A stretch of 64,000 nt of DNA from Haliotis rufescens (lineage: Eukaryota), in the NCBI RefSeq assembly GCF_023055435.1, contig NW_025963846.1, positions 17,422,001 to 17,486,000 on the forward strand, written 5' to 3'. The notes below the pieces were generated by a model. That model was given only the letters and a program-made list of their open reading frames with translations, was not told where the DNA came from and made no database searches. Of this stretch, positions 1 through 64,000 are shown piece by piece (position 1 is the first letter of the stretch; every line of letters starts with the position of its first letter). The translations under genes were made by a program, and so were the position numbers.

Positions 1-154
1 GTGATAAAGATGCTAGAATACTGCTGTAGGTTATCTCCCCACCGGGTGTGTACTGACACCAACAGACCTAGGTTGACAGACAGTGTTAAATACCTGGACT
101 TGGACTCAAATTAGATCACAGTTGGAGCCACACAGCTTTGAACTTTGTGATGGG

Positions 155-3100
155 GAGACAGATATCCTCATACAATCAGTAGAGCAGCTATGATGTCAAC
201 ATAATTGTGGGACATGCATCATCTGACAATCAGTGGAACAGCCATGATGTCAACATAATTATGGGACATGCATCATCTGACAATCAGTGGAACAGCCATG
301 ATGTCAACATAATTGTGGGACATGCATCATCTGACAATCAGTGGAACAGCCATGATGTCAACATAATTGTGGGACATGCATCATCTGACAATCAGTGGAA
401 CAGCCATGATGTCAACATAATTATGGGACATGCATCATCTGACAATTAGTGGCACAGCCATGATGTCAACATAATTATGGGACATGCATCATTTGACAAT
501 CAGTGGAACAGCCATGATGTCAACATAATTGTGGGACATGCATCATCTGACAATCAGTGGAACAGCCATGATGTCAACATAATTATGGGACATGCATCAT
601 TTGACAATCAGTGGAACAGCCATGATGTCAACATAATTGTGGGACATGCATCATCTGACAATCAGTGGAACAGCCATGATGTCAACATAATTGTGGGACA
701 TGTATCATCTGACAATTAGTGGAACAGCCATGATGTCTACATAATTGTGGGACAGATATCGTCATACAATCAGTAGAGCAGCTATGATGTCAACATAATT
801 GTGGGACAGATATCATCATACAATCAGTAGAGCAGCTATGATGTCAACATAATTGTGGGACATGCATCATCTGACAATCAGTGGAACAGCCATGATGTCA
901 ACATAATTATGGGACATGCATCATTTGACAATCAGTGGAACAGCCATGATGTCAACATAATTGTGGGACATGCATCATCTGACAATTTGTGGAACAGCCA
1001 TGATGTCAACATAATTGTGGGACATGCATCATCTGACAATTTGTGGAACAGCCATGATGTCAACATAATTATGGGACAGATATCGTCATACAATCAGTGG
1101 AACAGCCATGATGTCAACATAATTGTGGGACATGTATCATCTGACAATTAGTGGAACAGCCATGATGTCAACATAATTGTGGGACATGCATCATCTGACA
1201 ATCAGTGGAACAGCCATGATGTCAACATAATTATGGGACATGCATCATTTGACAATCAGTGGAACAGCCATGATGTCAACATAATTGTGGGACATGCATC
1301 ATCTGACAATCAGTGGAACAGCCATGATGTCAACATAATTGTGGGACATGTATCATCTGACAATTAGTGGAACAGCCATGATGTCTACATAATTGTGGGA
1401 CAGATATCGTCATACAATCAGTGGAACAGCCATGATGTCTACATAATTGTGGGACAGATATCGTCATACAATCAGTGGAACAGCCATGATGTCAACATAA
1501 TTGTGGGACAGATATCGTCATACAATCAGTGGAACAGCCATGATGTCAACATAATTGTGGGACATGTATCATCTGACAATTAGTGGAACAGCCATGATGT
1601 CTACATAATTATGGGACATGCATCATCTGACAATTAGTGGAACAGCCATGATGTCAACATAATTGTGGGACATGCATCATCTGACAATCAGTGGAACAGC
1701 CATGATGTCAACATAATTATGGGACATGCATCATCTGACAATCAGTGGAACAGCCATGATGTCAACATAATTGTGGGACATGCATCATCTGACAATCAGT
1801 GGAACAGCCATGATGTCAACATAATTGTGGGACATGCATCATCTGACAATCAGCAGACCAGCCATGATGTCAACATAATTATGGGACATGCATCATCTGA
1901 CAATCAGCAGACCAGCCATGATGTCAACATAATTATGGGACATGCATCATCTGACAATCAGTGGCACAGCCATGATGTCAACATAATTATGGGACATGTA
2001 TCATCTGACAATTAGTGGAACAGCCATGATGTCAACATAATTATGGGACATGTATCATCTGACAATTAGTGGAACAGCCATGATGTCAACATAATTATGG
2101 GACATGCATCATCTGACAATCAGTTGAACAGCCATGATGTCAACATAATTATGGGACATGTATCATCTGACAATCAGTGGAACAGCCATGATGTCAACAT
2201 AATTATGGGACATGCATCATCTGACAATCAGTGGAACAGCCATGATGTCAACATAATTATGGGACATGCATCATCTGACAATCAGTGGAACAGCCATGAT
2301 GTCAACATAATTATGGGACATGCATCATCTGACAATTAGTGGAACAGCCATGATGTCAACATATTTGTGGGACATGTATCATCTGACAATTTGTGGAACA
2401 GCCATGATGTCAACATAATTATGGGACATGCATCATCTGACAATCAGTGGAACAGCCATGATGTCAACATAATTATGGGACATGTATCATCTGACAATTA
2501 GTGGAACAGCCATGATGTCAACATAATTATGGGACATGCATCATTTGACAATTAGTGGAACAGCCATGATGTCAACATAATTATGGGACATGCATCATCT
2601 GACAATTAGTGGAACAGCCATGATGTCAACATAATTATGGGACATGCATCATCTGACAGTCAGTGGAACAGCCATGATGTCAACATAATTATGGGACATG
2701 CATCATCTGACAATTAGTGGAACAGCCATGATGTCAACATAATTGTGGGACATGCATCATTTGACAATCAGTGGCACAGCCATGATGTCAACATAATTAT
2801 GGGACATGCATCATCTGACAATCAGTGGAACAGCCATGATGTCAACATAATTGTGGGACATGCATCATCTGACAATCAGTGGAACAGCCATGATGTCAAC
2901 ATAATTATGGGACATGTATCATCTGACAATTAGTGGAACAGCCATGATGTCAACATAATTATGGGACATGCATCATCTGACAGTCAGTGGAACAGCCATG
3001 ATGTCAACATAATTATGGGACATGCATCATCTGACAATTAGTGGAACAGCCATGATGTCAACATAATTGTGGGACATGCATCATTTGACAATCAGTGGCA

Positions 3101-3810
3101 CAGCCATGATGTCAACATAATTATGGGACATGCATCATCTGACAATCAGTGGAACAGCCATGATGTCAACATAATTATGGGACATGCATCATCTGACAAT
3201 CAGTGGAACAGCCATGATGTCAACATAATTATGGGACATGCATCATCTGACAATTAGTGGAACAGCCATGATGTCAACATATTTGTGGGACATGTATCAT
3301 CTGACAATTTGTGGAACAGCCATGATGTCAACATAATTATGGGACATGCATCATCTGACAATCAGTGGAACAGCCATGATGTCAACATAATTATGGGACA
3401 TGTATCATCTGACAATTAGTGGAACAGCCATGATGTCAACATAATTATGGGACATGCATCATCTGACAGTCAGTGGAACAGCCATGATGTCAACATAATT
3501 ATGGGACATGCATCATCTGACAATTAGTGGAACAGCCATGATGTCAACATAATTGTGGGACATGCATCATTTGACAATCAGTGGCACAGCCATGATGTCA
3601 ACATAATTATGGGACATGCATCATCTGACAATCAGTGGAACAGCCATGATGTCAACATAATTGTGGGACATGCATCATCTGACAATCAGTGGCACAGCCA
3701 TGATGTCAACATAATTATGGGACATGCATCATCTGACAATCAGTGGATAAGACTGGATGTCAACATAATTGTGGGACATGCATCATTTGACAATCAGTGG
3801 AACAGCCATT
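155..3810. repeat. 54-bp tandem minisatellite, about 67 copies
   Basis: Unit GTGGAACAGCCATGATGTCAACATAATT(A/G)TGGGACATGCATCATCTGACAATCA repeated head to tail; it produces the 18-aa periodic ORFs in the track. Confidence 0.97.
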
Positions 3811-3939
3811 ATCTGTACATGATGGGAAGACCGATGTGAAGCCAAGGAAATCTTCACTACAAGAATGAATGTTGACCTGGACATGTTTAGGGCCTAATGC
3901 CACTTATATTTTAGGGATCCTTACAGGCCATATTCAGAT

Positions 3940-4960
3940 ATATTCAGGTCATGGCTAGAGTCTATATGAAGCTTAAGTCACGGCTGTAGTGTGTATGTGA
4001 AACAGGTCACTGCTGTAGTCTGCATATAAAACAGGCCATTGATATAGTGTATATGAAGCATAGGTCACAGATTTAGTGTGCATATGAAACAGGCCATTGA
4101 TATAGTCTGTATGAAGCATAGGTCACAGATGTAGTGTGTATGTGAAACATAGGTCATAGTATTAGTGTATACATGAAACAGGCCATTGAAATAGTCTATA
4201 CTAAGCATAGGTTACGGCTGTAGTGTATATATGAAACATAGGTCACAGCTGTAGTGTGCATATGAAACAGGCCATTGATATAGTCTATATGAAGCATAGG
4301 TCACAGCTGTAGTGTGCATATGAAACAGGTCACAGCTGTGGTGTATATATATGAAACATAGGTCACAGCTGTAGTGTATATATGAAACATCCCATTGATA
4401 TTGTCTATATGAATCATAGGTCACAGCTGTAGTGTATATATGAAACAGGTCACAGCTGTAGTGTACATATGAAACAGGTCACAGCTGTAGTGTGTATATG
4501 AAACATAGGTCACAGCTGTAGTGTATATATGAAACAGGCCATTGATATTGTCTATATGAAGCATAGGTCACAGCTGTAGTGTATATATGAAACAGGTCAC
4601 AGCTGTAGTGTGTATATGAAACAGGTCACAGCTGTAGTGTACATATGAAACAGGTCACAGCTGTAGTGTGTATATGAAACAGGTCACAGCTGTAGTGTAC
4701 ATATGAAACAGGTCACAGCTGTAGTGTACATATGAAACAGGTCACAGCTGTAGTGTGTATATGAAACAGGTCACAGCTGTAGTGTGTATATGAAACAGGT
4801 CACAACTGTACATTGTGTGTACGTGAAACATAGGTCACAGCTATAGTGTTTATGTGAAACTGGTCACTGCTATCAGTCTATTATGAAACATGTGTCACGG
4901 CTGTAGTGCGTATATGAAACATCACAGATATATTCTGTTTTTGAGCAGGTCACAACTAGC
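3940..4960. repeat. 30/32-bp tandem minisatellite
   Basis: Unit about ACAGGTCACAGCTGTAGTGTGTATATGAAA, with ACATAGG and GGCCATTGA variants. Confidence 0.93.
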
Positions 4961-4974
4961 ACAGCAACAAATGA

Positions 4975-5715
4975 AACATTGGTCACAGCTATAATCTCTG
5001 TATGAAACACATGCCACAGCTATAATCTGTACATAAAATATTGGTTGCAGCTATAGTCTCTGTAGATACACAGGTCACAGCTATAATCTGTACATAAAAT
5101 ATTGGTTGCAGCTATAGTCTCTGTAGATACACAGGTCACAGCTATAATCTGTACATAAAATATTGGTTGCAGCTATAATCTCTGTATGAAACACATGCCA
5201 CAGCTATAATCTGTACATAAAATATTGGTTGCAGCTATAATCTCTGTAGATACACAGGTCACAGCTATAATCTGTACATAAAATATTGGTTGCAGCTATA
5301 GTCTCTGTAGAAACACAGGTCACAGCTATAATCTCTGTAGAAACACAGGTCAGAGCTATAATCTCTGTATGAAACACAGGTCACAGCTATATTCTCAGTA
5401 TGAAACACAGGTCACAGCTATAATCTGTACATAAAATATTGGTTGCAGCTATAGTCTCTGTAGAAACACAGGTCACAGCTATAATCCCTGTAGAAACACA
5501 GGTCAGAGCTATAATCTCTGTATGAAACACAGGTCACAGCTATATTCTCAGTATGAAACACAGGTCACAGCTATAATCTGTACATAAAATATTGGTTGCA
5601 GCTATAGTCTCTGTAGAAACACAGGTCACAGCTATAATCTCTGTATGAAACACAGGCCACAGCTATAATCTGGACATAAAATATTTCTCACAACTATCGA
5701 CTCTGTATGAAACTG
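4975..5715. repeat. 32-bp tandem minisatellite with 64-bp dimers
   Basis: ACACAGGTCACAGCTATAATCT(CT)GTA alternating with AAATATTGGTTGCAGCTATAGTCTCTGTAG. Confidence 0.92.
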
Positions 5716-5879
5716 TAGAAATATAGGTCCTAGCTGTAGTCTCTATTAAACACTGCTGTATTGGGGAGATCCTGCTGAATGCAAATTGCTTGATAAATCA
5801 CAGTAGAGCTGTTATAAGAGTCACTAGGGACGGTGACGCTGCAGTCTGGGGAAGTGTAGGGAACAGACGGCCTAAAGCT

Positions 5880-6285
5880 CTAGGGTGCAGCAACTTGATG
5901 TGCAGAGTTGTATCCCTTTGCTGCCAGGATCTGGTCATCATAAGTTATTGGGTAACAAGTGGCAGTGCAGGTGCTGCAGTCCCTTGTGCGGAGTTGTGTC
6001 CCTTTGCTGTCAGGATCTGTTGATCTTGAATAATGGGACAGCATGTGGCAATGCAGGAGTTGCAGTCCTTGGTGCTGAGTTGTATCCCATTGCTGCCAGG
6101 ATCTGTTGATCTTGAATAATGGGATAGCATGTGGCAATGCAGGAGTTGCAGTCCTTGGTGCTGAGTTGTATCCCATTGCTGCCAGGATCTGGTGATCTTG
6201 AATAATTGGATAGAATGTGGCAATGCAGGAGTTGCAGTCCTTGGTGCTGAGTTGTATCCCATTGCTGCCAGGATCTGGTGATCAT
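5880..6285. repeat. 86-bp tandem repeat, about 4.5 copies
   Basis: GTGGCAATGCAGGAGTTGCAGTCCTTGGTGCTGAGTTGTATCCCATTGCTGCCAGGATCTG... recurs every 86 bp. Confidence 0.9.
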
Positions 6286-6374
6286 GGGTTTAAACCCTAG
6301 ATTCATTCTTGTTATGGTTATTGTTTATCAGCAGCATATCTGTGTCCTTTTAGTTTCACTAAATGACAGACACA

Positions 6375-6618
6375 GAAGATCTGGGGTAGAATAGGTCTTC
6401 AGCAACCCATGCAACCCTTAAAAGGCGACTATGGTTGTAAAAGGCATCTAACGGGATTGGGTGGTCAGGCTCGCTGACTTGGTTGATGCATGTCATCGAT
6501 CCAAATTGCATGGATCAATGCTCATGATATTAATCACTGGATTGTCTGACTCGATTATTTACAGACCACCGTCATATAGCTGGAATATTGCTGAGTGTGG
6601 CGTCAACAACAAACCCAA
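6375..6618 (+). mobile_element. Interspersed SINE-like repeat, family B
   Basis: GAAGATC..GGTCTTCAGCAACCCATGC..GGTGGTCAGGCTCGCTGACTTGGTTGATGCATGTCATC..GGAATATTGCTGAGTG..(AAAC)n; about 9 copies in the window. Confidence 0.85.
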
Positions 6619-6658
6619 ATCAACCTTCCTCATAAAGCTGCCATACCTTGAGATAACT

Positions 6659-6815
6659 GGAAAGTGTTGGAAGCAGTGTTAAGCCCAACACACTCCTGAA
6701 AGTGTTGGAAGCAGTGTTAAGCCCAACACACTCCTGAAAGTGTTGGAAGCAGTGTTAAGCCCAACACACTCCTGAAAGTGTTGGAAGCAGTGTTAAGCCC
6801 AACACACTCCTGAAA
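6659..6815. repeat. 38-bp tandem repeat, 4 copies
   Basis: GAAAGTGTTGGAAGCAGTGTTAAGCCCAACACACTCCT, perfect copies. Confidence 0.95.
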
Positions 6816-6897
6816 GCCCTGTAGTTTAGTTGTAACTACATTGCTAAAGTGTGATGAACTGCTTTTGGTACCCCTATGGGATTCCATGCTATAATAT

Positions 6898-7060
6898 GGG
6901 GGCGGTCGGGTAGCCTAGTGGTTAAAGTGTTTGCTCGTCACGCCGACGACCCGGGTTTGATTCCCGACATGGGTACAATGTGTGAAGTCCATTTCTGGTG
7001 TCCCCAACCGTGATATTGCAGGAATATTGTTAAAAGCGGCATAAAATCATATTCACTCAC
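6898..7060 (+). mobile_element. tRNA-derived SINE, family A, with 11-bp TSD
   Basis: A-box TAGCCTAGTGG, B-box-like GGTTTGATTCCC, CACT tail; flanking direct repeat CCATGCTATAA at 6884-6894 and 7062-7072. Confidence 0.9.
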
Positions 7061-7072
7061 CCCATGCTATAA

Positions 7073-7250
7073 AAGGTTCCCTTTAACCCACACTTGCAAA
7101 AGGAAGCTTGTTGGATCAGGTGGTCAGACTCAGTGACTTGATTGATGGCATGTCATTGTACCCCAACGACATGGATCATTGCTCATGATGTCAATCACTG
7201 GTTTGTCTGTTGAATATTGCTGAGTGCTGTGTTAAACAACAAACACAACA
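7073..7250 (+). mobile_element. SINE-like family B, diverged copy
   Basis: GGTGGTCAGACTCAGTGACTTGATTGATG..GAATATTGCTGAGTG..AAACAACAAAC. Confidence 0.75.
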
Positions 7251-7300
7251 AAAGTTATTAGAGGAGGTTAAAAGAGGTTACAAGTCATATTGTTCCACAG

Positions 7301-7377
7301 GTTCCAAAACGTCATCTATCAACATAATGGCCAGCGAGATATCTGTGGCAATATTTCTGTTCTTGCTGATATTTTAG
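7301..7377 (+). CDS. Candidate terminal coding exon with hydrophobic, GPI-signal-like C-terminus
   Basis: Acceptor ttgttccacag, then in phase 1 (G)SKTSSINIMASEISVAIFLFLLIF*; AATAAA at about 7964; no upstream exon identified. Confidence 0.35.
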
Positions 7378-7544
7378 AGTGCACCAGCATGATGTTCCCT
7401 CGAACCATGCATTACGATATATAGAGAAAGTTAGCCATTTTTAGCACACTTGAGCTGTAACCTTCTTTGAAACTTTGCTCTGATGTTCCATGCAATGATG
7501 TCTGTATAATGTGCTCTCAATATTACTGTTCTATTTTAAGCATT

Positions 7545-7790
7545 TTAAGGCATTTTGAGGTGATATGTACAATTCTTCTTGCGATGGGCATTTTGAAATG
7601 ATATGTACAATTCTTCTTGCGATGGGCATTTTGAGGTGATATGTACAATTCTTCTTGCGATGGGCATTTTGAAATAATATGTACAATTCTTCTTGCTAAA
7701 GGCATTTTGAAGTGATATGTACAATTCTTTTTGTGGTAGGCATTTTGAAATGATATGTACAATTATTCTTGCTGTAGGCATTTTGAAGTA
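7545..7790. repeat. 38-bp tandem repeat, about 6.5 copies
   Basis: GGCATTTTGA(GG/AA)TGATATGTACAATTCTTCTTGCGATG. Confidence 0.93.
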
Positions 7791-8369
7791 ATATGGCAAT
7801 ACATTTGGGGCAGAAAGCTTGATAGAAGTTGATTAGGAGTGTGTTGCAAGCTTTATGGACAGAAGAGAGCTTGAAATGTGGAGCTTTTCTATATTTAACT
7901 GTGACATCATATCTTTGCATCACAATCAGCGGTGTGCCATAAAAATAGTGAAGCGTGGTGTAGAATAAAACCTTGCAAGGCTAGTATATGCTCTATAAGG
8001 GTGCCCACTTCATGTTGACATTACAAAGTTATAAGCTGTGCTGCTCATGCTCAATGCTTGAAGTATATACAAGTAAAGTAGAACCATGTACAAAGACAAT
8101 GTTTGAACATATTCACTGCCATTATTTGTTTTAAAGCTGTTATAGGACCAGAGCTGTTCAAATACCAAAATTTCCTTCTTGGCCAGGCAAGTAAACTTAG
8201 AAATTGTTCTTGCCCATTTTGATTTTCAACTGGCCCTGCTATATCAGAGAAAAGAAGAAAACTTTAATTATAACAACAAAACTTTAGTAACTGAAGCTAT
8301 TTGAAGATGGGCAGAACAGATAATTGACTAGTCAAGTACTTCAGTTCCAAGGGGAGTAAAAGAGGTTTG

Positions 8370-8960
8370 GTCTCTTAGGCACATAGGCTTCTTGAAACAA
8401 ATGAGTCTTTAACAGAAGTGAATTGTCGCAGCCGATTTTATGGGGAGAGGAAGAGAGTTCAAAAGGGTTGGGGCTGCAACAGCGAAGGATCTATCTCTTG
8501 GTTTTGTTCTGGCCTCTGGAACCTTAAAACTCATCTGATCAGCTGAACATTAGAGTGCGGCTTAGCTTGTATGTTGACAGTAGGCTCTTGATGTAGTTTG
8601 GGTAGTCAGGTTCTCGAACACCACTCCTAGATTTTGTACATGATGTTGAGGCTGAATATGAGTCCTGGCGACTTCAACAAATGTAGAAACTTCAGGTGAT
8701 GTTGGCGAGTACCAAGAATGATGAATTTGACAGGATTTTATTTTGTTTTGACATGATGCAGTCGCAATATTCCAAATATTAGGGCATTGTTACAGTTTGG
8801 ACTATTCCATGTAGCTCTTGACCATAAGAACTGTTTCTGTCACAGATAGCATTTTGCTTTTACTTTAATCTGAAGAATGTTGTTTTCAACACCAACACCT
8901 CTTTATGACTTTTATTCAGACTTAGTATCCATGGCCAAAGATATGCTTTGTCAAATGTGT
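8370..8960 (-). mobile_element. Degraded LINE (L2/CR1 group) ORF2 3' fragment
   Basis: Minus strand reads RSFAVAAPTLLNSLPLPIK, resembling the RAFSVAAPxLWNSLP C-terminal motif of L2/CR1 ORF2; contains stops; boundaries approximate. Confidence 0.6.
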
Positions 8961-8964
8961 ATCC

Positions 8965-9240
8965 GGGGGCACGGGTGGCCCAGTTGTCTAGGGCGCCGCG
9001 ATTTGCTTTGCAGAGTTGCGTCCCTTGGGCACACAAGAAACCTATGATTGTGGCTTCGAATCCCGGTTCGCCCCTATTATGTTTCTAGGCTTGTCAGCAC
9101 CATACCCACGCTCGTGGGTTTCACCGAAGTGGTAAACGTCTGAGACCTGCATCACTTCGGGCTTTCCTCCCACATTAAGCTGACACGCCGTGATATAACT
9201 GGAATAATGTTAAAGCGGCGTTAAACCCAACTCACTCACT
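8965..9240 (+). mobile_element. tRNA-derived SINE, family C (long A-B box spacing)
   Basis: Head GGTGGCCCAGTTGTCTAGGGCGCC, B-box-like TTCGAATCCC, 3' tail GGAATAATGTTAAAGCGGCGTTAAACCCAACTCACTCACT shared with family A. Confidence 0.75.
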
Positions 9241-9992
9241 AAATGTCTATCCTAAATCCAGTCCGTTGTCTAATAGCTCTGCTTCATTTAAGTCAAAATT
9301 ATGGGTATGACACCAGACCCAACCCATTTTTTTTGACAAGACAAGATAATGTTGAGGGTATAAAGGTCCATGGCCCATCTTATATCTCTTGATTGACTTG
9401 CACAAGTTAATATCATGGGAATATTAGGGCTTGCTACTAAAACCCAATCGAAAGTCAAGTACATCAACATCAATGGAAGACACTGGAACGCATTTGGATA
9501 CAAAACTATGAATGAGCACAACTCACTGATGCTGTCAGCTTCTGCCAATATCTAATATATACATCATAAAGACTTGAAAGAAGAAGTTGGAACTTGAACA
9601 TTAGATTGAGATGATGGCTGCCATTGTTTGGTTTGCAAGGTCAAGGTCACAGGAAGGACACCAGGACCTACGATTCACAATATGAGTTGATATTTCATGC
9701 ACAAGTAAACTATTATGGAACAAATATTTAAAGGGTATTCAAGAACTTTTCAGAGTTAGAACTGGAGATCAGTCAAAGGAGAATGTATACCTCTGTTCGA
9801 ATTACGTGGATCAAACATGGAACAGCTTCATTTTGTGATGCAGTCTATTTGTGACTTACTGAACTGAAACCATTCATTGCAGATGTCTCACTTAAGACTG
9901 ACGGATGACTGTGACTAATTTCTTTCCACAGTAACATTTACTGAAAGCCATAAAACATGGCAATGATATGTGATCCTTAACTTCTAGTGAGC

Positions 9993-10193
9993 AGTATAGA
10001 ATGTAGTCAATGTCAATGACCACTTTTTATTGTAGATATATAGTTTGAAGGCTGTTTCTTTGCCATTTTGAATTGAGCTTTTTCTTTCTTACTCAGTATA
10101 GTATGTAGTAAATGTCAATGACCACTTTTTATTGTAGATATAGTTTGAAGGTGTTTCTTTGCCATTTTGAATTGAGCTCTTTCTTTTCTACTC
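9993..10193. repeat. Direct tandem duplication of about 100 bp
   Basis: AGTATAG..AATGTCAATGACCACTTTTTATTGTAGATA..GCCATTTTGAATTGAGCT occurs twice. Confidence 0.85.
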
Positions 10194-10482
10194 AAAAATC
10201 ACAGCATTTGATTTGATTCTTATCCATATGACCAAGTCTCAATAAGGAAAAATTAACATCAATTTTTGTAACTTGATACATTTTGACCTTTTCATGCTGA
10301 TAGATGTATCTGTATTTGATGATGGATATATATTCAAATGCTTTTCTTTGTATATATTTAGGGCATCATCTAAGAAAAATATGATGCAGATATAATGGAA
10401 TAATAATGTGAATACGAAAGCAAATGAATACCTATTTGCTTAGGTATTTGGATATTTTAAGACCTTTAATCAATTTATTTAG

Positions 10483-11121
10483 GCACACCTTCCCCACCTT
10501 CCACACCTTCCACACCAACTCACACAGAAGGGCCACGAAGACCTCACCCTTTGCCTCGACCAACACTGGAAGCAAGAGATGGCGGAGACAAATATGAAAA
10601 TGTTGTTATTCGCGCCCCTTCAGTCAAGGGCCCCAAAAAGCCATTGCGGGCTGTTTCGGACTCCGGCCAGGCATATGAGAACCAAAAACCATCTGGTGTG
10701 TCCAAAACGACATCAGCGCCACTACCCTTGAAGCAGACTTCCCCAATGACCCTGAATAAACAGCCAAGATCACAGGCTCCGGTTGCACCCACAGCAGGAC
10801 CCAGCAGTTCTGGTAACACCACCCTACCAAGAGCAGGACATAGTACTATAATTGACACTGGCACTAAAATCGCAACTAAAAAAACATTTGCACCACCACC
10901 ACCTAAAAACCAAGTAAATGCTCACAAGGCAGGTGTCCTGAACTTTGGCCAAGTTGGTGGTCAGACACCAGTTCCGGTCACCTCAACCAAGAAGCCTGGT
11001 GAGGTTACAAATGGGCAGTCTGATATGTATGGTGAGGTTCTAAAGAATCCAACTACTGGTAAACTTGGGAGCTACCCGGATGTATCTCGCACGGGTCTGG
11101 AACAAGGAAAGAAGAAGAGAG
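10483..11121 (+). CDS. Exon A of an unrecognised tyrosine-motif/proline-rich signalling protein (5'-partial gene)
   Basis: tttatttag acceptor and G|gtaagc donor, 639 nt, phase 1-1, open frame: TPSPPSTPST..PHPLPRP..KYENVV..AYENQK..APPPPK..MYGEVL..SYPDV..GKKKR. Confidence 0.85.
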
Positions 11122-11355
11122 GTAAGCGGCTTCAGCCATCTTTGATTGTCTTGAGGAACAATGTAAGAAGACCAACACTGACGTGTGTTGTGTCTGTTGT
11201 ATCATGTGGAGAGGAGCAGGTAAAGTAGTGAGCCCATGTCAGATTCTCTTTAAGTTATACATTTTCATGGTCAATTAAACTGAAGATTTCAGATCCACTT
11301 ATACCAGGCATCTCCTTGTTGAAATTGTCTAATTGGCATGACGGGTTGAGAGAAT

Positions 11356-11506
11356 GAGTGAGGTTTCATGCTTCTTATAGCAATATTCCATTAATGTCAC
11401 GGCGGAGAACACCAGAAATGGGCTTCACACGTTTCACCAATGTTGGGAATCAAACCAAGGTTCGGCATGAGTTAATGCTTAAACTACTAGGTTACCCCAC
11501 CGGCCC
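11356..11506 (-). mobile_element. tRNA-derived SINE, family A
   Basis: Reverse-complement match to 6898-7060 (CACCAGAAATGGGCTTCACAC, GGGAATCAAACC). Confidence 0.8.
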
Positions 11507-12207
11507 TGATAGGGGTGAAGGCAGATTATTAAACCTTGTTTGTTGAAGCTGACATTTCATTGTGAATTTTCACAACTTGCACAGAAAGTATTTCAAAACT
11601 TTGTAACTGACACATACACAAGATATATCCAGTACACAATCATTGATTCTATTGTACACTTTTTATCAGAAATTCAAGCTTCTGAAAAACAATCTCCTTA
11701 TCCAATGTCTATCTACAATCCGGATCTCTTTGGAAACACAATCCAATATACATTCTTGAGTCATAACTCTTTAGTCACGCATAACCAAATCTGTTGTCTG
11801 TCTTCTAATCAGATATATTTGGCGACATGATAATCTAAATTCAATCTCTTTCTCTTTGACAGTGCAATAATCTTATTCAGTGTTCAGTGACACAATAGCC
11901 AAGTATGCAATGTCCATCTTTGATCCAAATCTCAAAAACAGTTGAATCCAAAGTCCGTCTTTGATCCAGAACTCTTTGGCGACATGATCCAGTGTACATC
12001 TTAGAGTCACATCTCTTTGGCAACAATGTTTTTTGTTGTTTTTTTCCAATTTTTGTGAATACTTACATAAAGTTTAACTTTGTAGCTGCATGGTTTAAAA
12101 TTATTCCTGTATGCTATGAAAAAAGACAGGTTGAATGATGACGTGTTCAGCATCAGTGTGTTAGTGATGGTCTGACGTGACTGTTGTCCTTGTCCTACTT
12201 TGAAGCA

Positions 12208-12483
12208 GGGGCACACGGGGCCAGACGCCCAAGGTGCAGCAGTTTTCTGTGCAGAGTTGTGTCCCTTGGGCACGCCAGAAACTTTATTGGTCCAATCTTG
12301 TTCGCCCCGAGGTTGTTTTAGGTTTATCAGCACTATAGCCATGCTCCTTTTGGGTTTCACCTTAGTGGTAAAAGTCTGAGACTTTTGCCTCACTTAGGGC
12401 TTTCCCCCAACATACACCTGACATGCCGTGATTTAACAGGAATAGTGTTCATATGGGTGTGAAACGTGTGAAAAACTCACTCA
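12208..12483 (+). mobile_element. SINE family C, diverged copy
   Basis: Collinear with 8965-9240 (GCAGAGTTGTGTCCCTTGGGCAC..GGGTTTCACC..GTGGTAAA..CTCACTCA). Confidence 0.75.
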
Positions 12484-14080
12484 ATGCTCCTATGAAGCCA
12501 GAACTGTAGTACTAGTGTATCCCGTGTGAAATTCGACTGGTATCCCAAGGGATCCTATATATGCGATAAGGGTGGGTAGTCCAAATCTCACTGGAATTAC
12601 TTCATCCCAATGGGATAAGGTATTTGCTAGGTGGGATCCCAGTGGGATATCAAACGAAGACGGATGTTAGACTGAGATAAGTGGATAAGGGATATCATTT
12701 GGTTGCCATGGAGATGTATAACCTGTTTGCATGAGAATGTTTATTACCACAAACCTGCCATGTACTTCCAGATACCCGATACCCGATACCCAATACCCGA
12801 TACCTGAAACCTAATACCCAATACCCAATTCTAACTTCATGTATCTATTATGATAAGAAAAAACTACAAGAAGTCAGATTAAACTTTTAAGCCAAGTAAC
12901 TTTATCAGTGAATATTTTGTAAGATGAACCTGATGAAAGGAAATTATGTCACATATCAAATTTATTTATTTTCAAATGATAATTTGGTTGTGCCAATGTT
13001 TCAATTATTGATGTATGAGTTTAATTATCATGATGATTATGATGCAAGTTCAGGTCCATGAGGGTGTATCCCAGTGTCCTGGTTTGCTTCTGTTGTCAAC
13101 TGCATGCTTTGAAATAATACAATATATATAGACAGTGCACATGCTTTTATCCAACCAGAATGTCAAGAATCACTCCTACACCGAAGTATAAACACCTGCT
13201 ACTACATGTATTTGTGGGACTTTGGTTGATATATTACGTATTTACTGACTTTTCTTTTATGTCAGCCTAATGAGCATTAATTTAATTAACTCAGCAAGTA
13301 CTCTTTGATTTAGCACCTGGTAAGGAAGGTCTATATTGTTTGGGGCATTCAACACCTCTCTTAACACCAAATTTTCCTTTCACATTTAGGAGATCTGATG
13401 ATGAAAATTGGGTCACTGTGACCTATCATCTTTCAATCAAGTCATACACTACAGTACAGTTGATGGCTGCACAGATGCATTGATAGATGTCTTGTACACT
13501 GTCTTGTGCTCAGATCATGGAATTATCCAACTTAAAACATTGGTATCAGTTGAGTCTTTATTTGGAAAATAGGTCACCACAACCTACTTTTTCTAATAAC
13601 ATGAACTACTTTCTCTGATCTGGGGTGTTTTGGTTGTATTTTTAGCCAATAAATTGGTGATTTTGAGTCAAGGTGAAAGTGAGAATATTGGACTTACGTT
13701 TGTTTTCATATTTTTCTAGTTGAATAACTTTTAATCTATGGATGATTTCATGTTTTCATGAAATTTGGCTGTTGGCTGATTTTGTCTTTAAATGATGGTT
13801 GGGAGTTTTCAATGTTGCATAGATATGTAATCTTGGCTAATGATTGTAGCAAGTCATGCCAACTGAACAACATTAGCCAATATTGTAGCTAAAATGGAAA
13901 GAATTATCATTAAACTTGTCACATGTTATCAGAAATGAGCGGGCCACTTGATAATGTCTTCATATCACGCCCGTTGTTCTATGATGTTTCCATATTTGTA
14001 AAAGTGGGTCAGTAAATGTTTCAAAACCGAAATTGATGTTTATTTGATAATAAACTCTATCCATTTTAGCAATAATAACA

Positions 14081-14418
14081 GTAACTCTATTTTTCAGGGC
14101 ATTATCATTTGCAGAAGCCCTTGGTCTTTTCAACTGCCCTCCTTCACCGGGCAGTTAATGGAAGACCTCAGGGCTTCTGCAAATGATAATGCCCTGAAAA
14201 ATAGCGTTACCCATATAACAACCAGGGTGATAAATACTAAACGTAGATATGATTCTAGAGGTGTTTTACACATACATACGTGGATACATCAAAGGAAACA
14301 TTATTTTTAGGGCATTATCGTTTGCAGAAGCCTGGGGTCTGCCATTAACTTCCTGACGAACAACAGGAGTTGAAAAGACCAAGGACTTCTGCAAATGATA
14401 ATGCCCTGAAAAATAATG
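14081..14418. repeat. Pair of about 125-bp palindromes in inverted orientation (MITE/foldback-like)
   Basis: TATTTTTCAGGGCATTATCATTTGCAGAAGCC...GGCTTCTGCAAATGATAATGCCCTGAAAAATA at 14081-14209 and again at 14297-14418. Confidence 0.88.
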
Positions 14419-14838
14419 CTAGGATTATTATAGGTAAAATGAATAGAATTTGAAGCTTATCCCAAAATGAACAAAACAACAAACAACAGCAAAAGTTCAG
14501 TGGCTGTATCAAAAACCTCAAAATGGAGGTCATTGATTTACAAATAGCAACGTCATAGAACATAACATAGGATGATGTCACAAACAAGAAATATCACTCC
14601 AATGACATCACATAACACTAGAATAGATTTCAGCCCCTTGTTAGGGAAATGGGGTCTGCTATCACAGTGGCCCCCCAGATTTCTGATAACATCCAGGCAT
14701 GTTTTTGATAATTCAGTCCATTTTAGATAAAAATGCAGTTAGTATCTGTCTTAATGTATGCATATATAGTACTTCTTTGACATGTACATGCACTTTGAAG
14801 CAAACTGTACATAATCACGTACATACACATTTAAATCT

Positions 14839-15066
14839 GTGAAGATCCGGGTCAGCAACCAAGCAGAAAAAGGTGGCTAACAGGATTGGGTGGTCAGACT
14901 CGCTGACTTGGTTGATGCATGTCATCGTATCCCAAATGCCTAGATCGATGCTCATGGTGTCAATCACTGGATTGTCTGGTCAAGACTTGATTATTTGCAG
15001 TCCGCTGTCATGTAGCTGGAATACTGCTGAGTGCGGCGTTAACAAACAAACAAACAAACAAACAAA
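14839..15066 (+). mobile_element. SINE-like family B
   Basis: GTGAAGATCCGGG..GGTGGTCAGACTCGCTGACTTGG..(AAAC)n tail. Confidence 0.85.
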
Positions 15067-15730
15067 GAATCCAATGTTTAATCTGGTCAGTGATAAGTAA
15101 GGGATATCTCCGTCATCACAAGTTGTATGTAAAGAGGGGAGTGTTAGATGTTCTAGGTGTTTTCAGGAGATACTAGCAAGTGTGATATCTGTGTAGAGTA
15201 TGTCAATGACTTTGATTCAGTCATTTCCCAGTATGCATGCATGCAATCCCACCCCCATGTTGTGCTTGTGAGACGAGGTTGTGCATGACCCGCCCCGTGT
15301 TATGACCAGGGAGGACCTGCTTGATGCATGTTATAAATCCTGTATATGTCCCACGTTTGGCTTTTGTCACTTGAAAAATATGTAACAAATATCAGATATT
15401 ATATCTAAAATAACAAATTTTAATAATAATTTAAATTCTTTATTACAAGCTTTCCTTTTTCATTGTTCTTACAAATACTTAATCAATGATAAATTATGTG
15501 ACTGTTGCACTTGTATGATCGTCCGCTTTGTACAGTGATATCTATTTCAAGTAATGAGAACATGTGATCTCAGCATCAGTAAGTAAGGGAGGCTGTCATT
15601 CACAATAAGAGAGTTCCTCATGTCATAACATCTACACGTCATACTTGGGCGCTGAAGGCTTATAAAATTGTGCTGTCTACCCCGCGTGCCTCCCTTTGCA
15701 CAAGCGTTTAAATAATTAGTTTCCCACAAG

Positions 15731-15847
15731 GAGGCGCTGTGAAGAAAGCGATGCATAAAGCTGAACCCGTCCAGAATTATGAAAACTTTCCCGTGCCAGG
15801 AAGCCACAAGGATGCATACGAGAACTTTCCCCCGTTAATTACGCAAG
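15731..15847 (+). CDS. Exon B of plus-strand signalling protein
   Basis: tttcccacaag acceptor, G|gtaaag donor, 117 nt, phase 1-1: GGAVKKAMHKAEPVQNYENFPVPGSHKDAYENFPPLITQ; absent from the ORF track. Confidence 0.8.
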
Positions 15848-16110
15848 GTAAAGTCTGCTGCATAACGATGCTGCTGTTTTAACTTTTGCATGTTGGTTTG
15901 GATGAATTTAGATATATTTTCATACTTCGGTTGGTGCTTGTTGTAACTATTGAATACTTCAACTTAAAAACATATTTGAATGAATTACAAATGATGGCAT
16001 GCATTGTTCTGAGAAGGTATGAACTTTGGACATGTATTATTGTATTGTAGATATTTCTTTCAAGATGGACCATACATTATCCATCTCCGTCAACATTGGT
16101 GCCCTTTTCA

Positions 16111-19025
16111 TGGGGTGGGGATGGAGCAGGTGGGGTGGGGATGAAGCAGATGGGGTGGGGATGGAGCAGGTGGGGTGGGGATGAAGCAGATGGGCTGGGG
16201 ATGGAGGAGGTGGGGTGGGGATGAAGCAGGTGGGGTGGGGATGAAGCAGATGGGGTGGGGATGAAGCAGATGGAGTGGGGATGAAGCAGATGGGCTGGGG
16301 ATGGAGGAGGTGGGGTGGGGATGAAGCAGGAGGGGTGGGGATGAAGCAGATGGGGTGGGGATGAAGCAGATGGAGTGGGGATGAAGCAGATGGGCTGGGG
16401 ATGGAGGAGGTGGGGTGGGGATGAAGCAGGAGGGGTGGGGATGAAGCAGGAGGGGTGGGGATGAAGCAGGTGGAGTGGGGATGAAGCAGGAGGGGTGGGG
16501 ATGGAGGAGGTGGGGTGGGGATGAAGCAGATGGGGTGGGGATGAAGCAGATGGGCTGGGGATGGAGGAGGTGGGGTGGGGATGGAGGAGGTGGGGTGGGG
16601 ATGAAGCAGGAGGGGTGGGGATGAAGCAGGAGGGGTGGGGATGAAGCAGGAGGGGTGGGGATGAAGCAGGTGGGGTGGGGATGAAGCAGGAGGGGTGGGG
16701 ATGAAGCAGGTGGGGTGGGGATGGAGCAGGTGGCGTGGGGATGGAGCAGGTAGGGTGGGGATGGAGCAGGTAGGGTGGGGATGGAGCAGGTGGGGTGGGG
16801 ATGAAGCAGGTGGGGTGGGGATGAAGCAGGAGGGGTGGGGATGAAGCAGGTGGGGTGGGGATGGAGCAGGTGGGGTGGGGATGGAGCAGGTAGGGTGGGG
16901 ATGAAGCAGGTGGGGTGGGGATGGAGCAGGTGGGGTGGGGATGAAGCAGGAGGGGTGGGGATGAAGCAGGAAGGGTGGGGATGGAGCAGGTGGGGTGGGG
17001 ATGAAGCAGGAAGGGTGGGGATGAAGCAGGTGGGGTGGGGATGAAGCAGGAGGGGTGGGGATAGAGGAGGTGGGGTGGGGATGAAGCAGATGGGGTGGGG
17101 ATGAAGCAGATGGGCTGGGGATGGAGGAGGTGGGATGGGGATGGAGGAGGTGGGGTGGGGATGAAGCAGGAGGGATGGGGATGAAGCAGGTGGGGTGGGG
17201 ATGAAGCAGGAGGGGTGGGGATGAAGGAGGTGGGGTGGGATGAAGCAGATGGGCTGGGGATGAAGCAGGAGGGGTGGGGATGGAGGAGGTGGGGTGGGGA
17301 TGAAGCAGATGGGGAAGGGATGAAGCAGATGGGCTGGGGATGGAGGAGGTGGGGTGGGGATGGAGCAGGTGGGCTGGGGATGAAGCAGATGGGCTGGGGA
17401 TGGAGGAGATGGGATGGGGATGGCGCAGATGGGGTGGGGATGAAGCAGGTGGGGTGGGGATGGAGCAGATGGGGTGGGGATGGAGCAGGTGGGGTGGGGA
17501 TGGAGCAGATGGGGTGGGGATGGAGCAGGTGGGGTGGGGATCGAGCAGGTTTGGGTGGAAATGAAGCAGGTAGGGTGGGGATGGAGGAGGTGGGGTGGGA
17601 TGAAGCAGGTGGGGTGGGGATGGAGCAGGAGGGGTGGAGATGAAGCAGGTTGGGTGGAGATGGAGGAGGTGGGGTGGGGATGAAGCAGATGGGATGTGGA
17701 TGAAGCAGGTGGGGTGGGGATGGAGGAGGTGGGGTGGGATGAAGCAGGTGGGGTGGGGATGAAGCAGGTGGGGTGGGGATGAAGCAGTTGTGCTTGGGAT
17801 GGAGAAGGTAGGGTGGGGATGGAGCAGGTGGGATGGGGATGAAGCAGGTGGGGTGGGGATGAAGCAGGTGGGGTGGGGATGGAGGAGGTAGGGTGGGGAT
17901 GGAGCAGGTTGGGTGGGGATGGAGCAGATGGGCTGGGGATGGAGCAGATGGGGTGGGGATGGAACAGTTGGGGTGGGGATGGAGCAGGTGGGGTGGGGAT
18001 GAAGCAGGTGGGGTGGGGATGGAGGAGGTGGGGTGGGGATGAAGCAGGTGGGGTGGGGATGAAGCAGGAGGGATGGGGATGGAGGAGGTAGGGTGGGTAT
18101 GGAGCAGGTGGGGTGAGGATGATGCAGGTGGGGTGGAGATGGAGGAGGTGGGGTGGGGATGAAGCAGGTGGGGTGGGGATGGAGGAGGTAGGGTGGGGAT
18201 GGAGCAGGTTGGGTGGGGATGGAGCAGATGGGCTGGGGATGGAGCAGATGGGGTGGGGATGGAACAGTTGGGGTGGGGATGGAGCAGGTGGGGTGGGGAT
18301 GAAGCAGGTGGGGTGGGGATGGAGGAGGTGGGGTGGGGATGAAGCAGGTGGGGTGGGGATGAAGCAGGAGGGGTGGGGATGGAGGAGGTAGGGTGGGTAT
18401 GGAGCAGGTGGGGTGAGGATGATGCAGGTGGGGTGGAGATGGAGGAGGTGGGGTGGGAATGAAGCAGGTGGGGTTGGGATGAAGCAGGTCGGTTGGGGAT
18501 GGAGCAGGTCGGTTGGGGATGGAGGAGGTGGGGTGGGGATGAAGCAGGTGGGGTGGGGATGGAGCAGGTCGGTTGGGGATGGAGCAGGTGGGGTGGGGAT
18601 GAAGCAGGTTGGGATGAAGCAGGTGGGGTGGGGATGAAGTAGGTGGGGTGGGGATGGAGCAGGTGGGGTGGGGATGGAGCAGGTGGGGTGGGGATGGAGC
18701 AGGTCGGTTGGGGATGGAGCAGGTGGGGTGGGGATGAAGCAGGTTGGGATGAAGCAGGTGGGGTGGGGATGAAGTAGGTGGGGTGGGGATGGAGCAGGTG
18801 GGGTGGGGATGGAGCAGGTAGGGTGGGGATGAAGCAGGTTGGGATGAAGCAGGTGGGGTGGGGATGGAGCAGGTGGGGTGGGGATGGAGCAGGAGGGGTG
18901 GGGATGAAGCAGGTGGGGTGGGGATGGAGCAGGTGGGGTGGGGATGAAGCAGGTGGGGTGGGGATGGAGCAGGTGGGGTGGGGATGAAGCAGGTCGGGTG
19001 GGGATGGAGCAGGTGGGGTGGGGAC
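16111..19025. repeat. 20-bp G-rich minisatellite, about 145 copies
   Basis: GGGGTGGGGATG(A/G)AGCAGGT tandem array. Confidence 0.97.
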
Positions 19026-19319
19026 AGAGCGGGTTAGGTTTGATGTTGTATTTAAAGAGTCTTTTTATTTGTATTTCTTTTTACTCTTGGTAAGAACATT
19101 AACCTCAAATCAACCCTTGCAACAGTTTGTTTTTCTGGTGCTTGTTCCTGTCAGTTAATTATTTTTGTTGGAACTGAAACCTGGAAGTGTTTGAGTTCAC
19201 ATATGCCAAAGCAAGGGTGACGGTTGAGGTAGTTGATGGGAACAATTGAGGCTCAACTCGAAGCCAAGTTTCAGCAGCAATTTAGCAATTGAGTAGCCAG
19301 AGCATTATGGTACATGTAA

Positions 19320-20035
19320 TTCATGACTGGGCCATCCTTGCTATGGCAATCCATGACTTGCTCATCGTTGCTATGGTAATTCATGACTTGGTCATCGTTG
19401 CTATGGCAATCCGTGACTTGGTCATCCTTGCTATGGCAATCCATGACTTGGTAATCGTTGCTATGGTAATTCTTGACTGGGTCATTGTTGCTATGGCAAT
19501 CCATGACTTGGTCATTGTTGCTATGGTTATTCTTGACTGGGTCATCGTTGCTATGGCAATCCATGACTTGGTCATTGTTGCTATGGTTTTTCTTGACTGG
19601 GTCATCGTTGCTATGGCAATCCATGACTTGGTCATCGTTGCCATGGTAATTCTTGACTGGGTCATCGTTGCTATGATAAGTAATTACTATTATCGTTGCT
19701 TTGGTAATTCGTGACTGTATCATCCTTGCTATGGCAATCCATAACTTGGTCATCGTTGCTATGGTAATTCTAGACTGGGTCATCGTTGCTATGATAAGTA
19801 ATTACTATTATTGTTGCTTTTGTAATTCGTGACTGGGTCATCGTTGCTATGGTAATTCATGACTGGATCATTGTTGCTATGGTAATTCATGACTGGGTCA
19901 TCGTTGTTATGGTAGTTCATGACTGGGCTATCATTGTTAAGGTAATTCACAACCAGACCATTGTTGCTATGGTAAAATTCGAGACTGGGCAATCGTTGCT
20001 GTAGTAATTCACAACTAGTACATATGTTGCTATGG
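19320..20035. repeat. 30-bp tandem minisatellite carrying X-box-like motifs
   Basis: CATGACTTGGTCATCGTTGCTATGG(C/T)AAT(C/T), about 22 copies. Confidence 0.93.
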
Positions 20036-20819
20036 TTATAGCACGCTATAACCAAGTTAACACTGTATTGAAGTGTGCAATAGAGAGGGAACACTGTACC
20101 AGTCTTGCAGTTTGGTTGTACTGTCACTTGTATTTTAGTTATAGGTTTACAGATTTCTCTAAAGTGATTTAATTTGAGAAGGTTAAAATATATATACGGA
20201 GATAAACTGAAACTGAAATTTCTTGTGGCATAACATTGAACTGATTGGTCAGTCTGGCAGGACTCAGAATACTGATGTAAAAGATTCTTCACTTAATCTG
20301 CACTGTGCCTTAAATTTGAATTTATTTTTATTTTTTGTGACACATTGTTCGTCAATCCATGAACCTATTGTTTTCCTTGAAATCTTGGAATACATTCTAA
20401 ATTTATGATGACTACCTGTTGCAAATGATAATGAACCAGCAAGAGGGTTTGTTCAGTGACCACATAGTGGACGAGTCCAAATTTACGACCTGGCTACTCG
20501 ACTCCCTATTACCAAACTCTACCGGGTACCCACTGTAGATGTAGACACATGTATACCACAGACTGAAGTTGATTGAAGCTTTATCTTAACTCAAAGATAT
20601 GAAATGTGCGCACAGTCAGAAAGAAATGCAAACATGAATGATGTTTATTGTTTTTGTAATTAAACAATATTTCATGTGACCAACCACGGGTCCGGGTGGT
20701 CCTGTGGGTACCCGGGTCGTACTCAGGACCCACTTGACCCAAGTACCCGAGATAACCGTCCCATCCCAACAATAGAGACTGTTATAAGAATGTTCTGGCC
20801 ACTATGTTATAGCCCAGGA

Positions 20820-21090
20820 ACCCTGTAGGGATTCCAGGTTAGAATTGGTCCCTAGCAGCCTGTGTTAGCCATGAGAGGCTTCTTAATGGACCAGATGATC
20901 AGCTGGGGTGGATTGTGTGTCATGGCAGCCCAATTTAGGATTGAAGTTGTATTTGTTGACGTTCATCAGCTCATGAAGACAGTGACTCACGTGAGCAAAT
21001 TGCATGATGTGCGAAGCCATTGCTTGTTGCTGGTTGCTGTCATGTAGCTGGAATATTGCTGAGTGCAGTGGTATTTTTAAACAACAAACA
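20820..21090 (+). mobile_element. SINE-like family B, old diverged copy
   Basis: CCAGGTTAGAATTGGTC..CATGTAGCTGGAATATTGCTGAGTG..AAACAACAAAC. Confidence 0.6.
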
Positions 21091-21570
21091 ATCTCAGCCC
21101 ACAATGACTGTTGTAAGGTCACACTTTTATTTTGATATTGACAAAGTTTGCTAACCAGTTAAGTTAGTTGTGTCCATCAAAATAAAAATATACAACAAAT
21201 TGTGCAGCTCAATATTTTGTATTTTATGTGGCATGAAGGTGCGTGGGTTGGTTAGTCAAGTGGGATGTTTTACAGGTTAACATGTATATATTATATGTGA
21301 AGTTATGTAATGTCAAAAACATTAATAGTTACTTTAAGTTATCTATAAATTTTGTAATTCTATCTTCTTAATTTCTTAATCCATCATTGATTGGATTCTC
21401 AGGCATATGGTCATAAATTTCAGAATATATTTATTATGTTTTCTGATAACACTTAAGCCTCAGATCAGTTGAAGCCGTAACTGAAAAATATAACAGTTTT
21501 GCTTAGTTGCCACTTGATTGTTCTGATGTATAAACTGTGTACTGACCACCTTGCTTCTTCTGTTCAACAG

Positions 21571-21605
21571 AGCATGCAACAACAGGCCCAGAGAGCCCCA
21601 CTTAT
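21571..21605 (+). CDS. Exon C of plus-strand signalling protein
   Basis: cttcttctgttcaacag acceptor, gtaagt donor, 35 nt, phase 1-0: EHATTGPESPTY. Confidence 0.75.
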
Positions 21606-22037
21606 GTAAGTGTTAACTCATCTTTTCTGTGAGTGAGTAGGGTTTTGTGCATCATCAGTGCATCACAGGTTTGTACACACTACCTTCGTCCATCACGTGT
21701 GAATACATATGACCACTTTGGAGTGTAATAATCATGTGTGTCTATTTTCATGTATAACTCAAAGAAGTCAAACGAGCCCTTATAAATCCGCCTGGGAACT
21801 TTGTGAAGCAGTGTGGACAGTCAAGTCTGCAAGGCTATGGCACATGAGGCACTAGAAACATTGCTGATGTCATCTGAGTGCTCATTGGTCGCACCACTGG
21901 CTATTTCCGTCTCGATGGAACCAGGCCATGGCTTGGTTCGTTGATTAAAATGTCCAACTACATCGCAAACTTAAGCTGCCATATGTATTCATGGATGATG
22001 GAAGAACCAAGTGTTGTCTCTACAAACCTGTGAAGTA

Positions 22038-22290
22038 CCGTATTGGACATAATAAGCACCCAGGGCAAAAAAAATTAGAAATAGAGGGCTCTTATTAGAA
22101 AATTATTTTGATGAAAAACAACAGAGTTGAAAGATCGTGAATTTCGTGGTTTATACTGACAGCCTGAAATGTTTATATACGACGGATATATGTTTCCAGA
22201 ATTTAATTTCCCATAATTAAGGATGCATATAACACACGTATTATACACGAATAGATAAGTCTTGTGTACATTGATCAATCGGAAAGGGTG
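22038..22290 (+). mobile_element. Left part of a Tc1/mariner-superfamily (pogo-like) non-autonomous element
   Basis: CCGTATTGGACATAATAAGCACCCAGGGC and following sequence near-identical to the element at 40104-40430. Confidence 0.7.
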
Positions 22291-24270
22291 TAATTCAGTG
22301 TCCAACCCAGACTGCACAATTGCGTGATTCACGCTAAAAAAAATCAAATCACCCCTCATAAAAAACTCAAAGCGCGATCTGTCGCGCACAGTAATTTCTT
22401 GTACAGTCACTTACTTTATCAGCTGTTAATCCCTACCTTTAGATTCAATACTCACTAAATCTTTAATCAATTAACGAAGAAAGACAGTTCACAGCAATTA
22501 TTGTAAAAAACTGTCAAAGACCGATCGATAATAACCGGAATTTCGAACATGAGTTACGTCCCTTGGGTTGCTGAATAAATGATTGACAGGATTTGCATAG
22601 GAAACAAAATTTAATTTACTTTAGTAGAAAGCGTATCAAAACTTTGATCAAAATTATATTGTTATTTGTTGTTTAGTAATCAAAAACCTTTGACAAGATG
22701 TTAAAATACAATAAATATTCTATCTTGAATAGTTCTGAAAATATTTTTGAGCATTTTAGTTCGTTTCAGTTTCGTTTCTGAAATCACTCAATATGAATCA
22801 CCGACTGTCATTGCAGACGATCTTTTGAAAAGTGAAAATGTCGCGGATGGGGAGTCATCAGTGCATCATAGATGCATTGATGTCACTTTGACATTGATAG
22901 GCTGGGTTTGTTTGTGGACCATTGGAGCACCATTGAAATTGGTTGGAGGTTACCGACTTATTTACTCAACATTTGTAATCATACAGTTGAAACAGACCTT
23001 TGTTACCATGTTATCTTGAACTAAGACTTGAAACCTTAGCACTTTCTATCTCCTGGAACAAAGTTGACTCTTCCCACTATCAGGAACTAAGCATAGAGAA
23101 ACTGTAGCCTCCACGGCCTCCAGATATCAATCGTAACACTACGACTGTCGTAACTGCCATACGATTTCTAGGGCATTGCTAAGTTACGATAGTCGTAGCA
23201 GTGTACGAAATGTATGCATGAAAGTCCCTTATGTTAAAAGGTAAAGATTTAGGGGTCCTTAGATTCAATATAGGGTTTCACCTTGTCTTACATATATGGG
23301 GGTAGGGGACTCCGAGGGATTAATTTCAAGGGTTGTTGCAGGCAATGTCCTTTAATGATGATAATGGTGTAGTGTACTGTACATTAGATAATTACTTAAG
23401 AGCCTGGAATGAATCAAATGATTATGTGGACAGTGGTCATGCTTGATGGATGCAAATTGCCATATTTGGTGAAGATACACTATCTAGCGTCTTGTTTACA
23501 TATTAGGAACTATCTATTTCTATTAGTGTAAACAAATTGTTGGAAGATTGAACAATGGTATAACATTAAAGCTAACGGAACACTGTTATAACAGATGAAC
23601 AGATTCCATGCTGCTAAATCCATTTTAGCTGTGCCTAGTGCCTTCTTCTAATGCCAGCACTTCTCTTCTTTGGTAGGGCTGTGTATTGGCAAACAATCAC
23701 ATTGCAATATATTGCGATTCAGGTATAAATCTTATTATGGGACACCAATGTACATGCAGATCCCATTTCTACAGTAAATATTACTCAATATTTGTGCAGC
23801 ATTAAAAAGTCATGGATGCAGGGGAGATAACAATACGAGAGAAAAATCACTTCCGCATTTCAGCGTTTGGGCAATCAATTTTGAAGGGAAACATCATTTG
23901 TGGATCAATGTCTGTGTAAATTGTTAGTTAAACGATTCAAATACTAATGTTAGTTATTGTTTACCCAATGTACTGGAACACAGAGAGAATATTGCAAAAC
24001 TTATCATTTGAAAAGCATATTGCGGTATACCGTGCAGCCCTATTGTTTGGTATGTTCTGGTTCACACATTGCTGGTTTAGAAGGCAGCTGGTCTTTGTCA
24101 GCACAGGCATATTCAATTGCTTCACGTTGTTTGTCTTTGGGCACCATATTGACACTTTAGCTGAATAACCACATGGACGGACATTAATATCTTTGATAAT
24201 GTAACATTGATATCCTTTTACATCCTACTTTTTGTAAACATTTCAGCATGTATATATATTTACCTGATGA

Positions 24271-24433
24271 GTGAGGGAGTATGGTTTTACGCCGCTTTAA
24301 GCAATATTCCAGCAATATGATGGCGGGGGACACCAGAAATGGGCTTCACACATTGTACCCATGTTGGGAATCAAACCCGGGTCTTCGGCGTGATGAGCTA
24401 ACGCTTTAACCACTTTTCTACCCGACCGCCCCT
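24271..24433 (-). mobile_element. tRNA-derived SINE, family A, with 9-bp TSD
   Basis: Full-length reverse copy; ACCTGATGA duplicated at 24262-24270 and 24435-24443. Confidence 0.9.
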
Positions 24434-24995
24434 CACCTGATGAAGGGGCAAGAGGTAGCCAAGAAATGTTGTTACAACAATACAGAACTTGTTATCCATG
24501 AAAGTTTGATGTCCTCATGTTCTTTCAACTTCTAAATGTCTGTTGAAGACTTCATGTAAGATAGGGTTGTCACGATTAGACTATGCTTCGATACGTCGTA
24601 ACTTTACATGATACACATGCCAATGTATTAATTCATGTTTTGCAATAATAAATGTTCACTTCATTTTGCAATAACCCACCAGATAACCATTCGGACTTGT
24701 TACCTTACAGTGTATCATGAAACAAAATGCTACATTTAATGCCCAAAATTATCAGAACAACCCTTTATTAACCATTCATGCAAGTTAACACAAAGTGCTG
24801 GATACCAACAACCATGTGTTAGCGAAGTCAGATGTAACATGGGAGTATTTCACACACAAATGGTACCAATTGAGTGTCACGATAATTGAGGTAAGCCTAT
24901 CATGACACCACTAAATGTAAATATTGTTGTATTTTTTTCAAGTAGATATGAGTAGTTGTGATATGATGAGCTAGTAGTATCTTGTGCTGCTTCAG

Positions 24996-25038
24996 GACTT
25001 TGCCCCAGAGTTGCCATCTCGAGGGTACGAGAAGGAGG
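24996..25038 (+). CDS. Exon D of plus-strand signalling protein
   Basis: cttgtgctgcttcag acceptor, G|gtgagt donor, 43 nt, phase 0-1: DFAPELPSRGYEKE; exactly bridges the phases of exons C and E. Confidence 0.78.
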
Positions 25039-25569
25039 GTGAGTTACGTCACGTATTGCACATTTGCACATATCACAGTTTATGCACTAACGTTTGGTTC
25101 ACTTGGATGAAGTTAATAATAAATGTGCTGGGTGACCTTCATCACTGATACTTTGTATGGCGTGTGTTGTACGACATCAATCAATCAAAGGAGATCAAGG
25201 CATGATGTTGATGAATTGTGCATCGATCATATTGCATGACATATATCAACTAATCTTCACAGCAGTTGAATTTGTATGGCTTTTTATTAAATTTATACCA
25301 TTTTGTATGAAACACATTTTTAATACTCTCTGTATTGATCGCATTGCATGGCACAATCAAAGCATGTGTTACTATGTTTACTATAGATCTTTTCTATAAT
25401 GGAGATTCGGATGTCGAAGAGGGGTTTTGTGCCAAAATGAGGATTGGGTGTTCAAAATGCAGAGGTTTATCTAGACCTGCTTAGAGGCTGATATTTGGTC
25501 TCAAATCTGAAGCAAATGTCTCATTGTTTTCTTATCATCAATATGACATCCAATAATATGTGTCTTCAT

Positions 25570-26095
25570 TGCATGTGTAATACAGAAGTGTTAGCGTTCC
25601 ATGCATGTGTAATACAGAAATATTAGCATCCATGCATGTGTAATACGGAAATATAAGCGTCCATGCATGTGTAATACAGAAATATTAGCCTTCCATGCAC
25701 GTGTAATACAGAAATATTAGCGTCCATGCATGTGTAATACGGAAATATAAGCCTTCCATGCATGTGTAATACAGAAATATTAGCGTCCATGCATGTGTAA
25801 TACGGAAATATAAGCCTTCCATGCATGTGTAATACAGAAATATTAGCGTTCATGCATGTGTAATACGGAAATATTAGCCTTCCATGCACGTGTAATACAG
25901 AAATATTACTATCCATGCATGTGTAATACAGAAATATTAGCCTTCCATGTATGTGTAATACAGAAATATTACTGTCCATGCATGTGAAATATATAGAAAT
26001 ATTAGCCTTCCATGCATGTGTAATACAGAAATATTAGCGTCCATGCATGTGTAATACAGAAATATTAGCGTCCATGCATGTGTAATACAGAAATT
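25570..26095. repeat. About 31/32-bp tandem minisatellite, with a degenerate continuation at 26500-26830
   Basis: CCATGCATGTGTAATACAGAAATATTAGC(G/CT)T. Confidence 0.93.
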
Positions 26096-27194
26096 TATTA
26101 TATACTTCAGTGTGAAAGAAGTTGAGACAAGTGATATTTTCATTGCAGTGAGCATAACACTTTGTTATAAGCTGTCAATTTCTCATTTAACTTGTTAATC
26201 GAGACTGTTCATTTCGCAAAGTGCCATTTTGGTTACTTGACCAGCGTGTTTTCTTTTGCTTCCAACAGCGGCCTTGTAGGTTTCAAGAATATTTTCAAGT
26301 TGATTTTGTATATAAGCATATCCAAATGCATGATAAAGAATTTTATTGACCTCAAATATCTTTTGTTACTTTTTTTATAATTTTAAAGATTTTACAAATA
26401 CGGAATACTTGTTTCAGTCACATCTAGCCTGCTTGGTAGGGAGAATATACATTTCAAGGTTTTACATTTGTAATGAAATAATTTAATTTTCATGTAGACT
26501 TCAATGCATGTATATTACAGAAATATTAGGACTACCAAGCATGTGTAATACAGAAATAAAAGGCTTCAATGCTCAATGCTTGTGTAATACAGAAATAAAA
26601 TGCCTCAATGCTTGTGTAACATGGTGTAATATAGAAATATGAAACTTCTGTGCATTTGTAATACAGAAATACAAGGCTGGATTTAATATGGAAATACAAG
26701 GCTTCAATGCATGTTAAATATGGAGATATACAGTTTCCATCTGTTTGTAATACAGAAATATAGGACTACCAAGCATGTGTGATATAGAAATTTTTGATGC
26801 ATGTGTAATACAGAAATATAAGACTTCAGTGCGTATGAAGCTTCTTGTATGAGTAATATAAAAATATGCCCCAACCAACTCATTCTGATTTCATTCATCC
26901 TTGATGCCTGATTATGTATCATGTATTCCAATCTTGTATATCCTAACTTCAATTGGCCCAATTGCCTGTGGCCCTGCAATTTGCTGTTCAGAGTTCCATC
27001 CCTTTTCATGAAAGGATCTGATGATCATTAGTTGAAATCCAAGTTTTGTCCTGCTTATGATCCTTGGTTTGTTAGCACTGTACCTGTGCTTGAAGGTTAC
27101 ACCACAGTGGCAAATATCTACAACCTGTGTCACTTTGTGCACTTTATAAACTATAGGCTGACCTGCAGTGATGTAACTAAGACATAGCACCTGC

Positions 27195-27240
27195 ACTCAC
27201 TCACTCACTCACTCACTCACTCACTCACTCACTCACTCAT
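27195..27240. repeat. (CACT)n microsatellite
   Basis: About 11 CACT units; same motif as the SINE A/C tails. Confidence 0.9.
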
Positions 27241-27670
27241 GATTTCACCGAATTCCAATCCATTTTAATCCTTTTAGTCCCAATTCAAATGTTAAATGTC
27301 TTATTCCAATCTTATGTTCATTATGTCATCATTTGTTCCAGTTATTTTTTACAGATCTTGCTGCAATAGATATTTTGGACTATTATTACTATAGCTATTC
27401 ACCCTTTTCATTGGAGCAGATTGTACTTATTATTCAATAATTCAAGTTATAGAGGTGTCTAACAAACTCATATTAATAAACTAATCAGACTTTTGTGTAT
27501 CTTCCGTTATATTTTGTATTTTCATTTTATAAGTAAGAAGATTTTAATTTCATAAGTCAACTCTTTCACATGCCTCAAAATAGTTACCCACATGCATAAT
27601 TAGAGTAAAAACTATAAATATACAAGTGAAACATCATCACATTATAAGTATTGTCCTACACATCTTCCAG

Positions 27671-28032
27671 AGGCAATTACAACACTATCTCCACCACCAG
27701 CCTCTGGATTCGGGACAGTCAGTGCATTAGGTGGGGCTGTCCCCTCTGCACGATCAAGACTTGACAGTTCTGGAGCAGCAGCAGCAGCATCAGCATCATC
27801 AAGGACTATCGAAACAACATCTTCCAGCAGTCCTATGACCCGAAGTGTGGCCAGCAGCATGGACAGCGTCTACTCGGAGATCTCAAACGTACAGGAGTCA
27901 CCAAGAAGGACAGAAGGTCCTTCAGTTAGTCGAGCACCCCCTGGGAATCACCAGCAACTCCAATTTCAAAATCACAATTCAGCTGGTACCAATTCTCGGA
28001 ATCCGTTTGGGGTAATGAAGGATATATTTCAT
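27671..28032 (+). CDS. Exon E of plus-strand signalling protein
   Basis: catcttccag acceptor, phase 1: EAITTLSPPPASG..AAAAASASS..MDSVYSEISNV..NSRNPFGVMKDIFH, donor gtgagt (phase 0); alternative in-frame donors at 27925 and 28012 are possible. Confidence 0.78.
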
Positions 28033-28214
28033 GTGAGTGGAACAAGCAGAAGATGCTTGATAAGGAACCCAATGGTCTTTGTTACCGTGAATATATTTGT
28101 GTGTCCCTGTCACAGGGTCTTTTTGTACAATTTATTCCAATAGTCAATACAAATGTTCAGAGACATGTCTTGACGTAAAAATAATTTATGATAAAACCTC
28201 ATTGGTAGTTTTTA

Positions 28215-29832
28215 GTCTAGGTAAGTCTGAGACAGTTGTCTGGTGTCTAGAACATTCAGAGACAATAGTATGGTGCCTATGTCATTCTGGGACAATGTTC
28301 TGGTGCCTGGTACAAATTGTACGGTGCCTGTGTCATTCTGGGACGATGGTCAGGTGCTTTAGTCATTCTGAGAAGTTTCTGGTGCCTAGGTACATTCTTG
28401 GACAATGGTATGGTACCTATGCCATTCTGAGACAATGATCTGGTGCCTAGGTCAGTCTGGGACAATGGCCTGATGCCTTGATCCAGTGTAGAACATTGGT
28501 CTGTTGTCTTGGTCACTTTGGAACAATGTTCTCATGCTTGGCTCAATCTTGGCAATGGTCTGATGCCTGGATCCAGTGCAGGGCAATTGTCTGGTACCTT
28601 GGTCAGTCTTGGACAATGACTTTGTCATATGTCTTTCTGAGAAAATTCTGTTGTTTCTAGGTCAATCTCAGACAATGGTCCGGTGTCTATGTCATCCTTG
28701 GACAGTGGTCTGGTGCCTAGGATATTTTTGGGCAATTGTCTGCTGCCTATGCCATTCTGGGACAATGTTCTGGTTCCTAGGATGAATGCCTGGTTGTTAT
28801 GTCATTCTGGGATGACGATCTGGTTCCGACGGTCAGTCTGGGATAATGGTCTGGTCCCCAGGTCAGTCTGGGACAATGGTCTGATGCCCAGGTCAGTCTG
28901 AGACAATGGTCTGGTGCCTATGACAGTCAAGGACAATGGTCTGATGCCCACGTCAGTCGTGGACAATGGTCTGGTGCCCAGATCAGTCTGGGACAATGGT
29001 CTAGCGCCTGGGTCAGCATGGGACAATGTTCTTATGCCTATGACAGTCTGGAACAATGGTCTGATTCCTGGATCCAGTGTAGGACAATGGTCTGGTGCCT
29101 GGGTCAGTCTCGGACAATGGTCTGTGCCTGGGTCTATCAGGGACAATGGTCTGCTGCCTTGGTTAGTCTGGGACAATGGTCTGGTGCCTGGGTCTATCGG
29201 GGACAATGGTCTGCTGCCTTGGTCAGTTTGGGACAATGGTCTGCTGCCTTGGTCAGTTTGGGACAATGGTCTGGTGCCTGGTTCTATCGTGGATAATAGT
29301 CTGGTGCCTGGGTTAGTCTGAGACAATGTTCTGGTGCCTAGGTCAGTCTGGGACAATTGTCTGGTGCCTTGGTCCGGTCTGGTGTCGGTTTGCTGGGATA
29401 ATGGTCTTGTGCTCAGGTCAGTCTGGAACAATGGTCTGGTGCCTGGGTCTATCAGGGACAATGGTCTGCTGCCTTGGTTAGTCTGGGACAATGGTCTGGT
29501 GCCTGGGTCTATCGGGGACAATGGTCTGCTGCCTTGGTCAGTTTGGGACAGTTGTCTGGTGCCTGGGTCAGCCTCGGACAATGGTCTGTGCCTTGGTCTA
29601 TCAGGGACAATGGTCTGCTGCCTTGGTCAGTCAGGGACAATGATCTGTGCCTGGGTCTATTGTGGAAAATGGTCTGCTGCCTTGGTCAGTCTGGGACAAT
29701 GGTCTGCTGCCTTGGTCAGTTTGGGACAATGGTCTGGTGCCTGGTTCTATCGGGGATAATAGTCTGGTGCCTTGGTTAGTCTGAGACAATGTTCTGGTGC
29801 CTAGGTCAGTCTGGGACAATGGTCTGGTGTCT
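28215..29832. repeat. About 30-bp tandem minisatellite
   Basis: GGGACAATGGTCTGGTGCCT(A/G/T)GGTCAGTCT, more diverged at the left end. Confidence 0.93.
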
Positions 29833-30176
29833 GCTGTAGACATGTGACCCATTTTCATGCACGAAAAGTAAAAATGACGAAGTTGGATTTTTTGTTATAT
29901 TCATAAAAAGACAAAAGGATGTCTTGAAATGACATTATGAAACTAGATAACCTGTATTCCCTGGGAAGGAACAACATGTCAGTTAAGTCCCGACCCAACT
30001 TGTTAGCTTTGAAATAAAAGAAAGTGTGTCATACAATGTCGTCGTCCAAACGATGTCTGTTAAGGAAAATACATTCTGTGAAAATCTTACAAAACTTAAA
30101 GAAAACACAATCTGTTTGGGTAATGTTATTTTGGCACACTGATTATGGGTTCTGGAAAATACAACCAGAGGCTATC

Positions 30177-30540
30177 TACCGATATATGGTCTCTGGTTGG
30201 ACCAATACCGATATATGGTCTCTGGTTGGACCAATACCGATATATGGTCTCTGGTTGAACCAATACCGATATATTGTATCTGGTTGAACCAATACCGATA
30301 TATGGTCACTGGTTGGACCAATACCGATATATTGTATCTGGTTGGACCAATACCGATATATGGTCTCTGGTTGGACCAATACCGGTATATGGTCTCTGGT
30401 TGGACCAATATCAATATATGGTCTCTGGCTTGACCAATACCGATATATGGTCTCTGGTTGGACCAATACCGATATATGGTCTCTGGTTGGACCAATACCG
30501 ATATATGGTCTCTGGTTGGACCAATACCGATCTATGGTCT
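30177..30540. repeat. 29-bp tandem minisatellite, about 12 copies
   Basis: ACCAATACCGATATATGGTCTCTGGTTGG. Confidence 0.95.
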
Positions 30541-30596
30541 CGATATGTGGTTTCTGATCCAACAGATTCATCTGTGAAAATATTAATCATACCTGA

Positions 30597-30883
30597 GCCC
30601 TGTTCCACAAAGCGAGGGGTGGTCGGGTAGCCTAGTGGTTAAAGCGTTAGCTTGTCATGCCGAAGACCCGGGTTCGATTCCCGACATGGGTACAATGTGT
30701 GAAGCCCATTTCTGGTGTTCCCCGCTGTGATATTGCTGGAATATTGCTAAAAGCGGCGTAAAACCATACTCATTCACTCACTCACTCCACAAAGCCATCT
30801 TAGCACTAAGATGATAGTAACTCCCATACTTTAACATAGACTTACGACACTTGTGGCGCTAAGATCGCTTTGTGGAACAGGGC
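30597..30883. mobile_element. Short MITE interrupted by a SINE
   Basis: TIR GCCCTGTTCCACAAAGCGATCTTAGC / GCTAAGATCGCTTTGTGGAACAGGGC once the SINE is removed. Confidence 0.75.
30616..30785 (+). mobile_element. tRNA-derived SINE, family A, intact copy with TSD
   Basis: A-box TAGCCTAGTGG, B-box GGTTCGATTCCC, (CACT)n tail; TSD TCCACAAAGC(G/C)A at 30604-30615 and 30786-30797. Confidence 0.92.
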
Positions 30884-31509
30884 ACTGGTTTGAAAACTAA
30901 AACCTCTGCTAAGACACGAACACAAAAGTTAAAAATCTGTTATTTCCCTGTAGTTTGAATATAATTTCCTCAGCACATTTATAAGCAAATTGCATTTATG
31001 GATCTCACAATGGCCAATTGTTCTGATTTCAATTTAGATTTTTTTTCATGTATTTAGCACAGGTTCTTTGGTAACAACTTTTTTTCACTTCACAAGAGGA
31101 TTTTGGTTCTATTCAGATATTTTGATGGAATGATATTTTCTTTATATATCATAATTTCTTCAGACTATTTAGCTTAACACAAACGATGAAAAACTGTCAT
31201 CACACATAACCGTTCCAGCATAGAGAACCGCCCACAAACTGATTACATCACGGTTTGTTGTGCACTTTTAATTTCCTTTGCTTAACAGAAAATATGCATG
31301 CAATTGTTATGTGATTTTACTCAGAATGCTCAATGAGGTTATACTTCACACAATAAACAATGTATCGGTTGCCAAACCTGGGTTATTGAATGGCTGGAAG
31401 GACCGTGTGCTATTTATCACAACTCGCCCCTTTCCGAAAACTGAATTCAGCTTGCCGTAATGACATGAGTTGTTACAAATGGGTCATGTGCATGTGGTAG
31501 TGCAGGGAT

Positions 31510-31670
31510 CAAACGCCGCACTCAGCAATATTACAGCTATAGGCGCCAGTCTGTAAATAATCGAGTCTGAGCCAGACAATCCAGTGATTGACATCATGAG
31601 CATCCAGCTATGCAATTGGGATACGATGACATGCATCAACAACGACACCGAGCCTGACCACCTAATACCG
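31510..31670 (-). mobile_element. SINE-like family B
   Basis: Reverse complement: CACTCAGCAATATTACAGCTAT..CCAGACAATCCAGTGATTGAC..GAGCCTGACCACC. Confidence 0.8.
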
Positions 31671-32013
31671 TACACAACTGAGCAACCTGAAATTGTTCAA
31701 ACAAACTCAATGCACACTTCTGAGAATTAAGCAACAGATGTAAGGAATAAAAAATCACTTTAATATATGACTGTAACATCACAAAATGTGTGCAGAATAT
31801 TTACGTTTCTATTTGAACTGCTGTGTACTGAGTGTATTTAACTTTCTCTTAAGTAAATTCTTTTTCAGATTAACCTGTTACAAAGTTTCTTTAGAATAGT
31901 TGTCTGTTTGATAGTATATCTGTAATATATCTGGGGGATTGAGCATTTTCCTTGTTTCAATACTCTATGCACCTGTATGTTGTAAGTCGTATCTGTTACG
32001 TGGATAATATAAG

Positions 32014-32140
32014 TTGTAGCAGGATCACTCGGGGTACATGCGTCCTACGTTAGGTTTTATACCACGAGCCTCCAGCTCATGGTATAAGACCTAATGAGGG
32101 ATGCATAAAACCCCATGTACCCTGAGTGACCCTGCTACAA
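32014..32140. repeat. Long imperfect palindrome
   Basis: TTGTAGCAGGATCACTCGGGGTACATG...CATGTACCCTGAGTGACCCTGCTACAA with a nested inner stem. Confidence 0.85.
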
Positions 32141-33029
32141 ATTAATCCTACCGACATGTTCAATGTGACATTGTAAAAGAATTAACACAAATTCAACATT
32201 GATAGAAAGCAGCACTTCGATTGAGCTTAGGTTAACTTGCATTTTGTCATGTGACTTAGACTGACTTGGAAAAGCATGTGACTTTTGATTTGAAACGGGG
32301 TTTGAGGGATTTAATTTTCTTCTCAGAAATCCACGTGCAGCTTGTGTTGCTCATGGCGGGGTACAAGAGATTTATTTCCTCGTTGAGTAATGTATTACCC
32401 TCCAAGCGGGTTACACAGTATTTTATCAAGATAACGTTTACCAATCAGGTCTCATCATTCTGACATGAAGGTATGATAAGGTATTTTAACATTAATTCAG
32501 AAAAGGGGATTAGGTGCCTGACTCTGAGGATGTGGGTTCAAATCTGAGCTGTTACGTTTCACGTTTGCAATTCATCAATTTGGCTTCAATATTGGAGACA
32601 GAATTACTGGAACCTGCTTGTGTTTGGATCGCCTTGTATTTGTGACTGTTAACATAACTGTTCACTACCAGTGTTGGATCTGATATTTGCTTATTTAGAA
32701 ACAATTAAACTTGTCATAGAAAGTACTAACGTTTTCTAGGCAACATAGTAAAGATTGTGCAATTCTTTGTCAAGCTATGCAGCATTCATGTGCTTACAAT
32801 TTAAATATTCCTAGTTACTCCCCTGTTTTGTATAATATAGCCAATTGTTTCACCCTTTTGAAATATTGTTATCACAGGATATTAAATTGTTTGCTTTATT
32901 TCTGTAAGAATTGTAAAAAAATCATAAAAGACCCATTGGTCAGACCTTGGGGGGGGACACGGGTGGCCCAGTCATGGCCCATTGCGTCCCTTGACCATGC
33001 CAGAAACCGATGATTATTGGTTTGAATCC

Positions 33030-33146
33030 CAGTAATCCAACCAGTCTCAGTGTAATCCAACCAGTTTCAGTGTAATCCAACCAGTCTCAGTGTAATCCAA
33101 CCAGTTTCAGTGCAATTCAACCAGTTTCAGTGTAATCCAACCAGTT
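33030..33146. repeat. 20-bp tandem repeat, about 5.5 copies
   Basis: AGTGTAATCCAACCAGT(T/C)TC. Confidence 0.9.
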
Positions 33147-33280
33147 AAAGGAGTGATGATTGGGTCATTTTGGATCAGTCATTTTAATGGCTGGAGGTAT
33201 TGAGTTAATGAAGTGTCCACTGATGCAGGTTTAAGGTATTATGACATATTTGAAACACAAGGATCAAGATAAGGGCTCCC

Positions 33281-33500
33281 AGTGAAGATCTGGGTTAGAA
33301 TCGGTCTTCACCAAACCATGTTTGTCGTAACAGGTGACTAGCATGGACGGGTGGTCAGGTTCGCTGACTTGGTTGATGCATATCATATCGCAGTTTGGTA
33401 GATCGAAACCTGGATTTTCTGTCCCAGTGTCTGTTGTCAACAGACTGCTGTCATATCGCTTGAATACTGCTGCGAGCAGCTTTAAATAAGAACAAAACAT
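33281..33500 (+). mobile_element. SINE-like family B
   Basis: GTGAAGATCTGGGTTAGAATCGGTCTTCA..GGTGGTCAGGTTCGCTGACTTGGTTGATGC. Confidence 0.8.
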
Positions 33501-33663
33501 TTGAAGGGACATCCCTCCCTACCCATTGTTCATTAGTACATTTGGCACAGACAATTGTTAAACCAGACAATTTCATTGGGAACTATACCGTCTTGATTTT
33601 CCCTGGGTTTTACTGTTTTTTGATTTTGATGAAGTAATTAATGACTATTTGTCTCATTTACAG

Positions 33664-33685
33664 ATTCGAAATCAACGACCAGCAG
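33664..33685 (+). CDS. Exon F (22-nt microexon) of plus-strand signalling protein
   Basis: ttgtctcatttacag acceptor, CAG|gtaagc donor, phase 0-1: IRNQRPA. Confidence 0.7.
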
Positions 33686-33960
33686 GTAAGCTGTTCTTTG
33701 TAAAAATTCAGTACTGTATTTCATAATATATTTATCTACACATTTCAATTTTATTATTCTTAATATGTAACTGGTGAGCAACAGTCCCTCAGTTAAATGG
33801 CCTTTGTTTTATGTCATTACATCAAATAGCCTTACTGTTTGGACCCCAGAAGAAAACACTATTCTACTGTTGCAGTTTGACGTTGGTACTTGGAACCAGC
33901 TGTATTTTGTGTAGTATGGGTCTTGTTTTGTTTATGTGTTTGTGCTGTTTTCTGTTTCAG

Positions 33961-34014
33961 TGCAAGTGGTGCAAGGTATACCAGGCGTGTATAGATTCAG
34001 AGGCCAAGATGTAG
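33961..34014 (+). CDS. Exon G of plus-strand signalling protein
   Basis: ttttctgtttcag acceptor, G|gtaagg donor, 54 nt, phase 1-1: VQVVQGIPGVYRFRGQDV. Confidence 0.72.
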   Translation, partial: CKWCKVYQACIDSEAKM

Positions 34015-34540
34015 GTAAGGTTTCATTCAGGCAGTCAGGTAGCCGAGTGGTTAGAGCGTTCACTTGTCACACTGAAGGTCCGGGTTCGGTTCCCCACATG
34101 CTCATATTGCCTATATTTCCCTTGAACAATTTACCTCTATTACATCATGGGCATAAATTCCTGTTTGGGCTGTAATGACACTATAAATTCTTTAGATATT
34201 TCAACAGACGCCCTCTTCACTGCAAACATATCTAACAGTTTCTAGTGTACCCTGCCGTGATATTGTTGGAATATTGCTAAACACTGTATGAAACCAAATC
34301 ACTCACTCACACATTTACCTATTTATCAATGGCACAACAACCATGACCAGAAATGAATTTTTGTAAACAGTAAAATGAACATGCCCTTAACCTCTGTGAT
34401 AAGATTTACATCCATTTTTGCATACTGTAGGCTATCCTTGATACACTTCAAGCTCACATATAGTAGTGAGGTAAAATGGGATTGAACGTTGTGTCCAAGA
34501 TTATGGCACCTATGTGTCAGTGTGCTTGCATGTATGTGCG

Positions 34541-35020
34541 CAATCACATTAAAATCAGATCTTAGTTCTCGCTACAGCTAAACAAAGATCTGAGGACATC
34601 CCATTACGGGTCACGTCAGACCGACCTTGCGCGAACTTTGACCGGCCAATGGAATGACCAATCAGAAAGCAGCTTTCTTGTGCTTTACGGCACTAATTTC
34701 AAATTGGTGCCTACGCCTTGATATATATTTTGACAAATTCGCGATTACAAATTTGAAACCTGAACAAAAGAACATTCTGAAATGGCTAATAGATGGTCTA
34801 GATTGTATGGATTCAGTTGTTAAACCCGTAACTATCGTTCGAAGTTAAAGTTTTCGAGGTTGCATGATTAGAAATCCCATTCCGTCTGTCACTTTCATAA
34901 TCTGGTAAGCGATGCTCTGATTGGTCGGATGAAAGGTCGTCCTAATGTGACCCCTAATGGGATGTCCTCAGATCTTTGTTTAGCAGTACCGATAACTTAA
35001 GTCTGATTTTAATGAGATTG
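34541..35020. mobile_element. Non-autonomous DNA transposon with about 85-bp TIRs and 9-bp TSD (AcademH-like; MULE is the alternative)
   Basis: TIR CAATCACATTAAAATCAGA..AAACAAAGATCTGAGGACATCCCATTA; GTATGTGCG at 34532-34540 and 35021-35029; internal FAITNLKPEQKNILKWLIDGLDCM. Confidence 0.85.
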
Positions 35021-35281
35021 GTATGTGCGTGGCTGCTTGTACTAGACCTGGCTTCAGCCCTCTGAGTTGACAGTTTAACATGGATACCCCCATACAATAA
35101 ACTAACCCTGCGCCGACCAGTCTTTGTTCTAACGTCTTAATACTAGGTGACAATAAGTACCACGTTTTTACAATTTTGGGTATGTCATGGCAGCAGATGG
35201 ATATTTTTCATGTTTTAAACAGCAGTGAATACACTAACAAATCTTTAAATTACAAAAGAGTTTGATTTGGCCATTTTTCAG

Positions 35282-35352
35282 GTTTTGACCATCGTCCACA
35301 AAAACCGAAAGGCAAGAAGGAGGAACCCAGATACTGGAAGACCTACATGTAG
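35282..35352 (+). CDS. Terminal coding exon H of plus-strand signalling protein
   Basis: ccatttttcag acceptor, phase 1: GFDHRPQKPKGKKEEPRYWKTYM then TAG at 35350-35352; AATAAA candidates at about 36248, 36761 and 36968. Confidence 0.75.
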
Positions 35353-35414
35353 TGGCGCCGTCGCGGCATGTGGCGGCAGAACACTCTGTCACCACCATAG
35401 CTGTGCCTGGTGAA

Positions 35415-35700
35415 TGTCACCCTCTGGACTCCCTGGACTCTCACAGACTTCCTCAGCAGACTCCTCTCCCACAGACTCCCCTGGTGGACTTCTTCTCTCC
35501 CACAGACTCCCCAGATGGACACCCTCAATCCCACAAACTCCACAGGTGGACACCCTCTCTCCCACAGACTCCCCAGGTGGACACCCTCTCTCCCACACTC
35601 CCCAGGTGGACACCCTCTCTCCCACAGACTCCCCTGGCAGACTTCTTCTCTCCAACACTCCCCAGATGGACACCCTCAATCCCACAAACTCACTTCACTC
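35415..35700. repeat. About 31-bp C-rich tandem repeat in the predicted 3' UTR
   Basis: TGGACACCCTCTCTCCCACAGACTCCCCAGG, about 9 copies. Confidence 0.88.
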
Positions 35701-36163
35701 TCAGACACCCCCATTTATTGTGCCACCATCATAGCTGTATCAGATACAAACCTGAACTTGGCATAAAATATACATCGTACAAAATGAAAACAAGATCTAA
35801 CAGTTTTGAGGAAACGTACCTGAAAGTTTCCGAACATAAAGGGGACTATGTTGGGATCAATAGGCAGTCCATGCAGGTTTAGTTCACGTCGTTCAAACAC
35901 AGCTTCCACAAATTAAACAATGTACATCAGTCTGGCAGTTACCCTATGTACACATAAAATGTTTCACACAAGCCACTAATCACAACGTCAGCCCTAGACT
36001 GGATGTAGGCACCAGAGTCCCACTTTGAACCTTACACTTTCATCTGCTTATAGTTTTACATACTCACCAACAAGAGGTACAGAGATGTGCCATCATACAG
36101 GGATTTTTATGTACAAATTAATTTGGAATTCCGATTCTGTTGTCAGGGACTGTGCTATGCTCA

Positions 36164-36550
36164 CAGGGGTCCTGAAAATTTAAAATCCCAATCGGACATT
36201 TGCATTTAGGCCACGCCCCCTTTAAATAGCGTATCTTAATCTCTGCAAATAAAACAATGCCTTTGAGAGCAGGAAGTACATTTTAAATGGTAAAATCATC
36301 ATGTCTAGTGATGTTTTATATCAAATTTCATACTTTTATTGACCAAGTTTGTTATGTCTGTTTATTCACCTGAAGTTGTTGAAGGGATACGATAAAACTC
36401 ATCAATTATTTGGACCCTGAAGGTAGCATTGTTTGTTTTTAAAATGTCCGGACAGAAAAATTTATATGTCCGGTAAGCAGTATTTTAAATCGGACATTTG
36501 AGATTCCCAATCGGACATGTCCGGCGCATATGACCGTTTCCGGACCCCTG
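36164..36550. mobile_element. hAT-type MITE with 8-bp TSD
   Basis: TIR CAGGGGTCC(T/G)GAAA; TATGCTCA at 36156-36163 and 36551-36558. Confidence 0.85.
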
Positions 36551-37156
36551 TATGCTCACAAGGAGCATGTTTTCATCAAGTTGATGTGAGCAACTAACAC
36601 AGATTTTTTTTTAAAACCATTATTACATTGACAAGGAGTTGTTGAACAAAGAATTTTCTAATCTGACATTTTTTGTGTTAAAGCATTGGAACATAAATTC
36701 ATACATATCAGAAATGTTTTATCCAAATATATATATATATATTTTAATTGTATGATTTATAATAAAGTTGTTTTTTTTATATTGTGTATAAATTATCTGT
36801 GTAAATGTTTAACCAGTGTTAACAGCATTCAAACCACCTCGTATTGTAAAGCACCTATGTCTTCAAGCAGGTCTGTATGGATCAGTAACAATGTATGTTG
36901 ATAATACCAGACCAGTTCATGTTTTTCTTATTGAGACAATCTTATCTAAATTGTGCAAAAGTTAAAAAATAAATTAAAATCATGTTTATTGGAATATTTC
37001 TTTTGTATTTGTCTTCTTTAGAATTTAACCTAAAATCAACCATAACATCACATATATTTTTCTTAATTGCTTCATTGCACATTAATAGAATAGGAAAAAC
37101 TAGAAAATTAATTGGTATGGCCTAATACATTCTCTGTATAGCTTGGCCTGCACTCC

Positions 37157-37276
37157 GGTTCAGTTCTCCACATGGGTACAATATGTGAAGCCCATTTCTA
37201 GCATCCCCCAATAAAGTTGGAATATTACTAATAGTGGTATAAAACTGTTCTCACACCTCACTCACACACTCACTCA

Positions 37277-37327
<51 letters not shown>

Positions 37328-37440
37328 TCAGTTCTCCACATGGGTACAATATGTGAAGCCCATTTCTAGCATCCCCCAATAAAGTTGGAATATTACTAAT
37401 AGTGGTATAAAACTGTTCTCACCCCTCACTCACTCACTCA

Positions 37441-37481
<41 letters not shown>
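37157..37481 (+). repeat. Tandem duplication of a 5'-truncated SINE A with (CACT)n(CA)n tail
   Basis: GGTTCAGTTCTCCACATGGGTACAATATGTGAAGCCC.. occurs twice, each followed by (CA)n. Confidence 0.88.
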
Positions 37482-37485
<4 letters not shown>

Positions 37486-38349
37486 CCTGCTCTCATGGAC
37501 ATAAGACAAAGATGGCTGTTTGAGGTATTTTATCTGTACAGCATTTGGATGTTCGAACATGGATACTTTTCAAAGAACTTCTTTAAGAGACTGACCATTT
37601 AATTACCTTGGCAGATGGCCTGGGATAAGAGATGGGATATTTTTTCAGTTACTGCTTTGAAAACACAATTTCTTCCTGTTAAAAGATCTGAACAATTTCC
37701 TTGTTTTTCCCCAACACATACTATTTCAGGACATCAAGTAAAAATGTTATTTTTGTGAAAAATGTGAGGACATTATTTTTTTTCTCATGTCTTTCTGGAA
37801 CAAATAATATTTTCCCCAAAAGAGTCCCTTCTACCCCTCTGTCCTTGAACATCAATGGTCGGCCCCTAAGCACTGATACCCAGGGGTACTTCATTATATT
37901 CCGAACTACTCGGTATATGGAATGCCTGCTTCCAACCATGACAGTGATAGATACTCTTCATCTTTTTGTTGAAACTTGATGACATATGCTTTAAAAAGTA
38001 ACTTGTGAGTGCTTGTAAATAATTGATAATACATACTTTGTTTTAAGAAGTTGTAAATATTGAAATAGTTATTTTTACTGATTTTCCAGAGATTTATCTG
38101 ATTATTGTGAAGAGGTTTTTTGTTGATATTGAATAACTTAGGATGCACCAACTATTATTACCTTGGTGTGTGGCGTGATAGTAATGTCAATGTGTCTGCA
38201 AATACAGATATTGGGATATTCATGACACCAAGAATACATGTGACAGTTCACTGATATGTCAGGTGTTGTTCAACTCCACTGACGTCACCCCATTTGGAAA
38301 GTGTACACAGCTCAGAGAATAATTGACTTGTGTACTATTTATGTAAAAC

Positions 38350-38512
38350 ATTCTGGTCTTTGAAAGACATTTAGAAGTGATACACATAAGGAAGAGAATT
38401 TATGGATGTCAACTTCTTAAGTATGAGGAACACAATGTTTCGGAGTATATGCTTACTCCTTCATCAGGTAAACTGAATGAATGAATGAGTAAGCATATAC
38501 TCCGAAACGTTG
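38350..38512 (-). mobile_element. Short repeat with degenerate hammerhead-like core and inverted partial copy (possibly Penelope-derived)
   Basis: Minus strand CTGATGAAGGAGTAAGCATATACTCCGAAAC; inverted GAGTAAGCATATACTCCGAAACGTTG at 38487-38512; homologous to 24259-24550. Confidence 0.55.
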
Positions 38513-40103
38513 AGTGATGCAGCAATGATATAACTTGGTGTAAAACAACATTCACTCATTTATTGAAAATGATATGCTCCAAGAAGAGAGAGATTTTCAA
38601 GAAAATAGGACCTATTCTTACTGAACACTTTGAATTAAATGACAGATCTTTGTTACGAGATAATATATATAAGTACAGCTATTGTTACCATAAATATTTT
38701 ATATTGCAAACAATATAAGCCGTATACACCAAATCTGCCGATACAGCAATTTCAGCTTCAGTTCTGACCTGTTTGTATGCCATGATTGTACAGCCTACAA
38801 GATATCCTTATGATGTAACATTTTGTATAGTTTGTGCTGTTATTTTGTTGTTGATGTTTATCTTGTTTTCTACACAATGTTATCCAAACTTACATCATTC
38901 CAGTACTGTATTTATCACACAGATATTTACTGCTAATGCAACAGTTCCATTGTTAAGCCACCTGTAGTTAACCTTGACCTTTAATTGGTACCATTAAATA
39001 TGTATAGAGACATAGAAGGGTTCCAAGATTGGTGCCAATGTTGGACATAAATGTTGGACGTGTAGCTGGTATTATATTACCATATGCTAGATAAGTTTAT
39101 TTTCTTTTTTACAAGCTTACCTGACGTTTTTGAAAAGTAAATTAAGGATAAATTAAGAAGAATTTTGGTTTGGTGTTAAGATTTTTTATTTAACGGGGTT
39201 TCTGTCAGAAAATTGTCCTCAAATTTGCCCCAATACTTTTTTATTTGACTTCCTGCATTTCACATATTGACAAATCTGTGGAACCAGATATTAGATTGTA
39301 TTGGTCAGTTATGGTATTTATAAAGGCAAAACAAGATAATAATCAGTGAGTGCTGCATAGCACGATATATCTACTTACACTGGTCCATAATTTTGTGCAG
39401 GTGTGTCAAATTATAAAATGACCACCTGAACCTTTATTATTGGAGGCAGCAACACATACCGTCTTACCCAACTTATCAACTCATTAGACTGTATGCTATG
39501 TGGGGCCATGAATTAACCTCATCAAAAGCGATATGTCGAGTTAATGTACTTTTAGATCTTGAAGTTATTGAAAATTCATTGGCGCCATTCTGCAAAGCCA
39601 TGTTACCGCCAGGACGATTGCAGCTCCCATATTTTAACAGACGTGCATCAATCATAGGGCTAAGATTGATCTGTTGAATTGGTCCCTGGGATGTTGATAA
39701 GTGAAATACCTCTAACTCAACATATTGTGTAATACAATATGACTTTTTTTATACTAACAGAACAATTATTATGTATTTACATTCAATGGTCCCCAGAGCT
39801 TTTATTCCATCAGGTTGCATGCACTTGGTTAATAAAGATCAGAAAAGGGATTCAGTTGTCTTTCATAGGAGTGTTACTCCTGTTAACTTAAATCTACTGG
39901 ACATGCGAGCAGTGAGCATGGAAGAGTTTTTCTACAGCCATGGCTAAACCTTCAAATAGAAATTAAATCAAACCAAAAATAGTCTGTTGTATGCAAACTA
40001 CTGATTGATCCTTTTGAACAGAGTTTTATGTACTACAAAATTATTGGAAGAACACCAGAGTTTTTCATAGGTCTATAGTTATGCCAATAGTATAGTTATA
40101 TTA

Positions 40104-40430
40104 CCGTATTTGACGTAATAAGCACCCAGGGCGCTCTCAGAAATAGGGGGTTCTTTTATTTTGGTGGAAAAAAACAGAGTTGAAAGATAAATTTTACGGT
40201 ATATGACAGCCTGAAATGTTTATGTACGACAGATATATTTTTCCAGAATTTAATTGCCCATAATTAAGGGTGCATGTAATACACAAGTGCATATTATACA
40301 CGAATAAATAGGTCTTGTGTACATTGATCAATCGGAAGGGTCACTAAATGGGATTGTTCACAAGCCATTATAGTAGCAAATACTGCCATGGGCACTTATT
40401 AGAGTGGGGCGCTTATTACGTCGAATACGG
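40104..40430. mobile_element. pogo/Tigger-like MITE with TA TSD
   Basis: TA|CCGTATTTGACGTAATAAGC...GCTTATTACGTCGAATACGG|TA. Confidence 0.85.
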
Positions 40431-42294
40431 TATACTTAGTCACATGAAAACTATTGGGTGTTCTTCAACTTCTTTTGAGTAGTATATTACTTATGATTCT
40501 TACCTTGGGTCAGCTATGTTGGTGCCAATACATCTTGATTATGTTGACATTTGCACAGTAAACTGCAAGTTACTTCATTTTGGACAAACCTCATACAGTG
40601 TTCCCTCGCTATCAGTACAGTGCTAACTCGGTTATAGCACGCGGTAATGCATGGCTCCCAAACTTTACTTACATTTTTAATAAGCTCAAGTTTATTGACC
40701 AAGTTTATTATACCTGTTCATTCACCTGAATTCACTTAAGGGATACAGATTTATGGGTTTTTTTCGAATGCATAACACTCGATAAATCTTTTTTTACACA
40801 TGAATCATAAACAACTACTATTCTAATCTAATTCTAGACTCTGAAACGTGCAGCGTAGATCGTGTTAGGTAGGCAGAGCATGTACTGTTTTGTTGGTCAT
40901 CTATCCCCAACGACTCCACCTCCATTAAACTGCCTATCATCTATAACGCTCATCAAGTATTTGGACTCAAAAGGTAGTGTTGATCACTGTACTAAAAATG
41001 TAAATGCTAGAGAATGTGTGACAGTGCTTTGTCTGGATGTAAAGGTTGCAAGAAAAAAGGGTGAAGCAACGAGTCCTATTGTTCTTGCAACCCTTCACTG
41101 CCAAACACTGGAATCCATGAATAGCAATTTGTACTTGCACATAGGTGAACAGTCTGTGCAAACACCACACTATCCACAAAAGGCGTATGGTCCATGCACC
41201 TGTGTAAATCTTTAGGGACATGCAGCTGGTTCTGCTCGGATGGGTTTCAGTAAAGTATATAGTGTAGTTGTACAACACAGGGCCTAGACAACTAACACCC
41301 ACTGGTCCAGGAGCCGTGCTCTCATGTACAATTCTGTAATTCACATATTCTATAGTATCACAAGCTTATGTTTATCTTGCTGCAGTATTGTAAAAGCAAA
41401 GCTGACGTGATGTGCGCAACAAAATATTACAACTGTTCAATTTGGGTTTAAACTCCCAACTCACTCGCTTATTCATATTAAGTGCTACTTATGAGATCAG
41501 GTCTATTTTTTTACCACCAGATAATAATGCTTTTATTCCTGTGCTACATCTATCGGATTTTAAAGATAACAGCATGTTAAGATAATATATATTGCGATAC
41601 TGAATCTTGTGGTAGACTGCACCAATGCAAAACAGCACTACAAGATAGTGGTTGCAGTGTATTGTGCAAGTGGTATGTTCTACAATGTACTTTTGTCAAC
41701 ACGGAATATGTACTACAATTTCTTTAAGAATGATTAAGATGCACCAATAAACAGGCATTTGTAACAAATTTGTGTTCTTATCTGTTCAGATAATTATTAG
41801 ATCCTTATCACTACATAATACCTGTATGGAGTTAGTCCATCTTTCAGACCAGTTTTCAAGATATATCGAGTCTCTTGGACAGAGTGATCTGATAAGGTTT
41901 TCTCTTATCATTACTTTGAAGCAGGTGTAAGCGTGGTCTATTTATCCAAGGCACCCAAAGTAACTTTGCAGGTTGCTTCCCTTAGTGATGCCAGTATCAG
42001 CTGGTCATGGTTCCTAATCTAAACTTTGCCCTGAATGTTACCCTTAGTTGGTCAGCCCCAATACTGTGCCCGATACATTTCTCCACAGGGGTTAACTTCT
42101 ACGACCTGCATCCCTTTGGCTTTCCTTCCACAATAAGCTGACACTGTTCAATGCAGAGTAAAACCTGCCTGTTTCCTTTGGCTTAATTTATGCCCTTTGT
42201 TGCAACCTTATTCTGATTTAAGTCAAACGTACACAACAATCATTCGATGATTGGGACCATTACCAAACTGGAATCCCTGGACTCTGTCGTCTGT

Positions 42295-42490
42295 TTCAGC
42301 TATATAATGGCGGTCTGTAAATAATTGGGTCTGCATCAGGCAATCCTATGATGATACCATGAGCTACGATCCACACCTCAGGGGTATGTTGACACGCAAT
42401 CAACAAGTCACCATGTCTGACCACCCATCTATTCCGTCACCTCTAAAGACCATCATAGGATGCTGGGAACCTATTCTAACCCGGAATCCC
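42295..42490 (-). mobile_element. SINE-like family B, diverged
   Basis: CAGCTATATAATGGCGGTCTGTAAATAAT..CTGACCACCC..ATTCTAACCCGGA. Confidence 0.65.
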
Positions 42491-45400
42491 CATGAGGGTA
42501 GATATAACTGGCGGTCATTAGTATTGTGAAGATCATGTAACTGAGTCTAATGTGATGTTTTACATTTTTGTTTTTACTTTGAACCTGATGGGGTTTGGGA
42601 GGGATTCAACAGGCCTACAACATTAGCATCCAGTGACATACATCACAATAATATCCCAAGGTAACCTGAAACATTGCTGAAACATTCATATCCATAGTAA
42701 ATCCTCGATCCATCTTGATGCCAAGGACAGAGTAAGCTGTGATAATGGTTGTGTAAGAAAAGACAAACTTTGATTAAACTGGGAAGTCTTTATTTCTCAA
42801 ATATAATGATGATATTCCTGATCTACCACTCTCCAGCATACATGAAGCTCTCCACTGAAAGCCAATCGGGACTAGGATTCCAGGGTTACAACAGATCAAC
42901 GAACAATCTTCATGGCAGCTTCCACAATAGATGACACTTGGGATGGAAAGAGCATCTATAACCAGTGCTTCAATTGGTTCAAGTTCATGTATACCCACCA
43001 CAAAAATAATACCTAGCATTGCATTTATCCACAAGATAGATCTCTATAAGCATCTCATAGCATTGAACGAACAGTCGGATATGTAAGTTCAGGAAAAATG
43101 TGCTGGCTCTATACATTGGCTTTCTGTTCCAAAGGTAATCAGTGAAGCTGGAAATTAACATTTGCCCAAGACTTGAAAACTTGGTGTTACAAGTAACAAA
43201 TAGGCCAGTCTACATTTTAGCGGAGAGGTAATTCTGGAAAGTGGATTATAGAGTCGAGGTCTACTCCAAAAATGATGCTATGACTACCTTCCCAAGTGGC
43301 AGCTAGGTGCTGCTGTGAGCGTGCTGGGATGTGGTGGAGAGACAGGCAGGCAGGCAGGCAGAGGTCATCTCAAGCTGCTGATCAAACACCCTGCTACACC
43401 GCATGTCAACATCTACAAACTTAACACAATGTTAATGAGAAACCTTAATGGTTACAATAAGAACAAGGGAATAATTGCAACATTTCGGTAGTTTTAGTTT
43501 GGTTTAAACACGGAATGCCACACATAATCAGTAGAGAACAGCATAGCATTTCTTAGGTTTCAAAATTAACAACCTGAGTGGTTACAGTGGTTAGAATGGT
43601 TTATCGGTCAGTTGGAAAGGTTTTGACATTCTATATAAACAAAGCAGATTTGGGTGTATCAACAGTTAAATAGACTAGACATATATACATGCTCATTTCT
43701 ATGACGGTCAAAACAAAATCTGGATAAAACATCATCCTGGCAGATATGAACAAATCATCAGGGCTGTTTTCTACTGCCGGCAAATAACAGACCAGTAGCC
43801 TAAGTCAGTTCAATAAAACACTGAAGCATTATTTACAAACTTTACCTTAATACATCCCAACTCTTGCACCAAACCAATTGTAATGTTTCCATGGGCGAGT
43901 CTGATAAAATTTGGAATGCCCAACAGCAATAACAACCCTGAATGAGAGATTCAGTTGGCAAGCTCTTTGTGCTCAACACAATTAATGTCTTGGTTGTACA
44001 ATATCACCAACAAAAAGGGATAACAAGTTCCTTGAGCAAATAAATGTTCCTGATATAGTCAATTCTGTATGCAATCACACTGCTGTTATTCAGGAAATAA
44101 AGAGTCTGTGGTGGACATATTTCACTACATGTAAAACATTTGGTAACACGTAACTTAAATATTACCACAGACTTGGAGTAAAGCTTTGGTACAATACGTA
44201 AAGCATCTTATTTGGCAGAAAACTTAACTGGAATAAACATAGCAACTGCTTATTTTAAATCAATAAATGTGTGATGAAATGGGACCAAAGGTCTGGGACA
44301 ATTAAACGTGATGGTATATGTACAGAAACATTTGATTTCTACAAGACTTTGTTTTTCAGTCTGAAGTCCCTTTACCAGGATTTTCCAAATTATTTGAAAA
44401 TCTCAGATGACTTGAGGCTTGGTTGCTTCAATCCTTACAATTACTTCTTTTAAGATCTCATACATCTTAGGACATACTTATTTTAATGTTATGAGATCCA
44501 TTAAGAGAGATGTGACATAATATGGTGGAGCTATTCCTTATTTGTTCTGTCTTATATTTCTAAAGTGAACTGAACCTACAGATCTGTCAATGCTAGTGAT
44601 ATGTAATATAGATGTGTTCTACAAAGCTAACTTTCTCACAAAAACTTGATGTTTTCACGAACAAAACTCAATTCATACAAAATAATGACAGGTAGAAAGA
44701 TGATAAAATATTACAAAGCACATAAGTTAAAAGTTAGCAATCTCACCATTACAATACTAACTCAACAAGTGTTATGCTTCAAACTGACAAATACACTGAA
44801 ACTTAAAGTTCCATACTTAACGTCAATGTTAAAATACAAAATTGTGGTAAGGTCAGTTTCTTCAGGAGTAGATATGTATCACAAAGAGGTCTAGCTAGTT
44901 ACAACTGGTGAATCTGGATGTAATGATACAAAATCATTAGACAGAGAAGGGTCACGCACATCTGTTCTATTTACAATGAACATGTGCAAACTTGACACTT
45001 GGGTAGCCAAAGGCAGGGAAACAGATGAAACAAACAATTATCTTATCAACACCAATTCCAAGCAATCATAAGAGGACACTGTTTCACGCTGACCACCGAT
45101 GGTCGCAAGCACAGACCAAGAACACATTTACACTAGAATAGGAGCCAAACAGGTAGTACAAATATGAGGAAATATTTAACTGCTCAAAGGTCAGTGTACA
45201 GAACATGTCACTCGCCAGATATCAGCTGCTACTTATGTTCAGATCTAGATATAATGCCCAATGTTAATAAACATACGGGACCAAAAAAAAGGAACAGATC
45301 TTTGGCAGTCTAAAGTTGATAAACCTATGCTATGTCTTTTTTTTTAATGTTAAGCAGGTGTTTAGTCATGTTGTGACAACTGTATACGTCCAGTAAGAGA

Positions 45401-45676
45401 ATCATTGCTTACTTAGGCAAATTATTATTTCAATAATGGTATTGCAATAGATTTAAAAAAAACTCGACTATCTGAACATCTATAAAACATGAATACTCTA
45501 ATAAAACAGTTAGAAATATAAAAATAAGAGTATACACAACAGTGTCCTGAACATTTGTCTTAAAATTTGGAACAACTCAAATCACTGAACATTACAGTCA
45601 ACGCATAGAGCGAAGTCCATCAAGCTGGCATCATGGTTCTCAGCACATGGCGGCTTTAGCAAGAGAAGCGGACAGG

Positions 45677-45807
45677 TCAGCGTAGATCCGAGATGTTTGT
45701 CTTTGAGCCAAACACAGTCACCAGCTGATCATCGTAGTTGTCAATGTTGCGTTTCATCACATCCATACATGGACCCAACAGGCGCTCAAAGGCTCCAACA
45801 TCCAGCA
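45677..45807 (-). CDS. PRKAR2: PKA type II regulatory subunit, last coding exon
   Basis: tttatttcag acceptor; [43 protein letters not shown]. Confidence 0.95.
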
Positions 45808-46011
45808 CTGAAATAAATGAAGTTTTATTTTATCTAATGAACATGGATCACTGAGCAACCACCACTTATCTACCAAGCACATCATGGACGACAAGATTTA
45901 AGAAAAACACATATTGAGTCAACTTACAATTCCAAAACTCTTAAACATGTTATATACTCAACAAATTAAGGTTTCCTGCAAATGACAAACTACAGTTTTT
46001 CATTCATGATT

Positions 46012-46280
46012 TGTTTGTTTGTTTGTTGTTTAATTAACGCCAGACTCAGAAATATTCCAGCTATATGACAGTGGTCTGTATATAATCGATTTCGGACCAG
46101 ACAATCCAGTGATTGACATCATGAGCATCGATCCCTGCAATTAGCATACAATGACATGCATCAATCAAATCAGCAAGCCGGACCACCCAACCCTGTCAGT
46201 CACCACTTTAGACAAGCATAGTCGCCTTTTATGGCAAGCATGGGTCGCTGAAGACCTAATTTATCCTAGATCTTCACAGG
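46012..46280 (-). mobile_element. SINE-like family B (intronic)
   Basis: (TTTG)n tail, then reverse complement of family B through GATCTTCAC. Confidence 0.85.
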
Positions 46281-46688
46281 TAGCTGCATGAAATGAAGAA
46301 CATGGGCTAAAATTTGAAAATATGCAATGAAATGTTTTTCCTGCAGTTTAAAAAAAATAAAAAATGTTCTTGTTTACACAAGGAAAGGCAATAGATCAAG
46401 ACAAATATATGGGTTTGTTGTCGTATGTTTCTATGAACAGGATGCTTACACATTGTATATATTTTCTTATTCCTAGTGTAATGCTATATCAAGATAAAGG
46501 CAAACAGAGTTACCTCCCTTCATCTACAATACTGCAAGCTAGCAATAGTTTCTCTTATGCAACATGACAGGTTACCAGTAATATTTGCATCACAACTTCA
46601 AGAACGTTCTTCCAGCAGTGCTCTGAACATAATTTCCTGATAACAATTTATTCTACACTACATCAGGACGACTGTACCAAAGACTAAC

Positions 46689-46757
46689 CTGCACACTTGG
46701 TTTTACCCATAGAGTACGCTGACGCTGCTCGTGGCTTGTGTGTGACGAGGGCAAGCT
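46689..46757 (-). CDS. PRKAR2: PKA-RII exon, cAMP-binding domain B phosphate-binding cassette
   Basis: ELALVTHKPRAASAYSMGKTKCA; AG/GT sites, phase 1-1. Confidence 0.95.
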
Positions 46758-47129
46758 CTGAAACATATAGTGTTAGGATACAGAATACATTTACAAAACA
46801 GTATACATTATCATGTTGTAGATGCATCTCTTAACAAGGGGTTCAAAACAAGTATACAGGTCTGTTGACTAACCTAACTTGACCCCTTGACTTGATACAT
46901 GCTTAAATGCAAACTATGTCATTCAAACACTGTGTCTACTTGTTCTTTCAAACAAAATTCCTTTGACAGTCCTGTTTCTTATTTCACCTCAATGTGTATA
47001 AGTAGAAAGGTGAAAGGTAAAATAAGGTCTAACATCGAGTTCAAGATTATTGCACTTATATTACTATGCGCATGCACATGTTTTTTTTGTGTGAATGTAT
47101 GTGTGTGTGGAGAGGGCGCTTGTACGAGT

Positions 47130-47385
47130 CCGGACTAATTTCAAAGCGCTAGCAAACTGAGATACCATGCTGCAGTTTAACATTGATACCCCACTCAGTA
47201 TACTGACAGTGACATTGCACTGACCACTGTCCAGTCCTTGTTTTATCCTCTTAATGACAAGTGCCAGGTAGGGTAACAAGAAGTACCATCTTTTTACATC
47301 TTTCGCTATGATGCAGCTGAGGAACGAACCACCGACTTTCAACTCTCCAGGACAGACGCTCTTTCCACTAGGCCACAGAGGTGGT
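47130..47385 (-). mobile_element. tRNA-derived SINE, family D (conserved-core type)
   Basis: Minus strand TGGCCTAGTGG A-box, GGTTCGTTCC B-box-like, then AAAGATGTAAAAAGATGGTACTT..CCTGGCAC; related fragment at about 35085-35190. Confidence 0.65.
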
Positions 47386-48349
47386 CGTGTATACGTAGAA
47401 GTAGTTGAGACAGGGGTTAACACTACTTGAACTGTATTTTAGTTATTGTCATTGTTTGTCAGCTTAATTTGGAGGTAAACCTGGAAGTGACACAGGTCAA
47501 AAACGTCATATTGTCACTGATGACATAATTCAACACCTTTGCATGTACCATATTCTGTCACTGTCATAACCTCACTTTCAATATTAAAATGAAATGTTTT
47601 TGCAACAGCCATATTGCTTAGCATATATCGTGACCAGCTCATACCTACGAACATTCATAAGTTCAATGCATTTATTTGTGGCTGGGATCAGAACTTGTGT
47701 TTGTGGACCCAGGTAAAAATAACTCACTGACTTGTGAAGAAATAATTTTATAATAATTGACCAACAATGATAAAATTTGACAATGATACATATAAAAATG
47801 GCTGTGTTATGGTAAAAAATATCAGTTTCAATATGTCCAATGTGGTGGCCATGTTTAAAATCATATAGGAATGCTGTGTGCAGTTACCTGAGTTACCATA
47901 GCTGGGATCATTCATACAAGGTTTCATCTCCACAAGTCTTTTAGTTTCAGAGATGTCGGAAATGTAGTGACACCAGAAAAACGACGGTACACGAATGCCA
48001 AAGGTGGTAGTTGGATTAAATATCAAAATATGCCTAAAAAGTAGGTTATATGTTATTCTGAAAACCACATACTTGCTGCCTATCAAATTCAGACTGATAC
48101 AAATGGCTGAGTAATGGCCCAAAATGATATTTTCAACAAGGCTGCCATGGCGACCAAGTTTAAAATCTGATCTAAATTCTCTGACCACTGTTTAGAGACA
48201 CCATAGCTGGGGCCATTCATACAAAGTTTCACCTCTACAAGACTTCTACTTGTAGTTCCAAAGGTGATTAAAAAAAGCAAAAGTTAATGATTGAACAAAC
48301 AGACAAACACCACACTCAACTAAAGAGTAATAATTGCTTTAGTAATTAC

Positions 48350-48410
48350 CTCCAAAGTAGTCTCCTTTTCGGCATCGGGTTAGCTCAATTTCTTTTCCAT
48401 TTTCGTCACT
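48350..48410 (-). CDS. PRKAR2: PKA-RII exon (domain B)
   Basis: SDENGKEIELTRCRKGDYFG; tag/gtaatt sites, 61 nt, phase 0-1. Confidence 0.93.
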
Positions 48411-49170
48411 CTATAAACAGATACTTACAAAATGATGGCATGACAAAGAAACTTCCTGATGAAACCTTCATACCTTTGGAAATTGAACACATAACACTGA
48501 TCATATAATTAAAACATAAGATATTAAGTTACGTTTCCATGTAAACGAAATATTGAAGAGTAGTCATTCATTAAACATGTTTTCAAATTTGAATAAATGA
48601 TTAAATTTTATCCTTACTGACAATTCAAAGGTAATCTTATGAATAGTTCATAAAACCAGAAAGTAACTACTTTATTAATACTGTATACTATACAGTGTAT
48701 AGGCAGAAGCAAACCATTGCAGACGGTACTACAAATAGTTATTTAGGAATGCAGGTCGTCAATAACTACATAAAAGCATAATATGTACAGAGAATGAAAT
48801 TATTGTGAAAAACAGCATGAAAACGTGCATAAAGCAAAACTTAGTTAGAAAGACACAAATCACACAAGTTGGGTGCATTCTTTACCACACAAACATTCCT
48901 GCTCATTCCAAAACCAATAACAGAAATAACAACTTAATCGAAATAGTGGTTGTGATGTGTGAAGGAAATGAAAATATTTAAACTACAGAAACATCCTTCC
49001 AGCATGGAGAGACAGGCACATCCTAATCAGTGTAATCTTAGCAAACATAGAGGGAGTATTAAATTTCAATCAAATTCAACTAAAGTATACAACTATATTA
49101 CCAACTCATAGAAAAAGAGATAAATATTTTACTGATCTTAACTACATGAACTATGCTGAGATATTAAGAA

Positions 49171-49287
49171 AGACTAAGGTTTAATGGTAAGATGCTAAAA
49201 GACACAGCTGAAGAGCTACGGCGATAAGACTAAGGTTTAATGGTAAGATGCTAAAAGACACAGCTGAAGAGCTACGGTGATAAGACT
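49171..49287. repeat. Direct tandem duplication of about 55 bp
   Basis: AAGACTAAGGTTTAATGGTAAGATGCTAAAAGACACAGCTGAAGAGCTACGG(C/T)GAT twice. Confidence 0.9.
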
Positions 49288-50945
49288 CAAACGGGGGTTT
49301 AATAACAACACAGAGATCGACTGATGTTAATGTGGATTGTACCTCAAGGGGTGTGGCGATCTCAATGCTATCATCCTACATGAACAAAATGAGTTTAGTC
49401 TTTTAGTAAACATGTTAAACAATGTAAGTCAACATTCATAGATGCATGTATGTTATGTAATTACTGGGAAAGAAACATCATTAATATGGTTTGCACGCCA
49501 TTTCAGTCTGTGCCAAAAACTTTTGAGTCTACTAGCCTAAATAATGCTCTTAGTATCCAGGTATCATTATCAGCTGAATATTCTTAAGGATTTGTATAAC
49601 ACACTTTCCAATTAATCACTCTTAGAACATGATGGATCTTATTATGACTCCAGTCACTGGATCAATGTGCACTCAATTTTCATTCTCAGCTCTCTTGGGA
49701 GTATACAACCCAAGCAGCCTGTGATGCGGTAACCAGTCACATTACCATCTTTTCCTACCAGGTACCCATCCAGGTACCAACAGATGCATATTTTGAACAG
49801 AGTCACTTGCCTGTGGAGACACTTCATGTGCTTACAGCTACATGTGCTTCAGTGTTGGGCAGGACTAAGCCCTAGAAACTCTAAGGAGTCAAGCTGCAGA
49901 ACAGCGAAACCGACGCTGCTTAACTTCACCTTACTGTGAGATGTGTGCTGTACACAGGACCACGTGCAACCATATGGACTATTATTACCTGGGTTTACTA
50001 GACCAAACAGAATTTTACTAGACTCAGGCTTCAGACTAGTGGCTAAAGTCACAGACTGGTTTCATTGAACATATCAGATTAAAACAATCAAAATAAGTTG
50101 ACAGCATGCCTGTACTGTATCAAAACATTATGATTACATATTCTACAAAAGTATCTACAAGCTAAAGGAAAACATGGCTATTTGGGAGATTCATCGGTAT
50201 ACATCACATCCTTAAACTCATTAAACATGAGAATAATCGGTTCACCACTCGAAACCACTCAATAAACATGATCACCATCTGAAGCATTTTCAAATAAGAT
50301 GTCAAAGTTATAATTGTTATTATTTCAATAAATGAAAAAAGCTATGTATCTCACCTGGCTAATTGATATCTACTCAACTCACTACATTAACACTTTGACT
50401 CGAATATTGGAATGTTTTGGTAAAGCTTCGAACAAATTCAAATACTATTCATAGAAATTGCAGCCATTTGAAATTCTAACTATCAGGTAACAGTTGCTCT
50501 CAATTTAGATGTACCAATATTCACATCTACTAGGGATGAGTGTGTCAGAGGTTTACAATAAGTACAATATTTTGCAATGCACAAGGTCGTATTGTGACAC
50601 ATATCACAATATATTGTATAATTTTAAATATTGAATTAGCGCACTCCAGATAAACTGCAATATTTGGTGCAACAATTTTGCCATTCATTTGTTTTAGACC
50701 GTAGTGCTTCCACACTTCGGCTTTGCCTTTCACATTTTAATCAACTGACCACACCACCATCTTGGTGCCCCGGATGTTGATGACGTATGTGTTCGAATGC
50801 GCATGCACATAAGGGAGGTAACTGAGAATTAACCTCTATCTTTGGGAAGTTGCGTTTTTGAATCAAGTGCATAACATAAACACATGAAAAATATTGCTAT
50901 CACCCAACAGCGTTAGAAATTGGCACTAGTCCTGTAGTCCTTGCC

Positions 50946-50949
<4 letters not shown>

Positions 50950-50992
<43 letters not shown>
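50950..50992. repeat. (GT)n microsatellite
   Basis: About 21 GT units followed by (AT)n. Confidence 0.95.
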
Positions 50993-50994
<2 letters not shown>

Positions 50995-51292
50995 ATATAT
51001 ATATATACTACTAAAAAAAAGAAAACATAGACCCTATTTTCTCATCTGATTTGTCCTTGCTTAATGTTAACATGAATCATTTCTCATTTCCGAGTTTGAA
51101 TCCATTGCCACGTTTACCAATCGCCAAAAGGCAACCACGTCTGTTTTATCAATAAGGGCATGAGGGACAATCGGTAAAGAATTTCATTCGTATTTTTTTG
51201 CAAGTGCACCATGTTCACCATTACCAATATTAAAGCTATGGGGTCTGCCTGCTTTAGTGACAGTTTAAAGATGTGAATTCTGATGTGAATTT

Positions 51293-52273
51293 ATGGCTTG
51301 ACATACGGAGACGCAGCAAAATAATGCAATTGGGCATTTAACAATCATGGCGTGTCACAATTGGCGGCTGTTTGGCACTTAAATGTGTCCCAGAGCACAA
51401 CAGTGATTTCTACAACATGGAGCAACACATGATCGGCCTTGTTCTGGAAGACCACATGTCACCACACCCGCACAGGACAGATATTTACGGAACAGGTTTG
51501 TTACAGCAACTTCTACCACACCTGCAGTACCTTGACTCCAGAGAATCTCTGATAAAACCATCAGGAACCACCTGCGTGATGCTGGTATATGTTCAAGGAG
51601 ACCAGCGCCAGGACCCATCCTTACAGAACGTCATCACCAATTAAGCAGACAGTGGTGTTTAAACCAACTCAACTGGCCATTACAGAGAAGGAGAACTGTC
51701 GTTTTCAGTGATGAATCACAGTTTCTGCTCAGACGTCCTGACGGAAGATCATGTGTTTACAGACACTGCCATGAATGGTATACTCCAAACAGCGAGCATG
51801 AAGTGGACAGATTTGGTAGTGGGAGTGTTATGGTATGGGCGGGCTTCTCGTACAGCAGGAGAACAGATCTCATCCAGGTTCAAGGCAATCTCGCAGCATG
51901 ACATTACTGTGATGAAATCATCATACCTCACGTCACTCCATTCATGAACTGTCAAAACGTCATTTACCAACATAACAATGCTAGACCCCTTACCACAAGA
52001 TTAACCACAGGTTTCCTGGCACAGAACAACATCCAGGTTCTTCTTTGGCCATCAAGATCACCAGATCTCAACCCGATTGAACACTAATGGGATAAACTGG
52101 ATCAATGTGTGCAACGACGCCATCCCCAGATGCAGACCTTACCAGCTTTATTTTTGGCTTTGTTTGATGAATATCAGAACATTCCAAGACCTGTTATCCG
52201 GAATCTGATTCAGTCTATGGGAAGACGATGCCAGACAATCATTAATGCTAATGCTGGTCATAACCGTTACTGA
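51293..52273 (+). pseudogene. Degenerate Tc1-family (DD34E) transposase within a PKA-RII intron
   Basis: Motifs GRPHVTT, TIRNHLR, VVFSDES, GSVMVWAG, QHNNARP, WPSRSPDLNPIEH*W, GHNRY*; internal stops and frameshifts. Confidence 0.9.
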
Positions 52274-53358
52274 CATTCTTTGGCCTTGACCTTTCTTCTG
52301 TCTTCATGTGTCATTTGTTGTACACCGCCTCTTCCCTTTATGATCTCAACATGTGTAACAGTTGTCACACAAATGTAGTGGCAGTCTCAATTTTTACAAG
52401 AGAGGCCTGGATTTGTGTTCCCAAGGTTTCTTGAACAAATTATCACTGAACTACATTTGTTTATCTTCCCATCAACAGTGTCTTTTGAGAAGTTCAATAT
52501 TTAGGCCTTTTAAAAAGTAAAGTTATTTAGAAAATCAAAAATGGCTTCCTTGAACTTGAACAATATGAAACCTTAAAACATGTTAGATCGTAATATGTTT
52601 TGGGGCCAGGTGAGCTAACAAGCTATTTCAAATCATCCTGTACATTTTAACATATTTTTCAATCATTGATCATGGGCACTTATTATCTATGATGTTTCGA
52701 GTTTGTCATTGTCTTATTGAGTGTCAATCACATGAGCATCACTAATTTGTCATGCAACTAATCATCTGAACCACACACACAAGATGCAAATTTTCTGAAA
52801 TTCATTATGTCATTTCAAACGATCATTAAGAAGACAAACTAAACTGAGAGCCAACAATATTGTTTTGAATGTTTCTACCAAATGCCTCACCATATTACAA
52901 AAAAGTCCAGTTTGAACATTTGCATCATATGGATCTTTGTAAACCCATAGACACGGATACCCAAGTGAGTACACAACATCCTAGTTTTCTATTCCAACTA
53001 CAACATGTCTACAGTGGGGAGTATATAACTAGTCTAGTTGGTACAATGTATGCATGATGTACTGGTTGGAACAGTGGTGGCAAAACAATACAAAGAAAAG
53101 TTGACAGGATTAGTGAACTTTTCAACACCACTAGAAATAACCACAATAATAACTACAAATTTCTGTAACTATCAGAAAAAAACTAAAAGAATTGTGTGCA
53201 AATGCGCAGCAAAACCAAAGTCTGTTTTCTAAAACATCTGATAAATGAAGGAACTGAAGCTGGTATGAACTATTTCGGAGTGAGATCTGGCTACGGAATC
53301 TGCTGAATAGGACAAAGCTAATGAAAAGGAGAGGTGGTGAAAGGGACAGGAAGTTCAC

Positions 53359-53424
53359 CTTGTTCAGTGCTGCTATTCGGACTTCCCCCTCCTCGATGAA
53401 GTACATGCAGTCTGCATCATCTCC
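53359..53424 (-). CDS. PRKAR2: PKA-RII exon (domain B)
   Basis: GDDADCMYFIEEGEVRIAALNK; 66 nt, phase 0-0. Confidence 0.95.
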
Positions 53425-55165
53425 CTGAAACAAAAACGAGTTTGGTTTGATAACAGTAATCAAACTTAAAAAGTTAAAATATTCAAGATTCAGGGGATCT
53501 ATTGACCAATTTTCATTTGATAGTTTTGATTTGATGGTGCTCACAACATTGCATAATAATGCACCAGTAAAACAAGAAAAACAGGTGCTAAAGTTATGGA
53601 AAAGGTTCAAGTTCCTGAAAAATTACCATATCTCACTCCCATTTCCACATGAAGTAATAACTGTTTTTTGTCTGAACATAAGAAAAATTTCTCTAATACT
53701 AATATCACAGTGAAGTAATACTGGCAGTATTTGACAGATGTATCGTGATATTTGAATGCATGAATAAAATCAGTATTGATTCCTCTTATTGAATACTAAA
53801 TCATTCACTGTAAATATGCTGATCAACCATAGGAAATCATTTTTTACACAACAAATGGAAAATAATTTCATTCCTGCCCAACAGATCAACTAACAAATTA
53901 TCTCCTAAATGCCATCTCAACCAAACTGAATATTTAGAAGTTAGAGCTCAGGCAATACTCAAAAAACACTCAATATCATACAAATTCATAAGTTATATTA
54001 ACACCGCATCAAGCAAACTAAGTCAGCAAGCACACAGCTCCCTGCTAACGTCCTCACTATTCACACCACCAAAATGTCACGTTATGACTGCTTTGATCAA
54101 TAAATCTGCAATCGAACAACAGCACAGCCTCATAAGAAGTGGCAAGTATTTGAAAGCAGGGTTTAGACAGCAGAGACATTGCCTCACATCCAATGGCTGC
54201 ATGTGACATGACGCAGGTCGGGAAATCAATCTGTATGTTCTTACTGGGCCCCTACTCTCTAATCAAGATGAAGGAGCCCACACAACACACAGAGTTGTCA
54301 ACTTGATCAATATGCAATGTAATGTTGTGCAATGCAACAGCTTCCCAAATACTGTGGCATTGACAGAATAGGGACATTTTTAGATATTCAAATTATATCT
54401 TTTTCTTATTCACTTTGAATATGAATTAACTCTGCATAAAAACATGACATCTGGAAGAAAACTCATTACTGTGGATGTTACAATTTAGAAACTTCACTTT
54501 CAATTGTAGATAATGACTTTGATTTTTATTGCAACTGCTGATGATTAATGAAATAGAAATGAACATTCACACATGTAAGTAATGATCTAAGTGTTAATCT
54601 ATGCATAGATTTATCATGATAAAATTTCACTGGTATTTCAGGGCAATGTAGACATTTCTACAAGCAAACCAGGAGCAATGATCATATACAGTAAGTAACC
54701 ATAGTAACCATAAAGTAGTAATTCTTGAACATGTTGAATGATTAACGGTCAGTCTGTCAAAGTGCCAGGAATTCTCCATGTCCTAAGCTCTCTGAAGGCA
54801 TTAAATGGATAAGTCGGAGGTAGTCTGCAATTACAAAATAATCTGTATCCTTGACAACCAGAAGAATGTCAATGTTATATATACATCTCACTACTGCAAC
54901 TTTTCCGTAGATGTATTGCAAAACCTGGCCCTAAGCAAATTGACATCAGGATATGATGAAATGTTGAACCGTCATATGACACACTGAGTAACAGCATCAA
55001 ATGAGACATAACTGTATGGAATACTTGTAGTTCTTAAGCACTCTGTGAAAACAAAATCATATCTAGAAGTGAATAATGATATATTCAGTCATGATACCAG
55101 TACATTCTTACAGCACCAGGTTGTACCCCATTGTCTGTAGCAAGCTCAATAATTTGAACACCTAC

Positions 55166-55240
55166 CTGTTTGATGATTAGGCTTCCGTTTTCGAAGGTTT
55201 TGGAATGAAGAGCATCAGCAACATTCATCCTCTCGTAGGA
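55166..55240 (-). CDS. PRKAR2: PKA-RII exon
   Basis: SYERMNVADALHSKTFENGSLIIKQ; 75 nt, phase 0-0. Confidence 0.95.
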
Positions 55241-56003
55241 CTGCAAATAAATATATTTTCTGACTTATTTATCAAGAAGTATTCCTGTTGCCTCTGACCG
55301 GGAATACAAGGTGATAAATCAACCCCTTTATTCGGCAATGATCCCACAAGAACATGATAAAAGAAATACATTTGTAAAATGAATACTTTTCAGTATCTGA
55401 CATAACCACTGGTCCATTAATCCCAATCTAGTAAATCTTCTAAAGAATCAGTGGAATGAATGATTATTTCTCCAAATGAAAATCTTGTGCAAACTGACAA
55501 TCAGCAACCTATACAACTCTGGTACATTATATATCTAATTTTCTTTACATTAATTATCATTGAAATCTACTGATCCTTTCACAGAATGTAAATATTGTTT
55601 TCATTTATTGGTTGAAACCAGTAGATATTTATTTCTGTTGGTCATAAGGACTACTAACAAACTCCAATAAGTGTCAAACAGTGTGTTTCCTAGTTGAGCA
55701 GTTGGAACAGCTGTAATCAAACATAAATTGTGATTGCAGACCAGTTATAATTTCTGTTAGCTCTCATTTACTTCCCTGTGTACTTTGATATATATGCTTT
55801 GATTGCTTTCAGACTGGTTGTGCAAATATGAGACAAAAGGCTACTGATAATGTTCAATCTGGCATCAAAAAGTAATTTGACTCGCGACAAAATATCACAC
55901 TGAAAAAAAAACACTTTCATAATATGAAACCTGTCTACGTCCAACCAAAGTAGCATGTTAACTTCTGAAGTACATGTATATGTTACAGTCAATGTAAAAA
56001 TTC

Positions 56004-56345
56004 AGTCAATGTGTAAAATGATTGAAATTTTCACTTAGGCAATTTACAAAATGCCTACATATTTCAGTAATTTTACAATTATTTTTCCATTTATGTTATT
56101 ATGATAAAAAATTCCAAACATTTTGATATTGATCACCTAGTGATAGAATTAGAGGAAAACGAAAGTCAATGTTTATTTTGTTTATTCTGTGGCTTCATAT
56201 ACTAGCACAAGTAGTCTATTGTGATGAAATTCAGAATCAGAATCATAATAACATAAATCTAAGAATAATTGTAAAATTACTGAAATATGTAGGCGTTTTA
56301 TAAATTGCCTATGTGAAACGTTCAGTCCTTTTACACACTGACTGT
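56004..56345. mobile_element. Foldback/MITE-like element with about 80-bp inverted repeats
   Basis: TAGGCAATTTACAAAATGCCTACATATTTCAGTAATTTTACAATTATT and its reverse complement at about 56264-56312. Confidence 0.7.
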
Positions 56346-57053
56346 AACATAATGAACTGTACTGTGTCCATGTAAACAGTCAATGTGTAAAATGACTGAA
56401 TGTTTTGTCAAGAAGACTATGTATGGTATGCATATAAAGTCTTCTTGACAAAACATTTTAGGATTGAACATTACAATAAACAGCACGATTAGAAAGTGAA
56501 AGGTTGAAAATGGAGCATGGGTACAAATTGAATTTGTTCAATAAACATGATAAACTTATCCAGCTGATGAAATTTTCTCTAATATCAATGTCTGCTCATG
56601 TAGATATCCTGGTGAGAATTCAAAGTCTGTCATAAAGAACTTCTACTTTAATGTTCACCAAATACGTAGGAACAACAGAGCAAGTTATTTATCAACTCAA
56701 AAAAACATGTACCATAACACAGGATATACCATGAGTGGGTGGGTGAGTTGGACGCAATGCCTCTTTGAACAGAACTTCAGATCATAGCTATGCATGGGTA
56801 TTGTGCCAACAAACAAATCATAGTATCATAATCAAGTCAATTTTTGATTGGAACAAATAAATCCTGGCATGACTAAGGGACACAATTTAAACCACTGAGC
56901 CATTGGTGCACCAGAAAAACAATGACTTTGTGTTCTCATTGAAGGTAAAATTTCATGAATTCTTTGGGTTCACTAGCCTCATAATTCTACGAATACCAAA
57001 ATATTATTTTGAGTCCAATTGTATTGATGAGGAGGATAAAAGGTCCCACCTAC

Positions 57054-57155
57054 CTCTAGTGATTTGAGCAGTGGTACAGTCTCTAAAAGAGATTCATACA
57101 TTTTCCTCTTGTTGTATGCATTTTTCAATACTATCCTTCGGAACGTTACCCGATC
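57054..57155 (-). CDS. PRKAR2: PKA-RII exon (A-B junction)
   Basis: [34 protein letters not shown]; 102 nt, phase 0-0. Confidence 0.96.
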
Positions 57156-57341
57156 CTGTAATAGAGGGTAAATATTTCATCAGAAAAACAGTTCAGTATA
57201 CAATACAGGTATAACAATGTTATCAAGCACACCAGGACCTGTTACTACAGGGGCACTTCACTACAAAATGCACAAATTACATCCCTGATTCTAGTAACAT
57301 AATAAATACATACACAAATATCACATAATGGTGCATCAATA

Positions 57342-57924
57342 CAGTCAAGTCTCATTAATCCGACACTCACTAATCTGACAATCGGCTTTATCCGACACTA
57401 ATGATGAGAACCGATGAAATCAGTGCTATTTAGACCCATAAATCTGACAGTCTTGCACTCCGACACACCTAATTTGCAACGAATGATACAAGTTCTCGCT
57501 ACCGCTGAGGATATCCTATTACAGGTCAAGCAGAACGACCTTTCACGATCTTTGACCGACCAATGAAATGACTGACAGGAAGTCGACATTAGCCACTACG
57601 AGAGCAGCTTTCTTAAGCACAAGTCAAGTTTCAAACTGCTGACTTCCAGACTTCAGTCATACAGTCCATAACAGTAGTTTTGTGTAAAGCTTTAGACGTT
57701 GCATGATTAGAAAACACATTCCGCTAACAATGTAACATGACAATATGAATATTTCTTTTTCCTTTTTTTTTTTCATTACAACGTGTTTGAATCGTTATCT
57801 ATCATGTAGTTGTCCAATTTTCGATCACAAACGTTGATACTACTTAATTTTGTTTATCCGACATACTCGTTCATCTGACATAATCATATGCAACAATCCA
57901 TGTCGGATAAACGGGACTTGACTG
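57342..57924. mobile_element. pogo/Tigger-like MITE with TA TSD
   Basis: TA|CAGTCAAGTCTCATTAATCCGACA...TGTCGGATAAACGGGACTTGACTG|TA, with subterminal TCCGACA/TCTGACA repeats. Confidence 0.85.
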
Positions 57925-57995
57925 TACATGACAACTCATGTAAATATTTAGAACACTAACAACATACGTGTACCCTGAAGTACCACTACTTTCCA

Positions 57996-58260
57996 CCCGT
58001 GAAGATCCAGGTTAGAACTGGTCTTCAGTAACCCATGCTTGCCGTAAAAGGAGACTATACTTGTTGCAAGAGGCGACTAACAGGAACGGGTGGTCAGGCT
58101 CACTGACTTGGTTGATGCATATCATTGAATCCCAACTGCGTAGATTGATTCTCATTATGTCAATCACTGGATTGTCTGGTCCATACTTGATTATTTACAG
58201 ACCACCGCCATACAGTTCGAATACTGCTGAGTGTGGCGTTACAAAAACAAACAAACAACC
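57996..58260 (+). mobile_element. SINE-like family B, near full length
   Basis: CCCGTGAAGATCCAGGTTAGAACTGGTCTTCAGTAACCCATGCTTG..AGAGGCGACTAA..(AAAC)n. Confidence 0.88.
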
Positions 58261-58425
58261 ACTTGTTTCATACTGAATCAAAGCATAACATATTTTCATA
58301 TATTTTTATCATGGAGATGTCATATGACCTTTCCTATCTCAATCTAAGTAATGATTAATAATTTATTAATGACATTTTAGGAAAGAACAAGCCTGCTACA
58401 GAAGTGTATATCATATAGATCTTAC

Positions 58426-58579
58426 CATTGCCCATAGTGTTCCTGGTGTTGTGGCAATGATTGTGGCTGCCCGTGGCATGTTGTACATGAGTGCAAGCTC
58501 TCCAAAGCTTCCCTTATTATCGTAAGCTCCTACTTTTTTTGGTTTACCATCTATTTCTACATAAATATCATACAATCCA
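58426..58579 (-). CDS. PRKAR2: PKA-RII exon, cAMP-binding domain A phosphate-binding cassette
   Basis: [51 protein letters not shown]; [19 protein letters not shown] is RII-type. Confidence 0.97.
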
Positions 58580-60402
58580 CTGCAAAAAAAGAAAAAAAGA
58601 TCATTATTGCACAACATACTAGTGGTATAATCATGTTGATTATTGATGCAACAATCTATGGTATCACAATTATCCATGGCCCCATGACATTGAATATATT
58701 AATAGAAAGTTAAACATCCAACAAATAACATTGATGACACACTAAACTATTTTGAGAATTGAAAGACATAATACAGGGATTTATCTAGGCTCTAAAACTA
58801 ACCATTTTTAAATCAAATTTGGAATTTGTAAGGTTTATCATCAGTTTCATATAGTCGTTCATTTAGATTTTCTTACAATGCATCCAATGTAGTATGGTCA
58901 AACCAGATCACATACACAAAGCTATAAAATATTAAGTTATCATTAATGATAACCTGAACTGAGATATCTTTCATGGAAATTTTTAGCAACATTTGATGCA
59001 GACATGGGACTGAAGGCTCTTTGAATGCCTAAATAAGTCCCTGTGTAACACATATTCAAATAATACGATACAAATAGCATCATCATTAACGTTTCCTGTT
59101 TTATTCAAACTACACCTTAATTGAAGAGATATGTGACATATGTGTGAATATTCATTCAGAAAAGCAGCGTTAAACCCAACTCAGACACTCATTCACTCAG
59201 AACATGCTTATAGCATGTATAGTTATATCAGAAGTACCTCCCTAACATCTGATGAGGCTGGGACAAAGAGGCGTATTAGGTGTTATCACCATATTGAATA
59301 ATACAGGGGTCTACATTATGAAAGGTAAAGGCAGAGTTTCAGATCAATTCATTTTGTAGGACATCATCACAATGTTATAGAGATATTTTTCAAATTTGGT
59401 AATTAAACAAGAATGTCCCATCAAGAGTAGATAAAATCTGAAAGTGTCCCATTGCCATTTCAAATGATGGAAAGGTACTCTCTATACTATTGAAATAGTT
59501 ATACCACCCACTATCGCACTAATATCACAAAGCTGCCCCCACACCGTCACCCCTACAAGACTTACACTGCCTGAAGTGACCCTACATCTCGACAATGTAA
59601 AAAACCTTTTCAGTTACTAAAGAAAACATTTTTCAACTTTTCGACTCAAAGTCTTATAAATTGTGAAGTGCCAAATGTCTCTTACAATAAAGTACTCTAA
59701 AGGCAAATAACACTATGGTATAGGGACTTAAAAGAGACATTACTACCATAATATATGACCCATGTGGCAACATAAACTATCATTATCATGATAATAAAAT
59801 ATGTATTATGTGTATTGCAAAACAAACATCCATTCATCAATCAAAAAGCCAACATGGTGTCAGCCATTGCATGAATCTGTGCAATGCCATTCTTCCTTTA
59901 ACACAGACAGGCTCCATTTCTCAGCTTTTGAATATATTTCACTGCAAGAACAGTCTGTAATTTGGGCAAACTTCATTTCTTTACAAAGGTAATAACCATG
60001 ATAACTTGCCACAATAAAATAAATGAATAAGCTGTCAGATGTAAGAATCAGATGTTTGCCTACAATAAGATTATGCTATGACTCAGAAATCTCCGGCTGC
60101 GAAAAAAAAAAAATCACTGATAACATGAGCCTCTGGTTGTCTGTTGAATAATAACAGGCTACAGTACAATGAAATGTTCTATGCAAAGGGCCCAATCATG
60201 CTCGGCTGACTCCACTGTGATGGGAAAATATGTAGATTGAAGGACACTTACATACCTAAACTGTTCAGTCAGACAGTCAGAACTATGACCATGATGACAC
60301 ATATTAATAATATGAACAAAGTCACAAAACAACGCCCAACAGAATAAATCCTACTGGGCAATACACATGTTATTCACATCTTTGCTCTGTTGTTGGTATT
60401 AC

Positions 60403-60467
60403 CTGTCTATAACATAAAAATTGTCACCGTCATCATGCTGATCTATTACATGTTCGTCCGGGACCAC
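60403..60467 (-). CDS. PRKAR2: PKA-RII exon (domain A)
   Basis: VVPDEHVIDQHDDGDNFYVID(S); 65 nt, phase 0-2. Confidence 0.94.
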
Positions 60468-61840
60468 CTGTAACATAAGAAAGAACAGTCACTTACAGAC
60501 ACATTATCACCAGAGACAGGGTCTGCACTATCCAGAGTCTGTCTACTGCTAAAAAGATCTCCTGAGAGCAAGTAAAATATCAGGCTTTTACTTTTAGCAG
60601 TGTTAAACATGTAAAAGGAGTTTCAGTTTGTGTGGTTATATGATAGTAAATGATTCAGGTTAATTTCTACCACTGCTGTCAACACAGCCAGCTGTGAATT
60701 AAGTTATTTTATTCCTGTAACAATTATCATCATGATCATAAGAAACTTTTACTTTAATCATGATAATGAACTAATGTTATTTTACTTTACTGAATATCCC
60801 TGTAATATCAAGTTGTTCAAACTACACATAGCATCAATCAGGCATTGATACTCAGAATTTATCATTGCAAACTTTTGATACATACTTTTATTAGTATGGT
60901 ACTTTTCTTCAACTTGTTCAAAATACACATCTCATAATTCAGTGTTCCGATTTATCGGTCATTACCAGTTCTTGACCGGCAAAAATAGGCTTGGACCTGT
61001 AGTCATGTTGCTGCCAGTCCCTGTGGACCGGCAAATAAAGTACCTTATAAATCATTGATGTTGACAAAACATCGGCGATAATCGATAATCAGTAAAGTAT
61101 ATTTTTTTAATGAAGTCAGCTTGTCTGTTATCATTAGGGTTTCCCATTGTCTATTTTTTGTCCAAGGAAATAACATTTTGCTGTGCTTTGAGGTTAAGGA
61201 TATATTTGTAGTGACTTTGTCTAGAACTAAACTTTAGTGAATGTGAAATATTTAAAAAAGAGAGAAAACTGTGATTGAACTTTGTGTGAATGACATGTCA
61301 TCTAATTTACTTCAGAGATGACGTCATTGAATTTGACCGCAATGAACTTTCACTGCACTGAACATGATGTTGAAAGAATTAAAAGCAAGCAATTTTCATA
61401 CTGTTTATTTGCTTGCTCAAAGTTGGGACTGACAATAATTGGGGGAGGGGGGGGGGGGGGGGTAATAGTATATTTTAGATTTGTTAGTCCACTGGAACTG
61501 GCAGTTTAAAAACCCAGCAGGAACACTTATAATACAATTATAATAAAAAATATTGTAATTACTAAGCTATTGTCATTTGCTGGCCTATATTCAGACTGTG
61601 CAGCCAACAAACTGAAGGCGAGAGTAAAGCTGTGTGAAATCGTGTTTGATTTTGTATTGGGGAACTTGCTATCGTGGGGACTTAAAGCAGGTTAAAATCC
61701 CAGCCCTGGATGTTCATCAAATTACAGACCATTATGTCAGAAAAACTGTCTGTCACTTCCTCGGCAAATAACACTAGCAATCAGATCAATGTTCACCTCT
61801 GTGCATGCGTCAAAGTAGGAAACAGACTCGACTCGCTCAC

Positions 61841-61882
61841 CTTTTTTTCAAACATGGCATCTAATACTTCTTGCATTTGCTC
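61841..61882 (-). CDS. PRKAR2: PKA-RII exon (start of domain A; most 5' exon found in the window)
   Basis: EQMQEVLDAMFEKK; tttttcag/gtgagc sites, 42 nt, phase 0-0. Confidence 0.93.
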
Positions 61883-64000
61883 CTGAAAAAGAATAATAGA
61901 TATTGGAGTTGTTGTTGAGATCAGTGAAATTATTAGAGAATTATAATATGTGAGATGCGAAGGGAATGGTACAATTTGTACATGAATTTTTAATAAAATC
62001 CAGATGAAATGTAGGTATGTACTTGCAAAAACATTGCTAAATTTGGGTCAACATAATTAGAATAATTTTCACCTGAATAAAAGCGCAAAAATACAATGAA
62101 TGCCCCAACATGCAGTGCATCATACATGTTATCTGTGTACATGCAATGACTAAGCTCTCACGTAATCATGGTAACATTACAATTCCTGATTGATATTAAC
62201 GTACGCTTTACCTAGCTTCAATCATGTCAGTCATGACAATATAGAACTCTTTTCCCCATGTTCACAATGGTTATGAATATCTGTGACAAAACTTTGTGAT
62301 GCTTTAACAATAACATAAAACATTTTATTGAATTATACATCTGTATCACAGCATGGCCAATGTAGGCAAATAATAACATAAACACAGATCTACTACTAAC
62401 ATTCTCATAGCTATGCTTTATTGTATGGAATTGAGAACCATTACAATTTACATCATTATGTTCATATCAGACTGATACAGCACCCTAACCCATCATCCAA
62501 ACACCAAAACACATTCACAAGAGCATACACAGACATACAAGTTGATGGTGCAACATATTGCCGTCATGGCAAAATTATTCCACATGTTCATCTATCATCC
62601 AAATAATAGTTATTAAACCACATAGGTACAACATCACTTTTGAAAACATCTAAGCTTGATAGAACATATGGACAACATCTAGCTGTACTATATGTACTGT
62701 TGAAACAAATTGCATGTACTGAGAGAGAGTTTGGACATTCAAACATCACCACCACTTCACAAGCTTGCAGTAGGACTTTCAATAATCCAAGAACTCATAG
62801 TCAATCTGTTCTGTTCTCTGTCAAGGGTGTGGATCAGCAGCAGGCATGGACACCATGGTCATTTCTTTAAATATGAGTTTTCAAAACACACACATGCCCT
62901 GTATATTCTTCATCAGAAGTGCCCTTGTATCTGTTCTAGTTAGTTGTCACAGGCACAGTTAGTTGTTGGATATATTTTAGGTGCTCTGCATGTTGGAACA
63001 CTTAACTATTAGCATGGGCAGTATTAAAAGCTATATCTATTCATAAGGTTGAACAAACTTTCTATATATTAAACATACTAAAAGTATCCAAAATTTAATT
63101 TATCATGGTTACTATTCATCAATGTTCGAAATTAAGGGGGGTCCTTGAGGTTTGAGGATAACATGGATACAGACACAGTGAAATTTGGAATTACCATAAT
63201 GATATGTATCTGACAATGTTCTGCTCAATATAGCACGGCATCTACCAGAAAGGGTGCACCCACTGGAAAGCAGCACATTGTTTCTTGGGAGTAACTGGTG
63301 AAATCATTGTGGATGCCTCCTTCACATAGCTTCAGTACAACTATGCATTGAGATAAGTACATTGTATCGGTAGTTGCTGGTTTGACTCTATTTTCATTAG
63401 ATTCTGTATGGTGTGACCACCATTATAATGTCTAGTGAGTTAACATTTAGGAGTTAGTTAATACAGCTGCTGGTTTAGTCAGTATGACATGCATATATTG
63501 ACCCTTTATCACGTTTATGCTTATATTGTGTGTGGAAACTAGATCCTGAGAAACTAGGCAGCACATGTCCTGTAGCCATGGTAGCAATTTAACAAACGTT
63601 ACTAATATCCTTCAGGTGACCCGATATGTCTTAACTTAAATAGTTTGCCTATATGCTCTAATTATTTGTGCATGTGTTACTTTTTATGATTCATTGTCCT
63701 GTAGATTGAGGTGAGAGGTCATATAGTTGATGTGCCAGCATGTTTGACATGTTTAGGTGGACTAGTCATAAATACACATTATCTCAGACTTGCAGTTTGA
63801 GCTAAACATCATGGATACATGCTTTGTTCATGGGTATTCAGAAACTTCTACAGAAGAAATTTCTCTCAAAATGTCTTATTCAATAACCACAGATTCTGTA
63901 ATTGAGGTCTGTGATGTGGCCAAGTCTGGCGCAGGCTTAAAGTACCTGCAAGTGGTAACACAATGACTTAGCTGTGGTACAGATACGCAAGTCCACCACA

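What the first reader, a model, noticed from the sequence alone, without database searches (positions are those of the whole stretch)
10483..35352. Hidden eight-exon gene encoding a long disordered phosphotyrosine docking tail with Grb2-type, ITIM-like, SH3, EH and PDZ motifs
Seen: eight exons (639, 117, 35, 43, 362, 22, 54 and 71 nt) with canonical splice sites chain in phase (1-1-1-0-1-0-1-1-stop) into about 447 aa with no recognisable folded domain. The sequence contains YENV, YENQ, YENF twice, YGEV, YPDV, YDFA, SVYSEI, PHPLPRP, PELPSR, NPF and C-terminal KTYM*. Established: pYxN binds Grb2-family SH2 domains, S/I/V/LxYxxI/V/L is the ITIM consensus (SHP/SHIP phosphatases), PxLPxR is a class II SH3 ligand, NPF binds EH domains, and x-T-x-hydrophobic-COOH is a class I PDZ ligand. 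Inference: cytoplasmic tail of an uncharacterised receptor, or a Gab/LAT-like scaffold, combining activating and inhibitory motifs. Most exons are invisible in the ORF track.
Basis: partly seen in the sequence, partly recalled or inferred. Interest (0 to 1): 0.7.

Follow-up and report, generated by a model that had tools for sequence, protein, structure and literature searches.

The report
Abalone PEST tyrosine phosphatase tail
The eight exons are real, but they are the back half of an already annotated abalone tyrosine phosphatase gene (the PTPN12/18/22 family) whose enzyme part lies just upstream of the window, and whose floppy tail likely serves as a docking strip for partners such as the kinase Csk.

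Summary
The interpretation as a receptor tail or Gab/LAT-like scaffold fails. The peptide is the exact C-terminal part (aa 331-776) of RefSeq XP_048252888.1, a PTPN12-like phosphatase of Haliotis rufescens. Eleven more exons, 6-44 kb upstream of the window, encode an intact PTP domain, and an RNA-like contig joins the last two to the first exon. There is no transmembrane segment. The domain groups 100/100 with vertebrate PTPN12/18/22, and the last exon is a divergent CTH motif. NPF, YPDV and YDFA are not kept even within Haliotis, and the ITIM pattern is near chance level. SVYSEI better fits the Csk-SH2 site of PTPN18. Verdict: an annotated member of a known family. One modest lead remains: the ancestral tail may have carried both Csk handles that vertebrate paralogues later split.

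The parts
10483..11121 (+). Coding exon 12 of 19 (aa 330-542 of P0001): proline-rich disordered segment with PHPLPRP, YENV (Y367), YENQ (Y394), YGEV (Y512), YPDV (Y527)
   Evidence: covered end to end by single contigs in 3 of 4 runs, spliced to the upstream phosphatase exons in run X3
15731..15847 (+). Coding exon 13: cassette exon with the two YENF sites (Y559, Y572); skipped in RefSeq isoforms X3 and X5
   Evidence: joint 11121>15731 in 1 of 4 runs
21571..21605 (+). Coding exon 14 (35 nt), present in all five isoforms mapped
24996..25038 (+). Coding exon 15 (43 nt): PELPSRGY, the PxLPxR SH3-type motif conserved across molluscs; skipped together with exon 16 in RefSeq isoforms X4 and X5
27671..28032 (+). 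Coding exon 16 (362 nt): Ser-rich segment with SVYSEI (Y675, PTPN18-like YSxV/I site) and the non-conserved NPF
33664..33685 (+). Coding exon 17 (22 nt)
   Evidence: contig depth in its bin in 4 of 4 runs with empty flanking bins
33961..34014 (+). Coding exon 18 (54 nt)
   Evidence: joint to 35282 in 4 of 4 runs
35282..35352 (+). Last coding exon 19: divergent CTH (C-terminal homology) motif, then KTYM-stop

Best explanation
These exons encode the C-terminal 446 residues of an abalone PEST-family cytosolic tyrosine phosphatase, a predicted disordered tail that likely docks signalling partners and so would aim the upstream catalytic domain at its substrates. Shown: a 19-coding-exon gene with the PTP domain (aa 60-292; KNRY, WPD, HCSAGCGRTG and Q-loop motifs intact) on exons upstream of the window, grouped with vertebrate PTPN12, PTPN18 and PTPN22. 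Inferred by analogy with those proteins: (1) PELPSR binds an SH3 domain, most likely that of Csk, like the P1 motif of PTPN22; (2) tyrosine kinases phosphorylate the acidic YEN and YSEI sites, with pYSEI recruiting the Csk SH2 domain like PTPN18 pY389 and pYEN recruiting Grb2-type SH2 domains; (3) the CTH motif contacts an F-BAR protein, though it has lost two of four pocket prolines; (4) the likely net effect is to damp Src-family and adhesion signalling; (5) cassette exons would switch the YENF pair and the PELPSR+YSEI block on or off.
For: 100% identity over 212 aa to P0001. Exact spliced mapping of 5 of 5 RefSeq isoforms onto contig C68 with GT-AG introns. The 30-letter loose end of an X3 contig at 10483 equals the last 8 nt of coding exon 10 plus the 22-nt exon 11. 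Pfam PF00102 E 6.6e-80. Best single-domain PDB matches are PTPN12 (297 bits), PTPN22 (267) and PTPN18 (240), against 180 or less for SHP1/SHP2. A 21-row clade with 100/100 support in a 49-row tree. HCSAGCGRTG in 72 of 72 single-domain PEST-like rows, and twice among 186 other rows. The last exon's top PDB match is the PTPN22 CTH peptide, 9 of 20 identical and ungapped; R758 is the only tail column at least 90% conserved in 38 rows. Among 52 non-vertebrate-like relatives: PxLPxRxxY in 16 (0.1 expected), [LIV]YSx[VI] in 14 (1.3), Y[ED]N in 29 (4.6). Literature: LYSxV site of PTPN18 recruits Csk (bioRxiv 10.1101/125088); P1 motif of LYP binds Csk SH3 (PMC3554717); family architecture (PMC5424795).
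Against: No binding or phosphorylation was tested for the abalone protein. The CTH match is weak on its own (E 0.58). A profile of 8 vertebrate CTHs gives the tail only 3.1 bits (10 of 2,000 shuffles reach it), and one unrelated window segment had a higher domain score, 8.6 against 7.0. LYP contact residues P798, R799 and P801 are K, K and E here. None of the 3 FCH exon hits in the genome is PSTPIP-like (PACSIN, srGAP, FBP17/CIP4), though that search gives a lower bound. PELPSR lacks the TPESF extension that vertebrate PTPN12/22 rows carry. The tree's outgroups were receptor-type or other two-domain PTPs only. The census rows are related to each other and mostly unnamed.
Confidence: 0.95

Rival explanations
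1. Same gene, different partners: the tail works mainly as a Grb2/cytoskeletal-adaptor scaffold (YEN array, SH3 ligands, PDZ-type end), and neither Csk nor a PSTPIP-type F-BAR protein binds it.
For: YxN is the most frequent tyrosine class (6 of 15 tyrosines after the domain in isoform X1). The CTH is degenerate and no PSTPIP-like hit was found. C. elegans PTPN-22 binds the SH3 domain of the GEF DNBP-1 (PMC11373843). A T-Y-L end recurs in four caenogastropod-type proteins after a variable spacer.
Against: [LIV]YSx[VI] recurs in molluscs, amphioxus, a copepod and sturgeon PTPN18. Csk binding is described as common to all three vertebrate PEST phosphatases (PMC3554717).
Confidence: 0.3
2. SVYSEI is a true ITIM that recruits SHP/SHIP phosphatases.
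For: It fits the pattern and is kept in 4 of 4 Haliotis species; Mytilus has SVYSEV.
Against: The pattern appears in 31% of shuffled tails and in 34 of 52 relatives against 25.5 expected. Equivalent sites in other molluscs keep [LIV]YSx[VI], but most lack the ITIM residue at -2 (for example GIYSSV, NVYSKV, DVYSEV). The protein has no membrane anchor.
Confidence: 0.1
3. The eight exons form, or also form, a separate catalytic-less scaffold or receptor tail.
For: The exons alone have no folded domain, and a 14-16 kb intron separates them from the last upstream exon.
Against: The first exon begins in phase 1 at an acceptor. Contigs in 3 runs carry about 970-1,080 letters before it, and the one junction read is the phosphatase exon. 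The 10 members of the P0001 cluster are all named PTPN12/18-like. No transmembrane segment.
Confidence: 0.02

Closest known systems
RefSeq XP_048252888.1 / XP_048252887.1, tyrosine-protein phosphatase non-receptor type 12-like, Haliotis rufescens
   Same: Identical sequence; the eight exons are its last eight coding exons.
   Different: Nothing. It is a predicted annotation; a search for abalone + Haliotis + PTPN12 found 0 papers.
Vertebrate PTPN12 (PTP-PEST) and PTPN22 (LYP/PEP)
   Same: N-terminal PTP domain with HCSAGCGRTG, long Pro/Glu/Ser/Thr-rich tail (37% of tail residues), a PxLPxR motif, C-terminal CTH.
   Different: Their tails had no YxN in 7 of 7 rows and no [LIV]YSx[VI]; the abalone motif continues as RGY rather than RTPES; the abalone CTH has lost P798 and P801 equivalents and carries a KTYM end. 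The tree makes the abalone gene a co-orthologue of all three vertebrate genes, not of PTPN12 alone.
Vertebrate PTPN18 (PTP-HSCF/BDP1)
   Same: Tyrosine-rich tail with acidic Y[ED]N sites and an LYSxV site; in the human protein that site recruits Csk.
   Different: The one PTPN18 row examined (sturgeon) has a tail about half as long and no PxLPxR.
C. elegans PTPN-22
   Same: Invertebrate member of the same family, with proline-rich motifs binding an SH3 partner and roles in adhesion (PMC11373843).
   Different: 469 aa with an extra N-terminal proline-rich region; its sequence was not compared here.
Gab/LAT-type docking proteins and ITIM receptors
   Same: Disordered array of tyrosine and proline motifs (general knowledge, recalled).
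   Different: No PH domain, no transmembrane segment, and a catalytic domain is present.

Membership tests
PEST-family non-receptor PTPs (PTPN12/18/22) | Single N-terminal classical PTP domain with intact catalytic motifs | tested here: met
   PF00102 aa 60-292; KNRY 63, WPD 199, HCSAGCGRTG 232, QTPDQY 280; high-confidence model over about aa 11-300
PEST-family non-receptor PTPs (PTPN12/18/22) | Catalytic domain groups with PTPN12/18/22 | tested here: met
   100/100 clade (outgroups two-domain PTPs only); PDB ranking above SHP1/SHP2; C in the P-loop in 72 of 72 PEST-like rows
PEST-family non-receptor PTPs (PTPN12/18/22) | Cytosolic: no signal peptide or transmembrane segment | tested here: met
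   Highest 19-residue hydropathy 1.08, inside the PTP domain; charged N-terminus. No dedicated predictor was run.
PEST-family non-receptor PTPs (PTPN12/18/22) | Divergent, disordered Pro/Glu/Ser/Thr-rich central region with interaction motifs | tested here: met
   37% P/E/S/T; pLDDT under 50 over most of aa 324-746; PxLPxR present
PEST-family non-receptor PTPs (PTPN12/18/22) | C-terminal homology (CTH) sequence | tested here: met
   Ungapped 9 of 20 match to the PTPN22 CTH at the C-terminus, keeping R791, P795, P802 and W805 equivalents. Divergent: weak profile score, 10 of 2,000 shuffles. Clearer CTHs in 12 of 66 non-training relatives, all within 13 residues of the end
PEST-family non-receptor PTPs (PTPN12/18/22) | CTH binds a PSTPIP-type F-BAR protein | tested here: inconclusive
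   P798, R799, P801 equivalents changed; 0 of 3 FCH exon hits PSTPIP-like, a lower-bound search; binding itself not tested
PEST-family non-receptor PTPs (PTPN12/18/22) | Binds Csk (SH3 via PxLPxR or SH2 via pYSxV) | not testable with these tools
   Both motif types are present and enriched in relatives; no full-length abalone Csk sequence was in hand
PEST-family non-receptor PTPs (PTPN12/18/22) | Phosphotyrosine phosphatase activity | not testable with these tools
   Inferred from intact motifs only
ITIM-bearing or tyrosine-based receptors | Transmembrane segment and ectodomain upstream of the tail | tested here: not met
   Upstream exons encode a PTP domain; no hydrophobic segment
ITIM-bearing or tyrosine-based receptors | ITIM consensus conserved above chance | tested here: not met
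   31% of shuffles; 34 of 52 relatives against 25.5 expected
Gab/LAT-type scaffolds | PH domain or membrane anchor and no catalytic domain | tested here: not met
   Only phosphatase families matched in Pfam at E up to 0.1

The most novel reading that the evidence does not exclude
The abalone tail preserves the ancestral design of animal PEST phosphatases: one protein carrying both Csk handles (a PxLPxR SH3 ligand and a phospho-YSxV/I SH2 ligand), an acidic YEN array and the CTH. Vertebrate paralogues split these after duplication (PTPN12/22 kept the SH3 ligand, PTPN18 the tyrosine sites), whereas abalone toggles them by cassette exons, one removing the YENF pair and one removing both Csk handles together.
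Probability: 0.35. Interest if true: 0.35.

Novelty: already known. Interest (0 to 1): 0.1.

Why it matters
As a discovery it matters little: the gene is annotated in four abalone species and belongs to a well-studied family. Two small points have value. The database name 'PTPN12-like' understates that it is a co-orthologue of PTPN12, PTPN18 and PTPN22. Its tail also combines motif types that vertebrates appear to hold on separate paralogues, which, if confirmed, would show how the Csk-phosphatase brake on Src kinases was partitioned in vertebrates (the PTPN22 R620W autoimmunity site lies in the SH3 handle).

Tried and rejected
Receptor or scaffold reading: rejected once the upstream PTP exons were mapped. 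ITIM, NPF, YPDV and YDFA as functional motifs: rejected on chance level or lack of conservation. A word search with aa 735-776 found only 4 Haliotis proteins among 5 candidates, so it was too insensitive for the CTH question. A vertebrate-trained CTH profile did not reach 8 bits on P0001 itself. Search for a PSTPIP partner: 3 FCH hits from 8 candidates, none PSTPIP-like; this is no proof of absence. No run was on record as RNA among the holders listed, so the laid runs are treated as RNA-like only. Binomial p-values treat related proteins as independent and are not used. No complex prediction was sent, because no full-length abalone Csk or PSTPIP was in hand. Earlier scan notes near this place: none. 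Literature: abalone + Haliotis + PTPN12 gave 0 papers; none of the 8 papers listed for PTP-PEST/mollusc/hemocyte contained PTP-PEST; the 9 papers listed for the evolution query showed no title or abstract start on motif partitioning. Subscription journals were not searched and no supplements were read, so the novel case may be in print.
Full report
Observation. The eight exons are exactly as described. Each has an AG acceptor and, except the last, a GT donor; lengths are 639, 117, 35, 43, 362, 22, 54 and 71 nt; phases run 1-1-1-0-1-0-1-1-stop; the joined frame has 446 whole codons and one stop, while the other frames have 14 and 21 stops. Every motif named is present. Finding the 22-54 nt exons from raw sequence was a correct piece of gene reading.

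Identity. The first exon matched 3 of 3,853 candidate longer proteins, the best at 100% identity: P0001, XP_048252888.1, tyrosine-protein phosphatase non-receptor type 12-like isoform X2 of Haliotis rufescens. Orthologues are annotated in H. cracherodii, H. asinina and H. rubra. The exon occurs once in the genome. An exact spliced mapping of 5 of 5 isoforms onto the window plus 60 kb of upstream sequence succeeded with GT-AG introns throughout. It gives 19 coding exons, of which 11 lie 6-44 kb upstream of the window (G000:C68, from 17378274) and encode the catalytic domain.

Transcript evidence. Four runs guessed to be RNA (3 studies) were laid on two stretches. Single contigs cover 10483-11121 end to end in 3 of 4 runs and carry about 970-1,080 further letters upstream. 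The loose end listed for run X3 equals the last 8 nt of coding exon 10 plus the 22-nt exon 11, so the tail is spliced to the phosphatase exons. The joint 11121>15731 appears in 1 of 4 runs and 34014>35282 in 4 of 4.

Family. P0001 has Pfam PF00102 at aa 60-292 with intact KNRY, WPD, HCSAGCGRTG and Q-loop motifs. In the PDB the top seven rows are two-domain receptor PTPs with summed scores; the best single-domain matches are PTPN12, PTPN22 and PTPN18. In a 49-row tree the abalone domain sits with 11 other gastropod, 3 bivalve, amphioxus, copepod and 4 vertebrate rows in a 100/100 clade; the vertebrate PTPN12, 18 and 22 rows form their own group (95/97), so the abalone gene is a co-orthologue of all three (the 28 outgroup rows were domains of two-domain PTPs, with no SHP or PTP1B). 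The model is confident over the domain and under pLDDT 50 over most of aa 324-746. There is no transmembrane segment. This architecture, N-terminal PTP, divergent motif-bearing centre and C-terminal CTH, is the family definition (PMC5424795, passages).

The last exon is a divergent CTH. Its top PDB match is the PTPN22 CTH peptide of 7AAM, ungapped, 9 of 20 identical, E 0.58. By the structure paper (PMC8840930, passages and section 21), P795, P802 and W805 equivalents are kept, while P798, R799 and P801 are K, K and E. A profile from 8 vertebrate CTHs scores the tail at 3.1 bits (10 of 2,000 shuffles reach it); 12 of 66 other relatives score 8 bits or more, all near their C-terminus, and P0001 is not among them. 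The scallop orthologue has a similar KREEP variant. No PSTPIP-like exon was among 3 FCH hits. Homology is likely; binding is open.

The motifs, one by one. In 10,000 shuffles of the tail, four or more YxN sites occur in 0.06%, an ITIM pattern in 31%, NPF in 5.5%, PxLPxR in 4.7% and a class I PDZ end in 3.4%. Across four Haliotis species the YEN/YDN sites, YGEV, PELPSRGY, SVYSEI and KTYM are kept in 4 of 4; YPDV and NPF in 2 of 4; YDFA in 1 of 4. For a wider census I started from 95 single-domain relatives, dropped 23 further Haliotis rows, one Littorina isoform and 8 short tails, and left 3 unlabelled vertebrate-like rows out of both groups. Among the remaining 52 non-vertebrate-like rows, PxLPxRxxY occurs in 16 (0.1 expected from shuffles), [LIV]YSx[VI] in 14 (1.3) and Y[ED]N, beyond the first 30 tail residues, in 29 (4.6); ITIM in 34 (25.5) and NPF in 4 (3.3). 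A class I PDZ end occurs in 12 of 52 (no expectation computed); T-Y-L/M ends occur in Haliotis and four caenogastropod-type proteins but not in Patella, Gigantopelta or the three bivalves. Among 8 vertebrate rows, 7 have PxLPxR and lack both tyrosine motifs, and the one PTPN18 row shows the reverse. These rows are related and mostly unnamed, so the counts show recurrence, not independent events.

How it most likely works. Shown: a cytosolic phosphatase with a long motif-bearing tail. Inferred: the tail targets the enzyme. PELPSR matches the P1 motif of LYP, which binds Csk SH3 (PMC3554717, passages). SVYSEI matches the LYSxV site of PTPN18, whose phosphorylation by Fes recruits Csk (bioRxiv 10.1101/125088, passages); this fits better than an ITIM. 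pYxN as a Grb2 SH2 ligand is established knowledge, recalled here, and PTP-PEST and LYP are reported to associate with Grb2. Vertebrate PTPN12 regulates focal adhesions (PMC7959691, passages) and worm PTPN-22 acts in adhesion with an SH3-containing GEF (PMC11373843, passages), so damping of Src-family and adhesion signalling is the likely role. RefSeq isoforms skip exon 15731-15847 (both YENF) and/or exons 24996-25038 plus 27671-28032 (PELPSR and SVYSEI together), keeping the frame; whether these forms are regulated is untested. I put identity at about 0.97 and the Csk step at about 0.55.

Novelty and verdict. No paper on the abalone gene was found. The most novel reading left is that the invertebrate tail keeps an ancestral combination of Csk handles that vertebrate paralogues split; it rests on one PTPN18 row and untested binding. 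Interest 0.1.

Noticed in passing
window 53131-58698, minus strand: Exons of a cAMP-dependent protein kinase type II regulatory subunit gene, facing the phosphatase tail to tail; exon near 58414-58590 matches PKA RII-beta at E 2e-22. Not mapped in full.
   Followed up: partly
window 51536-51947, plus strand: Broken Tc1/mariner-type transposase fragment (PF01498, E 2e-06, below the curated cut-off).
   Followed up: partly
window 16111-19024: G-rich 20-nt tandem array of about 147 copies inside the intron after the YENF exon (GC skew about 0.85); it makes three ~1,000-codon open frames on the minus strand that are repeat artefacts.
   Followed up: no
window 172-5671, 19316-20011, 25570-26094, 28217-29829, 30177-30541, 35464-35691: Further minisatellite arrays (54-mer x67, 29-31-mers and others) in the introns; the last lies just after the stop codon.
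   Followed up: no
G000:C68, about 6.0 kb and 3.6 kb upstream of the window: Two alternative small exons (22 nt and 31 nt) used one or the other in RefSeq isoforms just after the PTP domain; the 31-nt one adds IYYN, a further YxN site. The 22-nt form is seen in run X3.
   Followed up: partly
P0024 (isoform X6): By eye this 527-aa isoform lacks exons 10483-11121 and 15731-15847, removing all four YEN sites of the finding; not mapped by script.
   Followed up: no
window 12240-12423, 14816-14999, 31441-31734, 33352-33498, 34234-34968: Interspersed repeats with very high summed contig depth in the RNA-like runs, likely abundant SINE-type elements.
   Followed up: no
window 11066, 11082, 35362: Single-letter differences in contigs: two in the first exon in run X9 and one in the 3' untranslated part in 3 of 4 runs; likely alleles.
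   Followed up: no
P0029, P0034 (Babylonia); P0025, P0030 (Patella): Babylonia has two paralogues of this phosphatase; limpet orthologues have a strongly degenerate CTH without the tryptophan.
   Followed up: no
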